Virus record (IMG/VR): IMGVR_UViG_3300025000_000053
Location: 185,854 to 249,853 of that record
Length of the DNA: 64,000 nucleotides
Direction: 5' to 3' (one strand)
Of this stretch, positions 1 through 64,000 are shown piece after piece (positions within the stretch are counted from its first letter, which is position 1; every line of letters begins with the position of its first letter). The position numbers and the translations under genes were made by a program. Below the pieces are notes generated by a model. The model saw only the letters and a program-made list of their open reading frames with translations, made no database searches and was not told the origin of the DNA.

Positions 1-16
1 TATTAAGAGATCTGAA

Positions 17-3000
17 ATGTATATTACAGGTGGTGTTATTGATGTAGTTAGAAGGATTGGTGATAATACCTCTGACTTTACACAAAAACCAAAAGATGAT
101 AATAGAAGTAATATATTTGATAATTCAGATAATGTTGTTATGCCAGTAAGAGTAGATGGTGTTACTTCAGTTAGAATTGTTGGTTCGGATAGACCAATTC
201 CTATTTATTTTAATATGAATATGAATCAAAATCAACGTAGAAGTAATTCATTTAATAATAATATATCAGGATTGCCTAATTCAATTAATACGGGAAATAA
301 TAATTATTTAGTTTCTTCATTAACGAATGCACTTGATATATTTGATACAGAAAATGATAAAGAAGAAGAAAATAAACGAATAGAAAAAGAAAGAGAAAAA
401 GAATTATATCAAAACCAACTCGAAGTTTCTAAAAAAACATCAGGGTTCTTAATAGCTCAAAATAATTTAAGAAATGAAAAAGATTTTACTAGAAATAATG
501 AAATAAGACAGACATCATTATTGCAACAAATTGCAAATATATCAAAAAATCAACATGAAAGTTGGTTATCACTATTTGGTAAGAAAGGTATTTTAACAGT
601 TGCCTTTTTATTAACACTACCATATTTAGAAAAAATATTTAAATGGATTAAGGGATTTTTTGGTGGTGATGATGATACTGGTATTGGAGGTGGTATATCT
701 ACTGTTGTTAAAAAGGCATTAGGTTTAATAGAAAAAAACGATGGTAGTCGTAAAGATGCTGAAGATAAAGATATTATAAATGCTCAGGGTAGAGAAAGTT
801 ATATTAAAGGTACCGCTGTTTTAGCAAGAAGATATAGTCCTAAGTTAGTAAAAGCAATAGAAAAAGGTAAAGATAAAATAGCGAATTCTAATATTGTAAA
901 AAATGTTACTAGATATGGTTCAAATTTAAAAAATGCTTTTAATCCATCAAGTACTGTCAGAGGTGGAACTATTGATGCATCTTTCAAGGTTACTGATGAT
1001 ACTGGTAAAATAATTAAAGAAGTTACTGTAAATGATTCAAATAAAATTATTCAAGCTATTAAGAATACTTTTGAGAGATTTTTTAATAATTCATTTGTTA
1101 AGAAACTATTAGGTTCATCTGCTGGTAAAATAGCTAGTAAAATAATAAATGAAGTTACTAAAGTATTAAATTATAAGACTATGTTTAATAATATGGCTAA
1201 ATTATCAAAGGCTTTTTTAAGAACAGGTGTTATTATGTTTGCTGCCCCTGTAATAATATCTTGGGATTTAGCTACAGGTGCCTATGAAGCATCAAGAATA
1301 TTTAAAGTTGCAAATGAATCTGTTGATGGTAAAATGCAAATAGCTTCTTCTGTAACTAAAGCATTAATAGGATTCTTCCCAGTAATTGATATTTTATCAG
1401 AAATATTTAATGAGCAGACTGGTATGAGTTTAAAACAATATGTTGCAACAACTATTTATTCAATGTTAGCATCAACAGAAGAAATTAAAAAATTAGAAGT
1501 AGATAAAAAAGCTTTTGAGCAAGATAAAAATGAGTATAATGAAAAAAATAAAACTAAACTATCATTAAATGCATATAATGATATGAAAAATAAAACGTTC
1601 TTCCAGAAATTTATTAGTAATCCCTTATCAAAAACTAAAGATTTTATTGTGAAAACAGGAAGCAGTATCAGTAATAGTCTATCTGAAAATTGGGATAATT
1701 TTAAAGGTGGTTTTAGTAAAGGTTTTAAAATGATGGGTGATGATGTTTCTAATGCAATGTCTAAAACACCTGAAATGATTAAAACATTTAAGGATACATT
1801 ATCTAAAAATTGGAAAGAACTAAAAGATAATAGCGAAAAACAATGGAATAATATGAAAGGCTTTGTTTCTAAATCTTTAAAGGATACTAATAATACGTTG
1901 GGTATATTATTTGGATATAAAGATGAAGAAGGAAATGATGTTAGTTTTACAGAAGGATTTAATAAAGGATTTAAAGGACTTATAAAAAGCATTAGAGATA
2001 GTTGGAAAGATATTGGTGATGGTGCTAAATTTTATTGGGATAATACAAAAGCATTCACAGAAAGAAAATGGAAAGAATTAAGTGAGAAATTACCAAAGGC
2101 ATTTGAAAGTTTAGATAACTGGTTAGGTGAACTATTAGGATTTAAAGATAATGATGGTAATACATTATCTCTATCTGATTTTGCTAGTAAGCAATTTAAT
2201 ACTATTAAGAAATACTTATCCAATGGAAAAGGTTCATCGACATATTCTAGTGGAAAGGGTGGTAATGGAAACGGTGGGTTTGGTGAAGAACCTAATCAAC
2301 TTAATAATTTCACTTATTATTCACAATATGATGATAGATGGGGAAAAACAACATATGATTTAAGTAAAGGACATTCATCACAACCCACATTATCAGCCAG
2401 AGGTTGTGGTCCAACTTCTATGGCTATGGTTGTGAGTCAATTAACAGGTAAGAGATATGAACCACCTCAATTAGCTAAGATAGCTCAAGAAGGTGGATAC
2501 AGTACAAATGATGGAACAACCTGGGGATATTTTAATAAAGTTGCTAAAGATTTTAGTTTAGATACATCAACTGTTAATCCATCTAATACAATAAATTATC
2601 TTAATAATGGTATGCCTGTAATTCTATCTGGTAAAAGAGATAAATATTCATTTAATGATTCTCCATTTACGCCTGGTGGACATTATGTTGTTGCTGTTGG
2701 AAGAGATGAAAAGGGAAATATTTTAATAAATGATCCTAGAGGTTCTAAATTTTCTAAACCATATAATTATAATAAAGTAATTAAAGAAGCTCGACAAGGT
2801 TGGGCTTTTAGTTATAATGGTGGAATATTACCACCTAATATAGTTTCTTCTGATAATTCAAATAGTTCTAATAAAAAACTATCTACACTAGATTTATTTG
2901 CAAAAATGATAGAAGCATTTACATTATATGAGGAAAATAAAAGATTAGGGACAAATAAAAAATTATCATGGGATGATATTGAGGGTACTAGTAATGATTT

Positions 3001-4234
3001 TAATGTTTCAGTAACTACAACTAATGATTCTAATAGTTTAACTAATTTTGTACCTAAAACTTTACAAGAATCTATTTTAAAGAAAACATTAGAATTATCA
3101 ATAGGTTCAGAATCATCAGGTGATTATACTAGTTCTAATAATGATATTAATGCATCAACAGGCAAAAAAATTTCTCCATCAATAGGTATTTTACAATGGA
3201 GAGGTAATAATGCTAAAACTTTAATGCAAAAAATGTATGAACAACTACCTGGTAATAGTGAGGCGAATTATTTTGCCAATCAAGTAGATTGGGGTAATAA
3301 AAGTCCTTGGAATGATATTCAAAGAGCAAGATTGAAAAAATACCTTGGAGATAATTTAAGTGTAAGTCAAAAAGTTCAAAATGAAATGGCATTATCACAT
3401 ATTAGAGATACAAATTTAGCACCAGTTTATAAATATGGTGTTAATACCAATAAAATAAAAGATCCGAGATCAATAGCATTTCTTGCTGATTTTGCTAATA
3501 CAGGACCAGCTCTTGTTAAACCATTTTTAGATAAATATAATCCAAATAATGGTGGAAAACCTGAATTTGAACATTTTATGGATGAATTTAAGAATAAGAG
3601 TTATTGGGGTAATAAAGGGATTTATGCTAGTAGAATAAAAAACACTTATTCTAAATTATCTGGATGGACTCCTGAAGTTGGTGGTAATGGTAGTTTTAAT
3701 ATATCATCTAATTTTGATAAAACTGCTGGTGGTTTTGGTGGAGAAGAACAAATTATACTCAATAGTAATAAAATTAATTTAGAAAGATTTACAGGTGGAT
3801 TAGGTGATTTATCAACATCTATTTCTAATAAATATAAAGGTGAAAACCTCGGAATTAATCGTAATATATTTGAAAGTTTAAATAATGGAACAGGTGAATA
3901 TATTACTAATAATAGTAATAATACACAAAGTTCAAATATATCAATAAATGAAATTGTTACTGTTTTAAAAGAAATTGCAATAAATACTAACACTACATCA
4001 AAAGGTATTAATGAATTAACTAATAAAGAAATAATAATTAATGTAGAAAATAAACCAAGTATAAATGATAATAACCAAAATAATACTATTAATCTAAATT
4101 CACAACAACCTAAAAACGCAACATTTGTCAGTCCGTTTTTTCAATCTATGAATGAAAGAAGTAATACTGGAAATAGTAAGGAACAACGAGAATATACAAT
4201 AGCTAAAAAAATAGCCGGTGGGAGAGTTAATTAA
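17..4234 (+). CDS. Tail tape-measure / tail-associated lysin with C39-like peptidase and lysozyme-like domains (probably 5'-truncated by the window edge)
   Basis: Long helical Ala/Gly/Lys-rich region. C39-like motifs YYSQYDDRW..GCGPTSMAMV..GHYVV..INDP (about 2300-2820). Second domain GSESSGDY..SIGILQW (about 3060-3670). Frame is open upstream of position 17. Confidence 0.75.
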   Translation: MYITGGVIDVVRRIGDNTSDFTQKPKDDNRSNIFDNSDNVVMPVRVDGVTSVRIVGSDRPIPIYFNMNMNQNQRRSNSFNNNISGLPNSINTGNNNYLVSSLTNALDIFDTENDKEEENKRIEKEREKELYQNQLEVSKKTSGFLIAQNNLRNEKDFTRNNEIRQTSLLQQIANISKNQHESWLSLFGKKGILTVAFLLTLPYLEKIFKWIKGFFGGDDDTGIGGGISTVVKKALGLIEKNDGSRKDAEDKDIINAQGRESYIKGTAVLARRYSPKLVKAIEKGKDKIANSNIVKNVTRYGSNLKNAFNPSSTVRGGTIDASFKVTDDTGKIIKEVTVNDSNKIIQAIKNTFERFFNNSFVKKLLGSSAGKIASKIINEVTKVLNYKTMFNNMAKLSKAFLRTGVIMFAAPVIISWDLATGAYEASRIFKVANESVDGKMQIASSVTKALIGFFPVIDILSEIFNEQTGMSLKQYVATTIYSMLASTEEIKKLEVDKKAFEQDKNEYNEKNKTKLSLNAYNDMKNKTFFQKFISNPLSKTKDFIVKTGSSISNSLSENWDNFKGGFSKGFKMMGDDVSNAMSKTPEMIKTFKDTLSKNWKELKDNSEKQWNNMKGFVSKSLKDTNNTLGILFGYKDEEGNDVSFTEGFNKGFKGLIKSIRDSWKDIGDGAKFYWDNTKAFTERKWKELSEKLPKAFESLDNWLGELLGFKDNDGNTLSLSDFASKQFNTIKKYLSNGKGSSTYSSGKGGNGNGGFGEEPNQLNNFTYYSQYDDRWGKTTYDLSKGHSSQPTLSARGCGPTSMAMVVSQLTGKRYEPPQLAKIAQEGGYSTNDGTTWGYFNKVAKDFSLDTSTVNPSNTINYLNNGMPVILSGKRDKYSFNDSPFTPGGHYVVAVGRDEKGNILINDPRGSKFSKPYNYNKVIKEARQGWAFSYNGGILPPNIVSSDNSNSSNKKLSTLDLFAKMIEAFTLYEENKRLGTNKKLSWDDIEGTSNDFNVSVTTTNDSNSLTNFVPKTLQESILKKTLELSIGSESSGDYTSSNNDINASTGKKISPSIGILQWRGNNAKTLMQKMYEQLPGNSEANYFANQVDWGNKSPWNDIQRARLKKYLGDNLSVSQKVQNEMALSHIRDTNLAPVYKYGVNTNKIKDPRSIAFLADFANTGPALVKPFLDKYNPNNGGKPEFEHFMDEFKNKSYWGNKGIYASRIKNTYSKLSGWTPEVGGNGSFNISSNFDKTAGGFGGEEQIILNSNKINLERFTGGLGDLSTSISNKYKGENLGINRNIFESLNNGTGEYITNNSNNTQSSNISINEIVTVLKEIAINTNTTSKGINELTNKEIIINVENKPSINDNNQNNTINLNSQQPKNATFVSPFFQSMNERSNTGNSKEQREYTIAKKIAGGRVN

Positions 4235-4249
4235 AAATAAAACCAAAAA

Positions 4250-4261
4250 AACATAATGATA
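4250..4261 (+). promoter_or_regulatory. Late promoter motif AACA-N6-TA (representative; 15 copies listed in findings)
   Basis: AACAtaatgaTA upstream of a tail gene. Confidence 0.6.
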
Positions 4262-4318
4262 AGATATTTAATTATATCTTCCATTATGTTTTTTAGATAT
4301 TTGAGGAGGTAAAAAATA

Positions 4319-6076
4319 ATGCGACAAGAAGTTAAAGTAGTAACTAAATCAAATTTAAATATACGTTCCGCAGCCGGAACAACTAACTCAGTAGTTGGTT
4401 CATTGACTCCTGGTTCAATAGTTATGGTTACAGGGATAGTCGATATTGGTACTCAAACATGGTATAAGCTAGACGATGGTAGAGGATGGATTTGTGGATA
4501 TAACCCAGGTGGTGGTGGAAATGGTGTTTATCTTGAATTAATTAGAGATTTAAATAATTTACCAGAAGTATCAATAACACCAGTACCGAATGATTCATCT
4601 ACCGGAACAGTTAGTGAAACTAGTAGTACTGCAACTAGTTTAGGTTTAGATCAAGCAATAATTACAATGTTATATAATCAGGAAAGAAGTAAAATTAAAA
4701 AAATATCTGCATCGACTAGATTATTTGGTTCACCCTTTCAATTTATTAAACAAACTGATTTTAGAATTAATGAATTAGATTTAGGTAGAAAATATTTAGA
4801 AAATATAATAGCTGAATCACCAATTGTTTTTTTTACTCCTGGTAGACCAAACTATTTACCTAATGTGTCATCCTCACAAAAAGAAGCACTACAAAAGTTT
4901 TTTACTAATATGCAAACTAATGAATCTACTTCTAAAAACATACTGAATGAAATAACTGGTAGTGATGATGTACGTTATTTTGATTTTATTAATGATTTTG
5001 CTGAATATATGAGATATGCTAATTTATTATGTAGAATGTGTGCTATATATCTAGGTATTGAAGATAAAAAAGCCTTTGGAACAAGCACAACATATAAGTA
5101 TTATGACTGGACTGATTATAAATATAAAACAGGCTATGTATCTAAAAATACCGAAGGTTCTAATAAATCTGTATTTTCTCTAGAATCTGTATCTGATGAT
5201 GCATTTGAATTAATGTTTGGTAACTATAACTATATACAATTTTATGTAGAACCAAACACTTCATTTAGTGAATCTATGGGAAGTAATACAACTAGTTCTA
5301 AATTAGAGTCTATGTTTGAAACGGGACAGGGTATAATGAAAGAACTTTCTTTCTTAACAAATGCTGCCGCTTTATCAGGTGTTGATGAAGCAACTAAATC
5401 TTTTGGTGTAAATATGGAAGAAATAACACAAAAAATGGTTAATAATAATGGTGAAGGTTTCTTTTCTAGATTACTAGGAATGTCTTCAGCTGTTTTAAAA
5501 GGTTCAAATATTTTATTTCCAGAAATTTGGCAAGATTCAAATTATAATAAATCATATAATGTAACTATTAATCTAGTTTCACCTTATGGTGATAAAGAAA
5601 GTTTATATTTAAATATTTTAGTTCCATTAATGCATATATTAGCTTTAAGTTTACCCCGTCAATCTACAGCAAATAGTTTCTCTCACCCTTTCTTAGTTAA
5701 AGCTTTTAGTAAAGGTTGGTTCTCATGTGAGATGGGAATAATTGATTCAGTTCAAATTGATAAAGGTGGTAGTGGGGATGCCTGGACTGTTGATGGTTTA
5801 CCATCAGAAATGAAAGTTACTATTGGTATAAAAGATCTTTATTCTAACTTAATGATAACACCTACAACTAAACCAACTTTATTTTTTGAAAACCAAGGGA
5901 TGATAGATTTCTTAGCTGTAATGTGTGGTATAGATTTAACTAAACCTAACTTCTTAATTAAATTAGAATCGATGTTTTCAGTATTTTTTGGTAAAGTTAT
6001 AAACTTACCTCAAGAGGCTTACAACGATGTTATTCAAAACCTTAGGGAAAAAATTTTACCATTATTCCGTATTTAA
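4319..6076 (+). CDS. Virion tail/baseplate protein with N-terminal SH3b domain
   Basis: LNIRSAAGTTNSVVGSL..WYKLDDGRGWI is SH3b-like. Follows the tape-measure gene and has a late promoter motif at 4250. Confidence 0.65.
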   Translation: MRQEVKVVTKSNLNIRSAAGTTNSVVGSLTPGSIVMVTGIVDIGTQTWYKLDDGRGWICGYNPGGGGNGVYLELIRDLNNLPEVSITPVPNDSSTGTVSETSSTATSLGLDQAIITMLYNQERSKIKKISASTRLFGSPFQFIKQTDFRINELDLGRKYLENIIAESPIVFFTPGRPNYLPNVSSSQKEALQKFFTNMQTNESTSKNILNEITGSDDVRYFDFINDFAEYMRYANLLCRMCAIYLGIEDKKAFGTSTTYKYYDWTDYKYKTGYVSKNTEGSNKSVFSLESVSDDAFELMFGNYNYIQFYVEPNTSFSESMGSNTTSSKLESMFETGQGIMKELSFLTNAAALSGVDEATKSFGVNMEEITQKMVNNNGEGFFSRLLGMSSAVLKGSNILFPEIWQDSNYNKSYNVTINLVSPYGDKESLYLNILVPLMHILALSLPRQSTANSFSHPFLVKAFSKGWFSCEMGIIDSVQIDKGGSGDAWTVDGLPSEMKVTIGIKDLYSNLMITPTTKPTLFFENQGMIDFLAVMCGIDLTKPNFLIKLESMFSVFFGKVINLPQEAYNDVIQNLREKILPLFRI

Positions 6077-6090
6077 TAATAAAGGATGTT

Positions 6091-6756
6091 TTGATAATGA
6101 AAAAAAAGTTAAATGAATATTTAATAAAATATGGATTGATACCAAAAAATTTTAATGAAAGATTTTTATATCTTATTAAAGAATTAAAGTTATCAATAGA
6201 TGATATAAATGATATAAAAAAGAAGATACGAAAGATTATTAATGCTAAATGGGAGACAATAGATTTAGTATTTTATTTTTATCCAAAAGCTACACCAAGG
6301 GCACGTTATACAAGCTTTACTAAAACATTTTATGTTAAAGACGCATTTAATTATAGTATTTTATTTAAAGAATTTGTAGAGCAATCTGAAGATTTAGAAA
6401 AATTAATAACAACCCCTTGTAAATTTTATTGTGATCTATTTATACCAATGCCTTCTCAAATGAGTAAGAAAGAAAAAATATTATCTGAATTAAAATTATT
6501 ATATGCTTTACCAAGACCTGATTGGGATAATGCTGGTAAGACATATTCCGATATGGTTCAAAAGCATTTAATAATAGAAGATTGTCTTATAATTGATGGG
6601 AGAGTTAGAAAATTTTATTCAATTAAACCGAGGATAGAAATGAGAATAGAATATATGGAAAAGTATGATTGTTTATTTAATAAGAAAAGAGTAGAAAAAT
6701 GGAAAGTTTATAAGGATAATGAAGATAAAATAATACAAAAAGATAATATATGCTAA
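6091..6756 (+). CDS. rusA: RusA-like Holliday junction resolvase
   Basis: PKATPRAR..RPDWDNAGKTYSDMV..EDCLI..RKFYSIKPRIE matches the RusA acidic motif pattern. Likely start is the ATG at 6097. Confidence 0.75.
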   Translation: MIMKKKLNEYLIKYGLIPKNFNERFLYLIKELKLSIDDINDIKKKIRKIINAKWETIDLVFYFYPKATPRARYTSFTKTFYVKDAFNYSILFKEFVEQSEDLEKLITTPCKFYCDLFIPMPSQMSKKEKILSELKLLYALPRPDWDNAGKTYSDMVQKHLIIEDCLIIDGRVRKFYSIKPRIEMRIEYMEKYDCLFNKKRVEKWKVYKDNEDKIIQKDNIC

Positions 6757-6789
6757 ATAAAAATTAATTATTATGTAAACAACCAATTA

Positions 6790-7155
6790 GTGAATAAAAT
6801 AAAGGGGGGTATAAGAATGAATCTAACATCATTAGCTTTTATAGATGATGAAAATGTAACAGGAAATATTAAATCTGAACTAAAAAAAATAAAACAAAAT
6901 AAAAGATTTATTAATACAAATAATATTTTAGATAATTTATTTATAGTATTAAGTCAAAAATATCAACAGAATATACAAAGAACAGAATATGGTGTTACAA
7001 TAAAATTGAATAGTATCATTAAATCAAATAATATTATTCAAGAAATAAGAAATATTATTGAATCATTTATTAATATAGATATAAATATTGATCTTTTATT
7101 TAAATTTATAGTTGAAAATAAAAATATTAGAGTTAAAATAAAACGAAATGTATAA
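6790..7155 (+). CDS. Hypothetical protein
   Basis: ORF with GGGGG SD before an internal ATG; followed by a 40-bp palindrome. Confidence 0.5.
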   Translation: MNKIKGGIRMNLTSLAFIDDENVTGNIKSELKKIKQNKRFINTNNILDNLFIVLSQKYQQNIQRTEYGVTIKLNSIIKSNNIIQEIRNIIESFINIDINIDLLFKFIVENKNIRVKIKRNV

Positions 7156-7185
7156 TAGATAGTATATACTATCTATTATACATTT
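7146..7185. terminator. 40-bp perfect palindrome between convergent genes (bidirectional terminator candidate)
   Basis: aaatgtataatagatagtat|atactatctattatacattt, followed by a T-run. Confidence 0.7.
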
Positions 7186-7191
7186 TTTTTG

Positions 7192-8391
7192 TTAATGAAT
7201 TAGTTTTTCAGAAATTTTACGAATTGTATCATGAGAATATTGTTCAAGTTGAACAGTATATAATAATTCCATTAATGTATACTTAGTGATAGCTTCAGCT
7301 AGAACTAAATCCATATTAATATTATACTCTTCATCTTTTATAAAGCCTTCGTCAGGTTTAGTTTGATTTATTTCATCTTCAAGACTATATTCTCCTTTAG
7401 AAACATCCTTAGTAGTAGTTCTGACTTTAAAATCATCATAGTATTCTTTTTCTCTTTTTTCTTCGTCTGCAAACCCAGGTATTAAACTAGAAATTGATTC
7501 TAAAATTTCCTTATAAGAGTGTCTTAATAAAGCATTGAATAAGGTTGTTTCTTCAATGGGGTTTTTATTAACTATAATTTTATTTAAACATTCTTTAACA
7601 TCTTGTTCATTTGGAGTGTTACCATCTGTATCGGCAAGTTTATCACTAACATCATCTTCAATGTCTTTAATTAATTCTTCTTCTTTTTCCTGCCTTTGTT
7701 TTTCATCTTGTACAACAGTTAATACTTTATTTTTAACTAAATTAGATAATTCATCAATACCCAATTTAGATTTATCTAAATCAAAAGTTTCTTTTTCCTC
7801 ATCATCTAATTCAAAGTTTAAAATATTTAAACTATTTTCTTTATCCGCATTACTGTTACATTCTTTAATTTTCCTTTTACATGTCCGTTTAGTTGTTGTT
7901 TCACATAAAGAACGAATTGATTTTAATATAGGTGAATCTGTTTTGATAATTGAATTTTCAAGTAGTTTATATCCTCCATTGTTATCAATATATTTATCAG
8001 TTACAAATTTGAGATTTTCATAATTCTCCATAATAAATTTATCGTCTATATGGAGCGATTTTTTAAATAATTCAAATAAAATTTCTTTAAAAATTATATC
8101 TTTACCAGTACGACTAAGTGAATCTATTTTATTTAAAATTTGCGACTCAAGGATTTGTCTTTTAACTACAGGCTCATAGGATTTTCTTTGATTAAATAAC
8201 TCCTCTGATTTTTTAGCTCTATTATTAATTAATTCACAATGCTCATGAATAATACGATTTTCTAAAAAATCAAAAACACACATATTATTAGCTTTTTTAG
8301 AAATATCTGAAGATTCTTTAATACCAATAGAAAAAGGTTCTACTTTTCTTTCAGCCTTATTAAAAATACTCATATTGATAACTCCTTTCAT
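7192..8391 (-). CDS. Probable virion protein with hydrophobic-x-E processing-like motifs
   Basis: Acidic/coiled-coil ORF with a late motif at 8407-8418; contains GIKES and EILES motifs. Confidence 0.5.
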   Translation of the reverse strand: MKGVINMSIFNKAERKVEPFSIGIKESSDISKKANNMCVFDFLENRIIHEHCELINNRAKKSEELFNQRKSYEPVVKRQILESQILNKIDSLSRTGKDIIFKEILFELFKKSLHIDDKFIMENYENLKFVTDKYIDNNGGYKLLENSIIKTDSPILKSIRSLCETTTKRTCKRKIKECNSNADKENSLNILNFELDDEEKETFDLDKSKLGIDELSNLVKNKVLTVVQDEKQRQEKEEELIKDIEDDVSDKLADTDGNTPNEQDVKECLNKIIVNKNPIEETTLFNALLRHSYKEILESISSLIPGFADEEKREKEYYDDFKVRTTTKDVSKGEYSLEDEINQTKPDEGFIKDEEYNINMDLVLAEAITKYTLMELLYTVQLEQYSHDTIRKISEKLIH

Positions 8392-8426
8392 ATACCCGTT
8401 AATTTTTATTATATTGTTTTTAGTAT

Positions 8427-11069
8427 CTATATTATTTCTATATTGATATCATCAATATCAATAGTTAAATACTCTGGTATAAAATTCATTAGTTCTTCTT
8501 TAGATAAAGTTGACATATCAACAGTTTTATTTTCTATAACCTGTATAGAAGAATCATAATCATTTATTTTAACAAATTTAAGATAATTAACTTCTCTAAT
8601 ATTTGTTTGTATTGCTGTAATTAAATTAGATATATATAGTGAATTATTACCTTTGATATTTATACTTTCAATATATTTCTTAATATAAGTTTTTAATTTT
8701 TTTATTAAACCATCATCATCATTATCAATAATCGGGTTTACTTTAAACCAAATCTTACAATTAACTTTATCTAATAAAATTTTTTCTTCTCCTGCTACAA
8801 AATTTTTAGAAAACCCATAAGTATTATAAAATTTAACATCAATCGAATAATTATTTGTAATTAAATTAATTACATCATCCATATTTTTATATTGTAAAAA
8901 TAATCTGTGAATAAAATCATTATATTTATCGGTATCTTTCATTGTATCAGCTTTTACAAGAGGGATAAAGTTTAAAAGCATATAATAATTTAATTCATCT
9001 ATTTGAACATATTTCATTCTACTTCTAATTAGACTTAGAGGTTTTATAAAATCAATTTTTTCATCTATAGTTGAATACATATTTGTTAATGAAAAATCTT
9101 GTAAATCTAGTATATGATTAAATTTATGATTCATGTTAACATCTGTATATTTATAAAACACATATATATTCATATTTGAATTATTCATCGGAATTATTTT
9201 TATTGATGGTTGACCCGTTAATATATCTTTAACATTAAGTACTCTAAACTTCTGATCTACTGTTATATAATCATCTGTTTGTAATAAAGTTTCGAAAGTA
9301 AATAAATTTAATTCTTCATCATATTTAGATAAAGTAAAATCAACATAACAAACTTCATTAATATCTGTAAAAACACCTATTACTTTAATAATTTGTGATA
9401 CCGCTGTAATAATATCAGTAAATTCATCAGTAACTATATTTAAATCAAATGTCGGTATTATAGTAGTAGATAATTTATATTCATCCTCTCCAATTAAAGC
9501 ATTTCTACCTATATTTAAATTATTACATATAAATTGAACTATAGAATTACTATTAACATACGAATAATCTAATTGTATTGTTTTTATTATAGAATTTAAA
9601 AAGAATCCCACTATAGCTGGTCTTTTTGTAACTGTTATTAAAAATGGATTCGTATATATGAAATCATAATTTAAAATTGTTAAATCATCATTAATTGTTT
9701 TTAATGGTATTATTTCACCAGTATCTATACTTTCATCAATATATTTAAATAAATGACCAGGTTTTAATAAAAGTCTATTCCCTTGTTCATATTCTAAATC
9801 AAAATCTAAAGGTTTTATTTTTAAATGTAATGTATTTGTACTATATATATTTTCATCTATTCCTTTACTTAGTATAAAAGAACCAAATAATCTTTCAAAT
9901 GGATCATTTCTTCGTTTAGTGAATAATATATCTGCTCCATATTTATATTTTAAGTTATCAAAATATAACTGTAAATCGTTCTCAGTAGTTAATGATTCTA
10001 CAGTTGAAAATTTTTTTACTGTATTTTGTTGTAATTCAGTTCTTGGTAAAATATCTAAACCTAATTTACTTTCAGTTTGTGTGATAGCGAATAAAATTAT
10101 ATTATTATTGTATTCATATTTCTCAGACTTAGGTATTACTGATATATTATTACCTTGATATAATGGAAAATTACCTTTACTCCCAATTGTATTAAATATA
10201 TAGATTTTTATCTCTGAATTAAATTTTGGTTGGAAATAATTTTCCAACGGTGTGAATGATATGTTAATTAGTTGACTATCTTTAGAAGAGTAATAACAGA
10301 ATGGTTCTTTTAAAGGAGGGGTATTAATTAATTTTTTTTGTAATTGAATAAATTGAGTAGAATCCGGTGATTTATAAAATATTTCAAAATTTGCCAGATA
10401 ATCACTAAATTCTATTGGGATTGTTGGATAATTTATTTTATCATTAGTTATAATATGTTCTGTTTTAATAAATTTATTCATTTGTTTAACCTTAACTGAT
10501 AAACATAAATATTTACTACCACTATAATTAATTCTTTTTATTTTAATATATGGATTATTAATATTACTAAGTGTATTATTGAAATCTAAATTATAATAAG
10601 CTACATAAATATATTCCCCAAGTTGTTTTGTAGCAATAATTTTAATATCATAATCTAACATGAACTGTATACCTTCTACATCTATAATCATATTTGAATC
10701 TAATATGAATTCAATAAATGTACCTTTATTTGTTCCTAATCTAATAACATCGTCTTCATTTACAAATAATACAATTCCCATTTCTGATGGTGTTGCAAAA
10801 ATATTATCTATTTGAAATAATGACGCATAATTATAAATTGACTCGGGTAAATCTGCTTTATTAGGAAAAATTTCAGGTATAAGTGTAGCTAAAGTATTGA
10901 AAGAGTCTTCACTAATTGTAGTTATCATTTCAGTTGCATATCCTAACAAACCGACATTGAGTTGATTAACATCATCTAAATTAAAATATTTTTTAATTAA
11001 ATTAAGAGAGAACTCTTTTATTGTATATCCACTACTATAATCCCTAATATTTTTAGCCATAATTATCAC
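8427..11069 (-). CDS. Baseplate wedge-like protein
   Basis: 880-aa beta-rich ORF in the tail cluster, resembling jumbo-phage baseplate wedge subunits in size and context. Likely start is the ATG at 11060. Confidence 0.55.
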   Translation of the reverse strand: MIIMAKNIRDYSSGYTIKEFSLNLIKKYFNLDDVNQLNVGLLGYATEMITTISEDSFNTLATLIPEIFPNKADLPESIYNYASLFQIDNIFATPSEMGIVLFVNEDDVIRLGTNKGTFIEFILDSNMIIDVEGIQFMLDYDIKIIATKQLGEYIYVAYYNLDFNNTLSNINNPYIKIKRINYSGSKYLCLSVKVKQMNKFIKTEHIITNDKINYPTIPIEFSDYLANFEIFYKSPDSTQFIQLQKKLINTPPLKEPFCYYSSKDSQLINISFTPLENYFQPKFNSEIKIYIFNTIGSKGNFPLYQGNNISVIPKSEKYEYNNNIILFAITQTESKLGLDILPRTELQQNTVKKFSTVESLTTENDLQLYFDNLKYKYGADILFTKRRNDPFERLFGSFILSKGIDENIYSTNTLHLKIKPLDFDLEYEQGNRLLLKPGHLFKYIDESIDTGEIIPLKTINDDLTILNYDFIYTNPFLITVTKRPAIVGFFLNSIIKTIQLDYSYVNSNSIVQFICNNLNIGRNALIGEDEYKLSTTIIPTFDLNIVTDEFTDIITAVSQIIKVIGVFTDINEVCYVDFTLSKYDEELNLFTFETLLQTDDYITVDQKFRVLNVKDILTGQPSIKIIPMNNSNMNIYVFYKYTDVNMNHKFNHILDLQDFSLTNMYSTIDEKIDFIKPLSLIRSRMKYVQIDELNYYMLLNFIPLVKADTMKDTDKYNDFIHRLFLQYKNMDDVINLITNNYSIDVKFYNTYGFSKNFVAGEEKILLDKVNCKIWFKVNPIIDNDDDGLIKKLKTYIKKYIESINIKGNNSLYISNLITAIQTNIREVNYLKFVKINDYDSSIQVIENKTVDMSTLSKEELMNFIPEYLTIDIDDINIEII

Positions 11070-12502
11070 TCCCTAAATCTTAATTTAAATACATAATCAC
11101 CATTTGCATTTTTAACAGTTTCTATAAAAGGAGACCCTGTAAATGTTTTTCCTGTAGATAATAAACCAGGTTCATAAGTTTTTTTATAAGTGAATCCACC
11201 TCTACTATTCATATTAAATTCTGCTAATGACAAAGGACTAAAATCTTCTTTAAATGAATACGCAAAACTAATAGAATACTCCGGCATTTTAAGTAAATTA
11301 TTTTTAGACCAACTTGATGTACTGGATGGAATATTAGTTGGAAATAGTCCAAAATATTTAGACCAGAATAAAATAGTTTCATTATCAGGTCCACATAGAA
11401 TATAATATAAACTGCAAGCATAATCTAATATTTTTTTATATATGAATTCAGCTTTAGATACTAACTCTCCTCTATAAATCTTTGAAATATAATCAACCCA
11501 TGCTTTAATAGTTTTATATATATATAACTTATCATTGTCTGTAAATGAAATAGAAATATTACCAGCAGTTTTAGATTCAATATTACTTCTACCATATTGA
11601 AGTTTATATCCTGTAAATGTTTCACCATGTTCTATAGTTTTAATATATTCATCTGATAATTCAAAAGATTGTGCTGTATTTGATAGAAATGGGTTGAAAT
11701 CATGTTCTGATGAAAAACTAGATGTTAGTGATATTAATAAATCAGGATTATTTTTAAAAAGATAATAATAAACAGATTCATTCTGTAATTGTGAATGTAA
11801 TGAATAATTCTTATTACCTTCATAGTTAATTATATTAAGATCAGGTCTTGTAAAAAATACATGGGCAAAAGTTTTAGATAAATGGTAATCTGGGAAAGCT
11901 ATTTTAAATCTATTAAAATTATGAAATAGTGAATAATTTAATTCATTAGATCCTTTATAACCAATAAGATTTAAGTTATTTTTTATTCTTTTTAAATTCT
12001 CGTCTATAAAAGAATAATCTGTTAAATAAGAATAAGTATTAACATCATCATTATTAATAATACGTTTTAATGAATCGATATCGGTAACACCAGTACCTGT
12101 TTTATTTAATTGTGAAGAAAAGGTTGTTGTATTTAAAGTATTATCATTTTGACCTTCATTAAGTGTATTACTGCTACTACTACTAATTGTAATAGATTTT
12201 GGTATTATAAATACATCAGTAGGTGTTGTTGGTGAGGTTTGTGTACCTGAATCTTCAAAATCTTGAACCATTTCAAGATAAACACCATTTCCACCACCAC
12301 CTGGGTTATATCCACAAACCCAACCCCTACCATCCTCTAGTTTATACCACGTTTGAGTACCAACATCTTTAATACCGTTAATTATTATTAAAGCACCTTT
12401 ATTTAATGAACCGACTATTTGATAAGATGTGCCAGCACCTTGACGAATATTTAATGTAAGAACTACCACTCTAAGTTCTTGTCTCATTTTTTTCATCACC
12501 AA
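11066..12502 (-). CDS. Virion tail-tube-initiator/baseplate-like protein with N-terminal SH3b domain
   Basis: The SH3b domain is nearly identical to that of 4319..6076. Late motif at 12522-12533. Confidence 0.6.
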   Translation of the reverse strand: MVMKKMRQELRVVVLTLNIRQGAGTSYQIVGSLNKGALIIINGIKDVGTQTWYKLEDGRGWVCGYNPGGGGNGVYLEMVQDFEDSGTQTSPTTPTDVFIIPKSITISSSSSNTLNEGQNDNTLNTTTFSSQLNKTGTGVTDIDSLKRIINNDDVNTYSYLTDYSFIDENLKRIKNNLNLIGYKGSNELNYSLFHNFNRFKIAFPDYHLSKTFAHVFFTRPDLNIINYEGNKNYSLHSQLQNESVYYYLFKNNPDLLISLTSSFSSEHDFNPFLSNTAQSFELSDEYIKTIEHGETFTGYKLQYGRSNIESKTAGNISISFTDNDKLYIYKTIKAWVDYISKIYRGELVSKAEFIYKKILDYACSLYYILCGPDNETILFWSKYFGLFPTNIPSSTSSWSKNNLLKMPEYSISFAYSFKEDFSPLSLAEFNMNSRGGFTYKKTYEPGLLSTGKTFTGSPFIETVKNANGDYVFKLRFRE

Positions 12503-12706
12503 CTTTCATATTATTAATTGTTAATTTAATGTTCAAGACAGAAAAAATAATGGTTTTTTTATTTATATATTATTTATCTAGAAAATAAAAATAATCATCT
12601 GATCTAATAATAAATATACTTAAAAATAACATCCCCGCAAAATAATATTACTTATATAAAAAATAGATATAAGTTATTTTAAAAATTAAGGGAGAGTGTT
12701 ATTTTT

Positions 12707-12880
12707 ATGTTAGACATAATATTTACTATTGTTCCTATGATTAATGCTATTACTACATTTACTAATATTGAAGAGGTAAGAAAAAATAAAAAAAAGAAAG
12801 AAACAGAATATAATAATCTATCTGACAAAGATCAACATAAACTTATTATGAGAAAATTTAATAAAAGTATGTCTAGTTAA
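12707..12880 (+). CDS. Small 57-aa ORF (below the ORF-track cutoff)
   Basis: SD aagggagag, then MLDIIFTIVPMINAITTF..KSMSS*; hydrophobic N-terminus and basic C-terminus. Confidence 0.45.
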   Translation: MLDIIFTIVPMINAITTFTNIEEVRKNKKKKETEYNNLSDKDQHKLIMRKFNKSMSS

Positions 12881-12908
12881 AAACATAATAGTCAGATGAT
12901 TATTTTTT

Positions 12909-14414
12909 TTGTTTATAAAACATATAAATAAAATAAATGTGTACGAAAGGAAGTGTAAAAATTCAATGGGAGTTTTAAAAGATATAATGGATACACTTAG
13001 GGACATAGATATACATGGTAGTTTAGATGAATATTTTAAAAAAAAGAAATATTCATCTATAGCTAAACAATCCCAAGAAGGTACTCTTCAGTTCCCTGTT
13101 ATAGTTTCCAGAACATCACTTGATATAGAAAATCTTCAAACTATTTCCAGATCTTTAGAACGTCAATTTAGTTCTTTTGTTCAAATAGTTTTAACTATGA
13201 ATCCAGTTCTTAATATTGAAACTGAAAAGAACTTAGCAACATATTTAAGAAAGTTTCATCAAAATTCAGATAGTAAAACAGATATGAATGATATTACTAA
13301 TTTTTTTGTAGATATTGATAATTTGAAAGAAAATTATTTATTGTTGACAGATGAATATGATAACATTGCAATATTAACAGGTACATTTGAAGGTTGCTCT
13401 ACAAAACAAATTGTTGAAACCAATAGAGAGCAACTTAAAGTTATTTTAGAATATTTAAAATTAGATTTATTAAATGATAAGTTTACTCCAAATAATCAGT
13501 CATTGTATAAATTTAGTAATAATAATTTAACAAAATTTCATAATAGAAATGTTTTATTAGAAGCACCTAATAAACCACCTCAAGGTGGAGGGACAAAACC
13601 CCCACAACGTCCACCATATAAACCATCAGCACAAATAATTAGTAGTGTTGGAACTGTTAATAACACTTTTGTTAATAACACTAGTAAAGATAAAATTTAT
13701 AACGGTGGTGGTAGTGAATCAAAAAGATTGTCTGAATTTAATTTACCTAATAAAACATTAGTTGATAATGATGTTAAAAAATCAAATGAGTTAGTACCAA
13801 CTATGTTACACCTTCGTTTAAAATTGATAGATAAAAAAGGTGATAATCATGGTACACATGATTATTTAATAGGTATTAAAGCTGTTATTCATCCTGTAAA
13901 TTCTGAAGAAATGATAAGTAATGTTGTTAATGCTTGTAAAAACAATAATAAACTTTTTGATTTCATTAGATGGACTTCTGGTGAAATTAATTTCTTACAG
14001 GATTTTGTATTAAATATTAAAGAAATTAAAACCGATGTTAATAATAGAGGGAATGGTTCTTCTCCTTGGTGGATTACTTTAAAGAGAAGAAAAGCTTTAT
14101 CTAAAGTAAAAAATACATTACTTTTAGGTAATCAATTATTACCAAATACAACTTTAGTTCTATCTATGCAGGAAGTTGAATTAATTAAAGCGACATATGG
14201 ATATGATTTAATGAATACAACCTTTATTAATAAGGTTATGTTAGAATATTTCTTATTATGTGTTGTAATTGTTGATACTTCATCTCAATTAGCTCATTTT
14301 TTATTTGATGGGCAAAATTCTTATCAAACTAGTACATTTATTGGTTTGGAGAGAGAAAGTGGTTCGGATGAAAAGAAATTTAAAGAAATGCTTAAACTAA
14401 TTAATAGGGTTTAA
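12909..14414 (+). CDS. Virion structural protein (head region)
   Basis: First gene of a late plus-strand operon. Late motif at 12919-12930; likely ATG at 12966 after gaaagg. Confidence 0.55.
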   Translation: MFIKHINKINVYERKCKNSMGVLKDIMDTLRDIDIHGSLDEYFKKKKYSSIAKQSQEGTLQFPVIVSRTSLDIENLQTISRSLERQFSSFVQIVLTMNPVLNIETEKNLATYLRKFHQNSDSKTDMNDITNFFVDIDNLKENYLLLTDEYDNIAILTGTFEGCSTKQIVETNREQLKVILEYLKLDLLNDKFTPNNQSLYKFSNNNLTKFHNRNVLLEAPNKPPQGGGTKPPQRPPYKPSAQIISSVGTVNNTFVNNTSKDKIYNGGGSESKRLSEFNLPNKTLVDNDVKKSNELVPTMLHLRLKLIDKKGDNHGTHDYLIGIKAVIHPVNSEEMISNVVNACKNNNKLFDFIRWTSGEINFLQDFVLNIKEIKTDVNNRGNGSSPWWITLKRRKALSKVKNTLLLGNQLLPNTTLVLSMQEVELIKATYGYDLMNTTFINKVMLEYFLLCVVIVDTSSQLAHFLFDGQNSYQTSTFIGLERESGSDEKKFKEMLKLINRV

Positions 14415-14443
14415 TTTTTTTATAAGGGAGGTTGAAAAAATAA

Positions 14444-15436
14444 ATGTTTACATTGAATGAAGTTTCTAAAATATTAATTGAAAATGCAATTACTCTTAAA
14501 GAAAAAAATCAAATATATTCTCTTAAAGAATCAGATCAAAATATTGTTAATAATACAATGATATCCAATTTATATAAATCAGCTATAGAAAAAGCTCATG
14601 TAGATTTTAATGATATTCCTAATAGTAAAGGGGACTTAACTAAATTTTCAGGTTTTAAATCAATGTTAGATAGTGTTGATTTGTTACATCAATTATCTAA
14701 TAAAACTAATGTTAAAATTGATGAATTAGATATTTTAGATAAAGCTATAAACAATATTATTAATTATAAAGAATCTTTTGAAAAAGGATTTAAATTAGAA
14801 AAAGAATTTATTATTTTACAATATAATATTCTTGTTTGTGCATGTATAGAAGGTTTAAGTTCTATTATTTCATCTTATGTTGATTTTATAAAAAGACCTG
14901 ATAGAATAGAATTTACTTTAATTAAATCTCCTCAATTGACAGGTCGAATTTGTATTATGAATCTCGAAAAATTTAATTCTTGTGTACGTAGTGGTGAATT
15001 TGGTAAAGTTATTAAATCTGTTATCGATAGTGGTAAAGAAGGTTTTGTTGGAACCGAAACATTAATGATTGGTACTTTAATAGTCGGTGGAGTTTTAGTT
15101 TTAGTTCCATTAATGAGAGAATTAATTTTTTATTTTTATTATTCTAGATTAAAAATTTCAGAATATTTAAAAACTCAAGCCTTATTTTTAGAAATTAATA
15201 AAAATAATATTAATATGAATTCATCTTTAAATTCCAAAAATAAGAAACAAATTTTGGATAGACAACAAACTGTTATTAGGAATTTACAAGCATTATCTGA
15301 TAAAATCCGTGTTGACGATACAACTTCAACAACACAAACTTATAAAAATATGAATACGGAAAATAAAGGTTGGTCACTTGGTAGTGTTAAAACTCAATCT
15401 GCATCTGTAGATGGAAATGGGTTTAAGTTACTATAA
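14444..15436 (+). CDS. Virion structural protein
   Basis: SD gggagg; lies in the late operon; ILIEN and SLKES motifs near the N-terminus. Confidence 0.5.
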   Translation: MFTLNEVSKILIENAITLKEKNQIYSLKESDQNIVNNTMISNLYKSAIEKAHVDFNDIPNSKGDLTKFSGFKSMLDSVDLLHQLSNKTNVKIDELDILDKAINNIINYKESFEKGFKLEKEFIILQYNILVCACIEGLSSIISSYVDFIKRPDRIEFTLIKSPQLTGRICIMNLEKFNSCVRSGEFGKVIKSVIDSGKEGFVGTETLMIGTLIVGGVLVLVPLMRELIFYFYYSRLKISEYLKTQALFLEINKNNINMNSSLNSKNKKQILDRQQTVIRNLQALSDKIRVDDTTSTTQTYKNMNTENKGWSLGSVKTQSASVDGNGFKLL

Positions 15437-15511
15437 AAAAATAACTTTATTAAATTGACAATATAAACATATTTATAAAAAATCCTAATACTGAAAGGTG
15501 GTAAAATAATA

Positions 15512-16573
15512 ATGGCTATTTTTAATAGAGTAGGAAGAGGAATTACCATACCTTCATATAGTGGGTATGATTGTTTGGTTAATGGGGATTTGTTAGCAAT
15601 TCAAGAAGGTTATGAAGACCAATTGGCAATCATTGAGTCCATTCATGAAATGGATATAGAAGAAATTAATATGGAAAGTGATGTTAAAACTTTACGGGAA
15701 TCCGGTGCTGATGAAGTTAAAATTCAAACTCGTATTAATGAATTTGAATCTGTGGTTGAAAGTGCCATGGGTGGAGTCTGGGAAAACATTAAAGCGTTCT
15801 TCAGCAAAATGTGGGGTAAATTACAGCAGTTTTTTGCTTCTGTTATTCGTTTCTTTGACGGGTTGTTTAAAAGTGGTAAAGATTTTGCCACTAAATATGA
15901 GAAAGAACTTAGAAGGCTTAGTTTATCCGGTTATAAGCATAAAATGTTCAACTATAGTGAATTGGATGGTAACAATCATGTATCCAACGGTATCACTGTA
16001 GCAATGGAAATTGTAAATCAAACTGGAGCTTTAAAGAATTTCTCTTCTGACACTGAGGCTAAAAAATGTTTGGAAGATATGGAAGAAAATAAAGAAGAAA
16101 CCATTAATAAAGTTCGTGGAGCTTTTGTTGGCGGTGGTTCTAAAGATAGTGATGATTTTAAAAAAGGTCTATTCTCACACTTTAGGAGCGGTGCTAAAGA
16201 TAGTGAAGATATTGAAGAGCAATCCGTTAATATTGGAACCATTATTAATGCTTTAATAAGTGATAAATATGCTAAAATGGCAAAAGATTCTGAATCAGCC
16301 GCTGAGAAATCATTTACCACTATTATTAAAACTGTTAATGATAGGGAAAAAGAGTTTGGTAAATCTGTCGATGACAAGAATAAATCTGACGATAAGAGGA
16401 AACTTGCTTCTGTTCAAATTTCTATTATGCAAAAATATTCATCTTTGTTCAGTGAAGCCAAGACCATTGCCCTTGAATATTTTAGTGCATGGAAACAAGC
16501 TATTACTGAACGTGAGTCTGTATATAAGCAAGTATGTGTAAGTGCGTTTAGATATAAGGAAGAAAAAAAATAA
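15512..16573 (+). CDS. Internal head protein paralog 1
   Basis: Acidic propeptide ending VVE|S, then amphipathic GVWENIKAFFSKMWGKL. Late motif at 15466; C-ending codons suggest high expression. Confidence 0.6.
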   Translation: MAIFNRVGRGITIPSYSGYDCLVNGDLLAIQEGYEDQLAIIESIHEMDIEEINMESDVKTLRESGADEVKIQTRINEFESVVESAMGGVWENIKAFFSKMWGKLQQFFASVIRFFDGLFKSGKDFATKYEKELRRLSLSGYKHKMFNYSELDGNNHVSNGITVAMEIVNQTGALKNFSSDTEAKKCLEDMEENKEETINKVRGAFVGGGSKDSDDFKKGLFSHFRSGAKDSEDIEEQSVNIGTIINALISDKYAKMAKDSESAAEKSFTTIIKTVNDREKEFGKSVDDKNKSDDKRKLASVQISIMQKYSSLFSEAKTIALEYFSAWKQAITERESVYKQVCVSAFRYKEEKK

Positions 16574-16621
16574 TTGAATAATAAGAATATAAGTTAAAAA
16601 ATCAAAGGGGGATACATTCAA

Positions 16622-17707
16622 ATGGTTATTTTTGGACATAAGAGAACTAATGATGTAAATGTCGATTTTGATATTTCAAAATATGACCACATCCAACCTA
16701 CTACTGAAGCATTGGAACAAATCATAACAGAATCAGCTAAAGATTCTTATAAAATCCGTGCAAGTATATATATTTCGGATGTACTGATGGAGCAAGCTGT
16801 ACTGACTGAATCAGCTGATCCTCAAGTTCTTCTTGAGGTATTTGGTAAAGGTTTCTTTACCAAAATAAAAGACATGTTCGTAAGAATGTGGAATGCTATA
16901 AAAGCTTTCTTTGAAAAAATGAAAAGACAACTTATTTTGTTTTTCTCTTCCGGTAAAACTTTTGTAGAAAAGTTTGAAAATGAATTACGCAGTAAGAATG
17001 CAAAAGATTATAAGTACAAATCATTTAAATATACTCCGAGTAAAGGTGATAGTTATGGTAGTAAAGTACTTGATGCAATTAATTCAACTGAAAATGAATA
17101 TGAAAATAAACTTAGTAGTTTAGATGTAAGAGACGTTTCTAAACACAAGAGTGCAATGGATTCTAAAAAAGATAATATGAAGGATTCATATGATACCGGT
17201 GAGGAAAAAGAAGGTATATTTAAAAGTTTAAATGTTGATTCTATTTCTGAATTACAGGAAGAATCATATAAAGAGTACAGGAATGGTTCAAAAGAAAAAG
17301 AAGAATTTAAAGATTTTGAAAACAACAGTAAAGAAGACATGATTAAATTCATTAAAGACAAGGATAAAAATATAACTGACCTTGATAGATATCAGAAAGA
17401 TTTGGATTCTCATTTCAGTAAAGTAATTAAGGCTATTGAAGCCGCCGGAAGTAAGTATAAGAATGAGGAATTATCTAAGGTATCACCTTATGTTTCTCAT
17501 AGCGTTGAAATGTTGAGATTCTGTATGTCGATTCGTTCAGCATTAGTTAAGATGCATATCGATTATATAAAAGATGCAGCCAGTGATTTCGAATCTATTT
17601 TAAAAGGTTTTTTAAGATTTAAAGTAGTTAAAGAAAGTTTTGAAGGTAATTATGATGATGATAAAGGTATTACCAATATCTTTGAAGCAGCAATGAAATT
17701 AGTTTAA
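16622..17707 (+). CDS. Internal head protein paralog 2
   Basis: IITES, VLTES and VLLEV motifs, then GFFTKIKDMFVRMWNAIKAFF. Confidence 0.6.
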   Translation: MVIFGHKRTNDVNVDFDISKYDHIQPTTEALEQIITESAKDSYKIRASIYISDVLMEQAVLTESADPQVLLEVFGKGFFTKIKDMFVRMWNAIKAFFEKMKRQLILFFSSGKTFVEKFENELRSKNAKDYKYKSFKYTPSKGDSYGSKVLDAINSTENEYENKLSSLDVRDVSKHKSAMDSKKDNMKDSYDTGEEKEGIFKSLNVDSISELQEESYKEYRNGSKEKEEFKDFENNSKEDMIKFIKDKDKNITDLDRYQKDLDSHFSKVIKAIEAAGSKYKNEELSKVSPYVSHSVEMLRFCMSIRSALVKMHIDYIKDAASDFESILKGFLRFKVVKESFEGNYDDDKGITNIFEAAMKLV

Positions 17708-17713
17708 TATATT

Positions 17714-17757
17714 AATACATTAGATGAATAGTAAATAAACTATTCATCTAATGTATT
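17714..17757. terminator. Long-stem intrinsic terminator
   Basis: aatacattagatgaatagt-aaataa-actattcatctaatgtatt. Confidence 0.7.
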
Positions 17758-17815
17758 TTATATTTTCTTTGAAAACAAATAAATAAGAAAAAAGAAAAGG
17801 AGTTGACTTTTATTT

Positions 17816-18895
17816 ATGAATTTAAAGAATATTTTCAATAAGAATAATTCTAATAATAAATCAATAAAAACCTTATTAACAACTGATGATATTGATTTTG
17901 ATACAAGTCAATCTTGTCTAGAATACTTTATATTACTAGAAGAAGATTATTTTAATATTAATAAGGAACATTTACAATCAGCACATATCGCTAATAAGGA
18001 TAAAAATATGGAAATAATACGAGAAGGTTTTAATGATTTTATTAATTCGGTTATTTCATTTTTTAAAAATCTTTTGGATAAATTCAAAGAATTTATGAAA
18101 AGAATATTTATGATAATATATGCTTATCTTGGTGATTTCGAAAAGTTCTTAGATAAGTATAAAGAACAGTTAAGAGGTTTAGACCCTAAATTTAATGTTA
18201 AAGGATTTAAATATTCTTTTAAATCAAATATACCTAATTTGGATATTATTAATAATATTATTAACTCATATAATAGTGAATTAAATGATATTGATAATAT
18301 GACAAAAGATAAAATTATAGAACAAAGAGAAAAATTTATGGCAACTGCTAATCTAAATAAAATTAGAGCTAATATTATTAGTGTATCAGGTGAAGTAAGT
18401 TCAGAGGATTATTTAAAAGATGTTAAAAAAATATTTAGAGATGGTAATGAAGAAAAAATAGATATAGAAGTAAATAAATCATTCTTAACAACAGTTATAG
18501 CAGATTACCCATTTCTAAAGAAAAATTATTCAGATGCTATTAAAGAAAGAGATGATATAATTGCAGTTATAGAAAAAATTAAATCATTCTTTGAAAAAAA
18601 TGCATCAGTTTATTATAAAGGTAAGGATAAAACTATTGGTACTAAATTATTAAATAGAAGTGGTAATAAAATTCAAACTGGAGATAATGTTGAAAAAAAT
18701 TATAGTGAAAGTAAAATTAATTTAATTAATACATTCTTTAGTTTTAAATTTGCACAATCAAAAGAAATTGGTAGTATGTGTACCATAGCATGTATTGAAA
18801 AGGTTAATGCACTAAAAGAATGCTTATCCTTTTATAGAGAAATTATTAAAAGATGTGCTTTTAAAGGACCTAAAAGTTCAACTGAAGTTAATTAA
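17816..18895 (+). CDS. Internal head protein paralog 3
   Basis: IIRE|G, then FNDFINSVISFFKNLLDKFKEF. Late motif at 17774. Confidence 0.55.
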   Translation: MNLKNIFNKNNSNNKSIKTLLTTDDIDFDTSQSCLEYFILLEEDYFNINKEHLQSAHIANKDKNMEIIREGFNDFINSVISFFKNLLDKFKEFMKRIFMIIYAYLGDFEKFLDKYKEQLRGLDPKFNVKGFKYSFKSNIPNLDIINNIINSYNSELNDIDNMTKDKIIEQREKFMATANLNKIRANIISVSGEVSSEDYLKDVKKIFRDGNEEKIDIEVNKSFLTTVIADYPFLKKNYSDAIKERDDIIAVIEKIKSFFEKNASVYYKGKDKTIGTKLLNRSGNKIQTGDNVEKNYSESKINLINTFFSFKFAQSKEIGSMCTIACIEKVNALKECLSFYREIIKRCAFKGPKSSTEVN

Positions 18896-18918
18896 AAAAT
18901 AATACGAGGTGAAAAACT

Positions 18919-20007
18919 ATGGACTATTGTTTGGAAACAAGTATATTCCATTTAGAAACTGACAAACAATTCTTTTCTACATTATTGGAAAGAATGGAAC
19001 AAGAATCACAATCTATTAATAAATCAATAGATGATAATTTTATTGTATTAGAGGCTGATACTACAAATAATAATCAAGGGATATGGGAGAAAATTAAAGC
19101 TTTCTTTAAACGTATCTTCGGTGTATTTTCAACTAAAACTAAAACACTTTTTGATTCAAATAAAAAATGGATGGATGAAAATTTTAATAAATTAGATAAA
19201 ATTAATTATGATAAGTTAAAAATAGTCATGTTACCATTTTGGTCAATGACTATTAATGATATTAAAGGTGTTCTTAATACAATTCAAGGAATAGCTGATA
19301 ATGAATTAAATAATCCTAAAAGATTAGAAAAATATAAAGATGTAGATGAAATGAAGAATACTTTATTTAAGGAATATTTTAATGAAGACAATGATTTAAC
19401 TTTAGGGTTAAAAAATAAATTTAGGAGTAATAATCCTAAAGGTCCTATTAAAACACAAGAATTATCTGGAGGAGAGTTAAAAAATAAGGTTGCTGAATTT
19501 AAAGATTATTGTTACAATTATGGTAAAGATATAACACCTATGATTCAAGCTTTGATTAATAAAGCTGAACAATCTTTAAATCGTATAGAAAGAGTTCTAA
19601 AAGAATCTATAAATTTTTGTTTAGTTGAAAGTGCCTTTTATTCTCAAACTGAACTATTTTATTGTAGTAATTTTGAAGCTGTGTTTGAAGCTGATGAAAC
19701 AAATAAAGATGATAAAAAGAAAGATGAAAAAAAACCTGGTGATGCTTCAACTAAACCAACCGAAGTATCAGTGGTTAATACAGATGATAAGAGTAAAGTT
19801 GATGAACACGAAGAAAATAAGAAATACTCTAATGTGAGTAATTCACAACTTACTATGTATAAAAATATAGCCCAAATTATTCAATTAGCTATAACTTCAG
19901 CAATGACAGTTTTAGAAGAAAGATTTAGTGCTTATTTAAATGCTTTAAAGAAAATTGTTGCTGAAGCTGGTGGAAATATAAATAATAATCCTGATGATAA
20001 AAAATAA
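18919..20007 (+). CDS. Internal head protein paralog 4
   Basis: VLE|A, then GIWEKIKAFFKRIFGVF; internal VLKES, LVES and VFEA motifs. Confidence 0.55.
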   Translation: MDYCLETSIFHLETDKQFFSTLLERMEQESQSINKSIDDNFIVLEADTTNNNQGIWEKIKAFFKRIFGVFSTKTKTLFDSNKKWMDENFNKLDKINYDKLKIVMLPFWSMTINDIKGVLNTIQGIADNELNNPKRLEKYKDVDEMKNTLFKEYFNEDNDLTLGLKNKFRSNNPKGPIKTQELSGGELKNKVAEFKDYCYNYGKDITPMIQALINKAEQSLNRIERVLKESINFCLVESAFYSQTELFYCSNFEAVFEADETNKDDKKKDEKKPGDASTKPTEVSVVNTDDKSKVDEHEENKKYSNVSNSQLTMYKNIAQIIQLAITSAMTVLEERFSAYLNALKKIVAEAGGNINNNPDDKK

Positions 20008-20043
20008 AATATAGGTAGAGATTATTTCTCTACCTATATTTTT
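20007..20043. terminator. Bidirectional terminator between convergent genes
   Basis: aatataggtagaga-ttatt-tctctacctatatt. Confidence 0.7.
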
Positions 20044-21281
20044 TTAAATTCACATACCCCACTCATAATAAATTCAGTACCTTCTAACTTAAATTGAATA
20101 ACACGTTTAGTTAATCTATATGAACCACTATAAGTTGAATTAATCTTAGAGTTATCAAATATAAAAACAAATTCTTTATTTGGTGTTACTGCTTCCATAT
20201 CAAAATCTGATATATTTATATTTATAACTGTATTATTTTCAATTTTTCTATTTTTCACATCATTGTTACTATATTCATTTCCGTAGTTATTAACTAATAC
20301 CTGATATGTTCCTACACCTCTTTGAACAGTTTCAGGTTTAATATTTTGAACAGAACCTTGTTTTGGATCTATTATAATAAAATTATTACCAATTATCTGA
20401 TCTGCTACAACAGAATTACTATATATATTTATGTTATCTGGAGTTATATTTATATAATTTTCTTTTTCAATATCTGATACAAAACTACCAGGTGTAAAAA
20501 TATTAGGATCTGTTAATTCTTTAATAGTAAATATAGTACGTTTATATTCTTCTTTTTGAAAGGCTGTGCATTTTGAATTACAGTCAATTATATACATAGC
20601 CATTAAATCAAAAAATATTAAGGCTCCTTTAGTATAAAATCCATATTGTTGATTCAAATAAAGCAAATTATTTAATAATGTTAATGGAGGTAATAGAATT
20701 TCCTTAAAAACCTTTTTGTTCTCTAATGGAGTCATTAAAACATTTCTCATACCACATGTTGATAATAAATAAACTACGGTATCAATTAAAGTACTACTAG
20801 TTATAACATTATTCACTATTTTTTTAGAATTATCTAAATCACTTTCTTTAAATAAATAAAATGAATATATATTTGATAAATCTCTAGGTGTAATTTCACT
20901 TCTTTCAACCTTCTTACTTTCATTATAACTTTTTTCATCAAAATAAGGTGTATCCTCATCCATAAAAACACAAAAAACAGTATTAAAGACATCTTTTTTA
21001 AATTGAAAATCTTTATTTACATCATACGAATATTTTTGCATCCTAATCCTAAATCTTACTTTTAATTTATTTGATAATATTTTAAAATAAACTTTTGGTT
21101 CTATAGAAACTGATAATTTAAATACTGGGAAGTAATCATTATCAAAATCATGTTCTAATAAAATCCCTTTTATAAAATTAGGGTTTATTTTAGTTGGTTC
21201 AATTTCTTCTGGAAATAAAATATCCATTGATTCAATCGTATATTTATATGTTCTCATATTATTTGGTATATTGTTAGCCAA
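20034..21281 (-). CDS. Probable baseplate hub-like structural protein
   Basis: Beta-rich 415-aa ORF with a near-match late motif (TACA-N6-TA) upstream; assignment by resemblance only. Confidence 0.35.
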   Translation of the reverse strand: MANNIPNNMRTYKYTIESMDILFPEEIEPTKINPNFIKGILLEHDFDNDYFPVFKLSVSIEPKVYFKILSNKLKVRFRIRMQKYSYDVNKDFQFKKDVFNTVFCVFMDEDTPYFDEKSYNESKKVERSEITPRDLSNIYSFYLFKESDLDNSKKIVNNVITSSTLIDTVVYLLSTCGMRNVLMTPLENKKVFKEILLPPLTLLNNLLYLNQQYGFYTKGALIFFDLMAMYIIDCNSKCTAFQKEEYKRTIFTIKELTDPNIFTPGSFVSDIEKENYINITPDNINIYSNSVVADQIIGNNFIIIDPKQGSVQNIKPETVQRGVGTYQVLVNNYGNEYSNNDVKNRKIENNTVININISDFDMEAVTPNKEFVFIFDNSKINSTYSGSYRLTKRVIQFKLEGTEFIMSGVCEFKKI

Positions 21282-21369
21282 AAAAAAACCTCCTTATTAA
21301 AAACTTCTTTAATAATTTGTATTAAAAGAAAAAAATAAACTAGAGAGATATTCTCTAGTTTATTAGTTA

Positions 21370-21927
21370 TTAAAAGATTTTTCTAGTTTTATTATTTATA
21401 ATTCTTTCTCTCCAAAATTTACGGTCAAAACATTCCTCCATTATTAGTGTTGCTAGGTTATTAGCAAATATTTCTTCAGGGTTTTCTTCATGTGCTTCAT
21501 CAGATGTGTTTAATTCAGTATTTTCGTAAAATTCTTGAAGAGTTAAATTAAATTTTTCTTTAACCCAATTTTGTTGGGATAAATTAAAATACCAACATAA
21601 TATTTTACTATTTAAAATACCATGGTGAGCTAATTCATGTAATAATAACCACATTATACTGTTAGTATGTTCATATTTATCGACAAATATAAATATTTCA
21701 TTAGTAACCGGTTGATAAAAAGCACGAAAAGCATTATCACTAGGATATTTTCTATTTTTATAATATGGATCTCTTTCAAAAAAGAATTTCTTATATTTTG
21801 AATTTATAATAAAAACATTGACATCTATTTCTTTTCCCCAAAATTTATCTGAATTAAGTTGATTAAATTCTTTTTTAATACCACTAATGTCAATACCTTT
21901 AACGTCAAAATCAATAAAGTTTATCAT
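21370..21927 (-). CDS. Zincin-like metallopeptidase
   Basis: LLLHELAHHG (HExxH) with downstream PEEIFAN acidic ligand. Confidence 0.6.
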   Translation of the reverse strand: MINFIDFDVKGIDISGIKKEFNQLNSDKFWGKEIDVNVFIINSKYKKFFFERDPYYKNRKYPSDNAFRAFYQPVTNEIFIFVDKYEHTNSIMWLLLHELAHHGILNSKILCWYFNLSQQNWVKEKFNLTLQEFYENTELNTSDEAHEENPEEIFANNLATLIMEECFDRKFWRERIINNKTRKIF

Positions 21928-21973
21928 AATAACTCAACCCTCCTATAATAAAAAATATATTTATTAATATTTC

Positions 21974-22318
21974 CTAATGAAGCTCTTCAAATTTTTCATC
22001 ATAAAATAAATTAAAATTCTTTTCATTACAAGTTAAAGAATATAAGAAAGTTTCTCCACTATTATCATCATTAAGACTATTTTTAAAAGTACCATTGAAT
22101 TTACAGCTATATAACTCATTTTTAATTATCAGTGTAGCTTCTTCAATAACTTCACCATTAATAATAAAAGGCTGGAAATACCTTTTTGGAAATAAAATAT
22201 TAATATGCTGACCATGTAAATCTACAAATTCAATTTCATAATCAATATCTGCATATTCATCATTCGAAGGATATTTACCACTTACATCAATAATATTAAT
22301 AACTCTTAACTGTTTCAT
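21974..22318 (-). CDS. Hypothetical protein
   Basis: ORF with SD aggggg. Confidence 0.5.
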   Translation of the reverse strand: MKQLRVINIIDVSGKYPSNDEYADIDYEIEFVDLHGQHINILFPKRYFQPFIINGEVIEEATLIIKNELYSCKFNGTFKNSLNDDNSGETFLYSLTCNEKNFNLFYDEKFEELH

Positions 22319-22367
22319 TATTTAACCCCCTATTATTTTTATCAATCCAATTAAATAACCCTTAATA

Positions 22368-22814
22368 CTAAAATAACTCAGCAAATATCTTTTTATTAAT
22401 AACAATATTTGACAAATCTAATTTTAGTTTTTTATTAACTAACCATTTTAAGGCGTCTATTTTATTTTCATCAGTCCAGTAATTTTGTGGTATTAAACCA
22501 AATTGCCAAGGTTTAAATATATTAGGATATACGCTGTTAATAGTATAAAAAAGTGAAAGTTTATGAATAACTATATAAATATAATTAATTTTATACTCTG
22601 TAAAGATATCTTTATTTAGTTTTTCAATTATATCTTCTTTTGTCCATCCTAAAAGTTCTTCAAATAAAAACTTCAATATTATATCACTAATAATTTTATT
22701 TACTTCAAAACTATTTTGCCAAAAACCTCTTGGAAATTGTTTTCTTTTTTTACCACCTAAAACTTCTTTATAAATTTTAATTACTTGTAATTTATCTATT
22801 TCCATATTTTTCAC
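22368..22814 (-). CDS. DUF4046-like protein
   Basis: IYKEVLGGKKRKQFPRGFW..FLFEELLGW..YPNIFKPWQF..PQNYW resembles the Firmicutes DUF4046 repeat. Early motif at 22840. Confidence 0.55.
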   Translation of the reverse strand: MKNMEIDKLQVIKIYKEVLGGKKRKQFPRGFWQNSFEVNKIISDIILKFLFEELLGWTKEDIIEKLNKDIFTEYKINYIYIVIHKLSLFYTINSVYPNIFKPWQFGLIPQNYWTDENKIDALKWLVNKKLKLDLSNIVINKKIFAELF

Positions 22815-22850
22815 TCCCCATTTATTTTTATCTAATACGATAATATATAT

Positions 22851-23927
22851 TTATATTTTCTTTTTAGATAAAGTAATACTGCTTGTTAATTCCAATAATT
22901 GGATTGGGTATTGTGTAAAATACTTATCATTTAAATTTTTTAAAGATAAATTATCAAATCTATCAATAACTTGTTCAGTTATAGTATATATATCTTTTAT
23001 TGTTAATGCTTTAAATTGAATATCCAAACTAGTTGTATAGTAATTAATTAATAATTGATTTCTAAATTCTTCTTTAATGATATTAGAAAGAATGTTTATA
23101 CTATTAGTATTATTGTTAATAATACCTTTTTTAATAGCTTTATCTAAAGTTTTTATAATAGTTAATAAACCTAAATTTTTAATCTTTTCTATGTTCCGAT
23201 ATTTATCACCTAAAATAGATTTAATAAATGGATATAGATTTGAATCTATATCTATATTATTCACTATCTTATCTTCAAATTTTATTGTTTCAATAACATT
23301 TTCCTTACTTACTATATAACTATCCTGTTTCTTTGGATTTAATATATAAAAATTATTGTTAACATATTGATATTCATATTTATCATTAGATAAAATAAGA
23401 TTCAATGAATTGTCTTTATACCCATTTGTTAATACATATGGTACCAATGAACTTTCTATATTATTACTTTTAATTAAATAAACTCCTTCTATATATTCAG
23501 TTATTACTGATAATAGAGGAATTATTGTAGATAATGTTTGAAATAAAACAAATGTCTTAGGGTTATTAGCATATTTATCCTCATAATATTTTCTATAATT
23601 AACATTTATCATTCTATTTTTATATGTATTCTTTAGTATTGGATAAGAAAAATATATATAAATTTTAGAATATAATTTATTCTTTGAAAAGAATGATCTA
23701 TAATGAGATGTTAAATTTAGAATATTGCTCATTAATTCAATTGCTCGTTCTTCTTTTTTTACCTTTAAATATTCCTCAATATTAGCAGACACTAATTTTT
23801 TTAAAATAGGTTCAAAGTTTATAAACATATTTATTGTAGAATTTGGTGTTAATTCTTTACATTGTTTAGTAAGTAATTCATCTAATAATTTAAATCTAAT
23901 TTTAAATAAATTAAATATTATTTCCAT
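22851..23927 (-). CDS. 5'-3' exonuclease / T4 RNase H-like (FEN family) protein
   Basis: LSNDKYEYQ and H3TH-like ILGDKYRNIEKIKNLGLLTIIK. Confidence 0.55.
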   Translation of the reverse strand: MEIIFNLFKIRFKLLDELLTKQCKELTPNSTINMFINFEPILKKLVSANIEEYLKVKKEERAIELMSNILNLTSHYRSFFSKNKLYSKIYIYFSYPILKNTYKNRMINVNYRKYYEDKYANNPKTFVLFQTLSTIIPLLSVITEYIEGVYLIKSNNIESSLVPYVLTNGYKDNSLNLILSNDKYEYQYVNNNFYILNPKKQDSYIVSKENVIETIKFEDKIVNNIDIDSNLYPFIKSILGDKYRNIEKIKNLGLLTIIKTLDKAIKKGIINNNTNSINILSNIIKEEFRNQLLINYYTTSLDIQFKALTIKDIYTITEQVIDRFDNLSLKNLNDKYFTQYPIQLLELTSSITLSKKKI

Positions 23928-23933
23928 AATAAA

Positions 23934-24299
23934 TCACACCTTTATATTAATTATAAATTGACCTTTTAACTGTGAATTAACTTTATCATTTATAGTAAAT
24001 CTTTTTCTTTTTTTATTAATTGCTTTTTCTAGTGATTCTAATGAACCATAATCACATTCTAATAAAATATCAATTAAATTATTAGTTTCTTCATCTGATA
24101 AACTTATACCCTTACCAATACGATTATTATTCATATTAATATTACGGATGTCTAACGTTGTAGGATTATCTCCCCATGTTATTTTAGTAATAGCTTTACA
24201 CCAGTCATGTTTAGTACTTTCTTTAATAACACCTAAAACTTCTTCTATTGAAAATTTAAAATCTTCATTTGGTTTTTTATTTTTTTTATTTTTAGTCAT
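23934..24299 (-). CDS. PC4/YdbC-like ssDNA-binding protein
   Basis: FSIEEVLGVIKE..WCKAITKITWGDNPTTLDIR..IGKGISLSDEE. Confidence 0.7.
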   Translation of the reverse strand: MTKNKKNKKPNEDFKFSIEEVLGVIKESTKHDWCKAITKITWGDNPTTLDIRNINMNNNRIGKGISLSDEETNNLIDILLECDYGSLESLEKAINKKRKRFTINDKVNSQLKGQFIINIKV

Positions 24300-24381
24300 T
24301 TTTTATCAATCCCTTTCTTTTAAATTTATTATAAAAAAATAAATTATTGGAATACACCTAAAAAAGTGTATTCCAATATAG

Positions 24382-24972
24382 TTAATCCTGAATGTTGTGA
24401 ATGATATTGGAATATTTGTCATTCCCACCATCATCATCTTTACTGAAAAATTTACTGTTTTTGATAACTGTAAGAATAGATTTACCTTTTTTCAGTCTTA
24501 CTATTTCCGGTATTGCTATAGAATGAATTCTGGTATCTACAGCAAACATTAGACCTAGTACTTTAAAAATGTTACATTCTGTATAAACAATATTTTCACC
24601 CATAGCTGTACCAATCTTAAAATCCTTGGTAACACTATATAATGTATTTCTTAATTTTTCACTTACACGATAATTTTCCCCATCCATCTTTCTTCTAAGC
24701 TGTTTAGGCACATCTGCTAAGTTAGAAGTAATATCACTAGAATCCATATGAAACATAGCATAAACTTTAAGTTCTGGTTTAGCTGAACCATCACGAATTA
24801 CACGTGTTCTAATGGCAGCCACACCATCAATTTTTTTAATATCTTTTAAATAATTAAATAAAAAGCTTTCAATATCATCTGATAAAACATTGTATATTAC
24901 ACCTATTGCTTCTATTGGTACAGACCTATCTAATAATCCAAATCCTTTTTGACTCGCATTACCATTATTCAT
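24382..24972 (-). CDS. Hypothetical protein (early)
   Basis: SD aggaggag; early motif at 25043. Confidence 0.55.
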   Translation of the reverse strand: MNNGNASQKGFGLLDRSVPIEAIGVIYNVLSDDIESFLFNYLKDIKKIDGVAAIRTRVIRDGSAKPELKVYAMFHMDSSDITSNLADVPKQLRRKMDGENYRVSEKLRNTLYSVTKDFKIGTAMGENIVYTECNIFKVLGLMFAVDTRIHSIAIPEIVRLKKGKSILTVIKNSKFFSKDDDGGNDKYSNIIHNIQD

Positions 24973-25061
24973 GTAAATATCTCCTCCTAATTAATTTTAA
25001 TTTTTTGTTTAACTAGATATAAAAATCTATTTAGATATTTTAATAATATATAATTAAAATT

Positions 25062-25937
25062 TTAATCTAATTTCTTAACCTCTTGATAATCACTTAACAT
25101 AATATTATTAATTTTATTAGACCATTTATCACTAGAAGAATATATTGTATTGATTTGTTCAATTGTATTTAAACCTTTGTTAACATAATATTTTTTAATT
25201 ATATTTGTAAAACTATCAACACTTTCTGATTTGGTGTTATAATTGTATGCTTTGTTATAAGGATCTTTATCTATAGCATTTAAACCAAATAGATTATTTT
25301 TTTCTCTTGCAATTTGAGATGTACCGTTACCACTTTCTAATCTAGCTACAGCTAGAATAAAGAAACTATTTATATTATAGTCTCTTTCAGCTTTTAGAAT
25401 AGCTTCCTCAATTCCTTCTAATTTTGTACCAGATAAAAGAGTCTTTAAGTCATTTATATGTAAATTAGATTTTGAATTAACTATATTTATGGGTTTTCTT
25501 ATTAACCCCCTAGAACTTAATTTTCTTTTATTGATATATTCCTGTAAACTACTATTACTATCAATTTTCTTTAGATAATTTTTATTAATATAATTATTAT
25601 TTTTATTCTTATACCATTCACCATCATTCTTAGATATTATTTCAACTATATCCCCTTTAGATAATATTCCAACTCTTTCGGAATTAATACTGTTAGATTT
25701 TCTTATATTCAGAAATTCACTTATAACCACATAATATTCTAATTTTTCTTGAATGAATAATGTTGGTTCTTTACTGGTATTTTTTTGTTGTTGAATATTT
25801 AATAATTCTCTATTCTTCTTTTCAACTTCTTTTATTGTCTGATTATAAATATGATTAATATGCAATCCTTGCACTAATAATAAAATAAGTATACAAATAA
25901 TTAATTTATTCTTCTTTGAAATAAATTCTTTAAACAT
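25062..25937 (-). CDS. Signal-anchored SH3b + GH73 glucosaminidase (cell-wall hydrolase)
   Basis: N-terminal TM segment; SH3b LNIRKSNSINSERVGIL; AVARLESGNG..KNNLFGLNA..YSSSDKW. Late motif at 25956-25967. Confidence 0.8.
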   Translation of the reverse strand: MFKEFISKKNKLIICILILLLVQGLHINHIYNQTIKEVEKKNRELLNIQQQKNTSKEPTLFIQEKLEYYVVISEFLNIRKSNSINSERVGILSKGDIVEIISKNDGEWYKNKNNNYINKNYLKKIDSNSSLQEYINKRKLSSRGLIRKPINIVNSKSNLHINDLKTLLSGTKLEGIEEAILKAERDYNINSFFILAVARLESGNGTSQIAREKNNLFGLNAIDKDPYNKAYNYNTKSESVDSFTNIIKKYYVNKGLNTIEQINTIYSSSDKWSNKINNIMLSDYQEVKKLD

Positions 25938-25987
25938 TTTAAAACCTCCTTTAATTATAATAATGTTTTATATATGATAAATAACTA

Positions 25988-26019
25988 ATAATGAGATAAC
26001 CTTAAGGTTATCTCATTAT
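25988..26019. terminator. 32-bp perfect palindrome (terminator candidate)
   Basis: ataatgagataacctt|aaggttatctcattat. Confidence 0.65.
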
Positions 26020-26021
26020 CT

Positions 26022-27944
26022 TTATCCAAACATAATTATTTGAAATAATTTTTTCACACCTAATATAGACTTTGTATTTATATTATAAACAAAAGTATCA
26101 TATCCACCATTTTCAAAATATTTAGTAAAATCAAAATCTTTTTCATTCTTTTGAATCTCTTTTAAATAAGTTTTAAAATCATTGATTGCAAATGCTCTGG
26201 CTTTTTGAGCATCTTTTAATTTTTCACTATTAATATTTTTTTTCTTATAAATCACATCTCTTTCTATAGAATTTATTAAAGCAAATAAATAGGCTAAATT
26301 ATGTTTCATTGCTTCATAATTTTTAGATTTAAAGTTTTCAATTAATAACTTATGGTTTTCTGAATAATCATCCATATATGATTTTTTGGGTTTAAAAGAA
26401 AATTTAATATCACCTGTTTCTTCTATTGAAATACCTTCAGTTAGTATTTTATTATTATATTGATTATCAAGACCCTGTTTATTTATATACACAATCTTCA
26501 TATCCATAGTTTTCAAATCTCTCACATCACCTGTTACTAATGAATTTATATTAATTTCTACAGACGAACCATATAATTTTATTAAAATAATCTCGTTACT
26601 ATCAATTTTATTTTTAGCTAATAAATATAAACGATTTTCTCCTATACCATAATATATTATATCACCATTTATATCAGTAGAATTATATATCCCTGTAAAT
26701 ATATCTTTTAATTTATTTATAAATAATAAATCAGTATCATCTAACTTTAATGTATAATTTTTATCATAGTATTTAATAAATTTTGGATTTAAAGAACCTT
26801 CTAGATATCCTATTATAAATGAAATTTCTTTATTATTTCTCGGTAATTCTTGTAAGAAGAATTCTTTCATATCGTTAAAAAAGTTTATACCAAGTGAAAG
26901 ATTAAATTTAGTTAACATTGAACGAGACAAATCCTTTAATTCAACTGACTTTTTCCTAAGAAATTCTTCAGTATTTTTCATATTTAAATCTAAAAATTGT
27001 TCATAATCTAATTCTCTATCATTACTAGAATCAAAAGAATGTTTATAAGCACTTCTTAAATCATTATCACTAATAAAATCTCTTAATAATGAATTTAAAA
27101 TTTCAGTTTGATTTCTTAAATTCTTTGTTATATTTTTAATATCAACTTCAGTTATTAATTTTAATCCATCAATATATAATAAATAAATACGTCTTATAAC
27201 TAGAAAGAAATTATCTGAATTTTGTATTAACATATCTTTCAATAATGATAAATACTTCTCATTTTCTTCAATACTGTTTTCACTATAAATCATAAAACAA
27301 AAATCTTCAATCATACTCTTTTGTAATTTAATTGACTCAATATAATTAAATCCTTTTCCTCCTATGAATAATATATATTCAAATCCTCTTTCATATATTA
27401 TTTTTTCAATAAAATTATTCAAAATTTGTATAAAATATAATGTATTATTATTTAATGAATTAATTACAACTTCATTTATAAAAGGTCTATATAAATTATC
27501 ATAGAATTTTTTTTCAAAGTCATAAACTTCATCTAATGAAGATGGTATAAATGTATTTAGTTCTTTTATCATCTGTTTTAAATAATTATTTATTGAAGCA
27601 TATTTCAAAAATTCTTCAGGTAATTCCATATCAGTTAACGAGCACTCATCTGACGAACAACTAACACATTCTTTTATTATACTTTTATCAGCTAATTTAT
27701 AAAAAGGGTTTTTTTCACTAATATTTATTTTTAGATTATACTCTTTAGATTTTTTATTTATATTTTTAGCTAATGTGAATTTTTTAGATGCAGGACAGTA
27801 TCTAAAAAATCTAATAGCTTGAATTATATGTTCCTCATCAATTAGTGGGAACTTTCTATCTTTGGGTAAACCAAAATCTTCCGAATCTAGGGTTTTCCGG
27901 TCCTTAGCTTTTAATTTATTTTCTAACAATATATTAAAATCCAA
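26022..27944 (-). CDS. Probable virion protein with N-terminal DUF6582-like domain
   Basis: RKTLDSEDFGLPKDRKFPLIDEEHIIQAIRFF; ILLE, IIKE and ILTE motifs. Late motif at 27974-27985. Confidence 0.5.
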   Translation of the reverse strand: MDFNILLENKLKAKDRKTLDSEDFGLPKDRKFPLIDEEHIIQAIRFFRYCPASKKFTLAKNINKKSKEYNLKINISEKNPFYKLADKSIIKECVSCSSDECSLTDMELPEEFLKYASINNYLKQMIKELNTFIPSSLDEVYDFEKKFYDNLYRPFINEVVINSLNNNTLYFIQILNNFIEKIIYERGFEYILFIGGKGFNYIESIKLQKSMIEDFCFMIYSENSIEENEKYLSLLKDMLIQNSDNFFLVIRRIYLLYIDGLKLITEVDIKNITKNLRNQTEILNSLLRDFISDNDLRSAYKHSFDSSNDRELDYEQFLDLNMKNTEEFLRKKSVELKDLSRSMLTKFNLSLGINFFNDMKEFFLQELPRNNKEISFIIGYLEGSLNPKFIKYYDKNYTLKLDDTDLLFINKLKDIFTGIYNSTDINGDIIYYGIGENRLYLLAKNKIDSNEIILIKLYGSSVEININSLVTGDVRDLKTMDMKIVYINKQGLDNQYNNKILTEGISIEETGDIKFSFKPKKSYMDDYSENHKLLIENFKSKNYEAMKHNLAYLFALINSIERDVIYKKKNINSEKLKDAQKARAFAINDFKTYLKEIQKNEKDFDFTKYFENGGYDTFVYNINTKSILGVKKLFQIIMFG

Positions 27945-28010
27945 TATAATTCACTCCTTTATATTAGTTACTTTAAGTAATTGTTTTTTATTTAAAGAGA
28001 AAATCAATTA

Positions 28011-28018
28011 TATATTAT
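28011..28018 (+). promoter_or_regulatory. Early promoter motif TATATTAT (representative; 11 copies listed in findings)
   Basis: Recurs 25-100 nt upstream of non-structural genes on both strands. Confidence 0.5.
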
Positions 28019-28063
28019 TAAGGAGTAGATTAAATAATAAGTTAAAAATGGAGGCCGAACATA

Positions 28064-28363
28064 ATGAAAACTAATAAAATTGGAATTGAAAAATCTAAAG
28101 ATGTGAAAATTAATAATGCATTGTCATTAAAGTTTAGGAGATATATAGAAAGAATTAAAGAGGATAATGGATATGTTATCGATAGAACCTTAAACTGTGT
28201 AATAAAGATCATCGGCATAGTAATATGTAAAGATGAAAATATTTATCCAATATTAAAAGATGAGAAAATATCCTTTAATGAACTTTCTAGAAGGAATGGA
28301 GTTATGCATATAATGGATATATATAATAAACCTTCTGAAATTTTAGCAACCTATAAATTATAG
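28064..28363 (+). CDS. Hypothetical early protein
   Basis: SD ggagg; early motif at 28011. Confidence 0.55.
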   Translation: MKTNKIGIEKSKDVKINNALSLKFRRYIERIKEDNGYVIDRTLNCVIKIIGIVICKDENIYPILKDEKISFNELSRRNGVMHIMDIYNKPSEILATYKL

Positions 28364-28634
28364 ATTTAATAATTAATGGAGTTAATTTATATTAACTCCA
28401 TTATTCAGAACCAAAAAGATATTAAATTAACTGATATATCTAAAGTTATTGTGTTCTTTCATACATTTGATACAGAAGAATAAAATATAATAAATTATAC
28501 TGAGATAAATTTATCTCAGTATAATTTATTTTTTTATATTCTTAATAGTTTTCAACATTATACGTTCCGTAAATTAACTCAATTAAATTATATATTATTA
28601 CTTTAAGATTAAATAGAAAAGAGGTTTTTAAAAT

Positions 28635-29171
28635 ATGAGAATTTGGAATGATGGACAAAGAAGATTTTTATCTTTTTCCAAGGAGGAAAAAACACTTATA
28701 CAGAATAATATCAAGACTAAATCTAGATGGATTGATATTGATGAATATGATTCTATACAAAAAAGTCTTTTTAAATTATTTCCTGTAATTAATCAAGAAT
28801 TGGACTCATATTATCTTGCTAAAGCCTTCAGTTTAAATGATACTTTTGAATTCCATCCATTAAATCCTATAAGAATTAATTTAGAAATTGGAACACCCCT
28901 GTATCATCTAACAACAAAATTAGATGATATAAAAAAATCTGGTTATTTAATCGGAACAGATAAATCAGGAGATAATATTAAATATTCGGAAAAAAGAGTT
29001 TATTTAGCAATAAATCTTAATGAACTTAATAGAGTTGGTGGGACTTATTTAAAAAATAGAGAAAAAATAGAGTTAATTTATAATGGAAAGTATGAGTTAT
29101 TTATTGACCCTGAATACGATGGAACTAATAACTTTGTTTATGTTAAAACAGAAAAATTATCTATATTTTAA
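28635..29171 (+). CDS. Possible ADP-ribosyltransferase-fold protein (early)
   Basis: PLYHLT..GYL..RVYLA pattern; early motif at 28591. Confidence 0.35.
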   Translation: MRIWNDGQRRFLSFSKEEKTLIQNNIKTKSRWIDIDEYDSIQKSLFKLFPVINQELDSYYLAKAFSLNDTFEFHPLNPIRINLEIGTPLYHLTTKLDDIKKSGYLIGTDKSGDNIKYSEKRVYLAINLNELNRVGGTYLKNREKIELIYNGKYELFIDPEYDGTNNFVYVKTEKLSIF

Positions 29172-29334
29172 AATACCATATAAAAAATAATTTTTATATG
29201 GTATTTATTTTTTTAGTATATTCAATATTACTATTTATATATTATATTGGTAGATAACTAGTAATTCTACCCACCGATCTAGGGTTATATATAATCGGGT
29301 TGTATATAAAATTATACAAATAAGGAGGTGGTAA

Positions 29335-29676
29335 ATGATGAAACCACAGCGAGGATTTACAGTAATAGTTAAAAGGAACTGTTATGAAGGGACTTTGGGA
29401 TGTAGATACCGATCCAGATACCGACCCTTGATTGTAGAAACCGTTACCAATTATACTAATATTAACGGTCATAGCGAATTGACTTTCTTAATTCGGTTTC
29501 GACCATATCAAATCCAGCAGGGCGGTGAACACTGTTTGAACCAAATATTCGAACCAGCTATTGAAAGAAGTCTCAATACTGATGAAAGGAGGCTTTCGAG
29601 GTCTGTTTATCATAACATTCCTAAAACTTCAATGAAACCTCAAGTGGTTTCATTAATCGATAAAAAAATAATATGA
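29335..29676 (+). CDS. Hypothetical early protein
   Basis: SD aggaggt; early motif at 29238; visibly more GC-rich than its flanks. Confidence 0.5.
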   Translation: MMKPQRGFTVIVKRNCYEGTLGCRYRSRYRPLIVETVTNYTNINGHSELTFLIRFRPYQIQQGGEHCLNQIFEPAIERSLNTDERRLSRSVYHNIPKTSMKPQVVSLIDKKII

Positions 29677-29786
29677 TATTTTATAAAAAATAGAGATGGG
29701 GTAATCCCCCGTTTCTATTTTTTTATATATTTAAATAAAAAAATATAATGTAATGGATTAAATACCATTACATTATATTTTTTATA

Positions 29787-30341
29787 TTATGTGTTAATTC
29801 TATGTTTTTTTCCTTTTGGACATCTACTTTTTGCCTTTAACAGTTTATGGGCTTCTTTTCTAATATTGATTTTTGTCCCGTCCTGGATATTGGTATATTC
29901 ACCAACAAACTCGGCGACATCTTTCAGAACGATTGAACCATTGAAGTCTGCTTTAGGAATAAAGTCAAACTTCCTTCCGGTATCGGCGTATTTATAGATT
30001 ATTTCGGAACATACTTCATAGAAACCATCAGTGTTTCTGAATTCATATGACTCAACAACTCGCTGAGCCTCCTGAGCATCGACACCGAAATCCAACAGAA
30101 TAGTTTTAATCATATTACGGAATAATTGTACCGGAAATACCTCTTTTGTTACAATTTCATTTGCTTTATTTGATACAGTTTCAACTTTATAGTTGATTTC
30201 ATTCAAAAAAGCTTTGGTTAATTTATCAAAATCACCACGACTGAATGAAACAATTGGTTTACCTTTCTTAGATAGAGTAATACTGTTTTTAATTTCCTCG
30301 AATACCTCTGTAAAAGATTTGTTAATTGTAACCTTTGTCAT
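29787..30341 (-). CDS. Hypothetical protein, probably abundant
   Basis: SD ggaggt; early motif at 30412; C-ending codons; basic C-terminal tail. Confidence 0.6.
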   Translation of the reverse strand: MTKVTINKSFTEVFEEIKNSITLSKKGKPIVSFSRGDFDKLTKAFLNEINYKVETVSNKANEIVTKEVFPVQLFRNMIKTILLDFGVDAQEAQRVVESYEFRNTDGFYEVCSEIIYKYADTGRKFDFIPKADFNGSIVLKDVAEFVGEYTNIQDGTKINIRKEAHKLLKAKSRCPKGKKHRINT

Positions 30342-30584
30342 TTTAATCCTACCTCCGTTTAATAGTTTATTTTTACTTTATTAGTTCAATTAATTATTAA
30401 TTAATCACTTAATAATATATACTTAAAAATGTATTTCAAAGAAATGTTTAATACATAATAAATAATTATTTATTTTTTAGCTTTATTTTTAGATCTACCC
30501 ATTTTATAACCAATAAATCCAGATATAATACATACGGTCAAAACAGATATTAATACTGAAAATAATATAGCTAAATTATTAATT

Positions 30585-30767
30585 TCATCTACCATATTTT
30601 TTCCCCCCTATAAATAATTTTATTTTTTTAGCTATTTCTTTAGATGCTTGATATATAAAAACTGATATGTAAAATAATAATATAGCTAAAAATATATACT
30701 GTAAATTTTCTATTAGCAAGATTAGAATTAATATTATGAATACAAAAATCATTGCTTCTAACATCAT
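30585..30767 (-). CDS. Small membrane protein
   Basis: Two hydrophobic stretches; SD gaggag. Confidence 0.5.
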   Translation of the reverse strand: MMLEAMIFVFIILILILLIENLQYIFLAILLFYISVFIYQASKEIAKKIKLFIGGKKYGR

Positions 30768-30830
30768 CTCATCTCCTCATTATTTTATAGTAAACCATTC
30801 ACCAACATTAAAAATATAATACTTACTATA

Positions 30831-31070
30831 CTATCCAATTTTTTCACCTATTTTTTCATATGTCATAATTTCGTCTTCATCTATAGTTAATTCTTTATAT
30901 TTATGGAGTTTAACTATATCACCGACAGTATATTTTTTTCTTTCTTCTTTTGAAATATAGACAACAAATGATTCACCTTGAGCATTATTTAAATAAACTG
31001 TAGAACCTTCTCCTGGGTTTATACTTTTTAATATTCTTCTTATTGTCGCACAGAGAGTATTTATTATCAT
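30831..31070 (-). CDS. Small hypothetical protein
   Basis: ORF within the early minus-strand cluster. Confidence 0.5.
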   Translation of the reverse strand: MIINTLCATIRRILKSINPGEGSTVYLNNAQGESFVVYISKEERKKYTVGDIVKLHKYKELTIDEDEIMTYEKIGEKIG

Positions 31071-31102
31071 ATATTTATTTCATACTCCTTTTAAAAATAT
31101 TT

Positions 31103-31539
31103 TTATTCAGGTTTAATTTTATTAAATAAATTTAAAGCATCTTTCAATAACAAAAGTTGTTTTTTTATAAAATCACTAACATTTTCTTTATTAGACATAT
31201 CTATATATTCGTCTATATTTTCTTTAGTTATTTTTAAATCATCTTCTAATACAAATAAATTATTCGTATTAATTAAAATAAATAAATCTAATGCAGATAA
31301 TAAGTTATGATAAATTAAACTATACGCAAATTCATCCTTTATTTGTTCATCAACTTCATTAAAACTTTCAACTTCATCAATAATACTTTGAAACATTGAG
31401 AAAAATATTCCATCTCTTGCACCTGCAAAATCATTATATACTTCACATAATTTATTATGCTTTAAAATAAATGTTTTTATTTTATTAAATTCATCCTTTT
31501 TTCTTTCAGTTTCTTATTTAAATCAATGATATTCAATAT
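31103..31539 (-). pseudogene. Frameshifted member of a three-gene paralog family (pseudogene, recoding or assembly indel)
   Basis: SD ggagg, then ATA/TTG NIIDLNKKLKEK; a -1 shift at the A6 run (31497-31502) joins this to the 31103..31396 frame. Confidence 0.55.
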
Positions 31540-31552
31540 AAATAAACCTCCT

Positions 31553-32026
31553 TTAACTAATATTATTTAATAAATCATCATAGATAATCATAATGTTTTT
31601 TAAATGTTTTACCTGTTCTAATAAAACTTTATTTTCTTCAATTTTTTCTTTAGTAATATTTTTCTCTAAAATTTTTATATATTCATCTATATTGTCTTTA
31701 TTTAATTCACAATTTCTTAAAATACATTCAACATTCATATCAATAAAAAGCTTTAATGCGCCTAACAAATTTTTGTAAATTAATCCATAGACAAATGAAT
31801 CCATAAATAAAGGAATATTTTCTTTATCTGAAAATGTTTCACACTCTTTTACTATATCAGGAATAAAACCATAAAAAGAATAATCCCTAGCATCATTAAC
31901 TAAATTAAAACCTGGTAATAAGAAATCATATTTATTAAAAAAGTCAAATACTATTTGACCTTTTTCTTCAATTTGCTTATCTCTCAACTTATCATTTAAA
32001 TCTAGTAACTTACCATATTTACTCAA
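31553..32026 (-). CDS. Paralog family member (early)
   Basis: FVYGLIYKNLLGALKLFI..LNKDNIDEYI is shared with its neighbours. Confidence 0.6.
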   Translation of the reverse strand: MSKYGKLLDLNDKLRDKQIEEKGQIVFDFFNKYDFLLPGFNLVNDARDYSFYGFIPDIVKECETFSDKENIPLFMDSFVYGLIYKNLLGALKLFIDMNVECILRNCELNKDNIDEYIKILEKNITKEKIEENKVLLEQVKHLKNIMIIYDDLLNNIS

Positions 32027-32035
32027 CTATATCAC

Positions 32036-32242
32036 CTATCCTTTTTTTAAAATTATTTTTTTATTTTCAATTATAACAGTATGTCCGTCAATTTCATTAA
32101 TTTCTTCAATAGATTCTATTTCTTCTAGAAATGAAAGAAGTTCCTTTTCTACTTTTTCTTTAGCTTCATTTTCATTACTAGCTATAATTAAAAAACATGT
32201 TCTATCACCAAAATACATAGTATAAATTTTGAATAATTTCAT
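32036..32242 (-). CDS. Small hypothetical protein
   Basis: SD ggaga; 68-aa ORF. Confidence 0.5.
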   Translation of the reverse strand: MKLFKIYTMYFGDRTCFLIIASNENEAKEKVEKELLSFLEEIESIEEINEIDGHTVIIENKKIILKKG

Positions 32243-32277
32243 AAAATCACATCTCCATATTCATATATTAAGTACTA

Positions 32278-32742
32278 TTAAAGTTTACGGACTATACGAA
32301 TTAACTGTTTAATTAATTCACACTGTTCTATATCAAATTTTTTTTGCTCTGAATCTAATTTTTTATCTTTTTTTGTTTCTTCTATTTGTTTATTTATTAT
32401 ATCAATATCAAATTTATTATCTTTGTTGATATAATCTAAATTTACTGCACCGATGAAATGTTTTATAGCTATCTTTAAGTTATATCTGGTTAAAAGACCA
32501 TAAAATAAATGTTTTAACCTATTTCTTTCTTCTTCGTCAACTTCTAGATTGTTATTATTTTCTTCTATAAATCTAATAGCATCTCTAATTGTCATAGTTA
32601 AAAAACTATCTTCTGCATTTACAAAGTCATTAAATGTTTCTACTAAAAACTCATTTTCATCAAAAAAACCATCTATTTGTTTTTCAGCATTTATTAAATC
32701 CTTTTCAAATAATCTTACATTAACATCAATAATATTACTCAT
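32278..32742 (-). CDS. Paralog family member (early)
   Basis: MSNIIDVN..LFYGLLTRYNLKIAIKHFI; early motif at 32773. Confidence 0.6.
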   Translation of the reverse strand: MSNIIDVNVRLFEKDLINAEKQIDGFFDENEFLVETFNDFVNAEDSFLTMTIRDAIRFIEENNNNLEVDEEERNRLKHLFYGLLTRYNLKIAIKHFIGAVNLDYINKDNKFDIDIINKQIEETKKDKKLDSEQKKFDIEQCELIKQLIRIVRKL

Positions 32743-32831
32743 AAAATCACCCTCCTAAAATTTATTATATTAATAATATATATTTATAATAATATTAAAG
32801 AATGGATATGAATCATATCCATTCTTTATAT

Positions 32832-35800
32832 TCATTTTTTAATATTTAGACAAAATAATATATATGAATTTAAATCTAAACCATAATCGATTTCATTAGG
32901 TACAGCACTCCATACTAATAATGGATATTTTTTATTCGATTCTATTTTAGAATGTATACTCTCAATATATTGTTTCAGATGTATTAAAGAATTAAAAGGA
33001 CCATGAATTCCTAATTGTTCACCCCAAGAAGTTTCAATCCAATAAATCTTTTCATTTTTAATATAATAACATAAAGTATGATTAAAACCACCAGTATTTT
33101 CTTTTTCATTATATTCAATAAAGAATAAACAATTAGCTTTATATATCTTATTATTATTAAATAAATTACGAATAAAAATTGCTTGTTCATGTGATGAGCC
33201 ATTTTGAGATTCAATAAGTTCATCATCATTTTTTAATATAGTAAAGTCAGAATTCTTAATATTATTTCTCATAAAATTATATACATCTTCATCACCATTA
33301 AAATTAGGTAAATCAGTTAGATATAATTCAGTAACAATATTACTTTCATATTGCTTTATTATTGTTAATGTATTTTTATCAACTGCATCTTTATTATAAT
33401 TCTCTAATTTACCCCTAGTTACAAAATGAGTTTTTTTATGTTTAGCAAAGTCATACGGTTTATATAAACTAGGATGTTTATCAATCATACCATTATTAGA
33501 AGCCTTCAATATTTCAGCTACAAATTGACTACAAAAATATTCATTTTGTCTATCAGTTTCTTTACCAATAGAAATATTAAATAATCCAATAAAACTAAAT
33601 TTTAATTTGTCTTTTTTCTTTTTAAAATCTTCTAATCTATTTATCATTAATTCTTTTTGTTCTTTAGTAACAAATAATACATAGAGTGAATAAATTGTAT
33701 CTTTAGTAACATCTTTAAGTAAACCATCTTTTATATCTTCATTAATAAATGTCATATTGGAATCTTTAAATTTTCTACCAAAACTATACATATCATTCAT
33801 ACTACTATCAAAAGAGATACTTACATGACTATATACATCACCAGTAACAAATTTAATTACTTTAGCCATATTAGTACTAGTGAAAGTTAATAGAATAAAT
33901 ACTGGATATAAATTATTATTATCGTAAGATTCCTTAATAATTTCCCCTATTCTTGCCTTATAATTAATAGTTAATTCTTCACCTTTATTGATATTTTTTA
34001 TACTATAAAGATGATATTTACCATTATCATTAACTATTTTTAAATTAGGAGTATCTGAATGATTAAAATAATTATCAAAATTATTAATATCATCTTTTTT
34101 TATTGAAGTTTCACCTATTATATTATTCATATTAATATCTTTTTTAACAAATGAACCTTTAGCTAATTTACTAGTTATTATAAAAGATTCCTTAACAAAA
34201 TCTCTTTCACCTTCAAAATCAAATTGTTTATAATCTATAGTTAGTTCTTCACCTTTTTTAATTTTATTTTTAGATTTATAAAAATAAACTTTCTTTCCAT
34301 TTCTAATAGTTTGAACTAATACTAAATTAGGATTATTTGAATGATTAACAAATTGACCCGCTTTAGTTCGTTTATAATCTTTATCCGGATTATCAGTATC
34401 ATTAACTTTCTTTATAGCTAATAATTTAGTATTAGAATCAATATTTTTATTTGCAAATATACCTTTACCTGATATTTTTGAATCTTTAACATTATAGTAT
34501 GTTTCATTTATATGAATTAATTTAACACCTGTTGTATAATTATGATTTATTTTAATACCATTTTTATTTATATAGTTCATAAATTCAATAGTAGTTAAAT
34601 TATATTTATCAATTTTATATTCATATATACTAAATTTAAAAGACTCACCTTCATCTTCAAACATATTTTTCAATATAAAGTTAAATATATCTTTTAAAGA
34701 ATTTGATTCATATATCCCTTGAATTTTTTTATATGATGATTCAAAATAATAAAATTTATTATTATTTATATAAACTAAAAAAGTATGTGTTGAAGAATTT
34801 TTATTTTTTAATTCAATATAATAAGTTTTAAATTTAAAATTGAATTTTTTATTAAATATATTTCTTTCAAATTCAGTATAATCCCAACATACACCAACCT
34901 TATATTTATAAAAATCCTTTGGAGAAATAGTTTTGTATAAATTAAAAAATTCATCACCTGATAAATTATCAGCTAATATTTTTTTATCTTTAGTTAATAT
35001 ACCATATTTAAAATCATTAAGGATTTTATTTAATTCTAAAGGATTATTTATTTTAGAGATTTCATCTATATATGATTCCTTTAAAACATCTTCTATTCCA
35101 GCTTCTTTTTCCATTTTAACCAACCTAGTATAATAATCAGGGATTTCATCTAAATGGTCTTTAGCTATCATTCTAGCTTTATCTAAATTTTTAGTATGTT
35201 CCTGTTCAATTTCTATACCAATTTTTAATTGTTCAGAATCATAATCAGAATCTGGTCTTATATCATAACTAAGGTCAATAGCTTTTTCATCTTTATTTTC
35301 TTCTATAAAAGATTCTTTAATAAATTCATCAAGAGATTTAATAAACCTTATATGAGTTTTATTAACCATATCACTTTTTTGTTCTTTAAATCCATATTTT
35401 TTAGCTAATTTGATAGATATATTATTAGTCTTTTTTATATTTAGAACAATTGATGTTATATCTCTTTTAGATCGATGGCAGAATTGAATACCTTCATTCA
35501 TTAAAGCATGAGAAATACCTTTTCCACGAAATTCTTCTTTAATAAATATATTAAAGAAAGCATACCCTCTTTTAACCTTTACTTCAATAAATCCAGCATT
35601 TTTATTACCAACTTTATAAATATATCTAAAAGCTACTTTATTATAAAATTCCCTTGGTCCTAATTTTTCATTATTATCATTATCTCCTAATATTCTTAAT
35701 GCACGATGATATTCAGCTTCTATTATAATATCAACATTATTATAACTTTCAGATATTAAATACTCAATTTCTTTATTTTTTAAAAAATTTATCCACTCAT

Positions 35801-37379
35801 CTTCAACTTGTTCAATTTTTAATCCAAATATATTAAAGAAATATTTCTTCATTGTATTTAAAGAATTCATTTTTGGTAAACTATCAATAAATTCTTTTAT
35901 TTTTTTTATTAAAATTAGATTTAACTGTCCTTGACCAAGAAGATATGTTATAAATGAACCAGCTATAGAATATGAAACAATAGTTTGTAATTTACTAAAT
36001 TCATTATTATCATAAATAATATTTTCGAGTTTACTAAATCCTCGTTCCATAATTAATTTAGCATTATCGTGAATGGAATATTTTCCAAACCACCCTATAT
36101 CATTTTTATATTTTTCATCTAAAAATCTCGGCCATGAATAATACATAGCTATTCCCTCAGTCCAAAACATTCCAGAAATTTTAAACCCTTTCCAAATATT
36201 TTCTATTCCTGATATATTAAACATAGTTACAATATGTGCAACTTCATGAGTATCAGATGAATGAATACTTTGTACTACAAGTTCATGGGGAAATGCTCTA
36301 CCCTTACCTTTCATTCCAGTAAGTTGAATATAATTATGTTCTGGTAATTTGTAATATGTTATTTTTTTCCCAATAGGAAAATTCCAATTTGATGCCACTA
36401 TAGACATAAAGTTTTCTAATCGTTTAATAGCTTTTTTAATTTCATAAAAGTTTTCATCTTTTGAATATTTATATATAAAATGTTTTGATTCTTCAGTATC
36501 CCATTCGAATATTGGGTGAATGATTATATCTTTTTGTTTATACAAACTTTTTTCAGTTAATACTTCCGTATTATTATTAATATCATTAAAAGATTCCATT
36601 AAAACAAATATGGGTCTGTTATCTTCACCATTAGATTCAATATATCTATCTTTAGCTTGTTTTAAAAATTCAAATATAGAATCATAATTCTTATTAGTAA
36701 CTTTTATATAGCTAAAAGTTGTTTGACTCATTAATACCTTATCCTTTAATCTTTCTTTAACTTTATCTACTGCTTGAATTTTACCATGTTTATTTTCATT
36801 ATCCCCACCATCTTTAACCTCTATTTCTAATCCTAAAGAAGCTATAAATGCATCTGGTATATAAAATTTTTCTTCACCTTCATATTCATAATAATAAACA
36901 TGAGGTGATGGTGTCATTACATCGTCTGAATCAAATTGTAAAAATATATCTAAGAATTTTAATAAATCTAATTCATATGAACCAGTATATGTTTTTTTAG
37001 CTCCATCTGACCATATATACTCACCTGAAATTTTTCTATTAGCTAACATTTTCTTTTGTTGTTCAGGGTTACTTAATAAATGAATTTTACCATATTTACC
37101 AATCATTCTTTTTTTAAATATTTCCCTATATATATCTTTACATTTAGGATTTTCACAAAATCTTTTATACTTATTAGTTACATTACACCATTTAGTAGGT
37201 TTTTTACAAATAATACATCTACCTTTATCTTTACCTGTTTTTAAAAAATAAAAATATTGTGATGACGTAAAATTTTTAGGTATCAGTCCATTATGTTCAT
37301 CTTCAAGATGTTGATATAAATCTTCAATATGATTAAATTTATCATTACATATAGTACATTTAATCAAATTAAAACACAC
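32832..37379 (-). CDS. Multi-enzyme polyprotein: Zn-finger + TnsA/gp4-like nuclease, gluzincin, GNAT, DUF5661-like, transglutaminase-like, SET, partial SET, permuted papain (YiiX-like), second transglutaminase-like
   Basis: Motifs YIPD..IEVKD; HEVAH..TEG; FRGKG; EHTK..IAKDHL.E.PDYY; GVCWDY/THTF/YFES; NHS..PN/GEELTIDY twice; YSHVSI..YFCSQF; GSSHEQ/NHTL/YWIETSW. Late motif at 37396. Confidence 0.75.
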   Translation of the reverse strand: MCFNLIKCTICNDKFNHIEDLYQHLEDEHNGLIPKNFTSSQYFYFLKTGKDKGRCIICKKPTKWCNVTNKYKRFCENPKCKDIYREIFKKRMIGKYGKIHLLSNPEQQKKMLANRKISGEYIWSDGAKKTYTGSYELDLLKFLDIFLQFDSDDVMTPSPHVYYYEYEGEEKFYIPDAFIASLGLEIEVKDGGDNENKHGKIQAVDKVKERLKDKVLMSQTTFSYIKVTNKNYDSIFEFLKQAKDRYIESNGEDNRPIFVLMESFNDINNNTEVLTEKSLYKQKDIIIHPIFEWDTEESKHFIYKYSKDENFYEIKKAIKRLENFMSIVASNWNFPIGKKITYYKLPEHNYIQLTGMKGKGRAFPHELVVQSIHSSDTHEVAHIVTMFNISGIENIWKGFKISGMFWTEGIAMYYSWPRFLDEKYKNDIGWFGKYSIHDNAKLIMERGFSKLENIIYDNNEFSKLQTIVSYSIAGSFITYLLGQGQLNLILIKKIKEFIDSLPKMNSLNTMKKYFFNIFGLKIEQVEDEWINFLKNKEIEYLISESYNNVDIIIEAEYHRALRILGDNDNNEKLGPREFYNKVAFRYIYKVGNKNAGFIEVKVKRGYAFFNIFIKEEFRGKGISHALMNEGIQFCHRSKRDITSIVLNIKKTNNISIKLAKKYGFKEQKSDMVNKTHIRFIKSLDEFIKESFIEENKDEKAIDLSYDIRPDSDYDSEQLKIGIEIEQEHTKNLDKARMIAKDHLDEIPDYYTRLVKMEKEAGIEDVLKESYIDEISKINNPLELNKILNDFKYGILTKDKKILADNLSGDEFFNLYKTISPKDFYKYKVGVCWDYTEFERNIFNKKFNFKFKTYYIELKNKNSSTHTFLVYINNNKFYYFESSYKKIQGIYESNSLKDIFNFILKNMFEDEGESFKFSIYEYKIDKYNLTTIEFMNYINKNGIKINHNYTTGVKLIHINETYYNVKDSKISGKGIFANKNIDSNTKLLAIKKVNDTDNPDKDYKRTKAGQFVNHSNNPNLVLVQTIRNGKKVYFYKSKNKIKKGEELTIDYKQFDFEGERDFVKESFIITSKLAKGSFVKKDINMNNIIGETSIKKDDINNFDNYFNHSDTPNLKIVNDNGKYHLYSIKNINKGEELTINYKARIGEIIKESYDNNNLYPVFILLTFTSTNMAKVIKFVTGDVYSHVSISFDSSMNDMYSFGRKFKDSNMTFINEDIKDGLLKDVTKDTIYSLYVLFVTKEQKELMINRLEDFKKKKDKLKFSFIGLFNISIGKETDRQNEYFCSQFVAEILKASNNGMIDKHPSLYKPYDFAKHKKTHFVTRGKLENYNKDAVDKNTLTIIKQYESNIVTELYLTDLPNFNGDEDVYNFMRNNIKNSDFTILKNDDELIESQNGSSHEQAIFIRNLFNNNKIYKANCLFFIEYNEKENTGGFNHTLCYYIKNEKIYWIETSWGEQLGIHGPFNSLIHLKQYIESIHSKIESNKKYPLLVWSAVPNEIDYGLDLNSYILFCLNIKK

Positions 37380-37458
37380 CCTCTCATTATTCTATTATTT
37401 AAATGTTAATTATATATAAAAGATATAACTAAATAAAAAAATCAAGTAGATATAATAT

Positions 37459-37860
37459 CTACTTGATTTTTAATTTTTTCTCCTTTATGAATTCCATTAA
37501 CATAATTTGAATAGTTTTAGTTACATAACCTATTATATATTCCTTGCTATAATAATATTCTAAATTTGTCATAAAAGGTTTATTAAATGACATTATGACC
37601 GCATGAGTTAATTGATTTAAATCTTTTTCAAAATCTTTAATCATTGTCATATTTCTTAATTCATACTCTAGTTTATATTTTTCTAAGAATGTTCGTTTTA
37701 TAGTAGTATCTATGATATTCATTAAAGTATCTAAATCTTGAACATTGATATGAAGGTCATGCTTAATTTTATATAAAAAAATACTACTAGCAATAATCAA
37801 AGATGTTGTTAGAAAAAGTATAAGTGTACTTACTATGATTATAATATTGTTAATCTCCAT
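37459..37860 (-). CDS. Membrane-anchored late protein
   Basis: N-terminal TM helix; late motif at 37888-37899. Confidence 0.55.
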   Translation of the reverse strand: MEINNIIIIVSTLILFLTTSLIIASSIFLYKIKHDLHINVQDLDTLMNIIDTTIKRTFLEKYKLEYELRNMTMIKDFEKDLNQLTHAVIMSFNKPFMTNLEYYYSKEYIIGYVTKTIQIMLMEFIKEKKLKIK

Positions 37861-37958
37861 ATTAACCTCCTATTATTTATATTTTTTTAAATTATTGTTT
37901 TAAGTATATTATTAATTTACTTATAATACATTTTAGTAATAATTGTTATTATTTTGAG

Positions 37959-38390
37959 GTGATGAGAAATATGGATACTTTTAAAAAAGAACTTGATTTT
38001 GGGGTTGATAATTTTCAAAAACAAAAGGTTCTTGATAATAATCAGTCTATTGCTCAAATTATAGTTAATTTATTTTTTATGAGACCTGGAAATTTACCAA
38101 GTTTACCTCATATAGGAATTAATATACATCAATATTTATATACACTTGATGATCAAGTTGATGTCGATAAACTTAAAGAAAATATATATAAACAATGTCC
38201 TGCTTTAATTCCATATTTAAATATGGGTGAAGTAAAAGTATTTGTTGCTGAATATAAAGGCAATGGCATTTTAATGGTAGTAATTCCATTATTAACTGAT
38301 AGTAATACTTTGATAATTGGTTTTACTAAAGATAAATCCGGTGACATACTCTTCAATTATACTGTTGAAGAAGGTTTAAATAATATTTAA
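37959..38390 (+). CDS. gp25-like baseplate wedge protein
   Basis: IVNLFFMRPGNLPSLPHIGINI matches the gp25/GPW pattern. Confidence 0.65.
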   Translation: MMRNMDTFKKELDFGVDNFQKQKVLDNNQSIAQIIVNLFFMRPGNLPSLPHIGINIHQYLYTLDDQVDVDKLKENIYKQCPALIPYLNMGEVKVFVAEYKGNGILMVVIPLLTDSNTLIIGFTKDKSGDILFNYTVEEGLNNI

Positions 38391-38406
38391 GGAGGAGATT
38401 TTAGGT

Positions 38407-39909
38407 ATGGAAGAAGTTAAATTTGATAAGGCTATTGATTTAAAGGCAATTGTTAAACAGAATAAAGAAGATAATTTAGTAAAAGAAGAAGTCGATGAAA
38501 CCGAATTAACTAAGGTTATTGGAAATGATTGGTTAAAAAATATTAATTCTGAAAAAAATAATGAACCAATCATACCAGATGATTCTATTAATTTATCTAG
38601 TTCGGTTCAAACTGAAAATAATACTTATGCTGGACCAGGAATGATAATTGAAAATAGTGAAATAGCAAAAGAAAAAGACGGTGTTAAATTACAACAACCT
38701 GGTTTATCAAAAGAAACAATGAATAATTTAGATTCATATATGAAAGAATTTGAAGAGGATTTTACTAAAATTAAAGAAATAGTCGAGGAAAAAAAATCTG
38801 AACAAGAAAAAGATAATGATGAAGAAACAATAATGACTAAAGATGAATTCGATAGAGTTTATTCTGAAGCTGTTGTAGTTATTGATAAAACTGGTATGGG
38901 TACTATTATTAATTTCACTGAAGAAGAAAGACAGAAATTAGAAAGTGTGAAAAAAATTAGATTGGAAGAAATAGAAACTGTTAATCTAGAAGTTCTTAAA
39001 ACTAAAAAGAAAAAAGGTAAAGTCGATACAATTCTTAAAAAATTTGTTAATATTCACACAACGCCTATTATTGCAGTAAATTCGGGATATGCAGCTATGA
39101 TGAAAGGATGTTCAGCTTATGAATTAATGTCTATAATGGCAGATACTAAAAATCCTCTTGTAGATGCACAAACAAAATGGACATTAATCCATAGTAAAAT
39201 TGAATCAACCAGTATTGGTATATTAACATATGAAGATTTTCTAATTAAAACAGCGGCATTAGATTACAGTATGTTTATTTATGGTATTCTTTGTGCTACA
39301 TATCCTAATGATGATATGATTCCTTTAACATGTGAAAAATGTAATAAAGATTTTAAACATAAGTATTCTATTAGGTCTTTAATTAGAGCTGAGAAGATGA
39401 GTGATAAACTTAAACAAGAAGTAGCTTCTATTGTAGATGCTTCGTTTAGTTTAGACACAGCTAAATTTAAACATAATAATAGTCCTCTATCTCAAGTTAA
39501 AGCTATTAGATTACCCGATAGTAGTTTCATTGTTCAATTATATATTCAATCAGTATACGATCATATTAATAAATCTATTAAAGAATTATCTGAAAATAAA
39601 GATAGTAAATATAATCAGGCTTCTGTTTTATCATCAGTAGTAAATAAAATTCTCATTCCTGATTCTGATAATGATGAATACTTCGAATTTGATTCTGTTA
39701 CAGATATAACTAAGATTATTTATTCTTTAAGTGATACTGATATTTTAATATTGAGTAAGCAAGCTGAAAGTATTATGGATGGGTTTGAATTTGGATTGAT
39801 GAATATTACATGTCCTAATTGTAAACATCATAACAATACAGTTAATATGGAGATTGAACAAATACTTTTTCTCAAATATCAACAGGCGATGACTACCAAA
39901 ATAGAATAA
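38407..39909 (+). CDS. Baseplate hub assembly protein (T4 gp26/gp51-like)
   Basis: Acidic N-terminus; two CxxC pairs (CEKC, CPNC); follows the gp25-like gene. Confidence 0.55.
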   Translation: MEEVKFDKAIDLKAIVKQNKEDNLVKEEVDETELTKVIGNDWLKNINSEKNNEPIIPDDSINLSSSVQTENNTYAGPGMIIENSEIAKEKDGVKLQQPGLSKETMNNLDSYMKEFEEDFTKIKEIVEEKKSEQEKDNDEETIMTKDEFDRVYSEAVVVIDKTGMGTIINFTEEERQKLESVKKIRLEEIETVNLEVLKTKKKKGKVDTILKKFVNIHTTPIIAVNSGYAAMMKGCSAYELMSIMADTKNPLVDAQTKWTLIHSKIESTSIGILTYEDFLIKTAALDYSMFIYGILCATYPNDDMIPLTCEKCNKDFKHKYSIRSLIRAEKMSDKLKQEVASIVDASFSLDTAKFKHNNSPLSQVKAIRLPDSSFIVQLYIQSVYDHINKSIKELSENKDSKYNQASVLSSVVNKILIPDSDNDEYFEFDSVTDITKIIYSLSDTDILILSKQAESIMDGFEFGLMNITCPNCKHHNNTVNMEIEQILFLKYQQAMTTKIE

Positions 39910-39935
39910 ATGATTTCTATGTATTTCTTGATGAG

Positions 39936-40130
39936 ATGTTAGAATTATTTAAAGGGCAACTTGATATTGAATATATTAAATATGGTATGTCATATAAAGA
40001 AACCCTCTTATTAAGAGATACTAGAATCAAAAGGTTAAAAAAAGAAAGAGAAGAAATTGAAAAAGAAAGAGAAGCTGAAGCTGCCAAGATGAAACAACAA
40101 CAATTTCAAAAATCTTTCATGAAAAAATAA
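39936..40130 (+). CDS. Small baseplate/tail assembly protein
   Basis: Directly follows the hub-assembly gene; coiled-coil C-terminus. Confidence 0.4.
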   Translation: MLELFKGQLDIEYIKYGMSYKETLLLRDTRIKRLKKEREEIEKEREAEAAKMKQQQFQKSFMKK

Positions 40131-40173
40131 ACCCATCCTGTTGATATAAACCTTGAAAGGGGTTTATTAAGTT

Positions 40174-40554
40174 ATGTTGAATGATATTATTTCTGTATTC
40201 AATCAGCTTACTCGTAATGAGTTGGCTGATTGTTCATTATTTGAAAATATTATTAATAGACATTATGAAAAATTTAAATATTTTTACTTTATTATAGATA
40301 ATATTAGCTTAAAGAATATAATAGACATTAAATGTCAGGAAGAATCAACACGATTAAATATTTCCATCTCATTTAAAACAAAAAAAGAAAGAGATTTATT
40401 TTTTAATATATTTAATAATAAGATTAATAATAATTGTAATTTTAAATATAAAGATTATTTTATTTTCAAAATTATAAAAGATACTAAATCTATTAATGTA
40501 ACAATAGAAAATAATGATATTATAGTAGAAGAGGTGTTGTATGGATGCAAATAG
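40174..40554 (+). CDS. Hypothetical protein
   Basis: Overlaps the start of the RNAP gene. Confidence 0.5.
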   Translation: MLNDIISVFNQLTRNELADCSLFENIINRHYEKFKYFYFIIDNISLKNIIDIKCQEESTRLNISISFKTKKERDLFFNIFNNKINNNCNFKYKDYFIFKIIKDTKSINVTIENNDIIVEEVLYGCK

Positions 40555-42803
40555 AACTCTTTGATACTAAGAAATTTATCGAAGTGAATAACTTAAGAGA
40601 GGTAACAAATTTAATATTATTTGAAAAAGGAAATATCCCAACTGTTGATGGTTTATTATCAACAGATATATTTGGGGTATCATCTAGAGAAAGAAAAGAA
40701 ACATATGCTTATATTGATTTACACGGACATTTCTTACATCCATTTATATTTAAGACATTAAAACGAATGAATAGAAAATTTGAATCTGCTATATATGGGA
40801 ATATAAATTTTATAATTAAAGATGGTGAATTAGTTGAAGATGAAAACGGAGAAAGTGGAATAGACTTTTTATATAAAAATTGGGAAAAATTTAATTTTGA
40901 ACGAAATAATAGTATGATGCGTAATGAAAGAATTTCTGTTTTAGAATCATATAAAAAAAATGTTTTATTTACTAAGTATTGGATTGTTATGCCAGCTTTT
41001 TTTAGAGATGTGAATTTACAATTTGCAGCTGAAGGAAGAGTATCTCACCATGAGATAAATGATAAATATTCTAAGTTAATTAGGTTTGCTTCTATAATTA
41101 TTAATAACAATTTTGATTTTGTTCTAAATACAACTAAAGCAAAAATTCAAGAAACTCTTGTTGAAATCTACGATTTACTTAAAGGTAAGATAGAAAAGAA
41201 ACAAGGGTTGATTCGTAAATCATTATTAGGTAAATCAATAGATTTTGGCGTTAGGAGTGTAAATTTACAATGCACGTGATTCTTTAATTGTCGGGGAAGC
41301 CCTTTAAATCTCTTACTACCAAACTATAATAGCAATATTATAGTGGCGAAGGGTAATGCCTTAGGTATGGTAACAAGGTAAGAAATTAGGTAATCCGCAG
41401 CTAAGATTCTAATATATTAATATTATTAGAATAAAGTTCAACGACTATCTGATGACGCTACTTTTAGTAGAGTAGGAGTAGACTCACAAGTCAATTAATG
41501 GTGAGTTGAAATGGGAAACCATCAAAAAGATGAAGATATAGTCTAGTATCCTAGTGAAAACTAGGGAAGTTCATTAGAGAACTGCATAGTCTGACGAACT
41601 ATGTGAATACAACGAATTTCTGCACCAATATTCAAAGCGAATAAATCAGAAGATATGAAAGTCGATTTTTATAATTGTGGTATACCATTATCACAATGCT
41701 GTTCATTATGCACACCATATATGATAACTTGGGTGAAAAGATTCTTTCAGAGGGAATTAGAAAGACTTTATATGAAATATCCGGTTAAATTAAAAACAGA
41801 AGAGATTATTTATGTTAAATTAAAATCACCTGAGTTATTTTTTAATGATGAATATATTGAAAAGCAAATTAATAAATTTATTTCTAGTTATGGTGATAGA
41901 TTTGAAAAAATCAAATTACCTATAGATGATCCTAAATATGAAAAAAATATTTATTTAAGTTTTATTGGAAGAGAATTTATTAAAGGTGTTCCAGAAACAG
42001 AATCACCTTTAATACAAAGACCTGCTACATGGTGTGATATTTTATATCAAGCAGCAGTTGAAATTACTTCTGATAAACATGTTTATGTAACACGATATCC
42101 TGTTTTAGATTATTTCGGTACTTTTCCTAATAAAATTCATGTTTTATCAACTCATGAAACTATTCCAATGTTTGTTGGTTCTAGGGTATATGAGCACTAC
42201 CCTAAAATAGATATTAAAATGCCTAAAGAAAAAGTTTCTATTACCTTTGCTGATACAGTAACAATGTCAAACCTGTATTTAACAGGTCTTGGTGGAGACT
42301 ACGATGGTTCTTTAAATGCCCACTTATATGGTGACATATATGTGAATCTTCTTTAATTGTCGGGGAGGCTCTTAGAGCTTTTTATTATATAATAAAAAGA
42401 TTGGGTAATCCGCAGCTAAGATTCTAATATATTAATAATATATTAGAATAAAGTTCAACGACTATCCCTAGGTACTGAAATGTACAACAGGAGTAGGGCT
42501 CAAGTGAGTGGGTGAAAATCCCTTAAATCGAAATAGGAAGCACCTCCTATAAGGTGATGATATAGTCTAGTATCCTAGTGAAAGCTAGGGAAGTTCATAA
42601 GAGAACTGCATAGAATAACGACCTATGTGAATATATCGGATCAAGTATCTTTAAAGGTTTTATTTTCACAAGAAGCTAATCTTGAGGCAGATAGAATTAT
42701 GAAATCAAAAGGTCATATTCTTAATATCTATGGACAAAATATGAGAAAGACAACAAATGAAGGTGCTCATACTTTATTTATGTTAACAAAGTTTAATAAA
42801 TAA
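40545..42803 (+). CDS. rpoC: RNA polymerase beta' N-terminal subunit (probably virion RNAP), spliced from exons 40545-41260, 41615-42308, 42639-42803 (524 aa)
   Basis: GLIRKSLLGKSIDFGVRS-V-ISAP and GGDYDG-DQV are restored only after removing two group I introns. Frames checked; stop codon at 42801-42803. Confidence 0.85.
41261..41614 (+). mobile_element. Group I intron 1 (354 nt, ORF-less)
   Basis: P aattgtcgggga, Q aatccgcagc, R gttcaacgacta, S aagatatagtct. P1 gugu|a pairs with ugcac, giving a U.G pair at the splice site. Terminal G at 41614. Confidence 0.9.
42309..42638 (+). mobile_element. Group I intron 2 (330 nt, ORF-less), inside the catalytic DYDG/D motif
   Basis: P/Q/R/S elements present. 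The exon ends in U (ggt), the intron ends in G, and splicing restores DYDGD. Confidence 0.9.
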
Positions 42804-42808
42804 ATTTA

Positions 42809-42847
42809 AGATATAGATAGAATATATTAGTTTCTATCTATATCTTA
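42809..42847. terminator. Intrinsic terminator after the RNAP gene
   Basis: aagatatagatagaa..ttctatctatatctt; supports the extended gene end at 42803. Confidence 0.65.
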
Positions 42848-43005
42848 TTTATATATTATATAAGAGATATTAACGTTTTAGATATAAATATTAAAATATA
42901 TGTGAATAAATCACATATATTTTTTTTCGTATTTTTAACAATAATAGATATATATTATTTTAGTGTATGAAATTTAAATAATATAAATTTAAGGGGGATT
43001 TTATA

Positions 43006-43329
43006 ATGAAAATAACATTTGATTATTCTATGAGAGAAGCTAATTCCATTAATAATTTAATAACCGAGATTAATAATGTTAACAAAATAGCTGAAACAAA
43101 ACAGGTTGTTTTACCATTTGAAAACAAATATGCTTCATTAACTATCAACAGGGGTGAGAAAGCTATATTGATGATTAATGAAGATTTCTTTATTGATTCT
43201 TTATCATACTTAACAGTTGTTTATAATCGAATTGCACCGCTGGTTTTAGCATGGAAAAACCTTATTAAAGACATAACACCTTTTGGAAAAGAATATTACA
43301 TTAAATGGTTTCAGAAGAAAGATAAATAA
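43006..43329 (+). CDS. Hypothetical early protein
   Basis: SD aaggggg; early motif at 42951. Confidence 0.55.
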   Translation: MKITFDYSMREANSINNLITEINNVNKIAETKQVVLPFENKYASLTINRGEKAILMINEDFFIDSLSYLTVVYNRIAPLVLAWKNLIKDITPFGKEYYIKWFQKKDK

Positions 43330-43914
43330 TTTTCAGTCATTATATTTTAGTTATATTAATGAAGGTGTAATAATCCACCTTTATTTTTTATATACACAGC
43401 TGGCTTACCGCTATTTTTAATTTTATTATCTAATAATGTATAGATACCCACCACCCGTTTCATTAATTGGGAAAAAGAAATGGGGTGATTAAAAAAGATA
43501 ATGTAACAATAAATAGATATATTTATCAAAGATACCGACAATAATTTTAACTCAAATAATTTATATCTTCTATCTTAGTAAAATAACATATAGAAGGGAG
43601 GGATGCCTATATACATGACGATGTATATGGGATAACCTCTAATTATTTATGAGTTTAAATTATTATTAGGTATATGAGTTTATTTATAAAATTCGCCTAC
43701 TAAAATTTCCCCATAGACACACATGTGTATAGGCAATCTATGATGGATGGGGACACTATCGGTTTAGAATACGATGAAGAATAATTTGTTACCTATTTGT
43801 TACAATATAATTAGATAGTGTGATAATATGTGTTTATTTCATTAAATATATATGGTGAATTTATTTATAAAATAGAATAAAGCTCTGTATAAAAACAACA
43901 GAGCTTTATTCTAT

Positions 43915-44262
43915 TTATTTTTTTTCAATAAGATCAGGTATAATTTCTTCTGTTTTTACAGAAGGATTAATAATTTTTTTTCCTTTAAGTTCCTGTTCTT
44001 TATTAATCAAATTAACAGGCTTAGTACTATCATTATAGAAATCAATAGTATTATTAATATTTTCATTATCTTTATCAAAATTAATAGTGGTTAATTTTAC
44101 TTCAGTACCATCTTTAAGTACTTCAACAACATCAACCCCTTGTGTAATCATAGCAAAAATAATAGATGTTTTTTCTGTATATGGTGTTAAAATTGGACCA
44201 TATATTCCACCCTTAGCTCTAATAGGGGTTCTACTGAGAATTTTAATATTTTTAGTTTTCAT
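43915..44262 (-). CDS. Hypothetical protein
   Basis: SD ggaggc; followed by a long hairpin at about 43870-43915. Confidence 0.55.
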   Translation of the reverse strand: MKTKNIKILSRTPIRAKGGIYGPILTPYTEKTSIIFAMITQGVDVVEVLKDGTEVKLTTINFDKDNENINNTIDFYNDSTKPVNLINKEQELKGKKIINPSVKTEEIIPDLIEKK

Positions 44263-44292
44263 AATTTCTCAAGCCTCCATTTTATTCATTTA

Positions 44293-44547
44293 TTAATAAT
44301 TGGTTTCTGGGATAAAATTTTCTTTGATATGTTTTAATTTTTCTTCCATATCCTTTTCCTCATCAAATTCCGGTATTTGCTCAGCAAGTTTTTTAATTTC
44401 AGCATCGTCTTCATCCATTAATAATAGACCACTATCGTCTAAAATGGAATCACGAATATCTCCACTAATACTAGTTTCACTTACAGCTTCTGATAAAAAT
44501 TGTTCTTGTTCATTTCTACGAATAGTTCTTTTAAGACCAGATAACAT
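44293..44547 (-). CDS. Small acidic late protein (scaffold/head-protein-like)
   Basis: Late motif at 44571-44582; FLSE|AVSE|T and IKE|N motifs. Confidence 0.5.
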   Translation of the reverse strand: MLSGLKRTIRRNEQEQFLSEAVSETSISGDIRDSILDDSGLLLMDEDDAEIKKLAEQIPEFDEEKDMEEKLKHIKENFIPETNY

Positions 44548-44592
44548 AATATAAATACCCCCAATCTTTTTATTAAATTGTTTAAATGAAAA

Positions 44593-45795
44593 TTAGTTAT
44601 TCGATACAAATTTATTATAATAAAAGCGAAGAATAAATAGTAATATAGGTATTTTAATAAATGAATTAAATGAATATTCTATAAATTCATATTCTTCTAA
44701 TTGTTCTAAGTTTATATTATAAATAGAATCAATATGTTTATTAAAGTAATCCACCATTAGATTTTCAATAATAAATTCATCACTAAGTTTAATATCTGTT
44801 AATATAGCATTTAAAATATTATCTTCAATATATTCTATACCATCAGTACTAAATACTATTGAATTAACATTATCTAAAAAATATAAGAATATAGAATTAT
44901 GATTTTTAATAATTGTATTACTATATTTAATACTTAGAGGTAAATTCTTTTTATTTTTTTCTAAAAATCTATAAATTGATTTTTCATATTCTATTACAAA
45001 TGTTGAACTATCGTCCTCATTAACTAAACAAATAGTATTAAAGTTATATTTCTCATTAAATAAAATATTGTTATTAATAAAATAATTTAAATATTTATCA
45101 TAAAACTTACTACCAAGTTCATTATTAAACATAAAACAATTATATTTCTTATTAAAAAAAAATATCTTGTACTTATCAGCTATATATCTATAAATCTCAT
45201 TTAATTTAAGTATTTTATAATAATCATCTTCTCGTATTAAACATTTTTCCTGTGTTCCGATATTTCTTAACACACAGTTATATATTTCATTAATTTGATT
45301 ATTTAAATCAGTAACTAATTCACCATAAGCTGATTTTAATGTAAAAGAAATTTTATAATAATTGTTACTTTTTATTGTATCATACTTAACTTCTGTTACC
45401 ATAAATAAATAATTTTTATCTAAATAAGATATAGTAAAAAAATCATTTGGTAAGGGTTTAAGTGTATTAGGTAAAATTATAAGTTCACTATCAAAATTAG
45501 TTGTTAAACCTTCCTCTTCTTCACTTAATTCTAACATAATAGATTCTAGACCATATACAGGAAAATCATTTATCTTTTTAAACTTTAATGGGGAATTTTC
45601 TCCTAGTAAATCCTCAATATTAATAAATCCACTATCTGTAATACTATTAATATTATCAATATTATAATATGTGACAAATGTTGGATTTTTATCTAAAAAT
45701 CTAGAATATTGAGAATTCATTCTTTCTTCGTATTTAAAAATATTTTCATTAATAAAAGTCTTATCATCTATTAAATAACCCAATAAAATCACCAT
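44593..45795 (-). CDS. Virion structural protein (neck/head-tail connector-like)
   Basis: Late operon context; LKPLPNDFF-type beta-barrel pattern. Assignment is tentative. Confidence 0.4.
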   Translation of the reverse strand: MVILLGYLIDDKTFINENIFKYEERMNSQYSRFLDKNPTFVTYYNIDNINSITDSGFINIEDLLGENSPLKFKKINDFPVYGLESIMLELSEEEEGLTTNFDSELIILPNTLKPLPNDFFTISYLDKNYLFMVTEVKYDTIKSNNYYKISFTLKSAYGELVTDLNNQINEIYNCVLRNIGTQEKCLIREDDYYKILKLNEIYRYIADKYKIFFFNKKYNCFMFNNELGSKFYDKYLNYFINNNILFNEKYNFNTICLVNEDDSSTFVIEYEKSIYRFLEKNKKNLPLSIKYSNTIIKNHNSIFLYFLDNVNSIVFSTDGIEYIEDNILNAILTDIKLSDEFIIENLMVDYFNKHIDSIYNINLEQLEEYEFIEYSFNSFIKIPILLFILRFYYNKFVSNN

Positions 45796-45817
45796 CCCCC
45801 TTTATTTATATAATAAT

Positions 45818-46837
45818 TTAACTTCTTTTATATATAGTTATATAAGGTGATGTACTATGTGCTACAACTAGATAAATACTATCTGGTGAGAAAGAACATC
45901 CATTACCAGTACCTGTAGGTAATATATCCGGATCAGATAATTTAGTAAATGTATCTCCACTTCTTTTATATATAGTTATATAAGGTGATGTACTATGTGC
46001 TACAACTAGATAAATAATATCTGGTGAGAAAGAACAACCATAACCAACACCTGTGGGTAATATACTAGGATTAGCCAATTTAGTAAATGTATCACCACTT
46101 CTTTTATATATAGTTATATATGGTGATGTATTATGTGCCACAGCTAGATAATTATTATCTGGTGAGAAAGAACAACCATAACCAACACCTGTGGGTAATA
46201 TATCTGGATCAGGTAATTTAGTAAAAGTATCTCCACTTCTTTTATATATAGTTATATATGGACTATTGTTATGTCCTACAACTAAATAATTATTATCTGG
46301 TGAGAAAAAACAACCATAACCAGTACCTATAGGTAGTACACTAGGATTATCTAATTTAGTAAAAGTATCACCAGATCTTTTATATATAGTTATATATGGA
46401 CTATTTTTATGTGATATAGCTAAATAATTATTATCTGATGAAAAAGAACAATCAAAACCTTGTCCTGTAGGTAATATACTAGGATCAGGTAATTTAGTAA
46501 ATGTATCACCACTTCTTTTATATATAGTTACATATGGTGAAATATAATGTGCTACAGTTAAATAATTATTATCTGGTGAGAAAGAACAACCATAACAATA
46601 CCCTGGAGGTAATACACTTGGATCAGGTAATTTAGTAAAGGTATCACCATCTCTTTTATATATAGTTATATAAGGTGATGTATCATGTCCTACAGCCAAA
46701 TAATTATTATCTGATGAAAAAAAACTTTCATAAGCATTGTTAGTAGGTAATATACTAGGATTATCTAATTTAGTAAATATACCACCAATATTACTATTAT
46801 TTTTAAAACTACTCATTAATATTAAGTTACTTAACAT
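45818..46837 (-). CDS. Seven-bladed beta-propeller repeat protein
   Basis: Seven 46-aa repeats FTKLxDPxILPTGxGYGCSFSPDNNYLxVxHxxSPYITIYKRSGDT. Real start is probably the ATG at 46837 (SD gaaagg; late motif 46865-46876). Confidence 0.85.
   Translation of the reverse strand: MLSNLILMSSFKNNSNIGGIFTKLDNPSILPTNNAYESFFSSDNNYLAVGHDTSPYITIYKRDGDTFTKLPDPSVLPPGYCYGCSFSPDNNYLTVAHYISPYVTIYKRSGDTFTKLPDPSILPTGQGFDCSFSSDNNYLAISHKNSPYITIYKRSGDTFTKLDNPSVLPIGTGYGCFFSPDNNYLVVGHNNSPYITIYKRSGDTFTKLPDPDILPTGVGYGCSFSPDNNYLAVAHNTSPYITIYKRSGDTFTKLANPSILPTGVGYGCSFSPDIIYLVVAHSTSPYITIYKRSGDTFTKLSDPDILPTGTGNGCSFSPDSIYLVVAHSTSPYITIYKRS
45821..46780 (-). repeat. 138-bp tandem coding repeat, 7 copies
   Basis: Period read directly from recurring cttttatatatagtta at about 45963 and 46101, etc. 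Confidence 0.9.
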
Positions 46838-46950
46838 ATTAATCAACCTTTCTTTATAAGTATTTAATATAATGTTGAAAAGTATTAGAAACATAAAAAT
46901 AAATAAATCAGTATGTTAAAATAAAATACATACTGATTTATTTATTAAAT

Positions 46951-47235
46951 CTATTTATTAACTGATTTTATAATTCTTTCTTTAAATTTTTCAATTTGAT
47001 TATTTATACTTATTATTCGTGCTTCCAATAATTTAATATGTTCTCTAGGATCTCTTAATATCCAATTGGATGGAACCCAAATAAATTTTCCCCCCATTAT
47101 GTTTTTTCTTAATTCATCAGGAGCTACCCATTCATCAATATCATCTAAATAAAACCATAAACCTTTTTCTTTAGCCTCTTTAAACATAGGCTCCAAAGAT
47201 TCTAAAATAGCATCCGTACTCATTGAATTAACCAT
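46951..47235 (-). CDS. Small paralog array member 4
   Basis: EAKEKGLWFY..W..P.E..WILRDP..coiled coil. Confidence 0.65.
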   Translation of the reverse strand: MVNSMSTDAILESLEPMFKEAKEKGLWFYLDDIDEWVAPDELRKNIMGGKFIWVPSNWILRDPREHIKLLEARIISINNQIEKFKERIIKSVNK

Positions 47236-47239
47236 TTTT

Positions 47240-47533
47240 TCATCCTCCTTTATTGATATCTTTTTTAATTTTTTCTAAGCGTTTTTCAATATCATCTTTT
47301 TCCGATTCCAGTATTTCAATTAAAGTACTAGGTGAACGTAACAACCATCTAATTGAAGGATTCGAATACATTCCAGAACGATGTACAGCTTCTATCTCAC
47401 CAGGAGTAAACCAATGACCAGTTTCAGTATCATAAAAATACATTTTGTCTTTTTTAGCTTGACCAATCAAAGATTTTGAAATTTCTTTTTTCTTATGTTG
47501 CATATTATACACTTCCTTTTTATAAAAAATCAA
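47240..47533 (-). CDS. Small paralog array member 3
   Basis: QAKKDKMYFY..WFTPGE..WLLRSP. Confidence 0.65.
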   Translation of the reverse strand: MIFYKKEVYNMQHKKKEISKSLIGQAKKDKMYFYDTETGHWFTPGEIEAVHRSGMYSNPSIRWLLRSPSTLIEILESEKDDIEKRLEKIKKDINKGG

Positions 47534-47816
47534 CTATTATTCGTTTATCAGAGGGATTATCAATTAAATCTCTAACATTACTAATTATTTCTTCAATTTT
47601 TATTTTCCTAGATTCTAACCTTTTAATTAATTTTTCAGGTGATTCAAGTCTCCAATTCGTAGATTTAATAAGTTTTCTTTCTATTAAAGATTTAAATTCA
47701 GGTACGTTGTACCAACATCCATTATTAAAACCAACGAACCATAATCCATTTTTTTCAGCATCTTTAATCATTTCATTTAATATTTCTTGATTTTTGTCAT
47801 TTAACATATCAATCAC
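47520..47816 (-). CDS. Small paralog array member 2
   Basis: DAEKNGLWFV..WY..E..WRLESP; early motif at 47844. Confidence 0.65.
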   Translation of the reverse strand: MIDMLNDKNQEILNEMIKDAEKNGLWFVGFNNGCWYNVPEFKSLIERKLIKSTNWRLESPEKLIKRLESRKIKIEEIISNVRDLIDNPSDKRIIVDFL

Positions 47817-47854
47817 CCCTAAAATTTATTATTCATTATTTTAATAATATATAT

Positions 47855-48166
47855 TTAATTTTTTATATAACTTTCAATTTCATTTATCCTTAGTTTTATT
47901 ATTTCTTTTTTGTTATATAAAGAATTAAGTAATTCTATAGGATTACGTAATATCCATTTTGTTTTACACATAATATATTCAATATTATTATAATAATTTA
48001 TTATTTCACTAGGAGTGAAATAAATTTTAAAAAATTCATCATAAAATAATAACTTTTCATTACTAGCTTTATCAATTAAAGGTTCTAATAATTTAAGATA
48101 ATTAATTATTTCATCTTTACTAGAAATAGATTTATTATTAAATAAAATATTTTCATAATTGAACAT
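47855..48166 (-). CDS. Small paralog array member 1
   Basis: KASNEKLLFY..YFTPSE..WILRNP. Confidence 0.6.
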   Translation of the reverse strand: MFNYENILFNNKSISSKDEIINYLKLLEPLIDKASNEKLLFYDEFFKIYFTPSEIINYYNNIEYIMCKTKWILRNPIELLNSLYNKKEIIKLRINEIESYIKN

Positions 48167-48215
48167 ATAATCACCTCTTTATTTTTTTATTATAATTTAT
48201 TATGTTTCTTTGATT

Positions 48216-49247
48216 TCACTTAAATTTAACCTCCTTTTTAATTAAATTAATCTCATTCTTTTTAACACCATAATCTTTTCCTAAAGTATTATAATATAGC
48301 TTTATCTTATTAACGAAAGGACTTAATTCTTCAAATAGATTTTTATAAAACCATGGTTTTTTATCTTTATCTGAAAATATATTAATATCCACATTTCCTA
48401 TTATACCAGATTGAATATAAAATTTTAATACATTAACAAATCCACATCCACATACTGCCGTATATATTTTATTATTTTTTTCTTTATCAAATATATTATA
48501 ATATAAGCCTAAAACATCAAATACACCTTCAGCTATATTAATAGTAATAGTTTTAGGTGTTAATAAATCAATAGTATTAGGAATTGAATAAAACTTCCTA
48601 GTATTATCTAAATTTTTATATATACTGTATTTAAAGTATCTTTTATACTTTCCACTTGTATCTCTAAATACAATATGTTCATTTTTAGCTGATAAAAATC
48701 CCACATATTTGTTATGTAATAAACTAGCTTGTTCTTTATTAGTTGTTATAGTTTTTATATTATTATGTCTAAGAAATTCTCCAAAATTAAATACCACTTT
48801 TAATTTAATAAATTCTTCTTCAGTAATATTAATACCTAGTCTATTTTCAATATATTCTTTCTTCTCTTTTACTAATTCTTTTAATACTGATATTGGAATT
48901 TTAAAATCAAAAATATTATTTTTTATACCTAATTTCTTATTAATTTTTCCTATAGTTTCTTTATTATAAGATAATAATTTACTATTGATTTGTAAATCAT
49001 TAATCCTAAATGTTCTTAATATAGACGGAGTCAATACTCCTGATATATCACATAAGAAACAATGAAATATAATTGGTGTATTTATTTTTAATTCAATTTT
49101 TATAAAGAAATGAGCACTTGTACTGTTTTTTACACTATCACCACAAAAAGGACAACGAATCACTATTTGTGATTCGTTGATATTTTTTGAAGAAGTAACA
49201 TTAAGTAATTTATTTTTTATCTTTAATTTAAAAGAATAGTTGTCCAT
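48216..49247 (-). CDS. DNA primase (Zn-finger + TOPRIM)
   Basis: CPFCGD..CFLC zinc finger; IAEGVFD and FSDKD TOPRIM motifs. Confidence 0.8.
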   Translation of the reverse strand: MDNYSFKLKIKNKLLNVTSSKNINESQIVIRCPFCGDSVKNSTSAHFFIKIELKINTPIIFHCFLCDISGVLTPSILRTFRINDLQINSKLLSYNKETIGKINKKLGIKNNIFDFKIPISVLKELVKEKKEYIENRLGINITEEEFIKLKVVFNFGEFLRHNNIKTITTNKEQASLLHNKYVGFLSAKNEHIVFRDTSGKYKRYFKYSIYKNLDNTRKFYSIPNTIDLLTPKTITINIAEGVFDVLGLYYNIFDKEKNNKIYTAVCGCGFVNVLKFYIQSGIIGNVDINIFSDKDKKPWFYKNLFEELSPFVNKIKLYYNTLGKDYGVKKNEINLIKKEVKFK

Positions 49248-49261
49248 GTTAACATTCCTTT

Positions 49262-50812
49262 TTATAGTTGATTTAAGAAACTTAAAAATTCATCAGATAC
49301 AACATCTTGATTGACTTCAAGTTTTTCTCCAAGCTTATCTGGATGGTCATAATCAACGATTGTAAATGTTGAATTTAAAATTGTTGATAATAAATTCAAA
49401 ATTAAATTTGACTTTTTTACTTCACTAAGAGTTGAGTATTTATCTTGTATTAATGATTGATATATTGGAGTTTCTTCTAATTTATTTAAAAATTTTGTAT
49501 TTTGAATAGTACGAGTATTTAATCTTCCTTCAATATTACCACTTATAATCTGAGGAAGATATAAAGCACCCTGAATTTGTAATCTTCTTTTCAATAATAT
49601 AACAAGAGTTATATATTGCTTTCTTGTTAATAAATTTAAATCTCTATATCCACCAAAATATTTAGCATAAAAATAGTGTATTAACTGTACTTGAAATTTA
49701 TTTATCTTATGAAATTTCTTATAAAAGTTAATTTCATCTTTAGTAATTTCAACACCAATATTTTTCCTGATGTTTTTAATTGTACTTTTAATATTTACTT
49801 CAGATAATATTATCAATGACTCATCTATTTTATTAGAATTCATTTCAAATTTATCTAAACCGCTTAAACCATCTTCACCACTTTTATCTGCACTTAATTC
49901 TACTAAATTAACTTTATAATTCTTTTTAATAATAAAATATAATTGTTTCTCTAGTATAAAAGAATTGAAGTTAACAATATTTTTATTGAAAACATATTTA
50001 AACATAGTTTCAGTTATAATATTTTTTTTCAATAAACCGTTGAGATGTATTAGTGGATCAACACCGAATATTTCTTGTTGTTCCCACATTGGTTTATTTG
50101 TAGCTAAGTTTTTATTTATCTTAGCAGACACTGTCACCATTAATTTATTATAAATATTAATTCCATCACCATACAAATCAAATAAACCTTTATAAAAATT
50201 ATAGATATAATCAATATCTTTCTTAACATTATTCACATTAATATATTGAAATACTACTGGAATCATTATTTTAATAGACATTGATATCATCATCATTATT
50301 TTAGCATGTTCATTTGTTATCTCTAATGATTCACTATATTTCTTTTTATCATTACTTGTCAAATCTATATAGTAATTATCTTCAACCATTTTAATAATCT
50401 TTTCTTTCATGGTATCTGTAAATAAAATACCATATAGAAATTTAATAAAGGTTTTAGGTTTTTTAATAGGTTTACTCTTATTATCAATGAAATATTTAAG
50501 TTTAAAATATGACATTAATAACTCATTATTAATATCATAAAATTTAATAAAATAATTTAGATAATGAATTATTCCCTTTCCTTTGTCATTATCCTCAAGT
50601 TGATTAACATATGATTCTTTCTTAATAATGAAAACATTTAATGTGCTAGTACTATCCTTTTTAAAGATTTTATCAAATGGGATTATTATTATTTTCCCAT
50701 CAGATTTAATAATCTTATCTTTTTCTTCGGGCACCCACTCATCTACTCGTATTATTTCGGTAACAGAAATCATTACTAATATCCCACCCCCCCCTAATAA
50801 AAATACCTCCAC
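49262..50812 (-). CDS. Probable non-virion RNAP promoter-specificity subunit (AR9 gp226 / phiKZ gp68-like)
   Basis: About 500-aa helical protein two genes from the chaperonin, the spacing I recall for AR9 gp226 and gp228. Early motif at 50862. Inferred from context, not from alignment. Confidence 0.4.
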   Translation of the reverse strand: MEVFLLGGGGILVMISVTEIIRVDEWVPEEKDKIIKSDGKIIIIPFDKIFKKDSTSTLNVFIIKKESYVNQLEDNDKGKGIIHYLNYFIKFYDINNELLMSYFKLKYFIDNKSKPIKKPKTFIKFLYGILFTDTMKEKIIKMVEDNYYIDLTSNDKKKYSESLEITNEHAKIMMMISMSIKIMIPVVFQYINVNNVKKDIDYIYNFYKGLFDLYGDGINIYNKLMVTVSAKINKNLATNKPMWEQQEIFGVDPLIHLNGLLKKNIITETMFKYVFNKNIVNFNSFILEKQLYFIIKKNYKVNLVELSADKSGEDGLSGLDKFEMNSNKIDESLIILSEVNIKSTIKNIRKNIGVEITKDEINFYKKFHKINKFQVQLIHYFYAKYFGGYRDLNLLTRKQYITLVILLKRRLQIQGALYLPQIISGNIEGRLNTRTIQNTKFLNKLEETPIYQSLIQDKYSTLSEVKKSNLILNLLSTILNSTFTIVDYDHPDKLGEKLEVNQDVVSDEFLSFLNQL

Positions 50813-50904
50813 TAAGGTCTACTATATCTTTTACTAAATTAAAAATCTTATCTATACTTTTATAATATATACTTCATTTTATTTATACTTTATCTGGGTG
50901 GGTA

Positions 50905-51666
50905 TTATATTTTTGGTTTCTTCATTTTAACTATAATTTTAGATTTAGGTTGTATCTTATTAATAACAGATTTTTTTACACCTGAAATCTTTTCAATTAT
51001 ATTATTATTTTTAGTTCGGTCCTTCTTTTCAACTATTTTCTTCTTACGTTTGATTTCATTATTAGCATTTTTTATATCTATTTTAATCTGATTAATATCT
51101 CTAATAGATTTAAATAAATCACCTTTATTTAATTTTTTAGAATGAGAATTAAGAAATGATTTTGATAAATACTTACTTCTATTCAGTAATATATGAAAAC
51201 CAATAAAATAAATTGATTTCTCAAAACTTATAATTTCTCCTGGATTTCTAACTATAGGATTTGCTTTAATAACATCAACAGTAAATTTCTTATTGAGAAA
51301 ATCTATTAATAAATCATACTGGTTAAAAGCATATGCATAAGTAAAAGTAAAATTAGGAGAATTTGAAAAGAATTTAACATAATAGTTTTCTAGAGTGACT
51401 TCTCTTTTTAAATCATCATCACCCATAGTAAATAATATTAATACATCATAAGTGTTATTTCTTTCAGTTTCACTTGGTAATAAAAAATGAAAAAGATAAT
51501 CGTCTTTATCCCTATAAATAATAGGTTCAGATATTTTTTTCTTTTTTATTAAACTATAATATCGTTTATTAAGATCGTCTCTAATAAGTTGTCTATTATG
51601 AATTGCAGTACTACCTTTACCCATAGGATTATCAATGTAATCTTTTAACGTTTGAAGTATAAACAA
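50905..51666 (-). CDS. Hypothetical protein with basic C-terminus
   Basis: ORF between the putative specificity factor and the chaperonin. Confidence 0.55.
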   Translation of the reverse strand: MFILQTLKDYIDNPMGKGSTAIHNRQLIRDDLNKRYYSLIKKKKISEPIIYRDKDDYLFHFLLPSETERNNTYDVLILFTMGDDDLKREVTLENYYVKFFSNSPNFTFTYAYAFNQYDLLIDFLNKKFTVDVIKANPIVRNPGEIISFEKSIYFIGFHILLNRSKYLSKSFLNSHSKKLNKGDLFKSIRDINQIKIDIKNANNEIKRKKKIVEKKDRTKNNNIIEKISGVKKSVINKIQPKSKIIVKMKKPKI

Positions 51667-51752
51667 AAGATAATAACCCCCTGTTAGTAATTTTTAAAAT
51701 CTTATCTAGGAATGGTTGCTATTAGCAACCATTCCTTTAGTAATTATAAAAA

Positions 51753-53432
51753 TTATTGTTCTCTATTACTGGTCATAATAGATATATATTGATTACTTGA
51801 TAATAACAAAGATACTATAGATGTTACTGCTTTTAAAATTTCAATATCTGTTTGACATGAATTAATAATATCTTTAGAAAAACAATCATCAATTAAATTC
51901 CAACATTCTTTTTTTTCAATACACTCATTAATTAAGTCGTTAACAACAAAATCAGTTGACTCACCTTTAAACTTATTATATATTACTTTTGAGAATACTT
52001 CAACAAAGGTTTGTCTTAATAATTCAAAGAATTTCTTCTCATTATCAGTAAATTTAATACCTTCATTTAATAATTCATCTATTACAATTGGAATAATTAA
52101 ATTACCACCAATATTATATCCGTATTTAAATGCAGACTCACATGCTTTAACCGCATCTTCAACTAAATCATAATTAGTAGTTTTCATTAGAGATGAGTTA
52201 CCACCAACATTAATTATACCCATTTTACATTTCAATTTTGATACCCTCTGTTTTAAATCATAAATCTGACTATTAACAATATTTAAATTTTGATTCACTT
52301 CTTCAATTTCCTTAAGTTTAGTAATAGCATCATTTAAATATACATCGTAAGTACTTTGTTTCATAGAATTGAAACCTTTAATAATACTCGTTTTAGGACC
52401 AATTGAAATTTTATCTACCTGACCAATATAATGACTAATATAACCATCATTTTCTTTCTCTAAATCATATAAAGTATTTTCACTAATAAGCATACCACCA
52501 GTTAACATACAGAAATCATTATAAAACAGTTGTTGTAAATTATTAAATAGTGCAATTCGTGTATAAACAGTTGAACAAAAACCTGATTTTCTAAATTCTA
52601 TATTTGCTGTTTGTTTTATATGATTTAATAATAAATTGTCATAATGTGGAGCTATTACAACAACTCGTCTATTAGTTGAAATGCCTAATTCAATTATTTT
52701 AGATATAATTTTATCAAAATGAATTTTTTCAATTTTATGATCAAACATAATAATTAACGGATTATCAATTTCACAAATACCAATATCATTTTCTGCAAAT
52801 ATACTATCAAGATAAGTAATATTAGCTCTATAACCTTCAATTATTTCACATGAAGTGATACTTGTCTTAGATGGAGAGAATTCAATATTTGGATTTTCTG
52901 TTTCTTTATATATTTTACGGATTATATCAGATAGGATATGATCTCCATTAGTTGCAATCATTGCCAATTGATATATCTCTTGATAGTCATTGTCTTTAGT
53001 GATTTTTGTAGAAGATTGTAATATTCTATCTGTAATCATTTTAACACAAATAGATAGAATATCAGAAAAATTTCTAGATCTTATCTTTTTCAATTCTTTA
53101 TCAGAATCTAATAATATTAATAATGAATTAGCAGCAACTAAAGAAGAAGAACTACCGTCACCAACCTTAATAACAACTTGTGCGGCTATATTGATTAATA
53201 ACTGTTTAATATTATTATCAATACTATTATTGGAATTAATATTCTTTAATATTTGCCAGCCATCTTTAGTAATGTGCATTTGTCCAAATTGCTCAATTAT
53301 TGTGTTGGACCCATAAGGACCTAAACTTTTTTGTATAGCAGATGAAACTTTATTAAAAATCATATGAATACGTTGTTTAAATTCCTCTTCACTAATAATA
53401 TTCCAATCATTTTTTTCTTCAAAACTAAGCAT
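51753..53432 (-). CDS. groEL: Phage chaperonin (GroEL-like)
   Basis: SLGPYG..ITKDGWQIL..VGDGSSS..EDAVKA..GG. Late motif at 53463-53474. Confidence 0.85.
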   Translation of the reverse strand: MLSFEEKNDWNIISEEEFKQRIHMIFNKVSSAIQKSLGPYGSNTIIEQFGQMHITKDGWQILKNINSNNSIDNNIKQLLINIAAQVVIKVGDGSSSSLVAANSLLILLDSDKELKKIRSRNFSDILSICVKMITDRILQSSTKITKDNDYQEIYQLAMIATNGDHILSDIIRKIYKETENPNIEFSPSKTSITSCEIIEGYRANITYLDSIFAENDIGICEIDNPLIIMFDHKIEKIHFDKIISKIIELGISTNRRVVVIAPHYDNLLLNHIKQTANIEFRKSGFCSTVYTRIALFNNLQQLFYNDFCMLTGGMLISENTLYDLEKENDGYISHYIGQVDKISIGPKTSIIKGFNSMKQSTYDVYLNDAITKLKEIEEVNQNLNIVNSQIYDLKQRVSKLKCKMGIINVGGNSSLMKTTNYDLVEDAVKACESAFKYGYNIGGNLIIPIVIDELLNEGIKFTDNEKKFFELLRQTFVEVFSKVIYNKFKGESTDFVVNDLINECIEKKECWNLIDDCFSKDIINSCQTDIEILKAVTSIVSLLLSSNQYISIMTSNREQ

Positions 53433-53498
53433 AATTTCCTACCCCCATTTATTTTTAGTCTTTAGAACTATGTTTAACACATAATTATTTTTTAATAT

Positions 53499-54185
53499 TT
53501 ACTTAAAATTATAAGGTGAGAATGTTGCAAATTTAAATATTTTTTCTATTAATAAATCTTCTACATTAAACCTTGGTACTAATAAATCTTTTTCATCTAA
53601 AGTAAAATTATACCCATAATTAGCTACAATTATATTAGTATATTCAGATTTATTTAATTCAATAATAATACCAACATCTAAAATATTTCTAAGAATATAA
53701 GTAGTAATACCTGATAAACTTTTAATAACATTAAATAAATTACCAGTAATATATTTAATTTTATCCATATCTTTAAATTCATTCTGTATATCCATATGAA
53801 CTCTTTTATCATATTTTTCAGTATGAATATAAATTTTTTCAGTGAACCTTTGTTTTAACATTACATGTATACTAGAACTTATTATAAGTGGTTCTGACAT
53901 AACAAACATATCATCGAATTTATAAAAAATATCATTTAATGTTTTATTATAATCAAATTCTTTTTTAGATAGATGCTCAATTACATTTATTGTCCTACGT
54001 TCAATACAAAACTTAAGTAAATCCTTCATATTAAATTTATCTATTAATGAAAAATTAATAAAGTCTTCATAAATTTTTCTATATGTAGTTCTCATTTGAT
54101 GTATAATAAAAGGATAAGGGTTTTTAATAATTTCATCATAACATATGAAAATTATTTCAGGTCTTTTAACAAACTCAGTACTCAT
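53499..54185 (-). CDS. Hypothetical protein (weak HAD-like appearance)
   Basis: IIFICYDEII near the N-terminus; catalytic DxD not intact. Confidence 0.45.
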   Translation of the reverse strand: MSTEFVKRPEIIFICYDEIIKNPYPFIIHQMRTTYRKIYEDFINFSLIDKFNMKDLLKFCIERRTINVIEHLSKKEFDYNKTLNDIFYKFDDMFVMSEPLIISSSIHVMLKQRFTEKIYIHTEKYDKRVHMDIQNEFKDMDKIKYITGNLFNVIKSLSGITTYILRNILDVGIIIELNKSEYTNIIVANYGYNFTLDEKDLLVPRFNVEDLLIEKIFKFATFSPYNFK

Positions 54186-54256
54186 TTATAATCATCCTTT
54201 ATTTTAAAGTATAAAAAAAGAATATAATGAAAAAATCATTATATTCTTTTAATAAT

Positions 54257-55042
54257 TTACATAAATTGCTCAATGTCATTAATACCTTCTATATTACTGA
54301 TATCTGGTGGTATTTGAGTATTTGAAGATGAATTAGTATTACTATTAGAGAAAATGTTATTTTGTTTTCCATAGCTACGACCTTCAATACCATGTTTCTT
54401 TGCAATACCTTCCAGATACTTCATAGAAGCTTCTCTATATCCTCTATCAGCATATCTAATAGAATGTGCAACCCCATTCGATATAGTATCCCGACTACTT
54501 TTTAGTAATTTCATAAAAGTAAGTAATTCGGAATGAAGACCAGATGTGATTTCAAATGTTCCTTCTTCTTCATTATAATCATCTACTCGATATGATCTGT
54601 TAAATTCATAACATATACTCATTTCGGGCTTTTTCGTTTCCTCATTCAAATTTTTATATATAGCAACATAAGGTCTGTTACTACCAATAGTTTTATTTCC
54701 CGTTGCAATAACAAATAGAGAACTTGCACCAACAGGAACTCCAATAGATTTAATTTTATTTTCTTTAAGAGCAGGAATAAGTATTTCGACAAAATCATTT
54801 AAAAGAATTGTTACTTTTTCCACCGTAAGTGCTGTTGAAACAGTTGTTTCATAATCAAATACTTTCGACTCAGTTTGTTTATTTTTCTCTAAAGCTGGAT
54901 TCATTTTAATAGAAATTAATTCATTCCAAAATCCAAATGATAAAGCAGATGGGTCGAATCCATCCTTATTTCTAAATTGAATACTTTTAGTATTTACATT
55001 AACAACATTTTTTGAATTATTTTGAGAATTATTATTAAACAT
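54257..55042 (-). CDS. Possible ssDNA-binding protein
   Basis: Beta-rich core with a low-complexity, acidic/hydrophobic C-terminal tail; replication context. Confidence 0.35.
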   Translation of the reverse strand: MFNNNSQNNSKNVVNVNTKSIQFRNKDGFDPSALSFGFWNELISIKMNPALEKNKQTESKVFDYETTVSTALTVEKVTILLNDFVEILIPALKENKIKSIGVPVGASSLFVIATGNKTIGSNRPYVAIYKNLNEETKKPEMSICYEFNRSYRVDDYNEEEGTFEITSGLHSELLTFMKLLKSSRDTISNGVAHSIRYADRGYREASMKYLEGIAKKHGIEGRSYGKQNNIFSNSNTNSSSNTQIPPDISNIEGINDIEQFM

Positions 55043-55089
55043 GTTCTAACCTCCAATATTTTTTACTTATAATAAAGTTCACTATGTTT

Positions 55090-55596
55090 TTAATTATTAA
55101 TAATTTCATATACTTTAGAGTATGATTTTTTTTCTTCTGTCAATACAACTTTATTAAATAAAAAATCTTTTTTCATAGTTATACTGCTTAGAATAAAGTG
55201 CTTAAACCATTTACTGTCTTTCGGATGTTCTAATAAGTTTCTAATAATTGAATATATTGAATATTTGTGACCATTTCTATTAGTCCTTTCAAAAGTAAAA
55301 ATACTTTTATCAGAAAAATCTGGATTTTTACCAAAAACTCGATGTATTTCTTTTAGAAATCTTTTTGACCTCTTTTTTAATAATAAAAATTCCCTACGTG
55401 AACAGTTAGAACCTAATATGCTTTTCTTTCGATTACCTTGTAAAACAATAGTTTTAGCTACCTTATAGATAAAATGACAAGTTTTTTCATTGAGTATATT
55501 AAAAAATCCTACTAAACCTTTTGAGAATTTTGTTAAAACCTCTTTAAGATTATTAGTAGCTTTAACTAATATTTCACTATCAATATTTAAATTCAT
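55090..55596 (-). CDS. Basic hypothetical protein, tandem paralog B
   Basis: MNLNIDSEILVKATNNLKEVL..KKRSKRFLKEIH. Confidence 0.6.
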   Translation of the reverse strand: MNLNIDSEILVKATNNLKEVLTKFSKGLVGFFNILNEKTCHFIYKVAKTIVLQGNRKKSILGSNCSRREFLLLKKRSKRFLKEIHRVFGKNPDFSDKSIFTFERTNRNGHKYSIYSIIRNLLEHPKDSKWFKHFILSSITMKKDFLFNKVVLTEEKKSYSKVYEIINN

Positions 55597-55617
55597 TAAT
55601 TTTTCCTCCTTATATTT

Positions 55618-56055
55618 TTAATTAGTTTTAGGATGATCAAATTCACCATACCAGATGTTATTAAATTTTTCTATATTATTTTTTAATCTATTTATACCAT
55701 AACACCTATTATTCCTATTTAACCATGTAAGATTCCCGTCTAAAAAAGATGGATGTTTCCCATATACCTTATGGATAAATTTTAAAAATCTCTTAGCTCG
55801 TTTTTTCATTAATAAAAATTTTTTACGAGAATGAAATTTTCCACAAAATCCAAATTTGCGATTATGTTTTATTATTTTAATAGCCATATTATAGTAAAAT
55901 CTTAAAGTTAAATCAGATTTTCTAATAAAAAAAGCATTATGAAAATTCATTAATTTTTCAGTAAAATCACAAAATGAATATTTTAGTTTTAATAAAACCT
56001 CTTTAAGATTATTAATAGCTTTAACTAATATTTCACTATCAATATTTAAATTCAT
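55618..56055 (-). CDS. Basic hypothetical protein, tandem paralog A
   Basis: MNLNIDSEILVKAINNLKEVL..KKRAKRFLKFIH. Confidence 0.6.
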   Translation of the reverse strand: MNLNIDSEILVKAINNLKEVLLKLKYSFCDFTEKLMNFHNAFFIRKSDLTLRFYYNMAIKIIKHNRKFGFCGKFHSRKKFLLMKKRAKRFLKFIHKVYGKHPSFLDGNLTWLNRNNRCYGINRLKNNIEKFNNIWYGEFDHPKTN

Positions 56056-56069
56056 TAATTTTCACCCCC

Positions 56070-58351
56070 TTATATTTTTAGAATATTACTATAGTAATCA
56101 TCTTCAGTTGTCTTAATAATTCCAATACCCAAACTATCTAATACACCATGGAACGTAGATAAATTATTATTTATAATTGTACTATAATCAATAAAAGGAA
56201 TTATCCAATTTGGTATCTTAGGTATATTTCTAGGCAAAGCTATAACTTTAACTCCTTTCTCTCTTATTTTCTTATCACTATTATTATATATATTTTCAAT
56301 TATCCTTTCATATATTTCAGGCTCAGATTGTTTTATTTTTTCAATAGAGTTTTCATCCATATTAACCTTAATAATATCAATGTGTTCAGGTAGTTCTATT
56401 GAATTATCAGGATAAGCATAATTCCATGCTAAAACAGCACGGACACCCATTTCTCTTAATGGATCTTTATATGCTTCTAATTCTTTTACTGATTTAGGAA
56501 TTAGAAAATCTTTTTGACCTGATTCTAGAGATATTCTAATTATATTTTCTAATTTTTCTAATTCTTTTAAAACATTAGATATATTAATTTCTTCAGTTGA
56601 TAATAAATGTTCTTTAATAAGATTTTTAAAGAATTTTTCTGTTGCTTCTCTTGTTGATGACTTAACAAAATCTAACGTAGTGTTCACATAGGTCGTTAAT
56701 CTATGCAGTTCTCTTATGAACTTCCCTAAGTTTCCCTAGGATACCAGACTATATCTTCATCCTTATTATATAACTAATAAGGAGCCTCCCATTTCGATTT
56801 AAGGGATTTTCACCCACTCACTTGAGCCCTACTCCTATTGATCATTTCAGATCCAAAGGGATAGTCGTTGAACCTTTCTCTTATATTAGAGACTTGGCTG
56901 CTGATTACCCAATATTTTAGTTTATTACCTTTATCTTAAGGTACTAAAATCTATAAGGATTTTCCAGCAGTTAAAGAGGTTTTCTTTATATATTACTATA
57001 TAAAGGAGCAATATTTATTACCCTTAATATCAACTTTTTCAGGATATATTTCATCTCCTTCTCTTAATCTAACACTACTTATATATCTTTTCTTTTTCTG
57101 TGTTAAAATAAGTCTAGTGAATAAAAATTCATTTTTCATATTTATTTTATGTCTATATCTTTTAGGTATATTTACATCTTTAGTATATTTCTTCAATGTA
57201 TTAGTAACCATATTAGTTATTATATAAGCCAATAAGTTGATAGAAATAAATTTTAATTCAGTTTTATCCTTATTTATTAATTTATCATTAACATCGATAA
57301 TATTATATTTAATAAATTTAACCCATTTATCAATAGTCATAATAGTTGAATCTGTATCTGAACCAACTACAGTTTTTCTTTCATCATATTTTAATCTACG
57401 AATCCTATTATATGGAGAAAAATTAAAGAAAACAAATTCTTTATATAGTTTCCATAATAGTTCTAAATCATCTTTTACGTTATTAGGTATCTTATTAGGA
57501 TTTTTAAATGTATCAATATTTTCTATAATATATGATAATAAGTTTCTTATTTTTCTTAATTTTGAAAATTCAAAAATGTTATTCTTATAGTAAATTCTAT
57601 TAATATCTTTTTGACTTAAAGATAATAAATAATTTAAAATAAAAGAATTATACTCTTTTTTATAATTAAAAAATCTTTTCTTTAAATATTTCATTAATTG
57701 TTTTGAACTAATATTTTCTAAAAAATTATCATTTAAATTTCTTTTTTCCTTAATTACATTAGTTAAAAAAAACACACATTCTTCAAGATTATTAAATGGA
57801 GCATTATTTTCTAAAAAAGTTTCAAAAGCCATTTCAGCTGTAGCTATTAATGATTGGCCGGAGTTTGTAATAGAACTGGCGGTGTATAAATTATAAAAAT
57901 TAGATGTTGGGGCTCCGTTGGACCCGAAGAACGAGTTTGCGTTGGTTTTCTCAGAACCTTGTAACCTATCAAATGTCCCATATTCATAATCATCTTTTGA
58001 ATATTTTTTTAATTGATTTTTATACTCTTTTCTTAACGACATAAAGTTTTCTAGCATAACAGCGGCTGGATTCAATGATTCATCTTGATTTTTAAAAAAT
58101 ACTCCGAATCCAGCAACTATAGGTTTAGTTTTTTTAACCCAATCATATACTGATATTAAATCTACATTAATAGATTTATGAATATAGTTATTATGAATTA
58201 TAGCTTTAGGGTTAATTAAGTTTTTATCTATAATATCATCTAAAACTTTTGATATATCTTTATTTGTTAGTTCAGGATACATTCTTTTAAATATCTCTAT
58301 ATTACTTTCTTTCCAATCTTTTATAAATAAACTTTTAATTTTTTTAGATAT
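56070..58351 (-). CDS. polB: Family B DNA polymerase, C-terminal polypeptide of a split enzyme; exons 58351(or 58282)-57020 and 56675-56070
   Basis: EKTNANSFFG (motif B), GSDTDS (motif C), KKRY, and DIKG-LDFVKSST restored after splicing. Motif A (DxxSLYP) is absent. Confidence 0.85.
56676..57019 (-). mobile_element. Group I intron 3 (344 nt, ORF-less) in the DNA polymerase gene
   Basis: On the minus strand: P aactgctggaaa, Q aatcagcagc, R gttcaacgacta, S aagatatagtct. The exon ends ggt and the intron ends in G; frame restored. Confidence 0.9.
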
Positions 58352-58435
58352 TGTATTTACCTCCTAACATAAAGTTTTTTAGTATAGAATTAATATTTTG
58401 TTATCCAATTTGTTAATTTTTATTTTAATTCAAAA

Positions 58436-58942
58436 ATGCCTATAGAACAATTAATTAAAAAAATGGCATTGAAAGGTTGTGTTGTTATGTTATTCAATAA
58501 GAATGGAAAACAAGATAATTATACTGAAGATTTAACTCCGGATTCATTATCTTTAATTACTGAATGTATGTTAAAAGATGAATTGAGTAAAGAAGAGTTG
58601 GAAGCTTTTTTAGAAGATTCATCTGAAATTAATTCGGCTATGAAAGATGAAGTGTTACTTGAAAAAACTATTGTTAGAATGGATAAGTATGCAAAATTAA
58701 ATAGGGGTCAGAAAATAGCAGTATTTACTATTGCTAGAGAAAAAAAAGACCCCAAGTTTAAGAAACTATTAACTATTTGGAGAATTGAAAGATTTTTGGA
58801 AGCCGAACTTATGAAAAAATATGGTAATGAAGGTATGCGTCGTGCCAAAGCAGCTATGAATAAAAGTAGAACATCAACCTCTAAAATTGTTAAAACAGTT
58901 GCTAATAAAGTTCATAATCAATTTAACACTGGAATTAAATAA
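58436..58942 (+). CDS. Late protein with acidic propeptide-like N-terminus and basic C-terminus
   Basis: Late motif at 58446-58457; likely ATG at about 58487; LITE and VLLE|K motifs. Confidence 0.55.
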   Translation: MPIEQLIKKMALKGCVVMLFNKNGKQDNYTEDLTPDSLSLITECMLKDELSKEELEAFLEDSSEINSAMKDEVLLEKTIVRMDKYAKLNRGQKIAVFTIAREKKDPKFKKLLTIWRIERFLEAELMKKYGNEGMRRAKAAMNKSRTSTSKIVKTVANKVHNQFNTGIK

Positions 58943-58945
58943 TTT

Positions 58946-58981
58946 AAATAATACTAGATGGATATCCATCTAGTATTATTT
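58946..58981. terminator. 36-bp perfect palindrome (terminator candidate)
   Basis: aaataatactagatggat|atccatctagtattattt. Confidence 0.7.
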
Positions 58982-59064
58982 TTTATTCTATGTTCCATGC
59001 CTTAAAATATATATTATTAATACATGAAAAACAAATAAATAATTTAAACTAAAGAAAGGGTGTT

Positions 59065-62000
59065 ATGTTATTGGAAAATAATATAAAAGAAATTATTGGT
59101 TTATTAAGTAACAAAGTATTTATTATTTCAGAAATAATGGAAACTAGAAAAACTTTTAATGAGAATCTAGAGACAATTTATGATTATTTAAAACAAGGTT
59201 TTGAAATTAAAGAATTAAGAACATGTCCAACTTACTTTAGATTTAAAGAAGATGGTTATATACACACTTTACAATTAAGACATTTTCTTACCAACTTGAT
59301 GTTTTGGGAACCATTAATGAGATTTGATTGTTCAGATAAGTTAGATGAAACTTATATTGTTGATTGTACTAAAATGTCATCTAAATTAATTAAAAATTAT
59401 ATTGATAATAAAATTGTTATACCTTATAGAAGAATAATCGAAAATAAGAAAATGAATAAAGTTATTCATGATATGATTTATAATCTATCAAGAATATCAA
59501 CAGATTTTAATATTATATTAGGATTGTCTATTAATGTTGAGACATTTATTGATGTTGCAAAAAGAAATCCAAGATTTAATGAGATTATTAGGACTCAATT
59601 AAATGAAGATATGCAACCAACTGAGATTGAGGAATATTTAGATAAATTGATGCATGAACAAATAGAAATCTTAAAAAATGATGATAAAGATAATTTATTA
59701 AAACCAATACTTAAATCAGGTGCTGGTATTAAAAGTAAACAATTGTCAGAATTCTCAATATCTGGCGGGTTAAAAATTAGCCCCGTACATAGGCGACTAT
59801 GTGCGTAAACCTCTTTAATTGCTGGGACTCTCTTAAAATATTCTTCTACCAGAATATTAATAAAAGTTGGTGTTGATATTGAAGCTAGTTAATATCGATT
59901 ATGATAAAAAGAAGAAGTTATATATAGTTACCTTTTTTAAAAATAAGGGTGGTTATAAAATAAGAACTAAAAGATTTACTTATTCTGAAGATAGTCATGG
60001 ACCTTTCGCTAGGATTCTTGCTTTACATACAATGAAGACAGGTGAGAGACTTTATCATTGGTTTGTGACTGACGGTATATATACATCTATTTTTATATAT
60101 AATAAAAAATATGGTTTTAGACGTATGTTAATCGATAATGAATTTATTGACATCGTCAAAAATCATAGGATTAATATAATTAAAAATAAAACTGGTCAGA
60201 ATATATTTTATGCGACAATAAAAATAAACGGTAAGAATGTCCCTGTACATCGTCTTATTATGGGTCTAGGAGAATATAGAAATGATCCTGTAGATCATGT
60301 ATTTCATGATTCTTTAGATAATATGAAATTAAATCTACGTGTCTGTACTCCTAGTATTAATAATAGGAATTCAAGATTACGATGTGACAGTAAAACTGGT
60401 ATACAGGGAGTTTGTTTTAATAAAAATAAATGCTCGTATACCGCAGAAGTTAGAGATTTTAATGGTAGAAAAATTAGAAAAAGCTTTCCCATAAAACTTT
60501 ATGGTGAAAATAAAGCCATTGAATTAGCAAAACAATGGCGTGAAATTATGGTAGAAGAATATTATGAGAGACAATCAGCAGCGAAGCCTGATTATTAGTC
60601 AGGAACGTTCAACGACTATCCAAAGCATGTTCATTATTGATATAAAATATAATGAACATAAGCGAGTAGAGTAGGACTAGAAGCTAATGCTAGTTCCAAA
60701 CGGGAGGCATCTCACTGAGATGATGATATAGTCTAGTATCCTAAAGTGATTTAGGGAAGTTCATAAGAGAACTGTATAGGGGTTGCGTCCTATATGAATG
60801 ATCGTAAAACCAAATATTTCTGGTACTACTATCCCTATACCTATTAATAGTAATTATATCGTAGGTGGATTGAGGAATATAACTAATTATTATATAGATT
60901 CTCTCGGTGGTCGCAAATCATTGATTATGAGTAAGCTTGAGATGGGAAATTCTGGGCATTTCGCACGTACTGTGATGCTATTAGTTTCCAGTATTAATTT
61001 ATCTAAAACAGTCGAATCATGTAATACTGTACATCCAATAAAAATTGAATTAACAACTAAAGACCATTTAATAAGAATGCGGGGTAGATATTATCGAACC
61101 ATGTATTCTAGAAATTATCAATTATTAAAAGGTGATGAATATAATTTAATAGGGGAAACTATTTTTGTTAAATCACCAGTTACTTGTGCTTGTAAAGATG
61201 GGATATGTAAAATGTGTTATGGTGAATTATCATATATAAATAATGATATTTCAATAGGTGTATATGCTGGTACAAAAATCACAGAACCAGTTTCACAAAA
61301 TATTTTATCCTCTAAACATTTATTAACAACTAAATCAGAAAAAATACAATTTAATGAAGAATTCTATAGATTTTTTAATATAAGTGGTAATGAAATAATT
61401 ATTAATCCAAATGATGATTTAGATAATTTAGATGATTATAGTTTACTTATAATTAAAAGTAATATTAAAACAATAGCTGATTATGATGATAATGATATGG
61501 AATTTAATGAATATGTAAATCTATTCCATGTATATAATAAGAAAACTAATGAGATGATAGAAATAAAAGAAAGTAGAGATAAAGATTTATATATCTCTCC
61601 TGAATTAAGAAAATTATTTAAGAAAAAAAGTAAAAAGGAAGTTTATGAAATTGATTTTAAAAATATTGATGATGATAGAATTTTTGTTATAGAAGTAGTT
61701 AATAATGAGTTAACCCGTCCACTATATGATATTATGCGTTTAATTGATAGGGTTGACTATAGAATCATACATTGGAACTGTGTTACAATTGATCAAATGT
61801 GTCAAAAGATGTTAGATTTAATAATAGAGTCTGAAATTAATTCTGACTCTGTTCATGGTGAATTAATTTTAACACCATTATTAAGAGATAAAGATGATAT
61901 ATTAGAAAGACCTAAATTTAATAAGTACTTTAATGGTGATGAAGGATACCAAATTCTAACAGTTAAATCTGCTTTAGAAAAACATCCATCAGTATTAGTT

Positions 62001-62102
62001 GGTTTATCATTCCAAGCACTTGATAGACAATTAACAAACCCATTAACATTTAGAAAAAAGGAAAGTTCATTTATTGATCCTTTCTTTAAAGAAAGACCAT
62101 AA
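59065..62102 (+). CDS. rpoC: RNA polymerase beta' C-terminal subunit (probably non-virion RNAP), exons 59065-59770 and 60805-62102 (667 aa)
   Basis: Splicing gives GGL-KPNISG. Bridge-helix-like GL..YY..GGRKSL..SGHFAR and Zn site SPVTC..ICKMCYG are present. Confidence 0.8.
59771..60804 (+). mobile_element. Group I intron 4 (1034 nt) carrying a homing endonuclease
   Basis: P1 gggu|u pairs with agccc (U.G at the junction). P aattgctggga, Q aatcagcagc, R gttcaacgacta, S gatatagtct; terminal G at 60804. Confidence 0.9.
59867..60598 (+). CDS. Intron-encoded HNH homing endonuclease with AP2-like DNA-binding domain(s)
   Basis: VHRLIM..VDHVFHDSLDN..NLR (HNH); SKTGIQGVCF..YTA..KSF..YG..AIELA (AP2). 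Confidence 0.85.
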   Translation: MVLILKLVNIDYDKKKKLYIVTFFKNKGGYKIRTKRFTYSEDSHGPFARILALHTMKTGERLYHWFVTDGIYTSIFIYNKKYGFRRMLIDNEFIDIVKNHRINIIKNKTGQNIFYATIKINGKNVPVHRLIMGLGEYRNDPVDHVFHDSLDNMKLNLRVCTPSINNRNSRLRCDSKTGIQGVCFNKNKCSYTAEVRDFNGRKIRKSFPIKLYGENKAIELAKQWREIMVEEYYERQSAAKPDY

Positions 62103-62247
62103 AAATATTATAAAAAAGAAAAAGGAGATGTTTTATAATGAAAGGAAATTTTATAAAAGTAAAAGTTGATGAAAACTTAGATATTGAATATAAAGATACT
62201 GATGCAATCAAATTATACCCGATTGTTTTAATATTTTATATTCAAAT

Positions 62248-62724
62248 ATGATTATCAAAACTATTAATTTTAAGAATATCAATGAAACAGCTTTATTAAA
62301 AATAATTGAGATAAGATTAAAAGAAATTCAAAAAAAATCAATTAATTATCTTGAAAGTAAAGTTCTTATTCGATGTATTGAATCAGCATTAACCGTTATA
62401 CATGATATAGAAAGTTATAAAACAACTACAATTAAATCAATGAAACAGCGTTTAATAGAATGCTATGAAGATGCTGTTAAAAATAAAATGAAATATATTG
62501 GTTATATCACTACATTAACTACTGATGATGTATATAGTGATTATGTTATTTCATCAATAGAAAAATTTCAAGTTAATATACAATATCTAAATACTTTTAA
62601 TGATGATTTAGTTAAAATGACCAATAAACGATTTAAAATAACAGCATTTTGTTCTGGAGATTCATTTAGTGAAATAGAAGAAAAAATAAATAAATTTGAA
62701 AAGGGGGAGTTTATTAATGAATGA
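62248..62724 (+). CDS. Hypothetical protein
   Basis: 158-aa ORF downstream of the RNAP gene. Confidence 0.5.
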   Translation: MIIKTINFKNINETALLKIIEIRLKEIQKKSINYLESKVLIRCIESALTVIHDIESYKTTTIKSMKQRLIECYEDAVKNKMKYIGYITTLTTDDVYSDYVISSIEKFQVNIQYLNTFNDDLVKMTNKRFKITAFCSGDSFSEIEEKINKFEKGEFINE

Positions 62725-63160
62725 ATCTATTAAAAAAGAAACTTTTACTTTAAAATTAGCAAGAGAAATTGGAAAACCTAATGAAGATAATATATTCATT
62801 AGTAAAGATGTTTGGACTAGTTCTTTAAACGGATATATTAAAGAATTAATAGAAAAAAATAGTTTTTTCATTACTTTAGGTAAAGAAGAACTATTTCATA
62901 TTAATTTGCTAAAAGCTGTTGCTAGAATAAAAGAAATAAATGATAAATATGCTATTATTGAATTAATTAAAATTTCTAATTATATTGAAATTTTCGTTAA
63001 AAATATGGGAATTGATAATTTAAGATTAAATTTTAATGCTCATTTTAAATATGAACAAAAAAATAATTTAAAAATTGTAACTGAAATTAAATTAGGAACT
63101 TTTTATATAGATTATTATTCAGTACCAAGTCATACTAGAATAAAAAGAGGAGATGTATGA
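62696..63160 (+). CDS. Hypothetical protein
   Basis: SD aaggggga before the ATG at about 62717. Confidence 0.5.
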   Translation: MKRGSLLMNESIKKETFTLKLAREIGKPNEDNIFISKDVWTSSLNGYIKELIEKNSFFITLGKEELFHINLLKAVARIKEINDKYAIIELIKISNYIEIFVKNMGIDNLRLNFNAHFKYEQKNNLKIVTEIKLGTFYIDYYSVPSHTRIKRGDV

Positions 63161-63161
63161 A

Positions 63162-64000
63162 ATGAAAAAAACACTTGAACAACAACATCTTTCTGTACAA
63201 TATAAAAAGGAGTTAGGTTGTGTTTTACCAAATCAATTTGATATTATATCAAAAGTTGGTAATTATGATGATGTAAAAGTTATTAATACTATTAAATTTC
63301 AGGAAGGTTCTGTTGAGGAATTTGGAATTAATGGTGTTACTGAAGAGAGTTTATTATCTGTATTAATGATAAGATTTGAAGAACTTCAAAAAAGTCCTCT
63401 TTCTTGTGAAAAATATCAATTATCATTAGAATTAGTAAATACACTATTACAATTATTAACAAAAACCGATGAAAATTATCTAGTTCAAAATAATATAAGT
63501 AAAACAACTCTAAATCTTTTACTTGAAAAAAGAAAAGAAATTAAAGAAGAAATATTAACTAGAAAAATAACCCTAAAGCAGAGATTCCTTAATCTTATTG
63601 ATGAAGCTATTAAAAGGAATATTAATCGTATTGTAATTATTGTACAGCAAATAGATAATTGTGATTGTGAACCAATTCATAATTATTATGGAGGTATGAA
63701 TAATAATTGTTTTTCTGATAAATTAAGATATAAGCTGATTGATATTGAGACAGATGGGTTTAATATTTTAAAAAATGATATTATAGAAAATTTTGACGAT
63801 GAATTAAATCATAAAATATTTAGTAAAACATTAATATTTAGTTTTTGTTATAGTAATTATATTGATAATGAACTCAATGAAAACATTTGTAAGTTATTAA
63901 ATTTTAGACCATATAAACTCTATAATTCACCTAAAAAATGTTTATTAGATTATATTAAATACTCTGTTAGTATTCTTAGGAAATATATTGGTTATATTAT
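63162..64000 (+). CDS. Acb2-like (anti-CBASS cyclic-nucleotide sponge) domain fused to an unknown region; runs off the window
   Basis: Manual translation is open to the window end (at least 279 codons): IKFQEGSVEEFGINGVTEESLLSVLMIRFEELQKSPLSCEKYQLSL. SD gaggag. Confidence 0.6.
   Translation, partial: MKKTLEQQHLSVQYKKELGCVLPNQFDIISKVGNYDDVKVINTIKFQEGSVEEFGINGVTEESLLSVLMIRFEELQKSPLSCEKYQLSLELVNTLLQLLTKTDENYLVQNNISKTTLNLLLEKRKEIKEEILTRKITLKQRFLNLIDEAIKRNINRIVIIVQQIDNCDCEPIHNYYGGMNNNCFSDKLRYKLIDIETDGFNILKNDIIENFDDELNHKIFSKTLIFSFCYSNYIDNELNENICKLLNFRPYKLYNSPKKCLLDYIKYSVSILRKYIGYI

What the first reader, a model, noticed from the sequence alone, without database searches (positions are those of the whole stretch)
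4250..59041. Late promoter motif AACA-N6-TA before virion genes; matches AR9 and hints at uracil-containing DNA
Seen upstream of 15 genes: plus strand 4250, 12919, 15466, 17774, 58446, 59030; minus strand 8407-18, 12522-33, 25956-67, 27974-85, 37396-407, 37888-99, 44571-82, 46865-76, 53463-74. My rough estimate is about 1 chance hit per kb per strand, so this positional clustering is unlikely by chance. Established: AR9 non-virion RNAP with gp226 recognises AACA-N6-TA and needs deoxyuridines in the template strand. Inference: the same late-transcription system operates here, and the genome may be dU-substituted.
Basis: partly seen in the sequence, partly recalled or inferred. Interest (0 to 1): 0.7.

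Follow-up and report, generated by a model that had tools for sequence, protein, structure and literature searches.

The report
AR9-type late promoters, probably thymine DNA
The AACA-N6-TA motif is a real late-promoter signal of an uncultivated giant phage that carries its own AR9-like RNA polymerase and specificity factor, but gene content and that factor's base-reading helix argue that its DNA contains ordinary thymine, not uracil.

Summary
Observation confirmed. All 15 sites exist. The bare pattern is not enriched (83 hits against 98±10 in shuffles). Its placement is: sense strand, final A 12-50 nt before a start codon, in 11 window genes against 2.0±1.3 and in 47 of 255 genome genes against 8.5±2.9. 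AR9, run as a positive control, gives 59 of 294 against 9.2. Only the 6-nt spacer gives a peak.

The window encodes a homolog of AR9 gp226, the promoter-specificity subunit, at 49262-50812(-). The genome encodes all split subunits of the virion and non-virion RNA polymerases. It also carries the AR9 early-promoter core TATATATTAT. The promoter interpretation is therefore well supported, although no transcription start site could be mapped.

The uracil inference is not supported. An early operon encodes thymidylate kinase, dCMP deaminase and a Clostridia-type tandem ThyX. Seventeen of 18 metagenomic relatives carry ThyX or ThyA; none of 7 cultured uracil-DNA phages does (p = 1e-5). AR9's candidate dTMP phosphatase and Ugi have no homolog here. 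The valine (V206) and the aromatic residue (Y210) that shape AR9's promoter pocket are Pro and Gln here.

Best reading: a thymine-compatible natural variant of the AR9 late-transcription system, in a large clade that is probably hosted by Clostridia.

The parts
4250..4261 (+). Candidate late promoter AACATAATGATA. It precedes 4319-6076, a homolog of AR9 g205 virion protein. The 5'UTR is 57 nt, the longest of the set.
12919..12930 (+). Candidate late promoter. It precedes the AR9 g214 minor virion protein homolog. The likely true start is the ATG at about 12966, in frame with ORF 12909-14414.
15466..15477 (+). Candidate late promoter before 15512-16573 (353 aa, function unknown). The 5'UTR is 34 nt.
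17774..17785 (+). Candidate late promoter before 17816-18895 (359 aa, function unknown). The 5'UTR is 30 nt.
58446..58457 (+). Candidate late promoter before the AR9 g153 virion protein homolog (start near 58487). The 12-mer is identical in the diverged head copy of the record.
59030..59041 (+). Candidate late promoter before non-virion RNAP beta'C exon 1. It lies 12 nt downstream of an early-promoter core, giving a tandem early plus late arrangement. Both motifs are conserved in the head copy.
59008..59017 (+). Early-promoter core TATATATTAT (AR9 virion-RNAP type), upstream of the late motif for beta'C.
8407..8418 (-). Candidate late promoter before 7192-8391 (about 395 aa, function unknown).
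12522..12533 (-). Candidate late promoter before 11066-12502, a homolog of AR9 g213 virion protein.
25956..25967 (-). Candidate late promoter before 25062-25937, an endolysin (glucosaminidase). The 5'UTR is 18 nt.
24998..25009 (-).
6778..6789 (+).
27974..27985 (-). Candidate late promoter before 26022-27944 (640 aa, function unknown).
37396..37407 (-). Candidate late promoter before 32832-37379, a 1515-aa fusion protein with an AR9 g233-like endonuclease N-terminus.
37888..37899 (-). Candidate late promoter before 37459-37860 (133 aa).
44571..44582 (-). Candidate late promoter before the 84-aa ORF 44293-44547(-).
46865..46876 (-). Candidate late promoter before a repeat-containing ORF (start near 46837) that lies upstream of the AR9 g165 virion protein homolog at 44593-45795.
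53463..53474 (-). Candidate late promoter before GroEL (51753-53432). The motif is conserved in the head copy, while the sequence just upstream of it has diverged.
49262..50812 (-). Homolog of AR9 gp226, the sigma-like promoter-specificity subunit of the non-virion RNAP. Its 2.1bis helix reads N-K-P-M-W-E-Q where AR9 reads D-V-V-I-W-T-Y.
50862..50871 (-). Early-promoter core TATATATTAT upstream of the gp226 homolog. AR9 g226 also has an early promoter.
59065..62102 (+). Non-virion RNAP beta'C (AR9 g154 homolog) in two pieces, 59065-59808 and 60798-62102. They are separated by an HNH homing-endonuclease ORF at 59867-60598.
40545..42803 (+). Virion RNAP beta'N (AR9 g145 homolog) in three pieces, interrupted by two group I introns.

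Best explanation
The window is the last 64 kb of a roughly 228-kb giant phage genome, distantly related to Bacillus phage AR9/PBS1 (25-40% protein identity). The phage transcribes itself with two of its own multisubunit RNA polymerases.

Inferred mechanism, by homology with AR9:
- A virion-packaged polymerase starts early genes at TATATATTAT-type promoters. These genes include the gp226 homolog and the nucleotide-metabolism operon.
- A non-virion polymerase is then assembled from four split beta/beta' subunits plus the gp226-like specificity subunit encoded at 49262-50812(-).
- That holoenzyme starts late genes (virion proteins, virion-RNAP subunits, lysin, GroEL) at AACA-N6-TA(A). The AACA complement in the template strand would be read at -11 to -8, and transcription would begin at the A after the T.
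- Genes that have both motifs in tandem, such as non-virion RNAP beta'C at 59008/59030, would be expressed throughout infection, as in AR9.

The phage differs from AR9 in that it most likely has thymine in its DNA. It makes dTMP and dTDP itself, and its specificity subunit lacks the valine that excludes the thymine methyl group in AR9.

Shown here: the motif statistics, the gene content, the homologies and the residue differences. Inferred: which polymerase uses the motif, the start site, template-strand reading and the base composition of the DNA.
For: Motif
- Orientation-, position- and spacer-specific enrichment is as strong as in AR9.
- T and A reappear at the predicted positions when sites are anchored on AACA alone.
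- It is the top pattern outside the Shine-Dalgarno sequence in unbiased enumeration, here and in relatives G003 and G013.
- The median 5'UTR is 30 nt, against 28 nt in AR9.
- The motif is kept in both diverged copies (82-89% identity) of the duplicated 21 kb, while flanking bases change.
- AR9 late TSSs map to AACA-(6N)-TA/G in 94 of 118 cases (PMC5312081).

Machinery
- The gp226 homolog matches PDB 7s01_A at E 1.6e-15. Foldseek gives 9e-16 to 7s01_A, and phiKZ gp68 is next.
- All non-virion and virion RNAP subunits have AR9 homologs, and the order primase, gp226, g227, GroEL is conserved.
- The early core TATATATTAT occurs 57 times, 40 of them sense-upstream of genes.

Gene class
- Among promoter-bearing homologs of virion proteins, 12 have the late motif only, 2 have both and 1 has the early motif only.
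- MCP, sheath, TerL, tape measure and the virion-RNAP subunits carry the motif in both this phage and AR9.

Thymine
- ThyX scores 107.9 bits in Pfam. It sits in an early operon with dCMP deaminase and thymidylate kinase.
- It is the Clostridia-type tandem ThyX and keeps 95 of 120 invariant columns.
- A thymidylate synthase is present in 18 of 19 clade genomes and in 0 of 7 uracil-DNA phages (p = 1.2e-5). Thymidylate kinase is present in 12 of 13 against 0 of 7.
- There is no homolog of AR9 g151 (dTMP-phosphatase candidate) or of Ugi.
- AR9 V206 corresponds to P and Y210 to Q here. In the seven uracil-DNA phages these positions are always V and Y/F.
- In AR9 a V206G change is enough to accept thymine at -10 (PMC9209446).
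Against: - No transcription start site was mapped. The only RNA runs from the source study are tiny SOLiD libraries that hold none of the sequence.
- DNA base composition cannot be read from sequence.
- A ThyX gene does not prove activity during infection, and a Tmk-like kinase could in principle phosphorylate dUMP.
- Some relatives that carry a thymidylate synthase do have Val at position 206, so that residue alone is not diagnostic.
- In AR9 the -11 uracil requirement is imposed by DNA backbone packing, not by V206. How thymine at -11 would be tolerated here is unexplained.
- The gene-by-gene association of the motif with virion homologs is not significant when operon-internal genes are counted (p = 0.15).
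- Some non-structural genes carry the motif: DNA polymerase exo, GyrB and GroEL.
Confidence: 0.72

Rival explanations
1. The AR9 system operates unchanged, the genome is dU-substituted, and promoter recognition needs template-strand deoxyuridines.
For: - The nearest cultured relatives by DNA polymerase and gp226 are all uracil-DNA phages: PBS1/AR9, BpSp, LPJP1, the S6-like Staphylococcus phages and phiR1-37.
- The promoter motif is the same.
- A deaminase related to PBS1 Dcd is present (E 1e-15).
- There is no dUTPase.
- A Tmk-like kinase could serve as a dUMP kinase.
Against: - The deaminase and kinase share an operon with an intact Clostridia-type ThyX.
- A thymidylate synthase is present in 18 of 19 clade genomes and in 0 of 7 uracil-DNA phages.
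- No dTMP-phosphatase or Ugi homolog was found.
- V206 and Y210 of gp226 are not conserved.
- In the gp226 tree the seven uracil-DNA phages sit on one side of a branch and this clade on the other.
Confidence: 0.08
2. The DNA carries some other non-canonical pyrimidine, for example a post-replicative thymidine modification. The promoter pocket would be adapted to that base, not to plain thymine.
For: The 2.1bis helix is remodelled and position 206 is very variable across the clade (P, Q, T, L, V, A, I, G, S). Jumbo phages often modify their DNA (general knowledge).
Against: No modification gene was looked for systematically or seen. ThyX is of the housekeeping cellular type. The sequence assembled normally from short-read metagenomes in two samples.
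Confidence: 0.08
3. The motif is not a promoter of the phage polymerase. It would be a 5'UTR element (an RNA processing or translation signal) or a -10-like element of a host sigma factor, for example sigma-K-like CATA-N3-TA.
For: The motif sits at a fixed distance from the Shine-Dalgarno sequence and lies in AT-rich leaders. The gp226 homolog has a weak, non-significant match to a sigma-K chain (E 0.56).
Against: - The sigma-K spacing corresponds to AACA-N5-TA, which is at background (10 genes against 47 for N6).
- There is no -35 partner.
- The identical motif is an experimentally mapped promoter with the TSS at the final A in AR9.
- The cognate specificity subunit is encoded here.
Confidence: 0.06
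4. The motif is a chance by-product of a 24.5% G+C genome.
For: The total count of the pattern is at or below expectation.
Against: z is 13 against dinucleotide shuffles of the same upstream regions. Sense exceeds antisense 47 to 7. The peak is confined to one spacer length. The motif is conserved in relatives with 26-34% G+C.
Confidence: 0.01

Closest known systems
Late promoters of Bacillus phage AR9/PBS2, read by the non-virion RNAP holoenzyme (gp105, gp089, gp270, gp154 plus gp226)
   Same: - The consensus AACA-N6-TA, its orientation and its distance to start codons.
- Split beta/beta' subunit genes and a gp226 homolog with the same two-domain fold.
- The local gene order primase, gp226, g227, GroEL.
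- Late motifs before MCP, sheath, terminase, tape measure, virion-RNAP subunits and lysin.
- Tandem early plus late promoters before a non-virion RNAP subunit.
   Different: - Protein identity is only 24-40%.
- Position +2 is A in 86% of sites here (TAA) against 35% in AR9.
- The gp226 2.1bis helix has P for V206, M for I207 and Q for Y210.
- This genome encodes ThyX and thymidylate kinase and lacks the AR9 dTMP-phosphatase candidate, Ugi and RNR.
- The host is probably a Clostridium-like anaerobe and the source is groundwater.
Early promoters of AR9 read by the virion RNAP (AAATATATATTAT-N5-G)
   Same: The core TATATATTAT is identical, with a purine about 6 nt downstream. It lies before replication, nucleotide-metabolism and non-virion RNAP genes.
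   Different: The upstream AAA of AR9 is replaced by a looser T-x-T-A pattern. The downstream purine is A more often than G.
phiKZ non-virion RNAP with gp68 (late promoter TATG)
   Same: The specificity subunit is a distant structural relative: Foldseek gives 8que_B at E 5e-5. The DNA is thymine-containing.
   Different: The promoter consensus is entirely different, and gp68 is needed for core assembly. The phage studied here is far closer to AR9.
Cultured uracil-DNA jumbo phages (PBS1, AR9, BpSp, LPJP1, S6/PALS_2/Machias, SA1, phiR1-37)
   Same: They are the nearest cultured relatives, with the same two-polymerase strategy and a gp226 family member.
   Different: All seven lack ThyX, ThyA and thymidylate kinase. 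All seven keep D-x-V-[IM]-W-x-[YF] in gp226. This phage and its clade show the opposite on both counts.

Membership tests
AR9-type late transcription system (non-virion RNAP plus gp226, AACA-N6-TA/G promoters) | The consensus AACA-(6N)-TA/G lies upstream of late genes, sense strand, about 15-50 nt before the start codon. | tested here: met
   47 of 255 genes against 8.5±2.9 in shuffles. The peak occurs at N6 only. The strength equals that in AR9.
AR9-type late transcription system (non-virion RNAP plus gp226, AACA-N6-TA/G promoters) | Four split beta/beta' genes encode the non-virion RNAP core. | tested here: met
   blastp to AR9 g105 (8e-61), g089 (4e-70 and 8e-25), g270 (3e-32) and g154 (9e-43 and 4e-11).
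AR9-type late transcription system (non-virion RNAP plus gp226, AACA-N6-TA/G promoters) | A gp226-family promoter-specificity subunit is present. | tested here: met
   phmmer E 1.6e-15 to 7s01_A over residues 40-484. The AF2 model gives a Foldseek match at 9e-16. W208, the aromatic residue at Y246 and betaN R363 are kept.
AR9-type late transcription system (non-virion RNAP plus gp226, AACA-N6-TA/G promoters) | Transcription starts at the final A/G of the motif. | not testable with these tools
   No RNA run holds the sequence.
AR9-type late transcription system (non-virion RNAP plus gp226, AACA-N6-TA/G promoters) | The motif is read in the template strand and needs deoxyuridine at -11 and -10. 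| tested here: not met
   Only the sequence proxy could be tested. V206, the residue that excludes thymine, is Pro here. Y210 is Gln. The clade varies freely at position 206. Biochemistry was not testable.
Uracil-DNA (dU for dT) phages | The phage does not synthesise thymidylate, and phage enzymes remove dTMP or dTTP (Dtm or Dtt). | tested here: not met
   ThyX and thymidylate kinase are present. There is no homolog of the AR9 Dtm candidate g151. None of 7 uracil-DNA phages has ThyX, ThyA or Tmk.
Uracil-DNA (dU for dT) phages | dUTP is supplied by a Dcd-type dCTP deaminase. | tested here: inconclusive
   A CMP/dCMP-deaminase domain related to AR9 g221 is present (E 1e-15). It is embedded in a 456-aa fusion protein, and its substrate cannot be told from sequence.
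Uracil-DNA (dU for dT) phages | An inhibitor of host uracil-DNA glycosylase (Ugi or an analogue) is present. | tested here: inconclusive
   There is no sequence homolog of AR9 Ugi. Such inhibitors are small and diverse, so absence by sequence is weak evidence.
Uracil-DNA (dU for dT) phages | dU replaces dT in virion DNA. | not testable with these tools
   This needs LC-MS or UDG sensitivity of DNA from the source material.

The most novel reading that the evidence does not exclude
AR9-type promoter recognition is not tied to uracil DNA. A large uncultivated clade of about 200-260-kb phages keeps the ACA-N6-TA late promoter and the gp226-like factor on thymine-containing genomes. The clade has more than 160 gp226 homologs in public data, and some sit in bins named Herbinix and Romboutsia.

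In this clade the 2.1bis helix is naturally remodelled. Position 206 is P, Q, T, L, A, G, I, S or V, and position 210 is Q or K. In one sub-clade the -11 base has shifted from A to G together with Lys at position 210. Uracil dependence would then be a specialisation of the Bacillus/Staphylococcus/Listeria/Yersinia branch.
Probability: 0.55. Interest if true: 0.7.

Novelty: new variant of a known kind. Interest (0 to 1): 0.6.

Why it matters
AR9 gp226 is the only known sigma-like factor that reads its -10-like element in the template strand, and it has been described as uracil-dependent. A natural clade that keeps the promoter and the factor but makes thymidylate offers three things:
- ready-made variants for asking how U/T discrimination is built and lost;
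- evidence that the promoter motif alone cannot be used to predict uracil DNA in metagenomic phages;
- a simple genomic discriminator to test: thymidylate synthase plus thymidylate kinase against the D-x-V-I-W-x-[YF] helix.

It also gives a promoter-level annotation (early, late, or both) for an otherwise unannotated giant phage.

Tried and rejected
- **megablast of window DNA and tblastn of the gp226 homolog against INPHARED phages:** no match. The relationship to AR9 showed only through the PDB chain search and local blastp.
- **RNA evidence:** the only RNA runs of the source study hold none of the sequence, so no TSS test was possible. DNA runs are short unitigs with many strain branches. 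They confirm presence but say nothing about base chemistry.
- **phmmer of ThyX against PDB:** no hit. Its identity was settled by Pfam and by cellular homologs instead.
- **UDG family search:** absent from every genome, including the controls among phages, so it is uninformative.
- **dUTPase:** absent here and in the uracil-DNA phages, and present in only 3 relatives, so it is not discriminating.
- **Gene-by-gene Fisher test of late motif against virion homolog:** not significant (p = 0.15), because operon-internal genes lack promoters. Promoter concordance with AR9 orthologs is only a trend (p = 0.08). Both analyses suffer from naive start-codon calls.
- **Host sigma-K-like reading:** rejected by the spacer scan.
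- **Six unknown late-motif genes** (15512, 17816, 7192, 37459, 44293, 24382): no PHROG match or AR9 homolog. 26022 likewise has no PHROG match and no AR9 homolog.


Full report
**Context.** The window is bases 185854-249853 of a 249,853-bp IMG/VR virus record with 24.5% G+C. The source is a groundwater metagenome. Neither the window DNA nor its gp226-like protein matches catalogued phages by megablast or tblastn. The DNA polymerase finds PBS1/AR9 as the best cultured relatives at 33.6% identity. BpSp, Listeria LPJP1, S6-like Staphylococcus phages and phiR1-37 follow; this is the group of cultured uracil-DNA jumbo phages. Local blastp against AR9 ORFs gives 88 gene matches at 24-47% identity, with long stretches of conserved gene order.

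**The observation.** All 15 sites are present as listed.
- As a bare pattern, AACA-N6-TA is not enriched. The window has 83 matches against 98±10 in shuffles. The genome has 297 against 375 for the reversed pattern.
- What is non-random is placement. Genome-wide, 39 hits end 20-39 nt upstream of a start codon on the sense strand, against 8 for the control pattern.
- Counting genes whose upstream region has the motif with its final A 12-50 nt before the start gives 47 of 255. I counted only one copy of the duplicated ends (see "Side observation on the record"). Dinucleotide shuffles of the same regions give 8.5±2.9 (z 13), and the antisense strand gives 7.
- The window alone gives 11 against 2.0±1.3.
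- AR9, where these promoters were mapped experimentally, gives 59 of 294 against 9.2±3.1 with the same script.
- Varying the spacer from 2 to 10 nt gives a peak only at 6, with 47 genes against 25 or fewer here and 59 against 28 or fewer in AR9.
- Anchoring on AACA alone in upstream regions recovers T (59 of 98) and A (71 of 98) at exactly the positions the consensus predicts.
- An unbiased enumeration of 4-mer/gap/2-mer patterns ranks AACA-N7-AA and AACA-N6-TA as the best patterns that are not Shine-Dalgarno derivatives.
- All 15 reader sites are followed by a Shine-Dalgarno sequence and a start codon 15-57 nt downstream. Two further sites, 6778(+) and 24998(-), look the same.

**What the motif looks like here.** The spacer is A/T-rich. 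Position +2 is A in 42 of 49 sites, against 21 of 60 in AR9. No upstream (-35-like) conservation is seen. The median distance from the final A to the start codon is 30 nt, against 28 nt in AR9.

**A second promoter class.** The genome also has a second, longer motif, TATATATTAT. It occurs 57 times, and 40 genes carry it sense-upstream. A purine follows 6 nt downstream. It is identical to the core of the annotated AR9 early promoters, AAATATATATTAT-N5-G.

**Which genes carry which motif.**
- The late motif precedes homologs of AR9 virion proteins: g165 (head copy), g153, g115, g125, g281, g259, g205 and g213.
- It also precedes the prohead protease, MCP, TerL, sheath and tape measure.
- It precedes the virion-RNAP subunits g078, g264 and g189, and an endolysin.
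- The early motif precedes the gp226 homolog, ligase, GyrA, RecD, NrnB, non-virion RNAP betaC and beta'N, and the nucleotide operon.
- Among promoter-bearing virion homologs the split is 12 late only, 2 both and 1 early only.
- Non-virion RNAP beta'C has both motifs in tandem at 59008 and 59030, behind a terminator-like hairpin. Both are conserved in the diverged second copy. AR9 uses the same arrangement for its continuously expressed genes, which include four of its five non-virion RNAP subunits (PMC5312081).

**The machinery.**
- ORF 49262-50812(-) matches chain A of PDB 7s01 at E 1.6e-15 over nearly its whole length. Chain A is AR9 gp226, 464 aa.
- An AlphaFold model built from a 24-sequence alignment has pLDDT 79.4. 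It finds 7s01_A and 7um0_A as top Foldseek hits (9e-16 and 9e-14), followed by phiKZ gp68.
- The neighbours are homologs of AR9 primase g225, g227 and GroEL g228, in the same order.
- All four non-virion core subunits and the virion-RNAP subunits are present elsewhere in the genome. Several are split by introns or homing endonucleases, as in AR9.
The start site itself could not be checked, because the only RNA libraries of the study hold none of the sequence.

**The uracil question.**
- The genome has no ThyA and no dUTPase.
- At genome coordinates 162550-166077(-), outside the window, one early-promoter-driven operon encodes three enzymes. They are a thymidylate kinase (PF02223), a CMP/dCMP-deaminase domain protein (PF00383) and a 444-aa tandem ThyX (PF02511, 107.9 bits).
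- That ThyX is the form found in Clostridium, Heliobacterium, Dehalobacter and related chromosomes, at 40-47% identity. It keeps 95 of 120 columns that are invariant in 16 cellular proteins. It also keeps the same division of the ThyX motif between its two halves.
- Homologs of the AR9 proteins expected for a uracil genome were not found by phmmer at E ≤ 1. These are g151, the candidate PBS1-type dTMP phosphatase, and Ugi g104. Only the deaminase is shared (pathway from PMC12697855).

**Comparison across genomes.**
- I collected 44 loci that encode gp226 relatives from IMG/VR. I then searched 18 contigs longer than 160 kb, together with seven cultured uracil-DNA phages.
- ThyX is present in 10 of the metagenomic relatives and ThyA in 7 others. 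That covers all 11 that are at least 90% complete; the only one without either is 67% complete.
- None of AR9, BpSp, LPJP1, Machias, S6, SA1 or phiR1-37 has either gene. Including this genome, the split is 18 of 19 against 0 of 7 (Fisher p = 1.2e-5).
- Thymidylate kinase shows the same split, 12 of 13 against 0 of 7.
- In a gp226 tree the seven uracil-DNA phages fall on one side of a branch (support 94/92) and all thymidylate-synthase-bearing phages on the other.

**The specificity subunit itself.**
- In AR9 the -10 uracil sits against V206 of the 2.1bis helix, and V206G lets the enzyme accept thymine. Y210 stacks on -9G. The authors report that this valine is invariant in homologs from uracil-DNA phages (PMC9209446).
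- My alignment confirms D-x-V-[IM]-W-x-[YF] in all seven uracil-DNA phages. Both copies in this record read N-K-P-M-W-E-Q.
- Across the metagenomic clade position 206 is P, Q, T, L, V, A, I, G or S, and position 210 is Q or K.
- Other contact residues are kept: W208, an aromatic residue at Y246 (which stacks on the non-template AACA) and betaN R363.
- The helix is predicted as a short helix (residues 240-248) in the model.
- The overall architecture of recognition is thus retained, while the feature that enforces uracil is not.

**The motif in relatives.** The ACA-N6-TA signal with its spacing-6 peak is present in all six relatives I downloaded.
- G003 (ThyA, 34% G+C): 51 genes with AACA-N6-TA.
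- G013 (ThyA, 26% G+C): 50 genes.
- G015 (ThyX): 38 genes.
- In one sub-clade (G009, G010, G014) the preferred -11 base shifts to G. In G010, GACA-N6-TA is found before 31 genes and AACA before 12. This sub-clade has Lys at gp226 position 210. It is a single lineage, so the co-variation is only a lead.

**Conclusion.**
- The motif is a genuine promoter-class signal of the AR9 type, and the cognate factor is encoded in the window.
- By itself the motif does not indicate uracil DNA. For this phage the gene content and the factor's own sequence point to thymine.
- I put the probability that the sites are late promoters of the phage non-virion polymerase at about 0.85, and the probability that the genome is dU-substituted at under 0.1.
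- What remains unexplained is how a thymine at -11 is accommodated. In AR9 that constraint comes from DNA backbone packing, not from a side chain.

**Side observation on the record.** Its first 21.2 kb and last 21.6 kb are collinear at 82-89% identity. The head gp226 copy is identical to one on a separate IMG/VR contig (L024), and the tail copy is nearest to another (L023). The source runs show many variant branches. The record is therefore most simply a genome of about 228 kb whose assembly ran on into a co-occurring strain. Window 42401-64000 duplicates the head. This affects six of the 15 sites, although it also provides a useful conservation test.

Noticed in passing
window 42401-64000 (genome 228254-249853) against genome 1-21181: The two ends of the record are collinear at 82-89% identity. 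Both carry copies of primase, gp226, GroEL, DNA polymerase and non-virion RNAP beta'C. The head gp226 is identical to that of a separate IMG/VR contig (L024), and the tail copy is nearest to L023. This is most likely an assembly that wrapped round a genome of about 228 kb into a second strain, not a true repeat.
   Followed up: partly
window 41199-41566 and 42299-42590 (+); also 56683-56996 and 59808-60798: Two group I introns (Rfam RF00028, 57 and 76 bits) interrupt virion RNAP beta'N. DNA polymerase and non-virion RNAP beta'C are also split, the latter by an HNH endonuclease ORF. A 200-250-nt element is repeated at least 12 times across the genome next to split genes.
   Followed up: partly
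relatives G009, G010, G014 (loci L043, L045, L054; whole genomes L079-L128): In one sub-clade the late motif prefers G at -11. In G010, GACA-N6-TA is found before 31 genes and AACA before 12. The gp226 2.1bis helix there has Lys at the AR9 Y210 position. This may be co-evolution of promoter and factor, but it rests on a single lineage.
   Followed up: partly
genome 162550-166077 (-), outside the window (locus L016:4550-8077): An early operon encodes thymidylate kinase, a dCMP-deaminase fusion (456 aa, with Cys-rich N-terminal repeats and a long C-terminal extension) and a Clostridia-type tandem ThyX. The ThyX is 40-47% identical to chromosomal ThyX of Clostridium and related bacteria, which hints at the host group.
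   Followed up: yes
proteins P0067 and P0109: gp226-family proteins sit on contigs of 213 kb and 244 kb that are filed under Herbinix sp. (a MAG) and Romboutsia ilealis. Relatives of this phage are therefore present in, or binned with, Clostridia assemblies.
   Followed up: no
window 45821-46787 (-): A 138-bp unit is repeated 7 times (84% matches) inside an ORF of about 340 aa. The ORF sits behind a late motif and upstream of the g165 virion protein homolog. It is absent from the head copy of the record.
   Followed up: no
window 32832-37379 (-): A 1515-aa protein behind a late motif combines an AR9 g233-like endonuclease N-terminus (PHROG 15137, 1e-62) with regions resembling acetyltransferase and enoyl-CoA hydratase.
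   Followed up: no
window 2-4234 (+), continuing upstream to genome 180221: The tape-measure homolog is a single 3288-aa ORF, against 1925 aa in AR9. It has a late motif 38 nt upstream of its start.
   Followed up: no
window 15512-20007 (+): Four consecutive ORFs of 353-362 aa have no database family. The first two are detectably paralogous (30% identity). Late motifs precede the first and the third.
   Followed up: partly

Follow-up and report, generated by a model that had tools for sequence, protein, structure and literature searches.

A nine-module polyprotein with glutamate-motif linkers in an AR9-like jumbo phage, a candidate virion-carried effector cassette

Gene structure and transcription signals

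Within the window (the whole 64,000-nucleotide stretch of viral DNA that was analysed), one open reading frame encodes a polyprotein of 1515 aa when read from a GTG codon (Table 1). The true start is probably the TTG at 37365-37367, four codons downstream, which gives 1511 aa (P0001). This codon was chosen by one gene caller, and the ribosome-binding site GAGAGG is better matched to it than to the GTG. One hairpin divides the gene from the upstream ORF, which encodes a 133-aa membrane protein, and a second follows the stop codon.

The gene is preceded by an AR9-type late promoter of its own, and its regulation is of the late type. The motif, already claimed in the preliminary description, is present and follows the AR9 late consensus AACA-N6-TA (PMC5312081). 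The predicted start site, the last A of the motif, lies 16 nt upstream of the GTG and 28 nt upstream of the TTG. The same motif was found 5-90 nt upstream of 15 of 55 ORFs, with 5.9±2.5 expected.

Table 1. Features of the polyprotein locus. The arrow follows the border Glu.
Feature	Position	Strand	Description
Polyprotein ORF	32832..37379	-	1515 aa from GTG start
Late promoter motif	37396..37407	-	AR9-type AACA-N6-TA
Two-way hairpin terminator	37437..37471	.	16-bp stem, then T run
Module 1 (aa 1-262)	36594..37379	-	C2H2-type zinc finger, Cys cluster, PD-(D/E)xK nuclease-like; ends VLME↓SF
Linker 1 (aa 263-276)	36552..36593	-	14-residue spacer, VLME↓ to VLTE↓; low pLDDT
Module 2 (aa 277-544)	35748..36551	-	Gluzincin metallopeptidase, HExxH and downstream Glu; ends LISE↓SY
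Linker 2 (aa 545-554)	35718..35747	-	Spacer, LISE↓ to IIIE↓
Module 3 (aa 555-689)	35313..35717	-	GNAT acetyltransferase; ends FIKE↓SF
Module 4 (aa 690-768)	35076..35312	-	DUF5661, no known activity; ends VLKE↓SY
Module 5 (aa 769-959)	34503..35075	-	Transglutaminase/papain-like Cys-His-Glu; ends HINE↓TY
Module 6 (aa 960-1064)	34188..34502	-	SET methyltransferase domain 1; ends FVKE↓SF
Module 7 (aa 1065-1150)	33930..34187	-	SET domain 2, shorter; ends IIKE↓SY
Module 8 (aa 1151-1351)	33327..33929	-	Permuted papain fold (NlpC/P60 superfamily, YiiX/C92-like); ends IVTE↓LY
Module 9 (aa 1352-1515)	32835..33326	-	Module 5 paralogue, nucleophile Cys replaced by Ser (cross-matches, alignment)
Two-way hairpin terminator	32796..32828	.	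15-bp stem, directly past the stop codon

Domain architecture

The polyprotein consists of nine separable modules, most of them enzyme-like. The earlier count of at least nine enzyme-like modules is upheld for the number of segments, but not for DUF5661, or for module 9 without its nucleophile.

Module 1 was matched by phrog_15137 at 1.4e-62 and by DUF7487 at 26.4 bits, under the cut-off of 27. Residues P171, D172, E183 and K185 are invariant in a six-protein alignment including AR9 g233 and phiR1-37 g237; among 28 family members, D172 and K185 never vary, and conservation of P171 and E183 is at least 90%. The best fold matches of an AlphaFold (AF2) model of this module were weak and were all PD-(D/E)xK nucleases. 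In module 2, H102, E103, H106 and E132 are conserved, and Peptidase_MA_2 matched 6 of 29 relatives. Module 3 was matched by Pfam Acetyltransf_10, 1 and 7 (E = 5e-11 to 2e-8), and module 4 by PF18905 at 8e-15; DUF5661 is present as a stand-alone protein in cyanophages. The SET profile of Pfam matched module 6 at 5.9e-12, where the sequence shows the NHS and ELTIDY motifs, and module 7 at 1.1e-10.

For module 5 a weak DUF553 match (1e-3) was obtained. Its pattern G-x-C-x-D ... H-T ... E-S returns in 16 related modules. In the alignment, conservation exceeds 80% at G, D, H and E only, and 5 of 18 sequences have Ser in place of the Cys. Module 8 was weakly matched by Peptidase_C92; a His in it is invariant and a Cys-Ser nearly so, and Foldseek matched its AF2 model to 3kw0 and 2if6 with a probability of 0.99-1.0. 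The AF2 model of module 9 was of low confidence.

Junction motifs

All ten border motifs and Glu codon coordinates given in the preliminary description are exact in this ORF. The loose form [FILVM]xE occurs 37 times in the polyprotein, and the two-hydrophobic form [FILVMY][FILVMTA]xE occurs at 1-2 per 100 aa in most proteins of the window; both are frequent, and therefore neither is informative alone. The strict form [FILVM][FILVM]xE[ST][FY] was found six times with 0.14 expected, a number reached in none of 20000 shuffles. The pattern [ILV]xE[STL][FY], which was defined post hoc, has eight copies with 0.55 expected, and these eight coincide exactly with the eight module borders. The pattern is 12 times as dense here as in the remaining 16.6 kaa encoded in the window. 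The codons at the six strict sites vary (Ser is TCT, AGT or TCA; 67% nucleotide identity), and therefore selection acts on the peptide, not on the DNA. Since 29 additional [FILVM]xE sites lie inside modules, cleavage specificity would need accessibility or the P1' and P2' residues.

The Glu motifs at every border sit in linkers, as judged from the extent of Pfam envelopes and of stand-alone homologues, from two AlphaFold models, and from where relatives have gained or lost modules. Pfam and PHROG envelopes stop short of the border motifs, and stand-alone homologues of module 2 (~280 aa) span residues 13-263 of the 268-residue module. The module 1 model is confident to about residue 256 and has a pLDDT below 50 from residue 259, the first residue past Glu262 of the ORF. 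In the module 8 model, pLDDT exceeds 90 at residues 5-195, and confidence falls from residue 196, five residues ahead of the IVTE Glu. The domain parsing proposed earlier, carried out with Pfam and with the models of modules 1 and 8, thus places the border motifs outside the folded parts. The comparison of module order agrees: gains and losses of modules in the closest relatives (76% and 70% identity) fall at the motifs, within a few residues. One close relative, P0002, lacks module 7, with the indel falling at the motif, and carries its GNAT module directly after DIIME↓.

Related polyproteins

The module 1-type N-terminal domain stands at the head of at least 71 metagenomic proteins. Their cargo is varied (NUDIX, P-loop NTPase, M23, helicase and others), and these modules are likewise preceded by xxE. 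Directly past the N-terminal domain, the xxE site is doubled in about 60 of 67 aligned homologues. In other lineages, inserted modules are bordered by repeated linkers, namely AAKE↓SF/AVKE↓SL, VNE↓SYEIIE↓E, IKE↓STEYVE↓E and ITE↓SVEDNLFDELITE↓N. In the L006 homologue, [ILV][TMQ]E precedes each of the modules, which were marked by eye from the sequence. Among homologues of at most 70% identity, Phi-x-E precedes 34 of 42 module starts against a background of 39% (p = 4e-8), and a stricter form precedes 30 of 42 against 20% (p = 1e-12); the sequences behind these values are not phylogenetically independent. The border motif is conserved across the family; its conservation is at the protein level, not at the DNA level.

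Such linkers could be cut by the polyprotein itself, through the gluzincin module 2, the YiiX-type module 8 or the transglutaminase-like module 5. All three peptidase-fold modules keep intact predicted catalytic residues, module 8 is the commonest family module after the N-terminal domain (32 of 71 members), and a precedent exists in polyvalent proteins, for whose zincin peptidase domain Iyer et al. proposed such a role (PMC5512222). However, 33 of the 71 members are without all three modules and still retain the repeated linkers, and therefore a trans-acting protease is favoured. Module 2 is found in this phage only, NlpC/P60 and M23 modules of virion proteins usually target the cell wall, and Glu at P1 with a hydrophobic P3 marks gp21-type prohead proteases, not papain-fold or MA-clan enzymes (PMC9026906). 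Self-processing is accordingly considered improbable.

Orthologues of the N-terminal domain

Module 1 is orthologous to AR9 g233 (46% identity), phiR1-37 g237 (37%) and a protein of staphylococcal jumbo phages, described as an endonuclease fused to an N-terminal Zn finger domain (E-values down to ~1e-48). The AR9 and phiR1-37 proteins share with the polyprotein a divergent baseplate wedge neighbour, the late promoter type and the invariant PD...ExK residues. The orthologues differ from it in ending about 20 residues short of the first Glu linker and in carrying no cargo. AR9 g233 has a mapped AACA-N6-TA promoter and is a late gene, with expression of 0.47, 141 and 1092 units at 5, 20 and 40 min.

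The polyprotein might act in the producing cell late in infection without being packaged, for example as a modifier of phage or host proteins, whether cleaved or not. Late expression is no proof of packaging, AR9 g233 is annotated as an endonuclease only, and the DC4 orthologue is not among the 15 proteins of the shallow DC4 virion proteome. This reading is nevertheless distinctly unlikely: one GenBank annotation lists phiR1-37 g237 as a phage structural protein, the cargo (GNAT, NUDIX, nucleases, helicases, PG hydrolases) resembles that of injected polyvalent proteins, and the Glu-linker design has no obvious use outside the prohead.

In AR9, phiR1-37, DC4 and the window alike, the gene keeps its place beside a baseplate wedge gene. 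The L006 homologue probably also adjoins such a gene, its divergent 140-aa neighbour being itself unannotated. What is conserved is the proximity to a baseplate gene, not to head genes, and a tail location beyond the reach of the prohead protease is possible. No prohead protease or major capsid gene was found within the 64-kb window, and the N-terminus of the polyprotein lacks a short capsid-targeting peptide of the T4 kind.

This neighbourhood bears on a further explanation, namely an uncleaved multidomain virion or ejection protein whose modules stay tethered, the linker being a structural or recombination junction. PG-hydrolase-like modules (YiiX-type, M23) would suit a tail or ejection role, the repeated linkers could just mark module shuffling, and many polyvalent or tail-associated proteins function uncut, for example the N4 virion RNA polymerase (PMC5512222). 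The explanation is considered rather unlikely. The linkers keep their peptide sequence despite varying codons, and homologous recombination would need longer stretches. Across very different lineages, the invariant element is Glu with a hydrophobic P3, and doubled sites 5-14 residues apart are typical of spacers removed by proteases.

Proposed processing and delivery

The reading preferred here, tentatively and at somewhat less than even chances, is that an AR9/PBS1-like jumbo phage, which has RNA polymerases of its own, expresses this modular polyprotein late and carries it in the virion as a set of effectors, after cutting in trans by a protease specific for Glu. The constant zinc-finger/PD-(D/E)xK domain carries a variable string of self-contained, mostly enzyme-like modules. 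Each junction is a short flexible linker in which [ILV]-x-Glu precedes Ser/Thr and Phe/Tyr, and in some linkers the site is doubled. These linkers would be cut during head maturation, probably by a T4 gp21-type prohead protease of the phage itself with the rule L/I-X-E, and the enzymes would be released inside the capsid. They could then pass into the host along with the DNA, there to modify its proteins, nucleic acids or cell wall.

The concept is close to the polyvalent proteins and to T4 Alt. Polyvalent proteins, known from phages and conjugative elements, are multi-enzyme proteins described as packaged by phages and processed into units (Iyer, Burroughs, Anand, de Souza, Aravind 2017; PMC5512222). 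They likewise combine many unrelated enzymatic domains on one polypeptide, with the gene near late or virion genes, and are highly mosaic between relatives. GNAT, NUDIX and SNF2-helicase domains are cargo types common to both, and the fate proposed for them is the same: they would be packaged, delivered along with the DNA and processed into functional units. In contrast, the constant element here is the N-terminal zinc-finger/PD-(D/E)xK domain, and the Glu motif points to a trans-acting head protease and not to a built-in zincin peptidase. The hallmark polyvalent domains (MPTase-PolyVal, ART and LPD families) were not found in the polyprotein by Pfam. PMC5512222 does not mention phiKZ, jumbo phages, linkers, or SET, NlpC and transglutaminase domains.

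In T4, gp21 cleaves by the rule L/I-X-E, Alt is a packaged enzyme trimmed by gp21 and ejected into the host, and several cleavage sites in propeptides remove spacer peptides (PMC9026906). The polyprotein agrees with Alt and the internal proteins in the hydrophobic P3 of this rule; a hydrophobic P4 and Ser-Phe/Tyr at P1'-P2' are its added features. The T4 internal proteins are single-function and are targeted by an N-terminal peptide of about 10 residues, whereas the polyprotein has a folded N-terminal domain of 260 residues and eight internal junctions. The proteases phiKZ gp175 and SPN3US gp245 cut many head-internal proteins after Glu at several sites, and these are then ejected into the cell (PMC10052503, PMC9026906). 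Both phiKZ and SPN3US are giant phages with a virion RNA polymerase. Their P3 is small (S/A/G-X-E, or A-X-E) and not I/L/V, and the reported cuts remove N-terminal propeptides and do not split enzyme strings. Of the two parallels drawn in the preliminary description, the motif thus fits the T4 rule but not that of phiKZ and SPN3US.

Neither the family nor its Glu-linker design turned up in PMC5512222, PMC9026906 or the wider literature searched. The earlier statement that no such cassette had been described was nonetheless too strong, because packaged and processed polyvalent proteins (PMC5512222) and gp21-processed, injected T4 proteins such as Alt and the internal proteins (PMC9026906) precede it.

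Close to their N-termini, capsid proteins of the AR9 group have ILGE↓GF and ILQE↓S-type motifs that do not vary, and a fragment with a weak Peptidase_S77 match was found in BpSp. The border motif had also been reported at the propeptide ends of head paralogs in the window. The four proteins concerned had no database match and can be called head paralogs only putatively; several xxE motifs do occur within their first ~90 residues, and one of them carries VVKE↓SF near its C-terminus.

Source phage and organization of the polyprotein gene

The window sequence is identical to a section of the 249,853-bp IMG/VR viral contig and is AT-rich (GC 20-29%). To judge by its genes, the source phage is related to the AR9/PBS1 group of phiKZ-related jumbo phages. 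AR9/PBS1-type marker genes in the window encode split multisubunit RNA polymerase subunits, GroEL, primase and DNA polymerase, and further marker genes encode virion structural proteins, an endolysin and a baseplate wedge subunit. Cultured phages were searched with the polyprotein region by megablast, and no match was obtained.

The polyprotein ORF has 1515 open codons from its GTG start, from which residues are numbered. One gene caller placed the start at a TTG four codons downstream (P0001, 1511 aa), and this start fits the GAGAGG ribosome-binding site better than the GTG. In the 11.9-kb contig L002 (IMGVR_UViG_3300025010_000388) the gene is annotated in two pieces, 464 and 1012 aa long, despite a tblastn identity of 100% across residues 1-1515; the two-piece call is probably due to a frameshift or an assembly error.

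The gene forms a unit of its own, enclosed by hairpin terminators on both sides and carrying its own AACA-N6-TA motif. A late promoter motif had been proposed for this gene, and the motif found is of the type mapped at gene g233 of phage AR9, a stand-alone orthologue of module 1. It precedes 15 of the 55 window ORFs (5.9 ± 2.5 expected), structural and lysis genes among them. The mapped AR9 g233 promoter belongs to the AACA-N6-TA type, and g233 behaves as a late gene, its expression being 0.47 units at 5 min, 141 at 20 min and 1092 at 40 min (PMC5312081).

Coordinates of the polyprotein gene, its modules (residue numbers) and other features of the window (nucleotide positions, strand in brackets)
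Feature	Position	Description	Basis
Polyprotein ORF	32832-37379 (-)	1515 aa
Module 1	aa 1-262	C2H2-like zinc finger, Cys cluster and PD...ExK domain
Module 2	aa 277-544	gluzincin peptidase, Peptidase_MA type
Module 3	aa 555-689	GNAT acetyltransferase	Pfam scan of segment
Module 4	aa 690-768	DUF5661, domain without assigned function	Pfam scan of segment
Module 5	aa 769-959	transglutaminase/papain-like Cys-His-Glu domain
Module 6	aa 960-1064	SET domain
Module 7	aa 1065-1150	SET domain, shorter than module 6
Module 8	aa 1151-1351	predicted YiiX-type permuted papain-fold domain (NlpC/P60 superfamily, Peptidase_C92-like)
Module 9	aa 1352-1515	copy of module 5, Cys replaced by Ser
Long hairpin terminator	37437-37471	terminator for the 133-aa membrane-protein ORF upstream
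AACA-N6-TA motif	37396-37407	late-promoter type, upstream of polyprotein
Second long hairpin	32796-32828	directly after polyprotein stop codon
154-aa ORF	32278-32742 (-)	just downstream of polyprotein
Four tandem paralogs	15512-20007 (+)	353-362 aa
Paralog 2	16622-17707 (+)
RusA-type Holliday junction resolvase gene	6091-6756 (+)
Group I introns	41199-41566 and 42299-42590 (+)	57 and 76 bits	Rfam RF00028
RNA polymerase beta-subunit exons	~40545-41279 and 41655-42356
Adjacent ORFs of one family	56070-56687 and 56996-58282 (-)	profile positions 510-707 and 352-505	phrog_2927
243-aa ORF	59867-60598 (+)	AP2 DNA-binding domain, 39 bits	Pfam

Module composition

The polyprotein was divided into nine segments, and the domains identified are nuclease-like, peptidase, GNAT, SET (twice) and papain-fold domains. 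The preliminary description had counted at least nine enzyme-like modules, which comes close: seven of the nine can be taken as credible enzymes, DUF5661 has no known function, and module 9 is probably inactive or changed.

Module 1 matched phrog_15137 across residues 5-242 (1.4e-62) and Pfam DUF7487 just below the cut-off (26.4 bits, cut-off 27), and it was recovered in AR9 by tblastn (3e-48). Residues P171, D172, E183 and K185 are invariant in an alignment of six proteins including AR9 g233 and its counterpart g237 of phage phiR1-37; in a set of 28 family members this holds for D172 and K185, and the conservation of P171 and E183 is at least 90%. On these sequence criteria module 1 is assigned to the AR9 g233/phiR1-37 g237 family of putative zinc-finger endonucleases (phrog_15137, DUF7487-like). 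Its AF2 model had a mean pLDDT of 75. The top Foldseek matches were PvuRts1I, AbaSI, I-Bth0305I, a Cas4-like protein, RecE and Vsr; they were weak (all E >= 0.13, probability <= 0.44), and the best of them are all PD-(D/E)xK nucleases. A literature search for DUF5661 and DUF7487 found nothing.

In module 2 the HExxH motif and a downstream Glu are conserved in 29 sequences, and relatives match Peptidase_MA_2. Stand-alone homologues of about 280 aa span the module 2 segment only. Modules 1 and 2 were also aligned jointly as input for structure prediction, but MAFFT laid homologues of module 2 over module 1 and the alignment was discarded.

The SET profile scored 70 bits with the whole protein in two stretches, and 46.4 and 42.2 bits with the segments of modules 6 and 7 (cut-off 22.4). 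The NHS and ELxxxY motifs are readable in the sequence, and both modules are assigned to the SET family. In module 8 the His is invariant and the Cys-Ser pair nearly invariant in 24 sequences, with the catalytic His preceding the Cys as in a permuted fold. The AF2 model (pLDDT > 90) matched 3kw0 and 2if6 in Foldseek with a probability of 0.99-1.0 and a TM score of 0.52-0.59, and Pfam Peptidase_C92 scored 19.5 bits only (cut-off 27). The model thus predicts a permuted papain fold of the YiiX/Peptidase_C92 type. The predicted structure of module 9 was of low confidence, and no fold was assigned to it. A sequence search of the PDB with modules 1, 2, 5 and 8-9 yielded nothing usable.

Glutamate motifs at the module borders

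All ten motifs named in the preliminary description, and their Glu codons, were found at their positions in the polyprotein. The loose form, hydrophobic-x-E, occurs 37 times in this protein, and a form with two hydrophobic residues is found in most window proteins at one or two copies per 100 residues; because of this high frequency the loose form was rejected as evidence. The strict form [FILVM][FILVM]xE[ST][FY] occurs six times versus 0.14 expected, a number reached in none of 20,000 shuffles. The pattern [ILV]xE[STL][FY] occurs eight times versus 0.55 expected, exactly at the eight module borders and at 12 times the density of the remaining window proteins; it was defined after the sites had been seen, and its p-value is illustrative only. 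All eight borders carry [ILV]-x-E, so that P3 is L, I or V in each case.

The six strict sites are encoded by varied codons (Ser as TCT, AGT or TCA), which indicates that the constraint acts on the linker peptide. A DNA-level repeat or recombination junction was rejected because of these codon differences and a nucleotide identity of 67% over 18 nt.

Four lines of evidence place the sites in linkers and not inside folded domains: the domain envelopes, two AF2 models, and the gain and loss of modules in relatives. The Pfam and PHROG envelopes all leave the sites outside. The confidence of the module 1 model falls below 50 from model residue 259 (numbered from the TTG start), which immediately follows Glu262 of the ORF, and the second site, VLTE, lies within the same low-confidence stretch. 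Confidence in the module 8 model is high for residues 5-195 and is lost five residues ahead of the Glu in IVTE. A comparison of module order, which had been suggested earlier, was made with the closest relatives, P0002 (76% identity) and P0003 (70%): whole modules are absent or extra within a few residues of the motifs. In such relatives the GNAT domain directly follows DIIME/ and module 8 follows FVKE/SY (the slash marks the presumed cut after Glu).

A family of proteins with variable cargo

The family includes 71 proteins of 850-2240 aa, which share the N-terminal domain and differ in cargo, including NUDIX, P-loop NTPases, M23 peptidase, calcineurin-like phosphoesterase, SNF2 helicase, GNAT and DUF362. 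In about 60 of 67 aligned homologues the N-terminal domain is directly followed by hydrophobic-x-E-[S/N/T/G], with another such site 10-20 residues further on. Comparison of close relatives in four other lineages showed inserted modules bounded by repeated linkers, e.g. AAKE/SF ... AVKE/SL, VNE/SYEIIE/E at both ends, IKE/STEYVE/E at both ends, and ITE/SVEDNLFDELITE/N. Among homologues of at most 70% identity, 42 starts of modules 5, 8 and 9 were compared, in sequences that are not phylogenetically independent: hydrophobic-x-E precedes 34 of them (background 39%, p = 4e-8) and a stricter form 30 (background 20%, p = 1e-12). In a 1571-aa homologue from another 229-kb phage, [ILV][TMQ]E/[SGAL] precedes every module marked by eye.

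Thirty-three of the 71 members contain none of the three peptidase-like modules and keep the linkers, which argues against obligatory self-processing and favours a protease acting in trans.

Possible association with the virion

Module 1 has an orthologue of about 235 aa as a stand-alone protein in AR9/PBS1, BpSp, staphylococcal jumbo phages (S6-like), Listeria phage LPJP1 and Yersinia phage phiR1-37; Fusobacterium phages also carry it in stand-alone form. The stand-alone orthologues stop about 20 residues short of the first Glu linker. The gene stands back-to-back with the baseplate wedge gene in AR9, phiR1-37, phage DC4 and the window, and in the related contig L006 a divergent 140-aa ORF occupies the position of the wedge gene. 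The virion status of the orthologue is taken from one annotation, g237 being labelled 'phage structural protein' in the phiR1-37 record; the orthologue is not among the proteins listed in the DC4 virion proteome, which is a shallow data set. This label and the late promoter are indirect pointers to packaging of the polyprotein in the capsid. A tail-associated or ejection protein that remains intact would also suit the synteny with the baseplate gene, and YiiX-type and M23 modules are compatible with such a role.

AR9 and phiR1-37 have uridine-containing genomes (PMC5312081). The weak fold likeness of module 1 to the modification-dependent nucleases PvuRts1I and AbaSI suggested the idea that it might be a virion nuclease telling host DNA from phage DNA.

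Proposed processing and delivery

The T4 prohead protease gp21 cuts after Glu at L/I-X-E; among its substrates, the injected enzyme Alt is trimmed at both termini and core proteins are cut in several places (PMC9026906). The proteases of phiKZ and SPN3US favour a small P3, the phiKZ-type motif being S/A/G-X-E (PMC10052503, PMC9026906). Both the T4 and the phiKZ-type rule had been invoked for the polyprotein. The T4 rule fits the borders, whereas the small P3 of phiKZ fits none of the eight; the match is therefore to a T4-type rule, and the polyprotein differs in its P3 (L/I/V, not S/A/G) from phiKZ-type inner body and ejection proteins, the substrates of gp175. The gp21-type motifs are in exposed regions, i.e. 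in low-pLDDT linkers or outside domain envelopes. Unlike T4 gp21 substrates, the polyprotein has no short N-terminal capsid-targeting sequence; its N-terminus is a zinc-finger/nuclease-like domain modelled as confidently folded, and the linker sites begin at residue 262.

No protease or capsid gene was detected by PHROGs and Pfam in the 40 window ORFs scanned, the window being 64 kb of a 250-kb contig. When IMG/VR was searched with the capsid protein of BpSp and with an alignment of the AR9 group, all contigs recovered were AR9-like. The BpSp genes upstream of its capsid gene include no clear protease; an 83-aa BpSp fragment matched Peptidase_S77 weakly (E = 7e-4), and the DC4 annotation includes a Peptidase_S77-type prohead protease. 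Capsid proteins of the AR9 group have invariant ILGE/GF and ILQE/S-type motifs within the N-terminal ~90 residues.

The favoured sequence of events is that the polyprotein would be made late in infection, incorporated into the prohead via its constant N-terminal domain and cut at the linkers by the prohead protease, and that the freed enzymes would be delivered together with the DNA; the steps after late synthesis are inferred. We consider it possible, if somewhat short of probable, that a widespread family in AR9-like jumbo phages uses prohead-protease sites as standard junctions, so that any enzyme module with flanking Glu linkers can be plugged in behind a constant, virion-targeting nuclease domain, packaged as one product and released in the capsid as a separate effector.

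The polyprotein fits the idea of polyvalent proteins, multi-enzyme proteins of phages and conjugative elements which are thought to be packaged, delivered and processed (Iyer et al. 2017; PMC5512222). Like these, it is phage-encoded and holds functionally disparate domains within the range of 2-15. It differs in lacking their signature domains: MPTase-PolyVal, ART-PolyVal, LPD, ArdC-N, DdrB-ParB and others were not found by Pfam (whole protein E <= 1, segments E <= 5), and module 2 is a Peptidase_MA-type gluzincin. Neither Iyer et al. 2017 (PMC5512222) nor a 2021 survey of jumbo phages refers to the constant N-terminal domain of the polyprotein or to its Glu-linker junctions, and no paper on such a jumbo-phage polyprotein was found. 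The statement that no such cassette had been described goes too far, since the nearest concept, polyvalent proteins, was known (PMC5512222).

If the head protease cuts the linkers, one gene would load many different enzymes into a giant-phage capsid, and quick swapping of cargo at standard junctions would be explained. The proposal, if true, would provide a sequence rule by which effectors packaged by uncultured jumbo phages could be predicted, and phage heads could be loaded with foreign proteins after a natural design. Candidate activities for host takeover or against host defence would be SET lysine methylation, GNAT acetylation, NUDIX, and papain-fold or transglutaminase-like enzymes. The polyvalent-protein idea would be widened to processing in trans, and the polyprotein strategy, otherwise typical of RNA viruses, would serve a dsDNA phage in building a fast-evolving injected toolkit.

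Other genes of the window

The four tandem paralogs, 18-25% identical to each other, had been described as head proteins whose propeptides end in the same motif. Several xxE sites are present in their first ~90 residues and one VVKE/SF near a C-terminus. No match to the paralogs was obtained in PHROG, Pfam or a phage database. The same set of four occurs in the related contig L018, whose orthologues are 73-84% identical and too close to show selective conservation of the sites. The VVKE/SF of paralog 2, 22 residues before its C-terminus, follows the linker pattern, as does LVE/TF at residue 35 of the 154-aa ORF; judged by these motifs, both proteins may be further substrates of the protease.

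Two group I introns split the RNA polymerase beta-subunit gene, of which a further exon probably lies downstream. Two adjacent ORFs match the same family, phrog_2927, which indicates a split or interrupted DNA polymerase gene. AP2 domains, as in the 243-aa ORF, usually belong to homing-endonuclease-type genes in phages. The RusA-type resolvase gene is located amid virion structural genes.

Follow-up and report, generated by a model that had tools for sequence, protein, structure and literature searches.

Two mini-SET domains in a nine-module polyvalent protein of an AR9-group jumbo phage, with module borders that look like protease sites

The locus and its phage

The window (the whole stretch of 64,000 nucleotides analysed here) belongs to a 250-kb, 24.5% G+C jumbo phage, uncultured, of the AR9/PBS1/phiR1-37 group, whose sequence was found in groundwater metagenome runs. 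All cultured members of this group infect bacteria, which supports the earlier attribution of the locus to a phage of a bacterial host. The SET pair has no gene of its own: it occupies residues 946-1150 (window 33930-34544, minus strand) of one open frame of 1,515 codons (window 32832-37379, minus strand). The gene of this polyvalent protein (32832..37367, minus strand; 1,511 codons) starts with the TTG at 37367, as do the database copy P0002 and the relatives P0152 and P0153, which all begin MIKC, and GAGAGG stands 12 nt ahead of this start. Residue numbers follow P0001, which begins at an alternative GTG at 37379, so that they are 4 above the true numbering. A megablast of the gene against cultured phages gave no match.

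The gene adjoins a baseplate wedge gene, the same arrangement as in AR9. A match to the late-promoter consensus of AR9 (PMC5312081), AACA-N6-TA, lies at 37396..37407 on the minus strand, 40 nt upstream of the TTG; in the genome this motif precedes 59 of 273 genes, against 18 in the antisense control. Elsewhere in the window, five ORFs of about 350 codons (14444-20007) were considered as a paralogue family for their similar size, but two of them, once compared, had no detectable relation and the idea was rejected.

Nine modules follow one another in the protein, all on the minus strand. Module 1 (residues 1-262; 36594..37367) associates a C2H2 Zn finger with an endonuclease (phrog_15137, E 1.4e-62); it is the constant N-terminal module of a protein family and is found in 60 of 70 family members. 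Module 2 (263-544; 35748..36593) contains HEVAH at 378-382, a motif seen directly, and is possibly a zincin-like metallopeptidase; its one family match, to DUF1570, is weak (E 0.05), and no homologue of it was found among the other 70 family members. It is followed by a GNAT acetyltransferase (module 3, 545-689; 35313..35747; Pfam Acetyltransf_10, _1 and _7, E 2.6e-9 to 1e-6) and by a DUF5661 domain (module 4, 690-768; 35076..35312; Pfam E 8e-15). Module 5 (769-945; 34545..35075), with GVCWDY ... THTFLVY, resembles transglutaminase-like Cys peptidases: its match to Pfam DUF553 (E 8e-4) is slightly below the cut-off, and its closest clusters in a feature-based atlas are transglutaminase-like. 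Then come SET1 (946-1064; 34188..34544), a mini-SET with GKG, NHS, EELTIDY and the FDFEGERDF tail typical of its family, and SET2 (1065-1150; 33930..34187), a short SET of 86 residues with AKG, NHS and EELTINY. Module 8 (1151-1335; 33375..33929), found in 31 of the 70 family members, is a permuted papain-like domain of YiiX/C92 type (phrog_1128, E 1.9e-8; Pfam Peptidase_C92 at E 1.2e-3, under the cut-off). Finally module 9 (1336-1515 plus the stop; 32832..33374) is a paralogue of module 5 (E 1e-6), in which a Ser takes the place of the Cys (GSSHEQ versus GVCWDY); this replacement is kept in P0152 and P0153.

Both modules of the pair are SET domains

The six motifs quoted in the original prediction are all present, in frame and on the minus strand: ISGKGIFA (34452-34475), FVNHSNNPN (34326-34352) and GEELTIDY (34230-34253) in SET1, the border FVKE|SF at residues 1064/1065, then YFNHSDTPN (34044-34070) and GEELTINY (33960-33983) in SET2, where we also find LAKGSFV (34146-34166). 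The tandem is confirmed by profile comparison, at a level well above chance. Pfam SET (PF00856) matches two stretches of the whole ORF (E 2.6e-19); scored separately on the DNA, SET2 reaches 40.5 bits and SET1 36.8 bits, both above the PF00856 cut-off of 22.4, profile positions 48-105 alone being matched. Aligned with each other, the two modules are 42% identical (E 6e-9).

The GxG, NH and final Tyr residues are conserved at 90% or more across the mini-SET family. GxG reads GKG in SET1 and AKG in SET2, Ala replacing the first Gly; NH(S/C) reads VNHS and FNHS, and ELx(F/Y)DY reads EELTIDY and EELTINY, respectively. The latter two motifs, with their terminal Tyr, form the two halves of the SET pseudoknot. 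The best sequence matches among solved structures are the SETs of the MLL/KMT2 family (PDB 5f59, 4z4p, 2w5z; E 5e-7), with a shared NHS motif, an ELxYDY motif and then a DYK-FDFE stretch; however the C-terminal half alone aligns, and the phage modules lack a SET-I insert of the usual length, a post-SET and WRAD partners. These profile and structure-sequence matches support the predicted SAM-binding and catalytic motifs in both modules, and from them we infer that SET1 and SET2 would act as lysine methyltransferases.

The structural check gave a mixed outcome. Single-sequence AlphaFold2 on the tandem (940-1150) gave a pLDDT of 33 and was unusable; with the tandem as first row, the alignment placed all homologues on SET1 and left SET2 bare, so that SET2 was folded alone. 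With its alignment the SET2 model has a pLDDT of 79.6 and a pTM of 0.70, with two low-confidence stretches, and the best 50 PDB matches listed are without exception SET or PR domains (TM 0.52-0.71, normalised to query length)—a result biased toward the SET fold by the SET-family alignment used as input. MLL1, vSET and EZH2 are among the best fold matches. In this model SET2 is a complete, if short, SET fold.

The likeness to vSET of Paramecium bursaria chlorella virus 1 (PDB 3kma, 1n3j) is that of a viral minimal SET, about 119 residues long and devoid of pre- or post-SET zinc clusters; it matches the SET2 model at TM 0.61, and the sequence match is weak (E 0.02). On the other hand vSET comes from a eukaryotic virus, where it has its own gene, and its substrate is histone H3K27, whereas the modules described here, of 86 and 119 residues, are embedded in a phage polyprotein and would meet a bacterial proteome free of histones.

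Origin and activity of SET2

SET2 had been supposed to be a recent partial duplicate of SET1, or its dimer partner, as would be expected if the tandem stayed uncut. The two modules certainly adjoin and resemble each other, and chlorovirus vSET, of similar size and among the fold matches of the SET2 model, works as a dimer. Nevertheless the proposal of a recent duplication is not upheld by the distances: SET2 shares about 40% identity with SET1, against 90% between SET1 orthologues of sister phages (as measured with P0152), and SET2 is as distant from SET1 as from unrelated mini-SETs. In a maximum-likelihood tree of 83 mini-SETs, SET2 forms a long branch (1.13 changes per site) that does not join SET1; this tree is star-like and neither places SET2 nor shows a duplication. 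Besides, a junction motif, described below, separates the two modules, and sister phages get by without SET2: in P0152 SET1 is joined straight to the YiiX-like module at one junction, and in P0153 an unrelated module occupies the SET2 position. We therefore regard a recent duplicate working as a dimer as very unlikely.

Two segments that the mini-SET family conserves are missing from SET2: TG-PD-DY-RT and the F-x-x-EG-x-R-x-F tail. Since an Ala stands for the first Gly of GxG and the family C-terminal tail is missing, SET2 may be inactive. One could go further and propose that one or both SET modules are pseudoenzymes, binding a lysine-containing or SAM-like ligand with no methyl transfer; this is likelier for SET2, given its 86 residues, its AKG and its missing tail. 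The absence of the two family segments and the two low-confidence stretches of the model go in this direction, as does the absence or replacement of SET2 in sister phages, which indicates that it is dispensable. Against this, both modules retain NHS and the terminal Tyr of EELTINY/EELTIDY, the SET residues with the closest link to SAM binding and catalysis; and the deletions of SET2 recur in further short SETs, some solitary and some within other giant proteins, a distribution that speaks for a function being maintained. On balance we consider the pseudoenzyme proposal unlikely.

The mini-SET family to which the modules belong spans about 100 residues and comprises 391 cluster representatives at E<1e-3, of which many measure 100-120 residues. 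When SET2 alone served as query, a word-indexed search returned zero candidates. Other giant proteins contain mini-SETs too, in the company of ART-PolyVal, NUDIX, Topo IB and SNF2.

A short motif marks the module borders

Six module borders of the protein carry the motif [LIV]-x-E-S-[FY], where 0.28 are expected by chance; none of 5,000 shuffles reached six. The Glu codons of these junctions lie, on the minus strand, at 36594-36596, 35748-35750, 35313-35315, 35076-35078, 34188-34190 and 33930-33932. The fifth is the SET1|SET2 junction (V-K-E-S, 34185..34196), so that SET2 has a junction motif on each side, while the border between module 5 and SET1 is without the motif. Across the family we counted 75 junction motifs versus 14 expected, and close relatives exchange modules exactly at the junctions, as P0152 and P0153 do around SET2. 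The codons vary from one junction to another (TCT, AGT or TCA for Ser; AAA or AAG for Lys), and the conservation is therefore at the protein level; for the same reason we rejected the idea that the junctions are DNA recombination hot spots.

These motifs look like protease sites. The main point missed by the original prediction is the context of the SET pair, which is the cargo of a nine-module polyvalent protein with protease-site-like borders.

A prohead protease and a capsid site of the same form

The phage genome encodes a prohead protease of the T4 gp21/phiKZ gp175 type (genome 31393-32190, minus strand; PHROG label head maturation protease), which scores 34.2 bits with Peptidase_S77 (cut-off 27) and 25.8 bits with S80 (cut-off 23.4). 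Initial scans of the whole genome with Pfam S77 and Gp23 gave no match; protein queries from Staphylococcus phage DC4 located the protease and capsid genes, which hmmscan then confirmed. In the major capsid protein a single [LIVMF]-x-E-[SAG] site occurs, LIKE|SS, about 100 residues in. All 121 homologues compared keep its Glu, with an aliphatic residue at P3 and S, N or A at P1', and from this conservation LIKE|SS is the putative maturation cleavage site; our literature search found no mapped capsid cleavage site for an AR9-group phage. The polyprotein junctions and this capsid site have the [LIV]-x-E-S core in common.

Proteases of the gp21/gp175 family cleave after Glu, T4 Alt being cut at ITE and LTE (PMC5694885), and SPN3US gp245 prefers Ser at P1' (PMC10052503). 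At the level of sequence, the six junctions have the (aliphatic or small)-x-Glu form of such sites, and, with a strict S-[FY] next to the Glu, they are narrower in sequence than the sites published for gp21-type proteases.

This strictness at P1'-P2', unusual for gp21-type enzymes, could instead point to a polyprotein that cuts itself, the prohead protease being uninvolved. Up to four modules of the protein are peptidase-like, and the HExxH zincin-like, the transglutaminase-like and the YiiX-like modules would be the candidates for recognising the E-S-[FY] junctions; moreover, processing of polyvalent proteins by zincin-like metallopeptidases was proposed by Iyer et al. 2017 (PMC5512222). However, homologues of all four peptidase-like modules are missing in 21 of the 28 relatives that have at least two junctions, which suggests a protease acting in trans. 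As for HExxH, the module has no counterpart in the other family members and the motif is absent altogether from 19 relatives with at least two junctions. The motif that separates the modules also matches the putative maturation site of the capsid, which favours the prohead protease over an internal zincin. Self-cutting thus appears quite unlikely.

A proposed packaged, cut and injected cargo

The reading that we hold somewhat probable is that the SET domains travel as cargo in a polyvalent protein of the virion, which is expressed late, cut by the prohead protease and injected into the host. We infer its steps, from packaging and cleavage to ejection, catalysis and target, as follows. The polyprotein would be made late, and its constant N-terminal Zn-finger/endonuclease module would take the chain into the prohead. 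There the gp21/gp175-type serine protease would cut after Glu at the six [LIV]-x-E|S-[FY] junctions, releasing seven pieces: the endonuclease (30 kDa), the HExxH module (33 kDa), GNAT (17 kDa), DUF5661 (9 kDa), the transglutaminase-like module with SET1 (35 kDa), a free SET2 (10 kDa), and the YiiX-like with the C-terminal module (43 kDa). These would be ejected along with the DNA, and in the next host the SET enzymes would use SAM to methylate lysines of host or co-injected phage proteins before phage gene expression. Nucleoid or defence proteins of the host, suggested in the original prediction, would be candidate targets.

Delivery by the phage particle, as previously supposed, is plausible on indirect evidence. 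Besides the capsid-site motif and the late-promoter match ahead of the gene, this evidence comes from homologues of module 1 in cultured phages, AR9 g233, PBS1 gp124 and phiR1-37 g237 ('endonuclease fused to N-terminal Zn finger domain'), which are 37-46% identical over the whole module and lie in the same neighbourhood beside the baseplate wedge gene. The RNA of AR9 g233 rises from 0.47 to 141 and 1092 at 5, 20 and 40 min, that is, a late gene, and a late promoter is present; phiR1-37 g237 bears the database note 'phage structural protein'. Both observations concern these stand-alone homologues and not the polyvalent version: unlike the protein described here, they are free of cargo and end about 20 residues short of the first junction.

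The same restriction leaves room for another proposal, in which the protein is not packaged but works in the cytoplasm as a late multi-enzyme that acts on phage or host proteins while particles assemble, with methylation or acetylation of virion proteins as an example; the junction motif would then be a linker conserved through module shuffling. A function at the time of assembly fits late expression equally well, and the phage may methylate proteins of its own. Nevertheless a linker has no need of a fixed Glu-Ser-aromatic, whose residues are kept while the codons differ, and the motif equals a conserved capsid site. The architecture, a constant head module followed by variable enzymatic cargo, is also that of injected polyvalent proteins, and mini-SETs co-occur with ART-PolyVal. 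An unpackaged protein is thus improbable in our view, and we retain the packaged and injected cargo.

Comparison with known systems

The protein compares with the polyvalent proteins of phages and conjugative elements (Iyer, Burroughs, Anand, de Souza, Aravind 2017, PMC5512222), for which processing and delivery with DNA were proposed. Like them it gathers many unrelated enzymatic domains in one phage polypeptide, GNAT and peptidase modules included, with a domain content that varies between relatives: the 70 relatives with the same N-terminal module carry other cargo, such as NUDIX, STAND NTPase, phosphoesterase, M23 or SNF2. Regarding the zincin hub of polyvalent proteins, the HEVAH-containing module 2 stands here with its weak DUF1570 match and its absence from the relatives. 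Three features set the protein apart from those of PMC5512222, whose text makes no mention of SET domains: the SET modules themselves, a short repeated motif that separates the modules and matches the putative capsid maturation site, and a carrier module formed by a Zn-finger endonuclease peculiar to phages of the AR9 group.

The T4 Alt and internal proteins and the ejection proteins of phiKZ, 201phi2-1 and SPN3US offer a precedent for head effectors that are packaged, cut after Glu by an S77/S80 protease and ejected (gp21, gp175 and gp245; PMC5694885, PMC10052503), and the same protease family is encoded here. These known substrates mostly lose an N-terminal propeptide, Alt being cut at its C-terminus also; here, by contrast, the predicted cleavage would use six internal sites and turn one chain into seven enzymes.

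More broadly, and only tentatively, uncultured jumbo phages of an AR9-like clade may employ their prohead protease as a 'dispenser': a single late gene would encode a string of exchangeable effector enzymes, separated by cleavage sites of capsid type and loaded through a shared N-terminal carrier module. Two free-standing mini-SETs would thereby be injected, and lysine methylation might serve takeover or anti-defence beside ADP-ribosylation and acetylation.

Eukaryotes rely on protein lysine methylation by SET enzymes as a central means of regulation, and a few bacterial pathogens and giant viruses also use SET enzymes against eukaryotic chromatin. For phages, we found in the literature no report of a SET enzyme with a known target; if the SET modules are active and injected, they would represent a new class of early phage effector acting on bacterial proteins. 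The junction motif provides a separate, testable rule. It predicts the cut sites in a whole family of giant phage proteins, the pieces present in the virion and the way new effector modules insert, and it would permit the prediction of virion cargo from sequence in uncultured jumbo phages.

Stand-alone mini-SETs of the same family of about 100 residues occur as single domains in uncultured tailed phages and in the cyanophages P-SSM7 and P-RSM6, whereas the adjacent tandem of two divergent SETs is found only here, plus one or two doubtful short proteins. Some mini-SETs already bear the label 'SET domain containing protein [uncultured Caudovirales phage]'.

A polyvalent gene carrying two SET domains

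The stretch encoding the SET domains, at 33935-34500, lies inside a single open frame of the minus strand (window 32832-37379), and from this gene context the SET pair is an exchangeable cargo of a predicted polyvalent virion polyprotein rather than a tandem SET gene. The TTG codon at 37367 follows a GAGAGG sequence by 12 nt, and MIKC is the start of the protein both in the database copy (P0002, 1,511 aa) and in the two closest relatives, so that this TTG is the likely start codon; residue numbers used here are those of the 1,515-residue translation P0001, 4 above the true numbering.

From its N-terminus, the protein comprises a C2H2 zinc finger with an endonuclease (residues 1-262; phrog_15137, E 1.4e-62), a zincin-like HEVAH region (263-544; only a weak DUF1570 match, E 0.05), GNAT (545-689) and DUF5661 (690-768) domains matched by Pfam, a transglutaminase-like cysteine peptidase (769-945; DUF553, E 8e-4, and atlas neighbours), SET1 (946-1064) and SET2 (1065-1150), both matched by Pfam SET, a YiiX/C92-like permuted papain (1151-1335; E 1.2e-3, phrog_1128) and, by sequence comparison, a Ser-for-Cys paralogue of residues 769-945 (1336-1515; window 32835-33374, minus strand like all the others). 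This C-terminal module has GSSHEQ where the transglutaminase-like one has GVCWDY, the Ser form being kept in both sister phages; it would be an inactive copy or else a variant with a Ser nucleophile. Such a nine-module architecture fits the type for which Iyer et al. coined the term "polyvalent proteins" (PMC5512222). SET domains are mentioned neither in the text of that paper nor in the same group's jumbo-phage survey.

SET1 and SET2

The original prediction of two SET modules was right: each motif that it quoted is found at its position, and the Pfam SET model matches the protein twice (E 2.6e-19), with separate scores of 36.8 bits for SET1 (window 34188-34544, minus strand) and 40.5 bits for SET2 (33930-34187, minus strand) against a cut-off of 22.4. 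The closest solved structures by sequence are the SET domains of MLL3, MLL4 and MLL1 (E 5e-7), the alignment spanning the NHS motif, the EELxYDY motif and the DYK-FDFE stretch after it. SET1 belongs to a family of mini-SETs of about 100 residues (391 cluster representatives at E<1e-3), mostly stand-alone proteins of 100-120 residues, found also in the cyanophages P-SSM7 and P-RSM6; some lie within giant proteins with ART-PolyVal, NUDIX, M23, Topo IB/LigT or SNF2 domains, and adjacent SET tandems are otherwise almost lacking among the matches. The conserved features of the family, S-x-I-x-G-x-G-x-F-A, PD-x-DY-x-RT, NHS-x-x-PN, KGEELT-x-DY and an F-x-x-EG-K-R-x-F tail, are all present in SET1. 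In SET2, NHS-x-x-PN and KGEELTINY are retained, GxG is replaced by AKG, and neither the PD-x-DY segment nor the tail is present.

The SET2 model, folded with an 83-row alignment, reaches a pLDDT of 79.6 and a pTM of 0.70, and each of the 50 top PDB matches listed for it is a SET or PR domain, with MLL1, vSET, a Plasmodium SET, EZH2 and NSD2 among them. The possibility that no SET fold would be predicted is therefore not borne out by the model, although a model based on a SET alignment leans toward the SET fold. Among viruses, SET2 is best matched by SET proteins from uncultured tailed phages and from giant viruses.

The suggestion that SET2 is a recent copy of SET1 does not hold. The two domains can be aligned (42% identity, E 6e-9); SET2 is no closer to SET1 (38-42%) than to unrelated family members, SET1 orthologues are only 10% different, and a tree puts SET2 on a long unresolved branch. 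The deletions of SET2 are common to other short SETs, e.g. P0113, P0133 and P0109. Histones are not present in bacteria; possible targets of the putative methyltransferases are nucleoid proteins, the transcription or translation machinery, defence proteins and co-injected phage proteins, none being favoured over another.

Junctions resembling prohead protease sites

Six module borders carry a motif [LIV]-x-E-S-[FY], in the forms LME-SF, ISE-SY, IKE-SF, LKE-SY, VKE-SF and IKE-SY. Composition predicts 0.28 such junctions, and none of 5,000 shuffles gave six; no other ORF of at least 80 codons in the genome has more than one match to the close form [KMS]-E-S-[FY]. The Ser, Lys and Tyr codons vary from junction to junction, which rules out a DNA repeat and indicates a conservation at the protein level. 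The 70 relatives together have 75 copies of the motif for 14 expected, typically around residue 260-270, at the end of the shared N-terminal module, and again between later modules.

The genome encodes a prohead protease (genome 31393-32190, minus strand) that passes the Pfam cut-offs of Peptidase_S77 (T4 gp21) and Peptidase_S80 (phiKZ gp175) and matches head-maturation-protease PHROGs. Proteases of the gp21/gp175 family cut C-terminal to Glu, in T4 also the ejected ADP-ribosyltransferase Alt, at ITE-6 and LTE-619 (PMC5694885), and SPN3US gp245 prefers Ser directly after the cut (PMC10052503). In the major capsid protein of this phage (P0224) the single [LIVMF]-x-E-[SAG] site is LIKE-SS, near residue 100. 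Across 120 database homologues (57-100% identical) and the capsid protein of the cultured Staphylococcus phage DC4, its Glu is invariant, the residue directly before it is variable, the third residue ahead of the cut is I, L or V with only two exceptions, and the residue after Glu is S (94), N (17) or A (10). The DC4 protein (L003:2919-4523) has ILME-SS at the equivalent site, with INE-SY and VFE-SY in the preceding propeptide-like region, all within the N-terminal 80 residues or so; the E-S-Y form is thus not confined to polyvalent proteins. The presence of the protease, the capsid-like site and the after-Glu cutting of the family together give the junctions the appearance of prohead protease sites. 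Besides, among the capsid homologues P0271-P0324, a large subgroup has about 650 residues versus about 568, with extra PF13287/PF13290 domains, suggesting that part of the clade's phages have a decoration domain fused to their capsid protein.

Four modules of the polyvalent protein are themselves peptidase-like, and one of them might cut in cis. This appears less likely, because all four are without a homologue in 21 of the 28 relatives with at least two junctions, and 19 such relatives have no HExxH at all. Cutting by the prohead protease at the six junctions would give pieces of 30.5, 33.4, 17.0, 9.3, 35.3, 9.9 and 42.8 kDa (computed), the 35.3 kDa piece holding the transglutaminase-like domain with SET1 and the 9.9 kDa piece SET2 alone.

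Phage SET annotations, polyvalent proteins and prohead-protease processing are already known. SET cargo within a polyvalent protein appears undescribed; so do a predicted free 86-residue SET flanked by protease-type sites and a repeated junction motif equal to a putative capsid maturation site.

Exchange of modules among relatives

Two proteins of sister phages, P0152 (1,071 aa) and P0153 (1,469 aa), are 70-90% identical to P0001 per module. In P0152 the HExxH, transglutaminase-like and SET2 modules are absent, and the junction that follows SET1 leads directly to the YiiX-like module; in P0153 the place of SET2 is taken by an unrelated module of about 115 residues, and there is an additional M23 peptidase. 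In P0152 (478-598) and the equivalent part of P0153, a domain of about 115 residues with a weak ASCH match (E 0.009) precedes SET1 with no junction between them, a position held in this phage by the transglutaminase-like domain; SET1 may always remain joined to a partner domain once the protein is processed. The N-terminal module is kept in 60 of the 70 family relatives, the distant ones included; the cargo of the latter consists of NUDIX, STAND NTPase, calcineurin-like phosphoesterase, SNF2 or GNAT domains, and only three of the 70 have a SET. These comparisons show that modules are exchanged at the junctions.

Probable late expression and a proposed route through the virion

The cultured relatives have the N-terminal module as an entire protein, which ends about 20 residues short of the first junction. 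One such homologue, g237, is labelled "phage structural protein" in the phiR1-37 record. Another, g233 of AR9, is a late gene (RNA 0.47, 141 and 1092 at 5, 20 and 40 min) with a mapped late promoter, divergent from the baseplate wedge gene g232; the polyvalent gene likewise adjoins a gp25-like baseplate wedge gene. The AR9 late promoter consensus, AACA-N6-T(A/G) (PMC5312081), is found upstream of 59 of the 273 genes of this genome (antisense control 18; expected 6.5%), including the prohead protease and GroEL genes, and at 37396-37407 (minus strand), 40 nt upstream of the TTG of the polyvalent gene. This enrichment suggests that the non-virion RNA polymerase has kept its promoter specificity. 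Shortly before the late-promoter match, and closely behind the preceding gene of 133 codons (37459-37860), a hairpin, caagtagat ... atctacttg, is followed by seven T (37433-37470, minus strand); it resembles an intrinsic terminator, which would make the polyvalent gene its own transcription unit. By analogy with the stand-alone homologues and from the late-promoter match, the polyvalent version may be packaged; from what is known of the family, we infer packaging via the N-terminal carrier module, cutting after Glu and ejection.

The phage genome

The window makes up the final 64 kb of an IMG/VR virus record of 249,853 bp, which has a G+C content of 24.5% and is rated complete by CheckV. Its proteins match PHROGs of virion proteins, a phage multisubunit RNA polymerase subunit, GroEL and DNA polymerase; their closest cultured relatives (23-46% identity) are the Bacillus phages AR9 and PBS1, Yersinia phage phiR1-37, the Staphylococcus S6/DC4 group, Listeria LPJP1 and Fusobacterium phages, and the public runs containing the sequence are groundwater metagenomes only. 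Relatives, protein matches and source together identify the genome, by its sequence, as that of a bacterial jumbo phage. The GroEL-like chaperonin (51753-53432), the RNA polymerase subunit (49262-50812) and a 428-aa DNA polymerase fragment matching two parts of longer profiles (56996-58282), all on the minus strand, are hallmarks of the AR9/phiKZ-related lineage. The DNA of cultured members of the AR9 group contains uracil.

A 3,288-codon ORF (genome 180221-190087) extends into the window at 2-4234 on the plus strand. Its last 1,405 residues, where no PHROG match was found, contain a Peptidase_C39-like domain (E 4.7e-17), and it may encode another giant virion or effector protein.

What the first reader, a model, noticed from the sequence alone, without database searches (positions are those of the whole stretch)
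42404..42534. Intron 2 looks like a mosaic of introns 1 and 3
Seen: 42404-42466 is nearly identical to intron 1 at 41389-41449 (ggtaatccgcagctaagattctaatatattaat..tattagaataaagttcaacgactatc). 42489-42534 is a 46-nt exact match to intron 3 at 56791-56836 in reverse complement (aggagtagggctcaagtgagtgggtgaaaatcccttaaatcgaaat), a stretch not shared with intron 1. Inference: recombination or gene conversion among ribozyme copies shuffles structural domains; the copies could also mediate genome rearrangement.
Basis: seen in the sequence. Interest (0 to 1): 0.65.

Follow-up and report, generated by a model that had tools for sequence, protein, structure and literature searches.

The report
Shuffled group I introns, jumbo phage
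[quoted passage not shown] Its 46-base match to intron 3 is the family-wide conserved P7.1-P7.2 domain, not a piece taken from intron 3, although the copies do appear to swap hairpin cassettes.

Summary
Both sequence matches are real: 46/46 exact to intron 3, and 61/63 to intron 1. The reading "intron 2 = intron 1 x intron 3" does not hold.

**The 46-nt block.** It is the P7.1-P7.2 peripheral domain. It is identical in at least 12 other intron copies of this phage group. It is 78-96% conserved in 163 phage records (Staphylococcus K-like, Enterococcus, Vibrio, AR9, SPbeta).

**Intron 1 is the odd one out.** Its same-site counterpart in a sister strain carries the block at 43/46. In the window strain that segment has been replaced by the type found in a RecA-like gene's intron.

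**The 63-nt block.** About 26 nt are core sequence conserved across the family. Only the P6 hairpin is specific to introns 1 and 2, with a 34-nt exact run. An AU test rejects introns 1 and 2 as sisters over the 5' half (p=1.6e-4).

**The general idea is supported.** PHI p<=2e-4, and 66% of informative site pairs are incompatible. Intron 1 shares a 214-nt exact tract with an intron in a different gene, and segment trees conflict.

This is a natural example of a known kind. From memory, intron domain shuffling was shown in phage T4. All sequences come from metagenome assemblies, and no reads were checked.

The parts
42309..42638 (+). Intron 2. ORF-less group I intron of 330 nt. It splits the catalytic DxDGD motif of an RNA polymerase beta'-like gene (GGDYDG | DQVS).
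   Evidence: RF00028 76.4 bits. Relatives L007/L008/L011 have the exons contiguous at exactly this junction. The 5' exon ends in U and the intron ends in G.
42404..42466 (+).
   Evidence: Helix map. P4 and J6/7-P7 are conserved or invariant in 24 copies. The P6 hairpin is nearest to intron 1 (4/40 differences; the next best copy has 10/40). The 34-nt exact run 42404-42437 occurs only in intron 1 and the L039 copy. P6 has no homologue in the phage database.
42489..42534 (+). It contains two small hairpins, 42498-42509 and 42510-42522. It is the family consensus sequence.
   Evidence: Position from the Rfam alignment. Hairpins are supported by compensatory changes. Identical in 7 of 23 aligned copies. 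Exact in 22 loci. 78-96% identical in 163 phage records.
41261..41614 (+). Intron 1. ORF-less group I intron of 354 nt in the same RNA polymerase gene (..GVRSV | ISAP..). It has a long P5 extension and a variant, partly deleted P7.1-P7.2.
   Evidence: RF00028 57.1 bits. The junction is confirmed by intron-less relatives and by PHROG profile continuity, 8-250 then 252-487. Compared with its same-site ortholog, the middle segment is 47% identical against 88-91% in the flanks.
41282..41495 (+). A 214-nt tract of intron 1 (P3 through P7.1) that is identical to an intron in a RecA/KaiC-like gene of contig IMGVR_UViG_3300025000_000078 (L039, about 3510-3889, minus strand).
   Evidence: Longest exact match. 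The host gene has Pfam KaiC/RecA hits. The surrounding genome is only 75-83% identical to the sister strain. Trees: the L039 copy groups with intron 1 in the left half; in the right half it and intron 1 sit together with S0850, its own-site ortholog.
56676..57019 (-). Intron 3. ORF-less group I intron of 344 nt in a divergent family B DNA polymerase gene (exons 58282-57020 and 56675-56070).
   Evidence: RF00028 87.9 bits. The site is empty in the sister strain (L043), which gives the boundaries. Pfam PF20286/PF00136 on both exons.
59771..60804 (+). Intron 4. Family intron of 1034 nt carrying an HNH+AP2 homing-endonuclease ORF (59867-60598). It lies in an RNA polymerase beta'-C-like gene (exons 59065-59770 and 60805-62102).
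   Evidence: nhmmer/blast hits to the family core. The site is empty in the sister strain (L038). ORF: PF00847 and phrog_99. Host gene: phrog_3015.
40545..42803 (+). RNA polymerase beta'-N-like gene in three exons: 40545-41260, 41615-42308 and 42639-42803.
   Evidence: phrog_2986 matches both large exons. The KQGxxRxxLLGKxxDFxxRSV and DYDGD motifs are read from the sequence. Exon tblastn to relatives.

Best explanation
**What intron 2 is.** It is an ORF-less, phage-type (IA2-like) group I intron. It belongs to a multi-copy family in an uncultured, AT-rich jumbo phage related to AR9 and PALS_2. I found 14 family hits on the source contig and 10 on a 95-kb sister contig.

**The 46-nt match to intron 3.** This is the family-wide P7.1-P7.2 peripheral domain, kept nearly invariant by purifying selection on ribozyme structure. 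It carries no information about exchange with intron 3.

**The 63-nt match to intron 1.** It is partly core sequence conserved across the family (P4 3' strand, J6/7-P7). The rest is a P6 hairpin variant shared only by introns 1 and 2, which lie 1 kb apart in one gene, and by one intron in a RecA-like gene.

**How the family evolves (inferred).** Copies exchange short patches by gene conversion. The conserved core stretches act as homology anchors, so whole hairpins (P5 extension, P6, P7.1-P7.2, P8, P9, P9.1) move as intact cassettes and pairing is preserved.

**What this means for the triplet.**
- Intron 2 probably gained or shares its P6 cassette, and perhaps P9, through exchange with intron 1.
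- The segment where introns 1 and 2 disagree reflects a replacement in intron 1. It now carries the RecA-gene intron type with a hairpin deleted. Intron 2 did not import that segment.

**Shown versus inferred.** Shown: the sequence patterns, the structure conservation and the phylogenetic conflict. Inferred: the mechanism (short-patch conversion during phage recombination or co-infection), the direction of each event, and self-splicing activity.
For: **The block is the family consensus.**
- Identical in 7 of 23 other aligned copies and exact in 22 loci.
- At least 19 locus copies match intron 2 over runs as long as or longer than intron 3's.
- 163 phage records hold it: Vibrio JA-1/VCO139 95.7%, Enterococcus 94-97%, Staphylococcus K lysK intron 87%, AR9 83%, SPbeta bnrdF 78%.

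**Structure.** 93.9% of cells are paired, against 47% or less when partners are slid. 32 pairs show compensatory change.

**Intron 1 is the changed one.**
- Its same-site ortholog carries the block at 43/46.
- Identity to that ortholog is 88% (P3-P6), 47% (P7.1-P7.2) and 91% (3' part).
- The clade (i1, ortholog) is not rejected on the left (p=0.20) but is rejected on the right (p=0.004).

**Reticulation in the family.**
- PHI z=-4 to -9, p<=2e-4, also after dropping the 3' strands of helices.
- 944 of 6070 triplets at p<=0.004.
- Module incompatibilities.
- Exact tracts of 214, 112 and 96 nt between introns at different sites, with different partners for different segments.
- Three introns are 100% identical between the two strains, while the intron 2 alleles are about 81% identical and differ hairpin by hairpin.

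**P6.** The 34-nt run is exclusive to intron 1, intron 2 and the L039 copy.
Against: - All sequences are metagenome assemblies, and no reads could be mapped.
- A scan of the metagenome collection for an intron-2-specific 46-mer found only the source contig, so intron 2 has no independent assembly.
- The source contig is itself an over-length join of two strains.
- PHI and triplet tests assume independent sites. Lineage-specific bursts in single hairpins can mimic breakpoints.
- The P6 extension shared by introns 1 and 2 is AT-rich and palindromic. Part of it could arise by slippage.
- Neither splicing nor the direction of any transfer was shown.
Confidence: 0.75

Rival explanations
1. Intron 2 arose by recombination between intron 1 (donor of the 5' part, P4-P7) and intron 3 (donor of the P7.1-P7.2 part).
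For: The three-sequence test is significant: 74 informative sites, maximum descent 33, p<5e-5, with clustered 1-like and 3-like runs. The 46/46 and 61/63 matches are real.
Against: - 23 other parent pairs give the same p for intron 2.
- The block is shared exactly with about 12 other copies.
- Intron 3's sister in the right half is S040k, support 95/89.
- The clade (i1, i2) is rejected for the left half, p=1.6e-4. Intron 2's P3-P5 belongs to the short-P5 group (0-1 differences), while intron 1 differs at 8/33 and 67/74 positions.
Confidence: 0.04
2. No exchange at all. The copies diverged vertically after ancient duplications. The shared blocks reflect purifying selection, and the conflicts reflect convergent or compensatory evolution and uneven rates in hairpins.
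For: The cores and the 46-nt block are indeed under strong constraint. Hairpin-local bursts can produce false triplet signals.
Against: - Multi-nucleotide hairpin alleles occur in all four combinations.
- Exact tracts of 96-214 nt join introns in different genes, while flanking genomes are 75-90% identical.
- Same-site introns in two strains differ cassette by cassette, and each cassette is found in another paralog.
- AU tests reject a single topology.
- PHI stays significant after removing the paired partners.
Confidence: 0.07
3. Assembly artefact. The mosaics come from de Bruijn graph paths crossing between repeated intron cores, or between co-occurring strains.
For: - The source contig is over-length. 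It joins two strains and starts 4 nt before an intron core.
- Several contigs end inside introns.
- Intron 2's specific sequence is seen in only one assembly.
Against: - Flanking exons are correct and in frame for every window intron.
- Intron 2's P6, P7.1 hairpin and P8 are not copies of any other assembled sequence.
- Several mosaic introns, such as the sister allele of intron 2 and the ortholog of intron 1, are identical in assemblies from two different samples.
- All copies keep compensated helices.
Confidence: 0.1

Closest known systems
Domain shuffling between the td, nrdB and sunY group I introns of phage T4 (Bryk & Belfort, Nature 1990). Recalled from memory; the paper is not in the searchable library.
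   Same: Recombination occurs at short conserved core elements shared by different introns of one phage genome. It yields chimeric introns whose domains come from different parents.
   Different: In T4 the events were selected in the laboratory among three introns, and they rearranged the genome. Here the evidence is comparative, involves 10 or more natural copies, the exchanged units are single hairpins, and gene order is unchanged.
Multi-intron genes of Staphylococcus phage Twort and K-like phages: orf142 with three introns, nrdE, and the lysK intron with I-KsaI. The Twort papers are cited in PMC3073962 and PMC3984707.
   Same: The intron type is the same. Intron 2 aligns at 72-79% over 160-200 nt with K-like, PALS_2 and MarsHill introns, and the P7.1-P7.2 block is 87% identical. 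Both have several related introns in one gene, short exons, and HNH endonuclease ORFs in some copies.
   Different: The host genes differ (RNA polymerase, DNA polymerase B, RecA-like). The copy number per genome is larger, and the phage is an uncultured jumbo phage with 24% G+C.
Bacillus jumbo phages AR9/PBS1, with intron-rich RNA polymerase genes.
   Same: Multisubunit RNA polymerase genes are split by several group I introns. AR9_g189 is annotated as joined from 6 pieces, with an HNH-AP2 endonuclease (g190) inside. AR9 holds the block at 83% in 4 places.
   Different: Only the introns are similar at the DNA level; there is no near match of the exons. Mosaic exchange among the AR9 copies was not examined here.

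Membership tests
Group I catalytic intron (Rfam RF00028) | Covariance-model score at or above the curated gathering score (50 bits) | tested here: met
   Intron 1 57.1 bits and intron 2 76.4 bits. Intron 3 87.9 bits. Intron 4 was not detected as a whole because of its 0.7-kb ORF insert; its core was found by nhmmer.
Group I catalytic intron (Rfam RF00028) | Conserved P3-P9 core helices maintained by compensatory changes | tested here: met
   64 pairs in 14 helices, 93.9% of cells paired against 35-47% when slid, and 32 pairs with changes on both sides. P4, P7 and P9.0 are invariant.
Group I catalytic intron (Rfam RF00028) | Precise interruption of a gene, with exons contiguous in intron-less homologues, U before the 5' splice site and G as the last intron base | tested here: met
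   Intron-less alleles in L007/L008/L011 (sites 1 and 2), L043 (site 3) and L038 (site 4). Terminal bases read.
Group I catalytic intron (Rfam RF00028) | Guanosine-dependent self-splicing | not testable with these tools
   Needs an in vitro transcription and splicing assay.
Phage-type subgroup IA2 | Extra P7.1/P7.2 hairpins between P7 and the 3' strand of P3 | tested here: met
   The 70-nt insert at that position in the Rfam alignment holds three small hairpins with covariation.
Phage-type subgroup IA2 | Assignment by subgroup-specific models (GISSD), or homology to classified IA2 introns | tested here: inconclusive
   There is DNA homology to introns of K-like, Twort-like, SPbeta and AR9 phages. 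PMC11878797 notes that phage introns are traditionally put in IA2 but that the subgroup is heterogeneous. No subgroup models were available.
   AU test rejects clade (i1, i2) for P3-P7, p=1.6e-4. Only the P6 hairpin is intron-1-like.
   The block is identical in 7 of 23 copies. Intron 3 pairs with S040k (95/89). The clade (i2, i3) is neither supported nor rejected, p=0.29.
Intron families evolving by inter-copy gene conversion (T4-like domain shuffling) | Different segments of one intron have different closest relatives among paralogs, beyond what one tree allows | tested here: met
   PHI p<=2e-4. AU rejections in opposite halves. Exact tracts of 214, 112 and 96 nt with different partners.
Intron families evolving by inter-copy gene conversion (T4-like domain shuffling) | Chimeric junctions confirmed in the DNA molecules (reads or clones) | not testable with these tools
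   No read data. The metagenome scan found only the source contig.

The most novel reading that the evidence does not exclude
A family of ten or more ribozymes inside one jumbo-phage genome evolves in concert by cassette exchange. Intact hairpin modules move between introns lodged in different essential genes (RNA polymerase, DNA polymerase, RecA-like). The invariant catalytic core serves as the recombination anchor. ORF-less introns could thereby be repaired, homogenised or diversified without any homing endonuclease of their own.
Probability: 0.45. Interest if true: 0.55.

Novelty: new member of a known kind. Interest (0 to 1): 0.38.

Why it matters
- **Correction.** An exact repeat between two ribozymes can be plain structural conservation. 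The apparent "recombinant" in a three-way comparison may be the unchanged copy.
- **What the dataset offers.** It is a natural, many-copy example of hairpin-level exchange among phage group I introns. It could be used to study how ORF-less introns persist, how far ribozyme peripheral domains are interchangeable, and how repeated intron cores break or mis-join metagenome assemblies of jumbo phages.
- **What it does not do.** It does not open a new class of system.

Tried and rejected
- **Whole-window Rfam scans.** Both the gathering and the E-value scan missed introns 3 and 4. A targeted scan recovered intron 3.
- **Full-length covariance model.** I did not build one, because calibrating a model of about 330 positions would exceed the limit. 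I used nhmmer segment profiles and MAFFT instead.
- **Triplet script.** The first version timed out and was rerun vectorised.
- **AR9 hit under intron 3.** I first took it to mean an RNA polymerase beta host gene. Pfam shows a family B DNA polymerase, and the AR9 similarity lies in the intron.
- **RNAalifold helix.** It proposed a helix CUAUC/GAGUAG that conflicts with P7. The helix is invariant and therefore unsupported, so I replaced it with the canonical P7 pseudoknot.
- **Literature.** Searches did not find the T4 shuffling paper, and the Twort papers PMC22036 and PMC113830 are not held.
- **Metagenome scan.** The scan for an independent copy of intron 2 returned only the source contig.
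- **Pfam on the RNA polymerase exons.** No hits; PHROGs identified them.
- **Breakpoints versus core stretches.** I did not test rigorously whether breakpoints coincide with core stretches. Exact tracts end in variable hairpins by construction.

Full report
**1. The observation**

- The 46 bases at 42489-42534 equal the reverse complement of 56791-56836 exactly. The match stops at both ends.
- Allowing three mismatches, the 46-mer occurs only at these two places in the window. It never occurred in 100 shuffles.
- 42404-42466 and 41389-41449 are identical apart from two one-base gaps.
- Rfam RF00028 (group I intron) scores 57.1 bits at 41199-41566 and 76.4 bits at 42299-42590.
- The minus-strand copy was lost by the filters in the whole-window scans. 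It scores 87.9 bits in a targeted scan.

**2. Anatomy and context**

The window has 24% G+C. It is the last 64 kb of the 249,853-bp contig IMGVR_UViG_3300025000_000053, also known as Ga0209318_1000017.

Introns 1 and 2:
- Intron 1 is 41261-41614 and intron 2 is 42309-42638.
- Both lie in one gene whose exons match phrog_2986 ("RNA polymerase beta subunit") at profile positions 8-250 and 252-487.
- The sequence shows beta'-type motifs. Intron 2 sits inside the catalytic motif (GGDYDG | DQV).
- Relatives at about 70% protein identity (L007, L008, L011) have the three exons contiguous, which fixes both junctions.

Intron 3:
- It is 56676-57019 on the minus strand.
- It lies in a divergent family B DNA polymerase gene (PF20286, PF00136).
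- Its site is empty in a sister strain.

Intron 4:
- This fourth family member is at 59771-60804.
- It carries an HNH+AP2 endonuclease ORF and lies in a second RNA polymerase subunit gene.

**3. A large family**

- A 27-mer from the block occurs 11 times on the source contig alone.
- Segment profiles find 14 family hits on that contig and 10 on the 95-kb sister contig 3300025010_000040.
- In the GenBank phage collection, 262 records hold similar introns. They include Staphylococcus K-like, Twort-like, PALS_2 and MarsHill phages, AR9/PBS1, and Lactococcus and Vibrio phages.
- An alignment of 24 ORF-less copies supports a canonical structure: P3-P9 with the P7 pseudoknot, plus P7.1/P7.2, P9.0 and P9.1.
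- In that structure 93.9% of cells are paired, against 47% or less when partners are slid. Thirty-two pairs show compensatory change.

**4. What the two blocks are**

*Block B (42489-42534).*
- It lies between P7 and the 3' strand of P3, so it is the P7.1-P7.2 peripheral domain.
- It is identical in 7 of the other 23 aligned copies and exact in 22 fetched loci, about 12 further intron sites.
- At least 19 locus copies share exact runs with intron 2 of 46-57 nt there. Intron 3 is therefore not distinguished.
- Outside this phage group, 163 phage records cover at least 80% of a 57-nt query across the block. Identities: 95.7% in Vibrio phages JA-1, VCO139 and JSF3; 94-97% in an Enterococcus phage nrdF intron; 87% in the phage K lysK intron; 83% in AR9; 78% in SPbeta bnrdF.

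*Block A (42404-42466).*
- It is the 3' strand of P4 (conserved family-wide), then the P6 hairpin, then the nearly invariant J6/7-P7 stretch.
- Only P6 is informative. Intron 1 is the nearest copy at 4/40 differences, and the next best copy has 10/40.
- A 34-nt exact run is shared only with intron 1 and one intron that is itself identical to intron 1 there.
- P6 has no homologue in the phage database.

**5. Is intron 2 a 1 x 3 recombinant?**

Taken alone, the triplet looks significant: 74 informative sites and p<5e-5. Several results remove the specific claim:
- 23 other parent pairs give the same p for intron 2, and 944 of 6070 triplets in the family reach p<=0.004.
- Maximum-likelihood trees reject (intron 1, intron 2) as a clade for the left half, P3-P7 (AU p=1.6e-4). 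Intron 2 sits in the group with a short P5, at 0-1 differences from five copies.
- In the right half intron 3 pairs with copy S040k (95/89), and intron 2 is unresolved.

The long "3-like" run comes from intron 1:
- Its same-site ortholog in the sister strain carries the block at 43/46.
- Intron 1 matches that ortholog at 88% (P3-P6) and 91% (3' part), but only 47% in P7.1-P7.2.
- In P7.1-P7.2 it instead resembles the intron of a RecA-like gene, with a hairpin deleted.
- The clade (intron 1, ortholog) is acceptable on the left (p=0.20) and rejected on the right (p=0.004).

**6. Does the family exchange segments?**

Yes, as far as sequence comparison can show.
- **PHI test.** It gives p<=2e-4 with z from -4 to -9. 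It stays significant after removing the 3' strand of every helix. Of informative site pairs, 66% are incompatible.
- **Hairpin alleles.** Treated as multi-nucleotide alleles, hairpins occur in conflicting combinations.
- **The 214-nt tract.** Intron 1 shares a 214-nt exact tract (41282-41495) with an intron in a RecA/KaiC-like gene on contig 3300025000_000078. That contig is only 75-83% identical to the sister strain around the intron. The intron's P1-P2 and 3' third are of the local type.
- **Copy S092k.** It shares 112 nt exactly with the sister allele of intron 2, 96 nt with S0853 and 64 nt with a third copy, over different segments.
- **Between strains.** Three introns are 100% identical between the two strains. 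The two alleles of intron 2 are about 81% identical and differ hairpin by hairpin, and each alternative hairpin is found in another paralog.

I infer short-patch gene conversion anchored in the conserved core stretches. Such conversion moves both strands of a hairpin together and so keeps the ribozyme foldable. This mechanism is inferred, not shown.

**7. Caveats**

- Everything rests on metagenome assemblies.
- The first 21 kb of the source contig is a 77-89% diverged, collinear copy of its last 21.6 kb, and is identical to the sister contig. The contig is therefore an over-length join of two strains, and it begins 4 nt before an intron core.
- An intron-2-specific 46-mer was found only in the source contig.
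- Against an artefact: the exons are correct and in frame. Intron 2's distinctive hairpins match no other assembled sequence. Several mosaic introns recur identically in two samples.
- Gene order is collinear between the strains, so there is no sign of intron-mediated rearrangement.

**8. Comparison with what is known**

- The intron type is the phage IA2-like class known from Twort, K, SPbeta and AR9. AR9's RNA polymerase gene g189 is annotated in six pieces with an HNH-AP2 endonuclease inside.
- Recombinational shuffling of domains between T4 introns was reported by Bryk and Belfort in 1990. I recall this from memory; the paper is not in the library.
- Reviews consulted (PMC3984707, PMC3073962, PMC11878797, PMC12908238) describe phage group I introns, their preference for active-site codons, and homing. 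None of my term searches in them found inter-intron cassette exchange.

**9. Verdict**

- The specific interpretation, intron 2 as a mosaic of introns 1 and 3, is not supported.
- The general idea of domain shuffling among copies is supported by comparative evidence.
- This is a new member of a known kind and is moderately interesting.

Noticed in passing
window 59771-60804 (+): A fourth family intron the finding did not mention. It is 1034 nt with an HNH+AP2 homing-endonuclease ORF (59867-60598), in an RNA polymerase beta'-C-like gene. The sister strain lacks it but has a different endonuclease-bearing intron about 100 nt downstream (window site 60904/60905). That is an arrangement of alternative neighbouring introns.
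   Followed up: partly
window 42401-64000, versus loci L047 and L038 (contig positions 1-27356): The start of the source contig is a collinear, 77-89% diverged copy of its end, and is identical to another sample's contig. The 249,853-bp contig is probably an over-length co-assembly of two strains. It starts 4 nt before an intron core.
   Followed up: partly
L005 3636-4029: In the sister strain the DxDGD motif is cut twice. An unrelated, G+C-richer element with a weak group I match (20.5 bits, E=0.009) follows GGD. Then comes a 9-nt micro-exon TATGATGGT (YDG), and then the ortholog of intron 2.
   Followed up: partly
L072 about 2135-3830 (contig IMGVR_UViG_3300001041_000047): Five family introns lie within about 1.3 kb, 280-360 nt apart, which implies very short exons between them.
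   Followed up: no
L039 3510-4290 (-), and L031 24-704 (-): A RecA/KaiC-like ATPase gene carries two family introns separated by a micro-exon of about 25 nt (GGNAPKF). The second intron is the one sharing 214 nt with window intron 1.
   Followed up: partly
window 56676-57019 (-): The whole-window Rfam scans, at the gathering threshold and at E<=1, missed this intron entirely. A 4.4-kb targeted scan scored it at 87.9 bits, so filter losses matter in this AT-rich sequence.
   Followed up: yes
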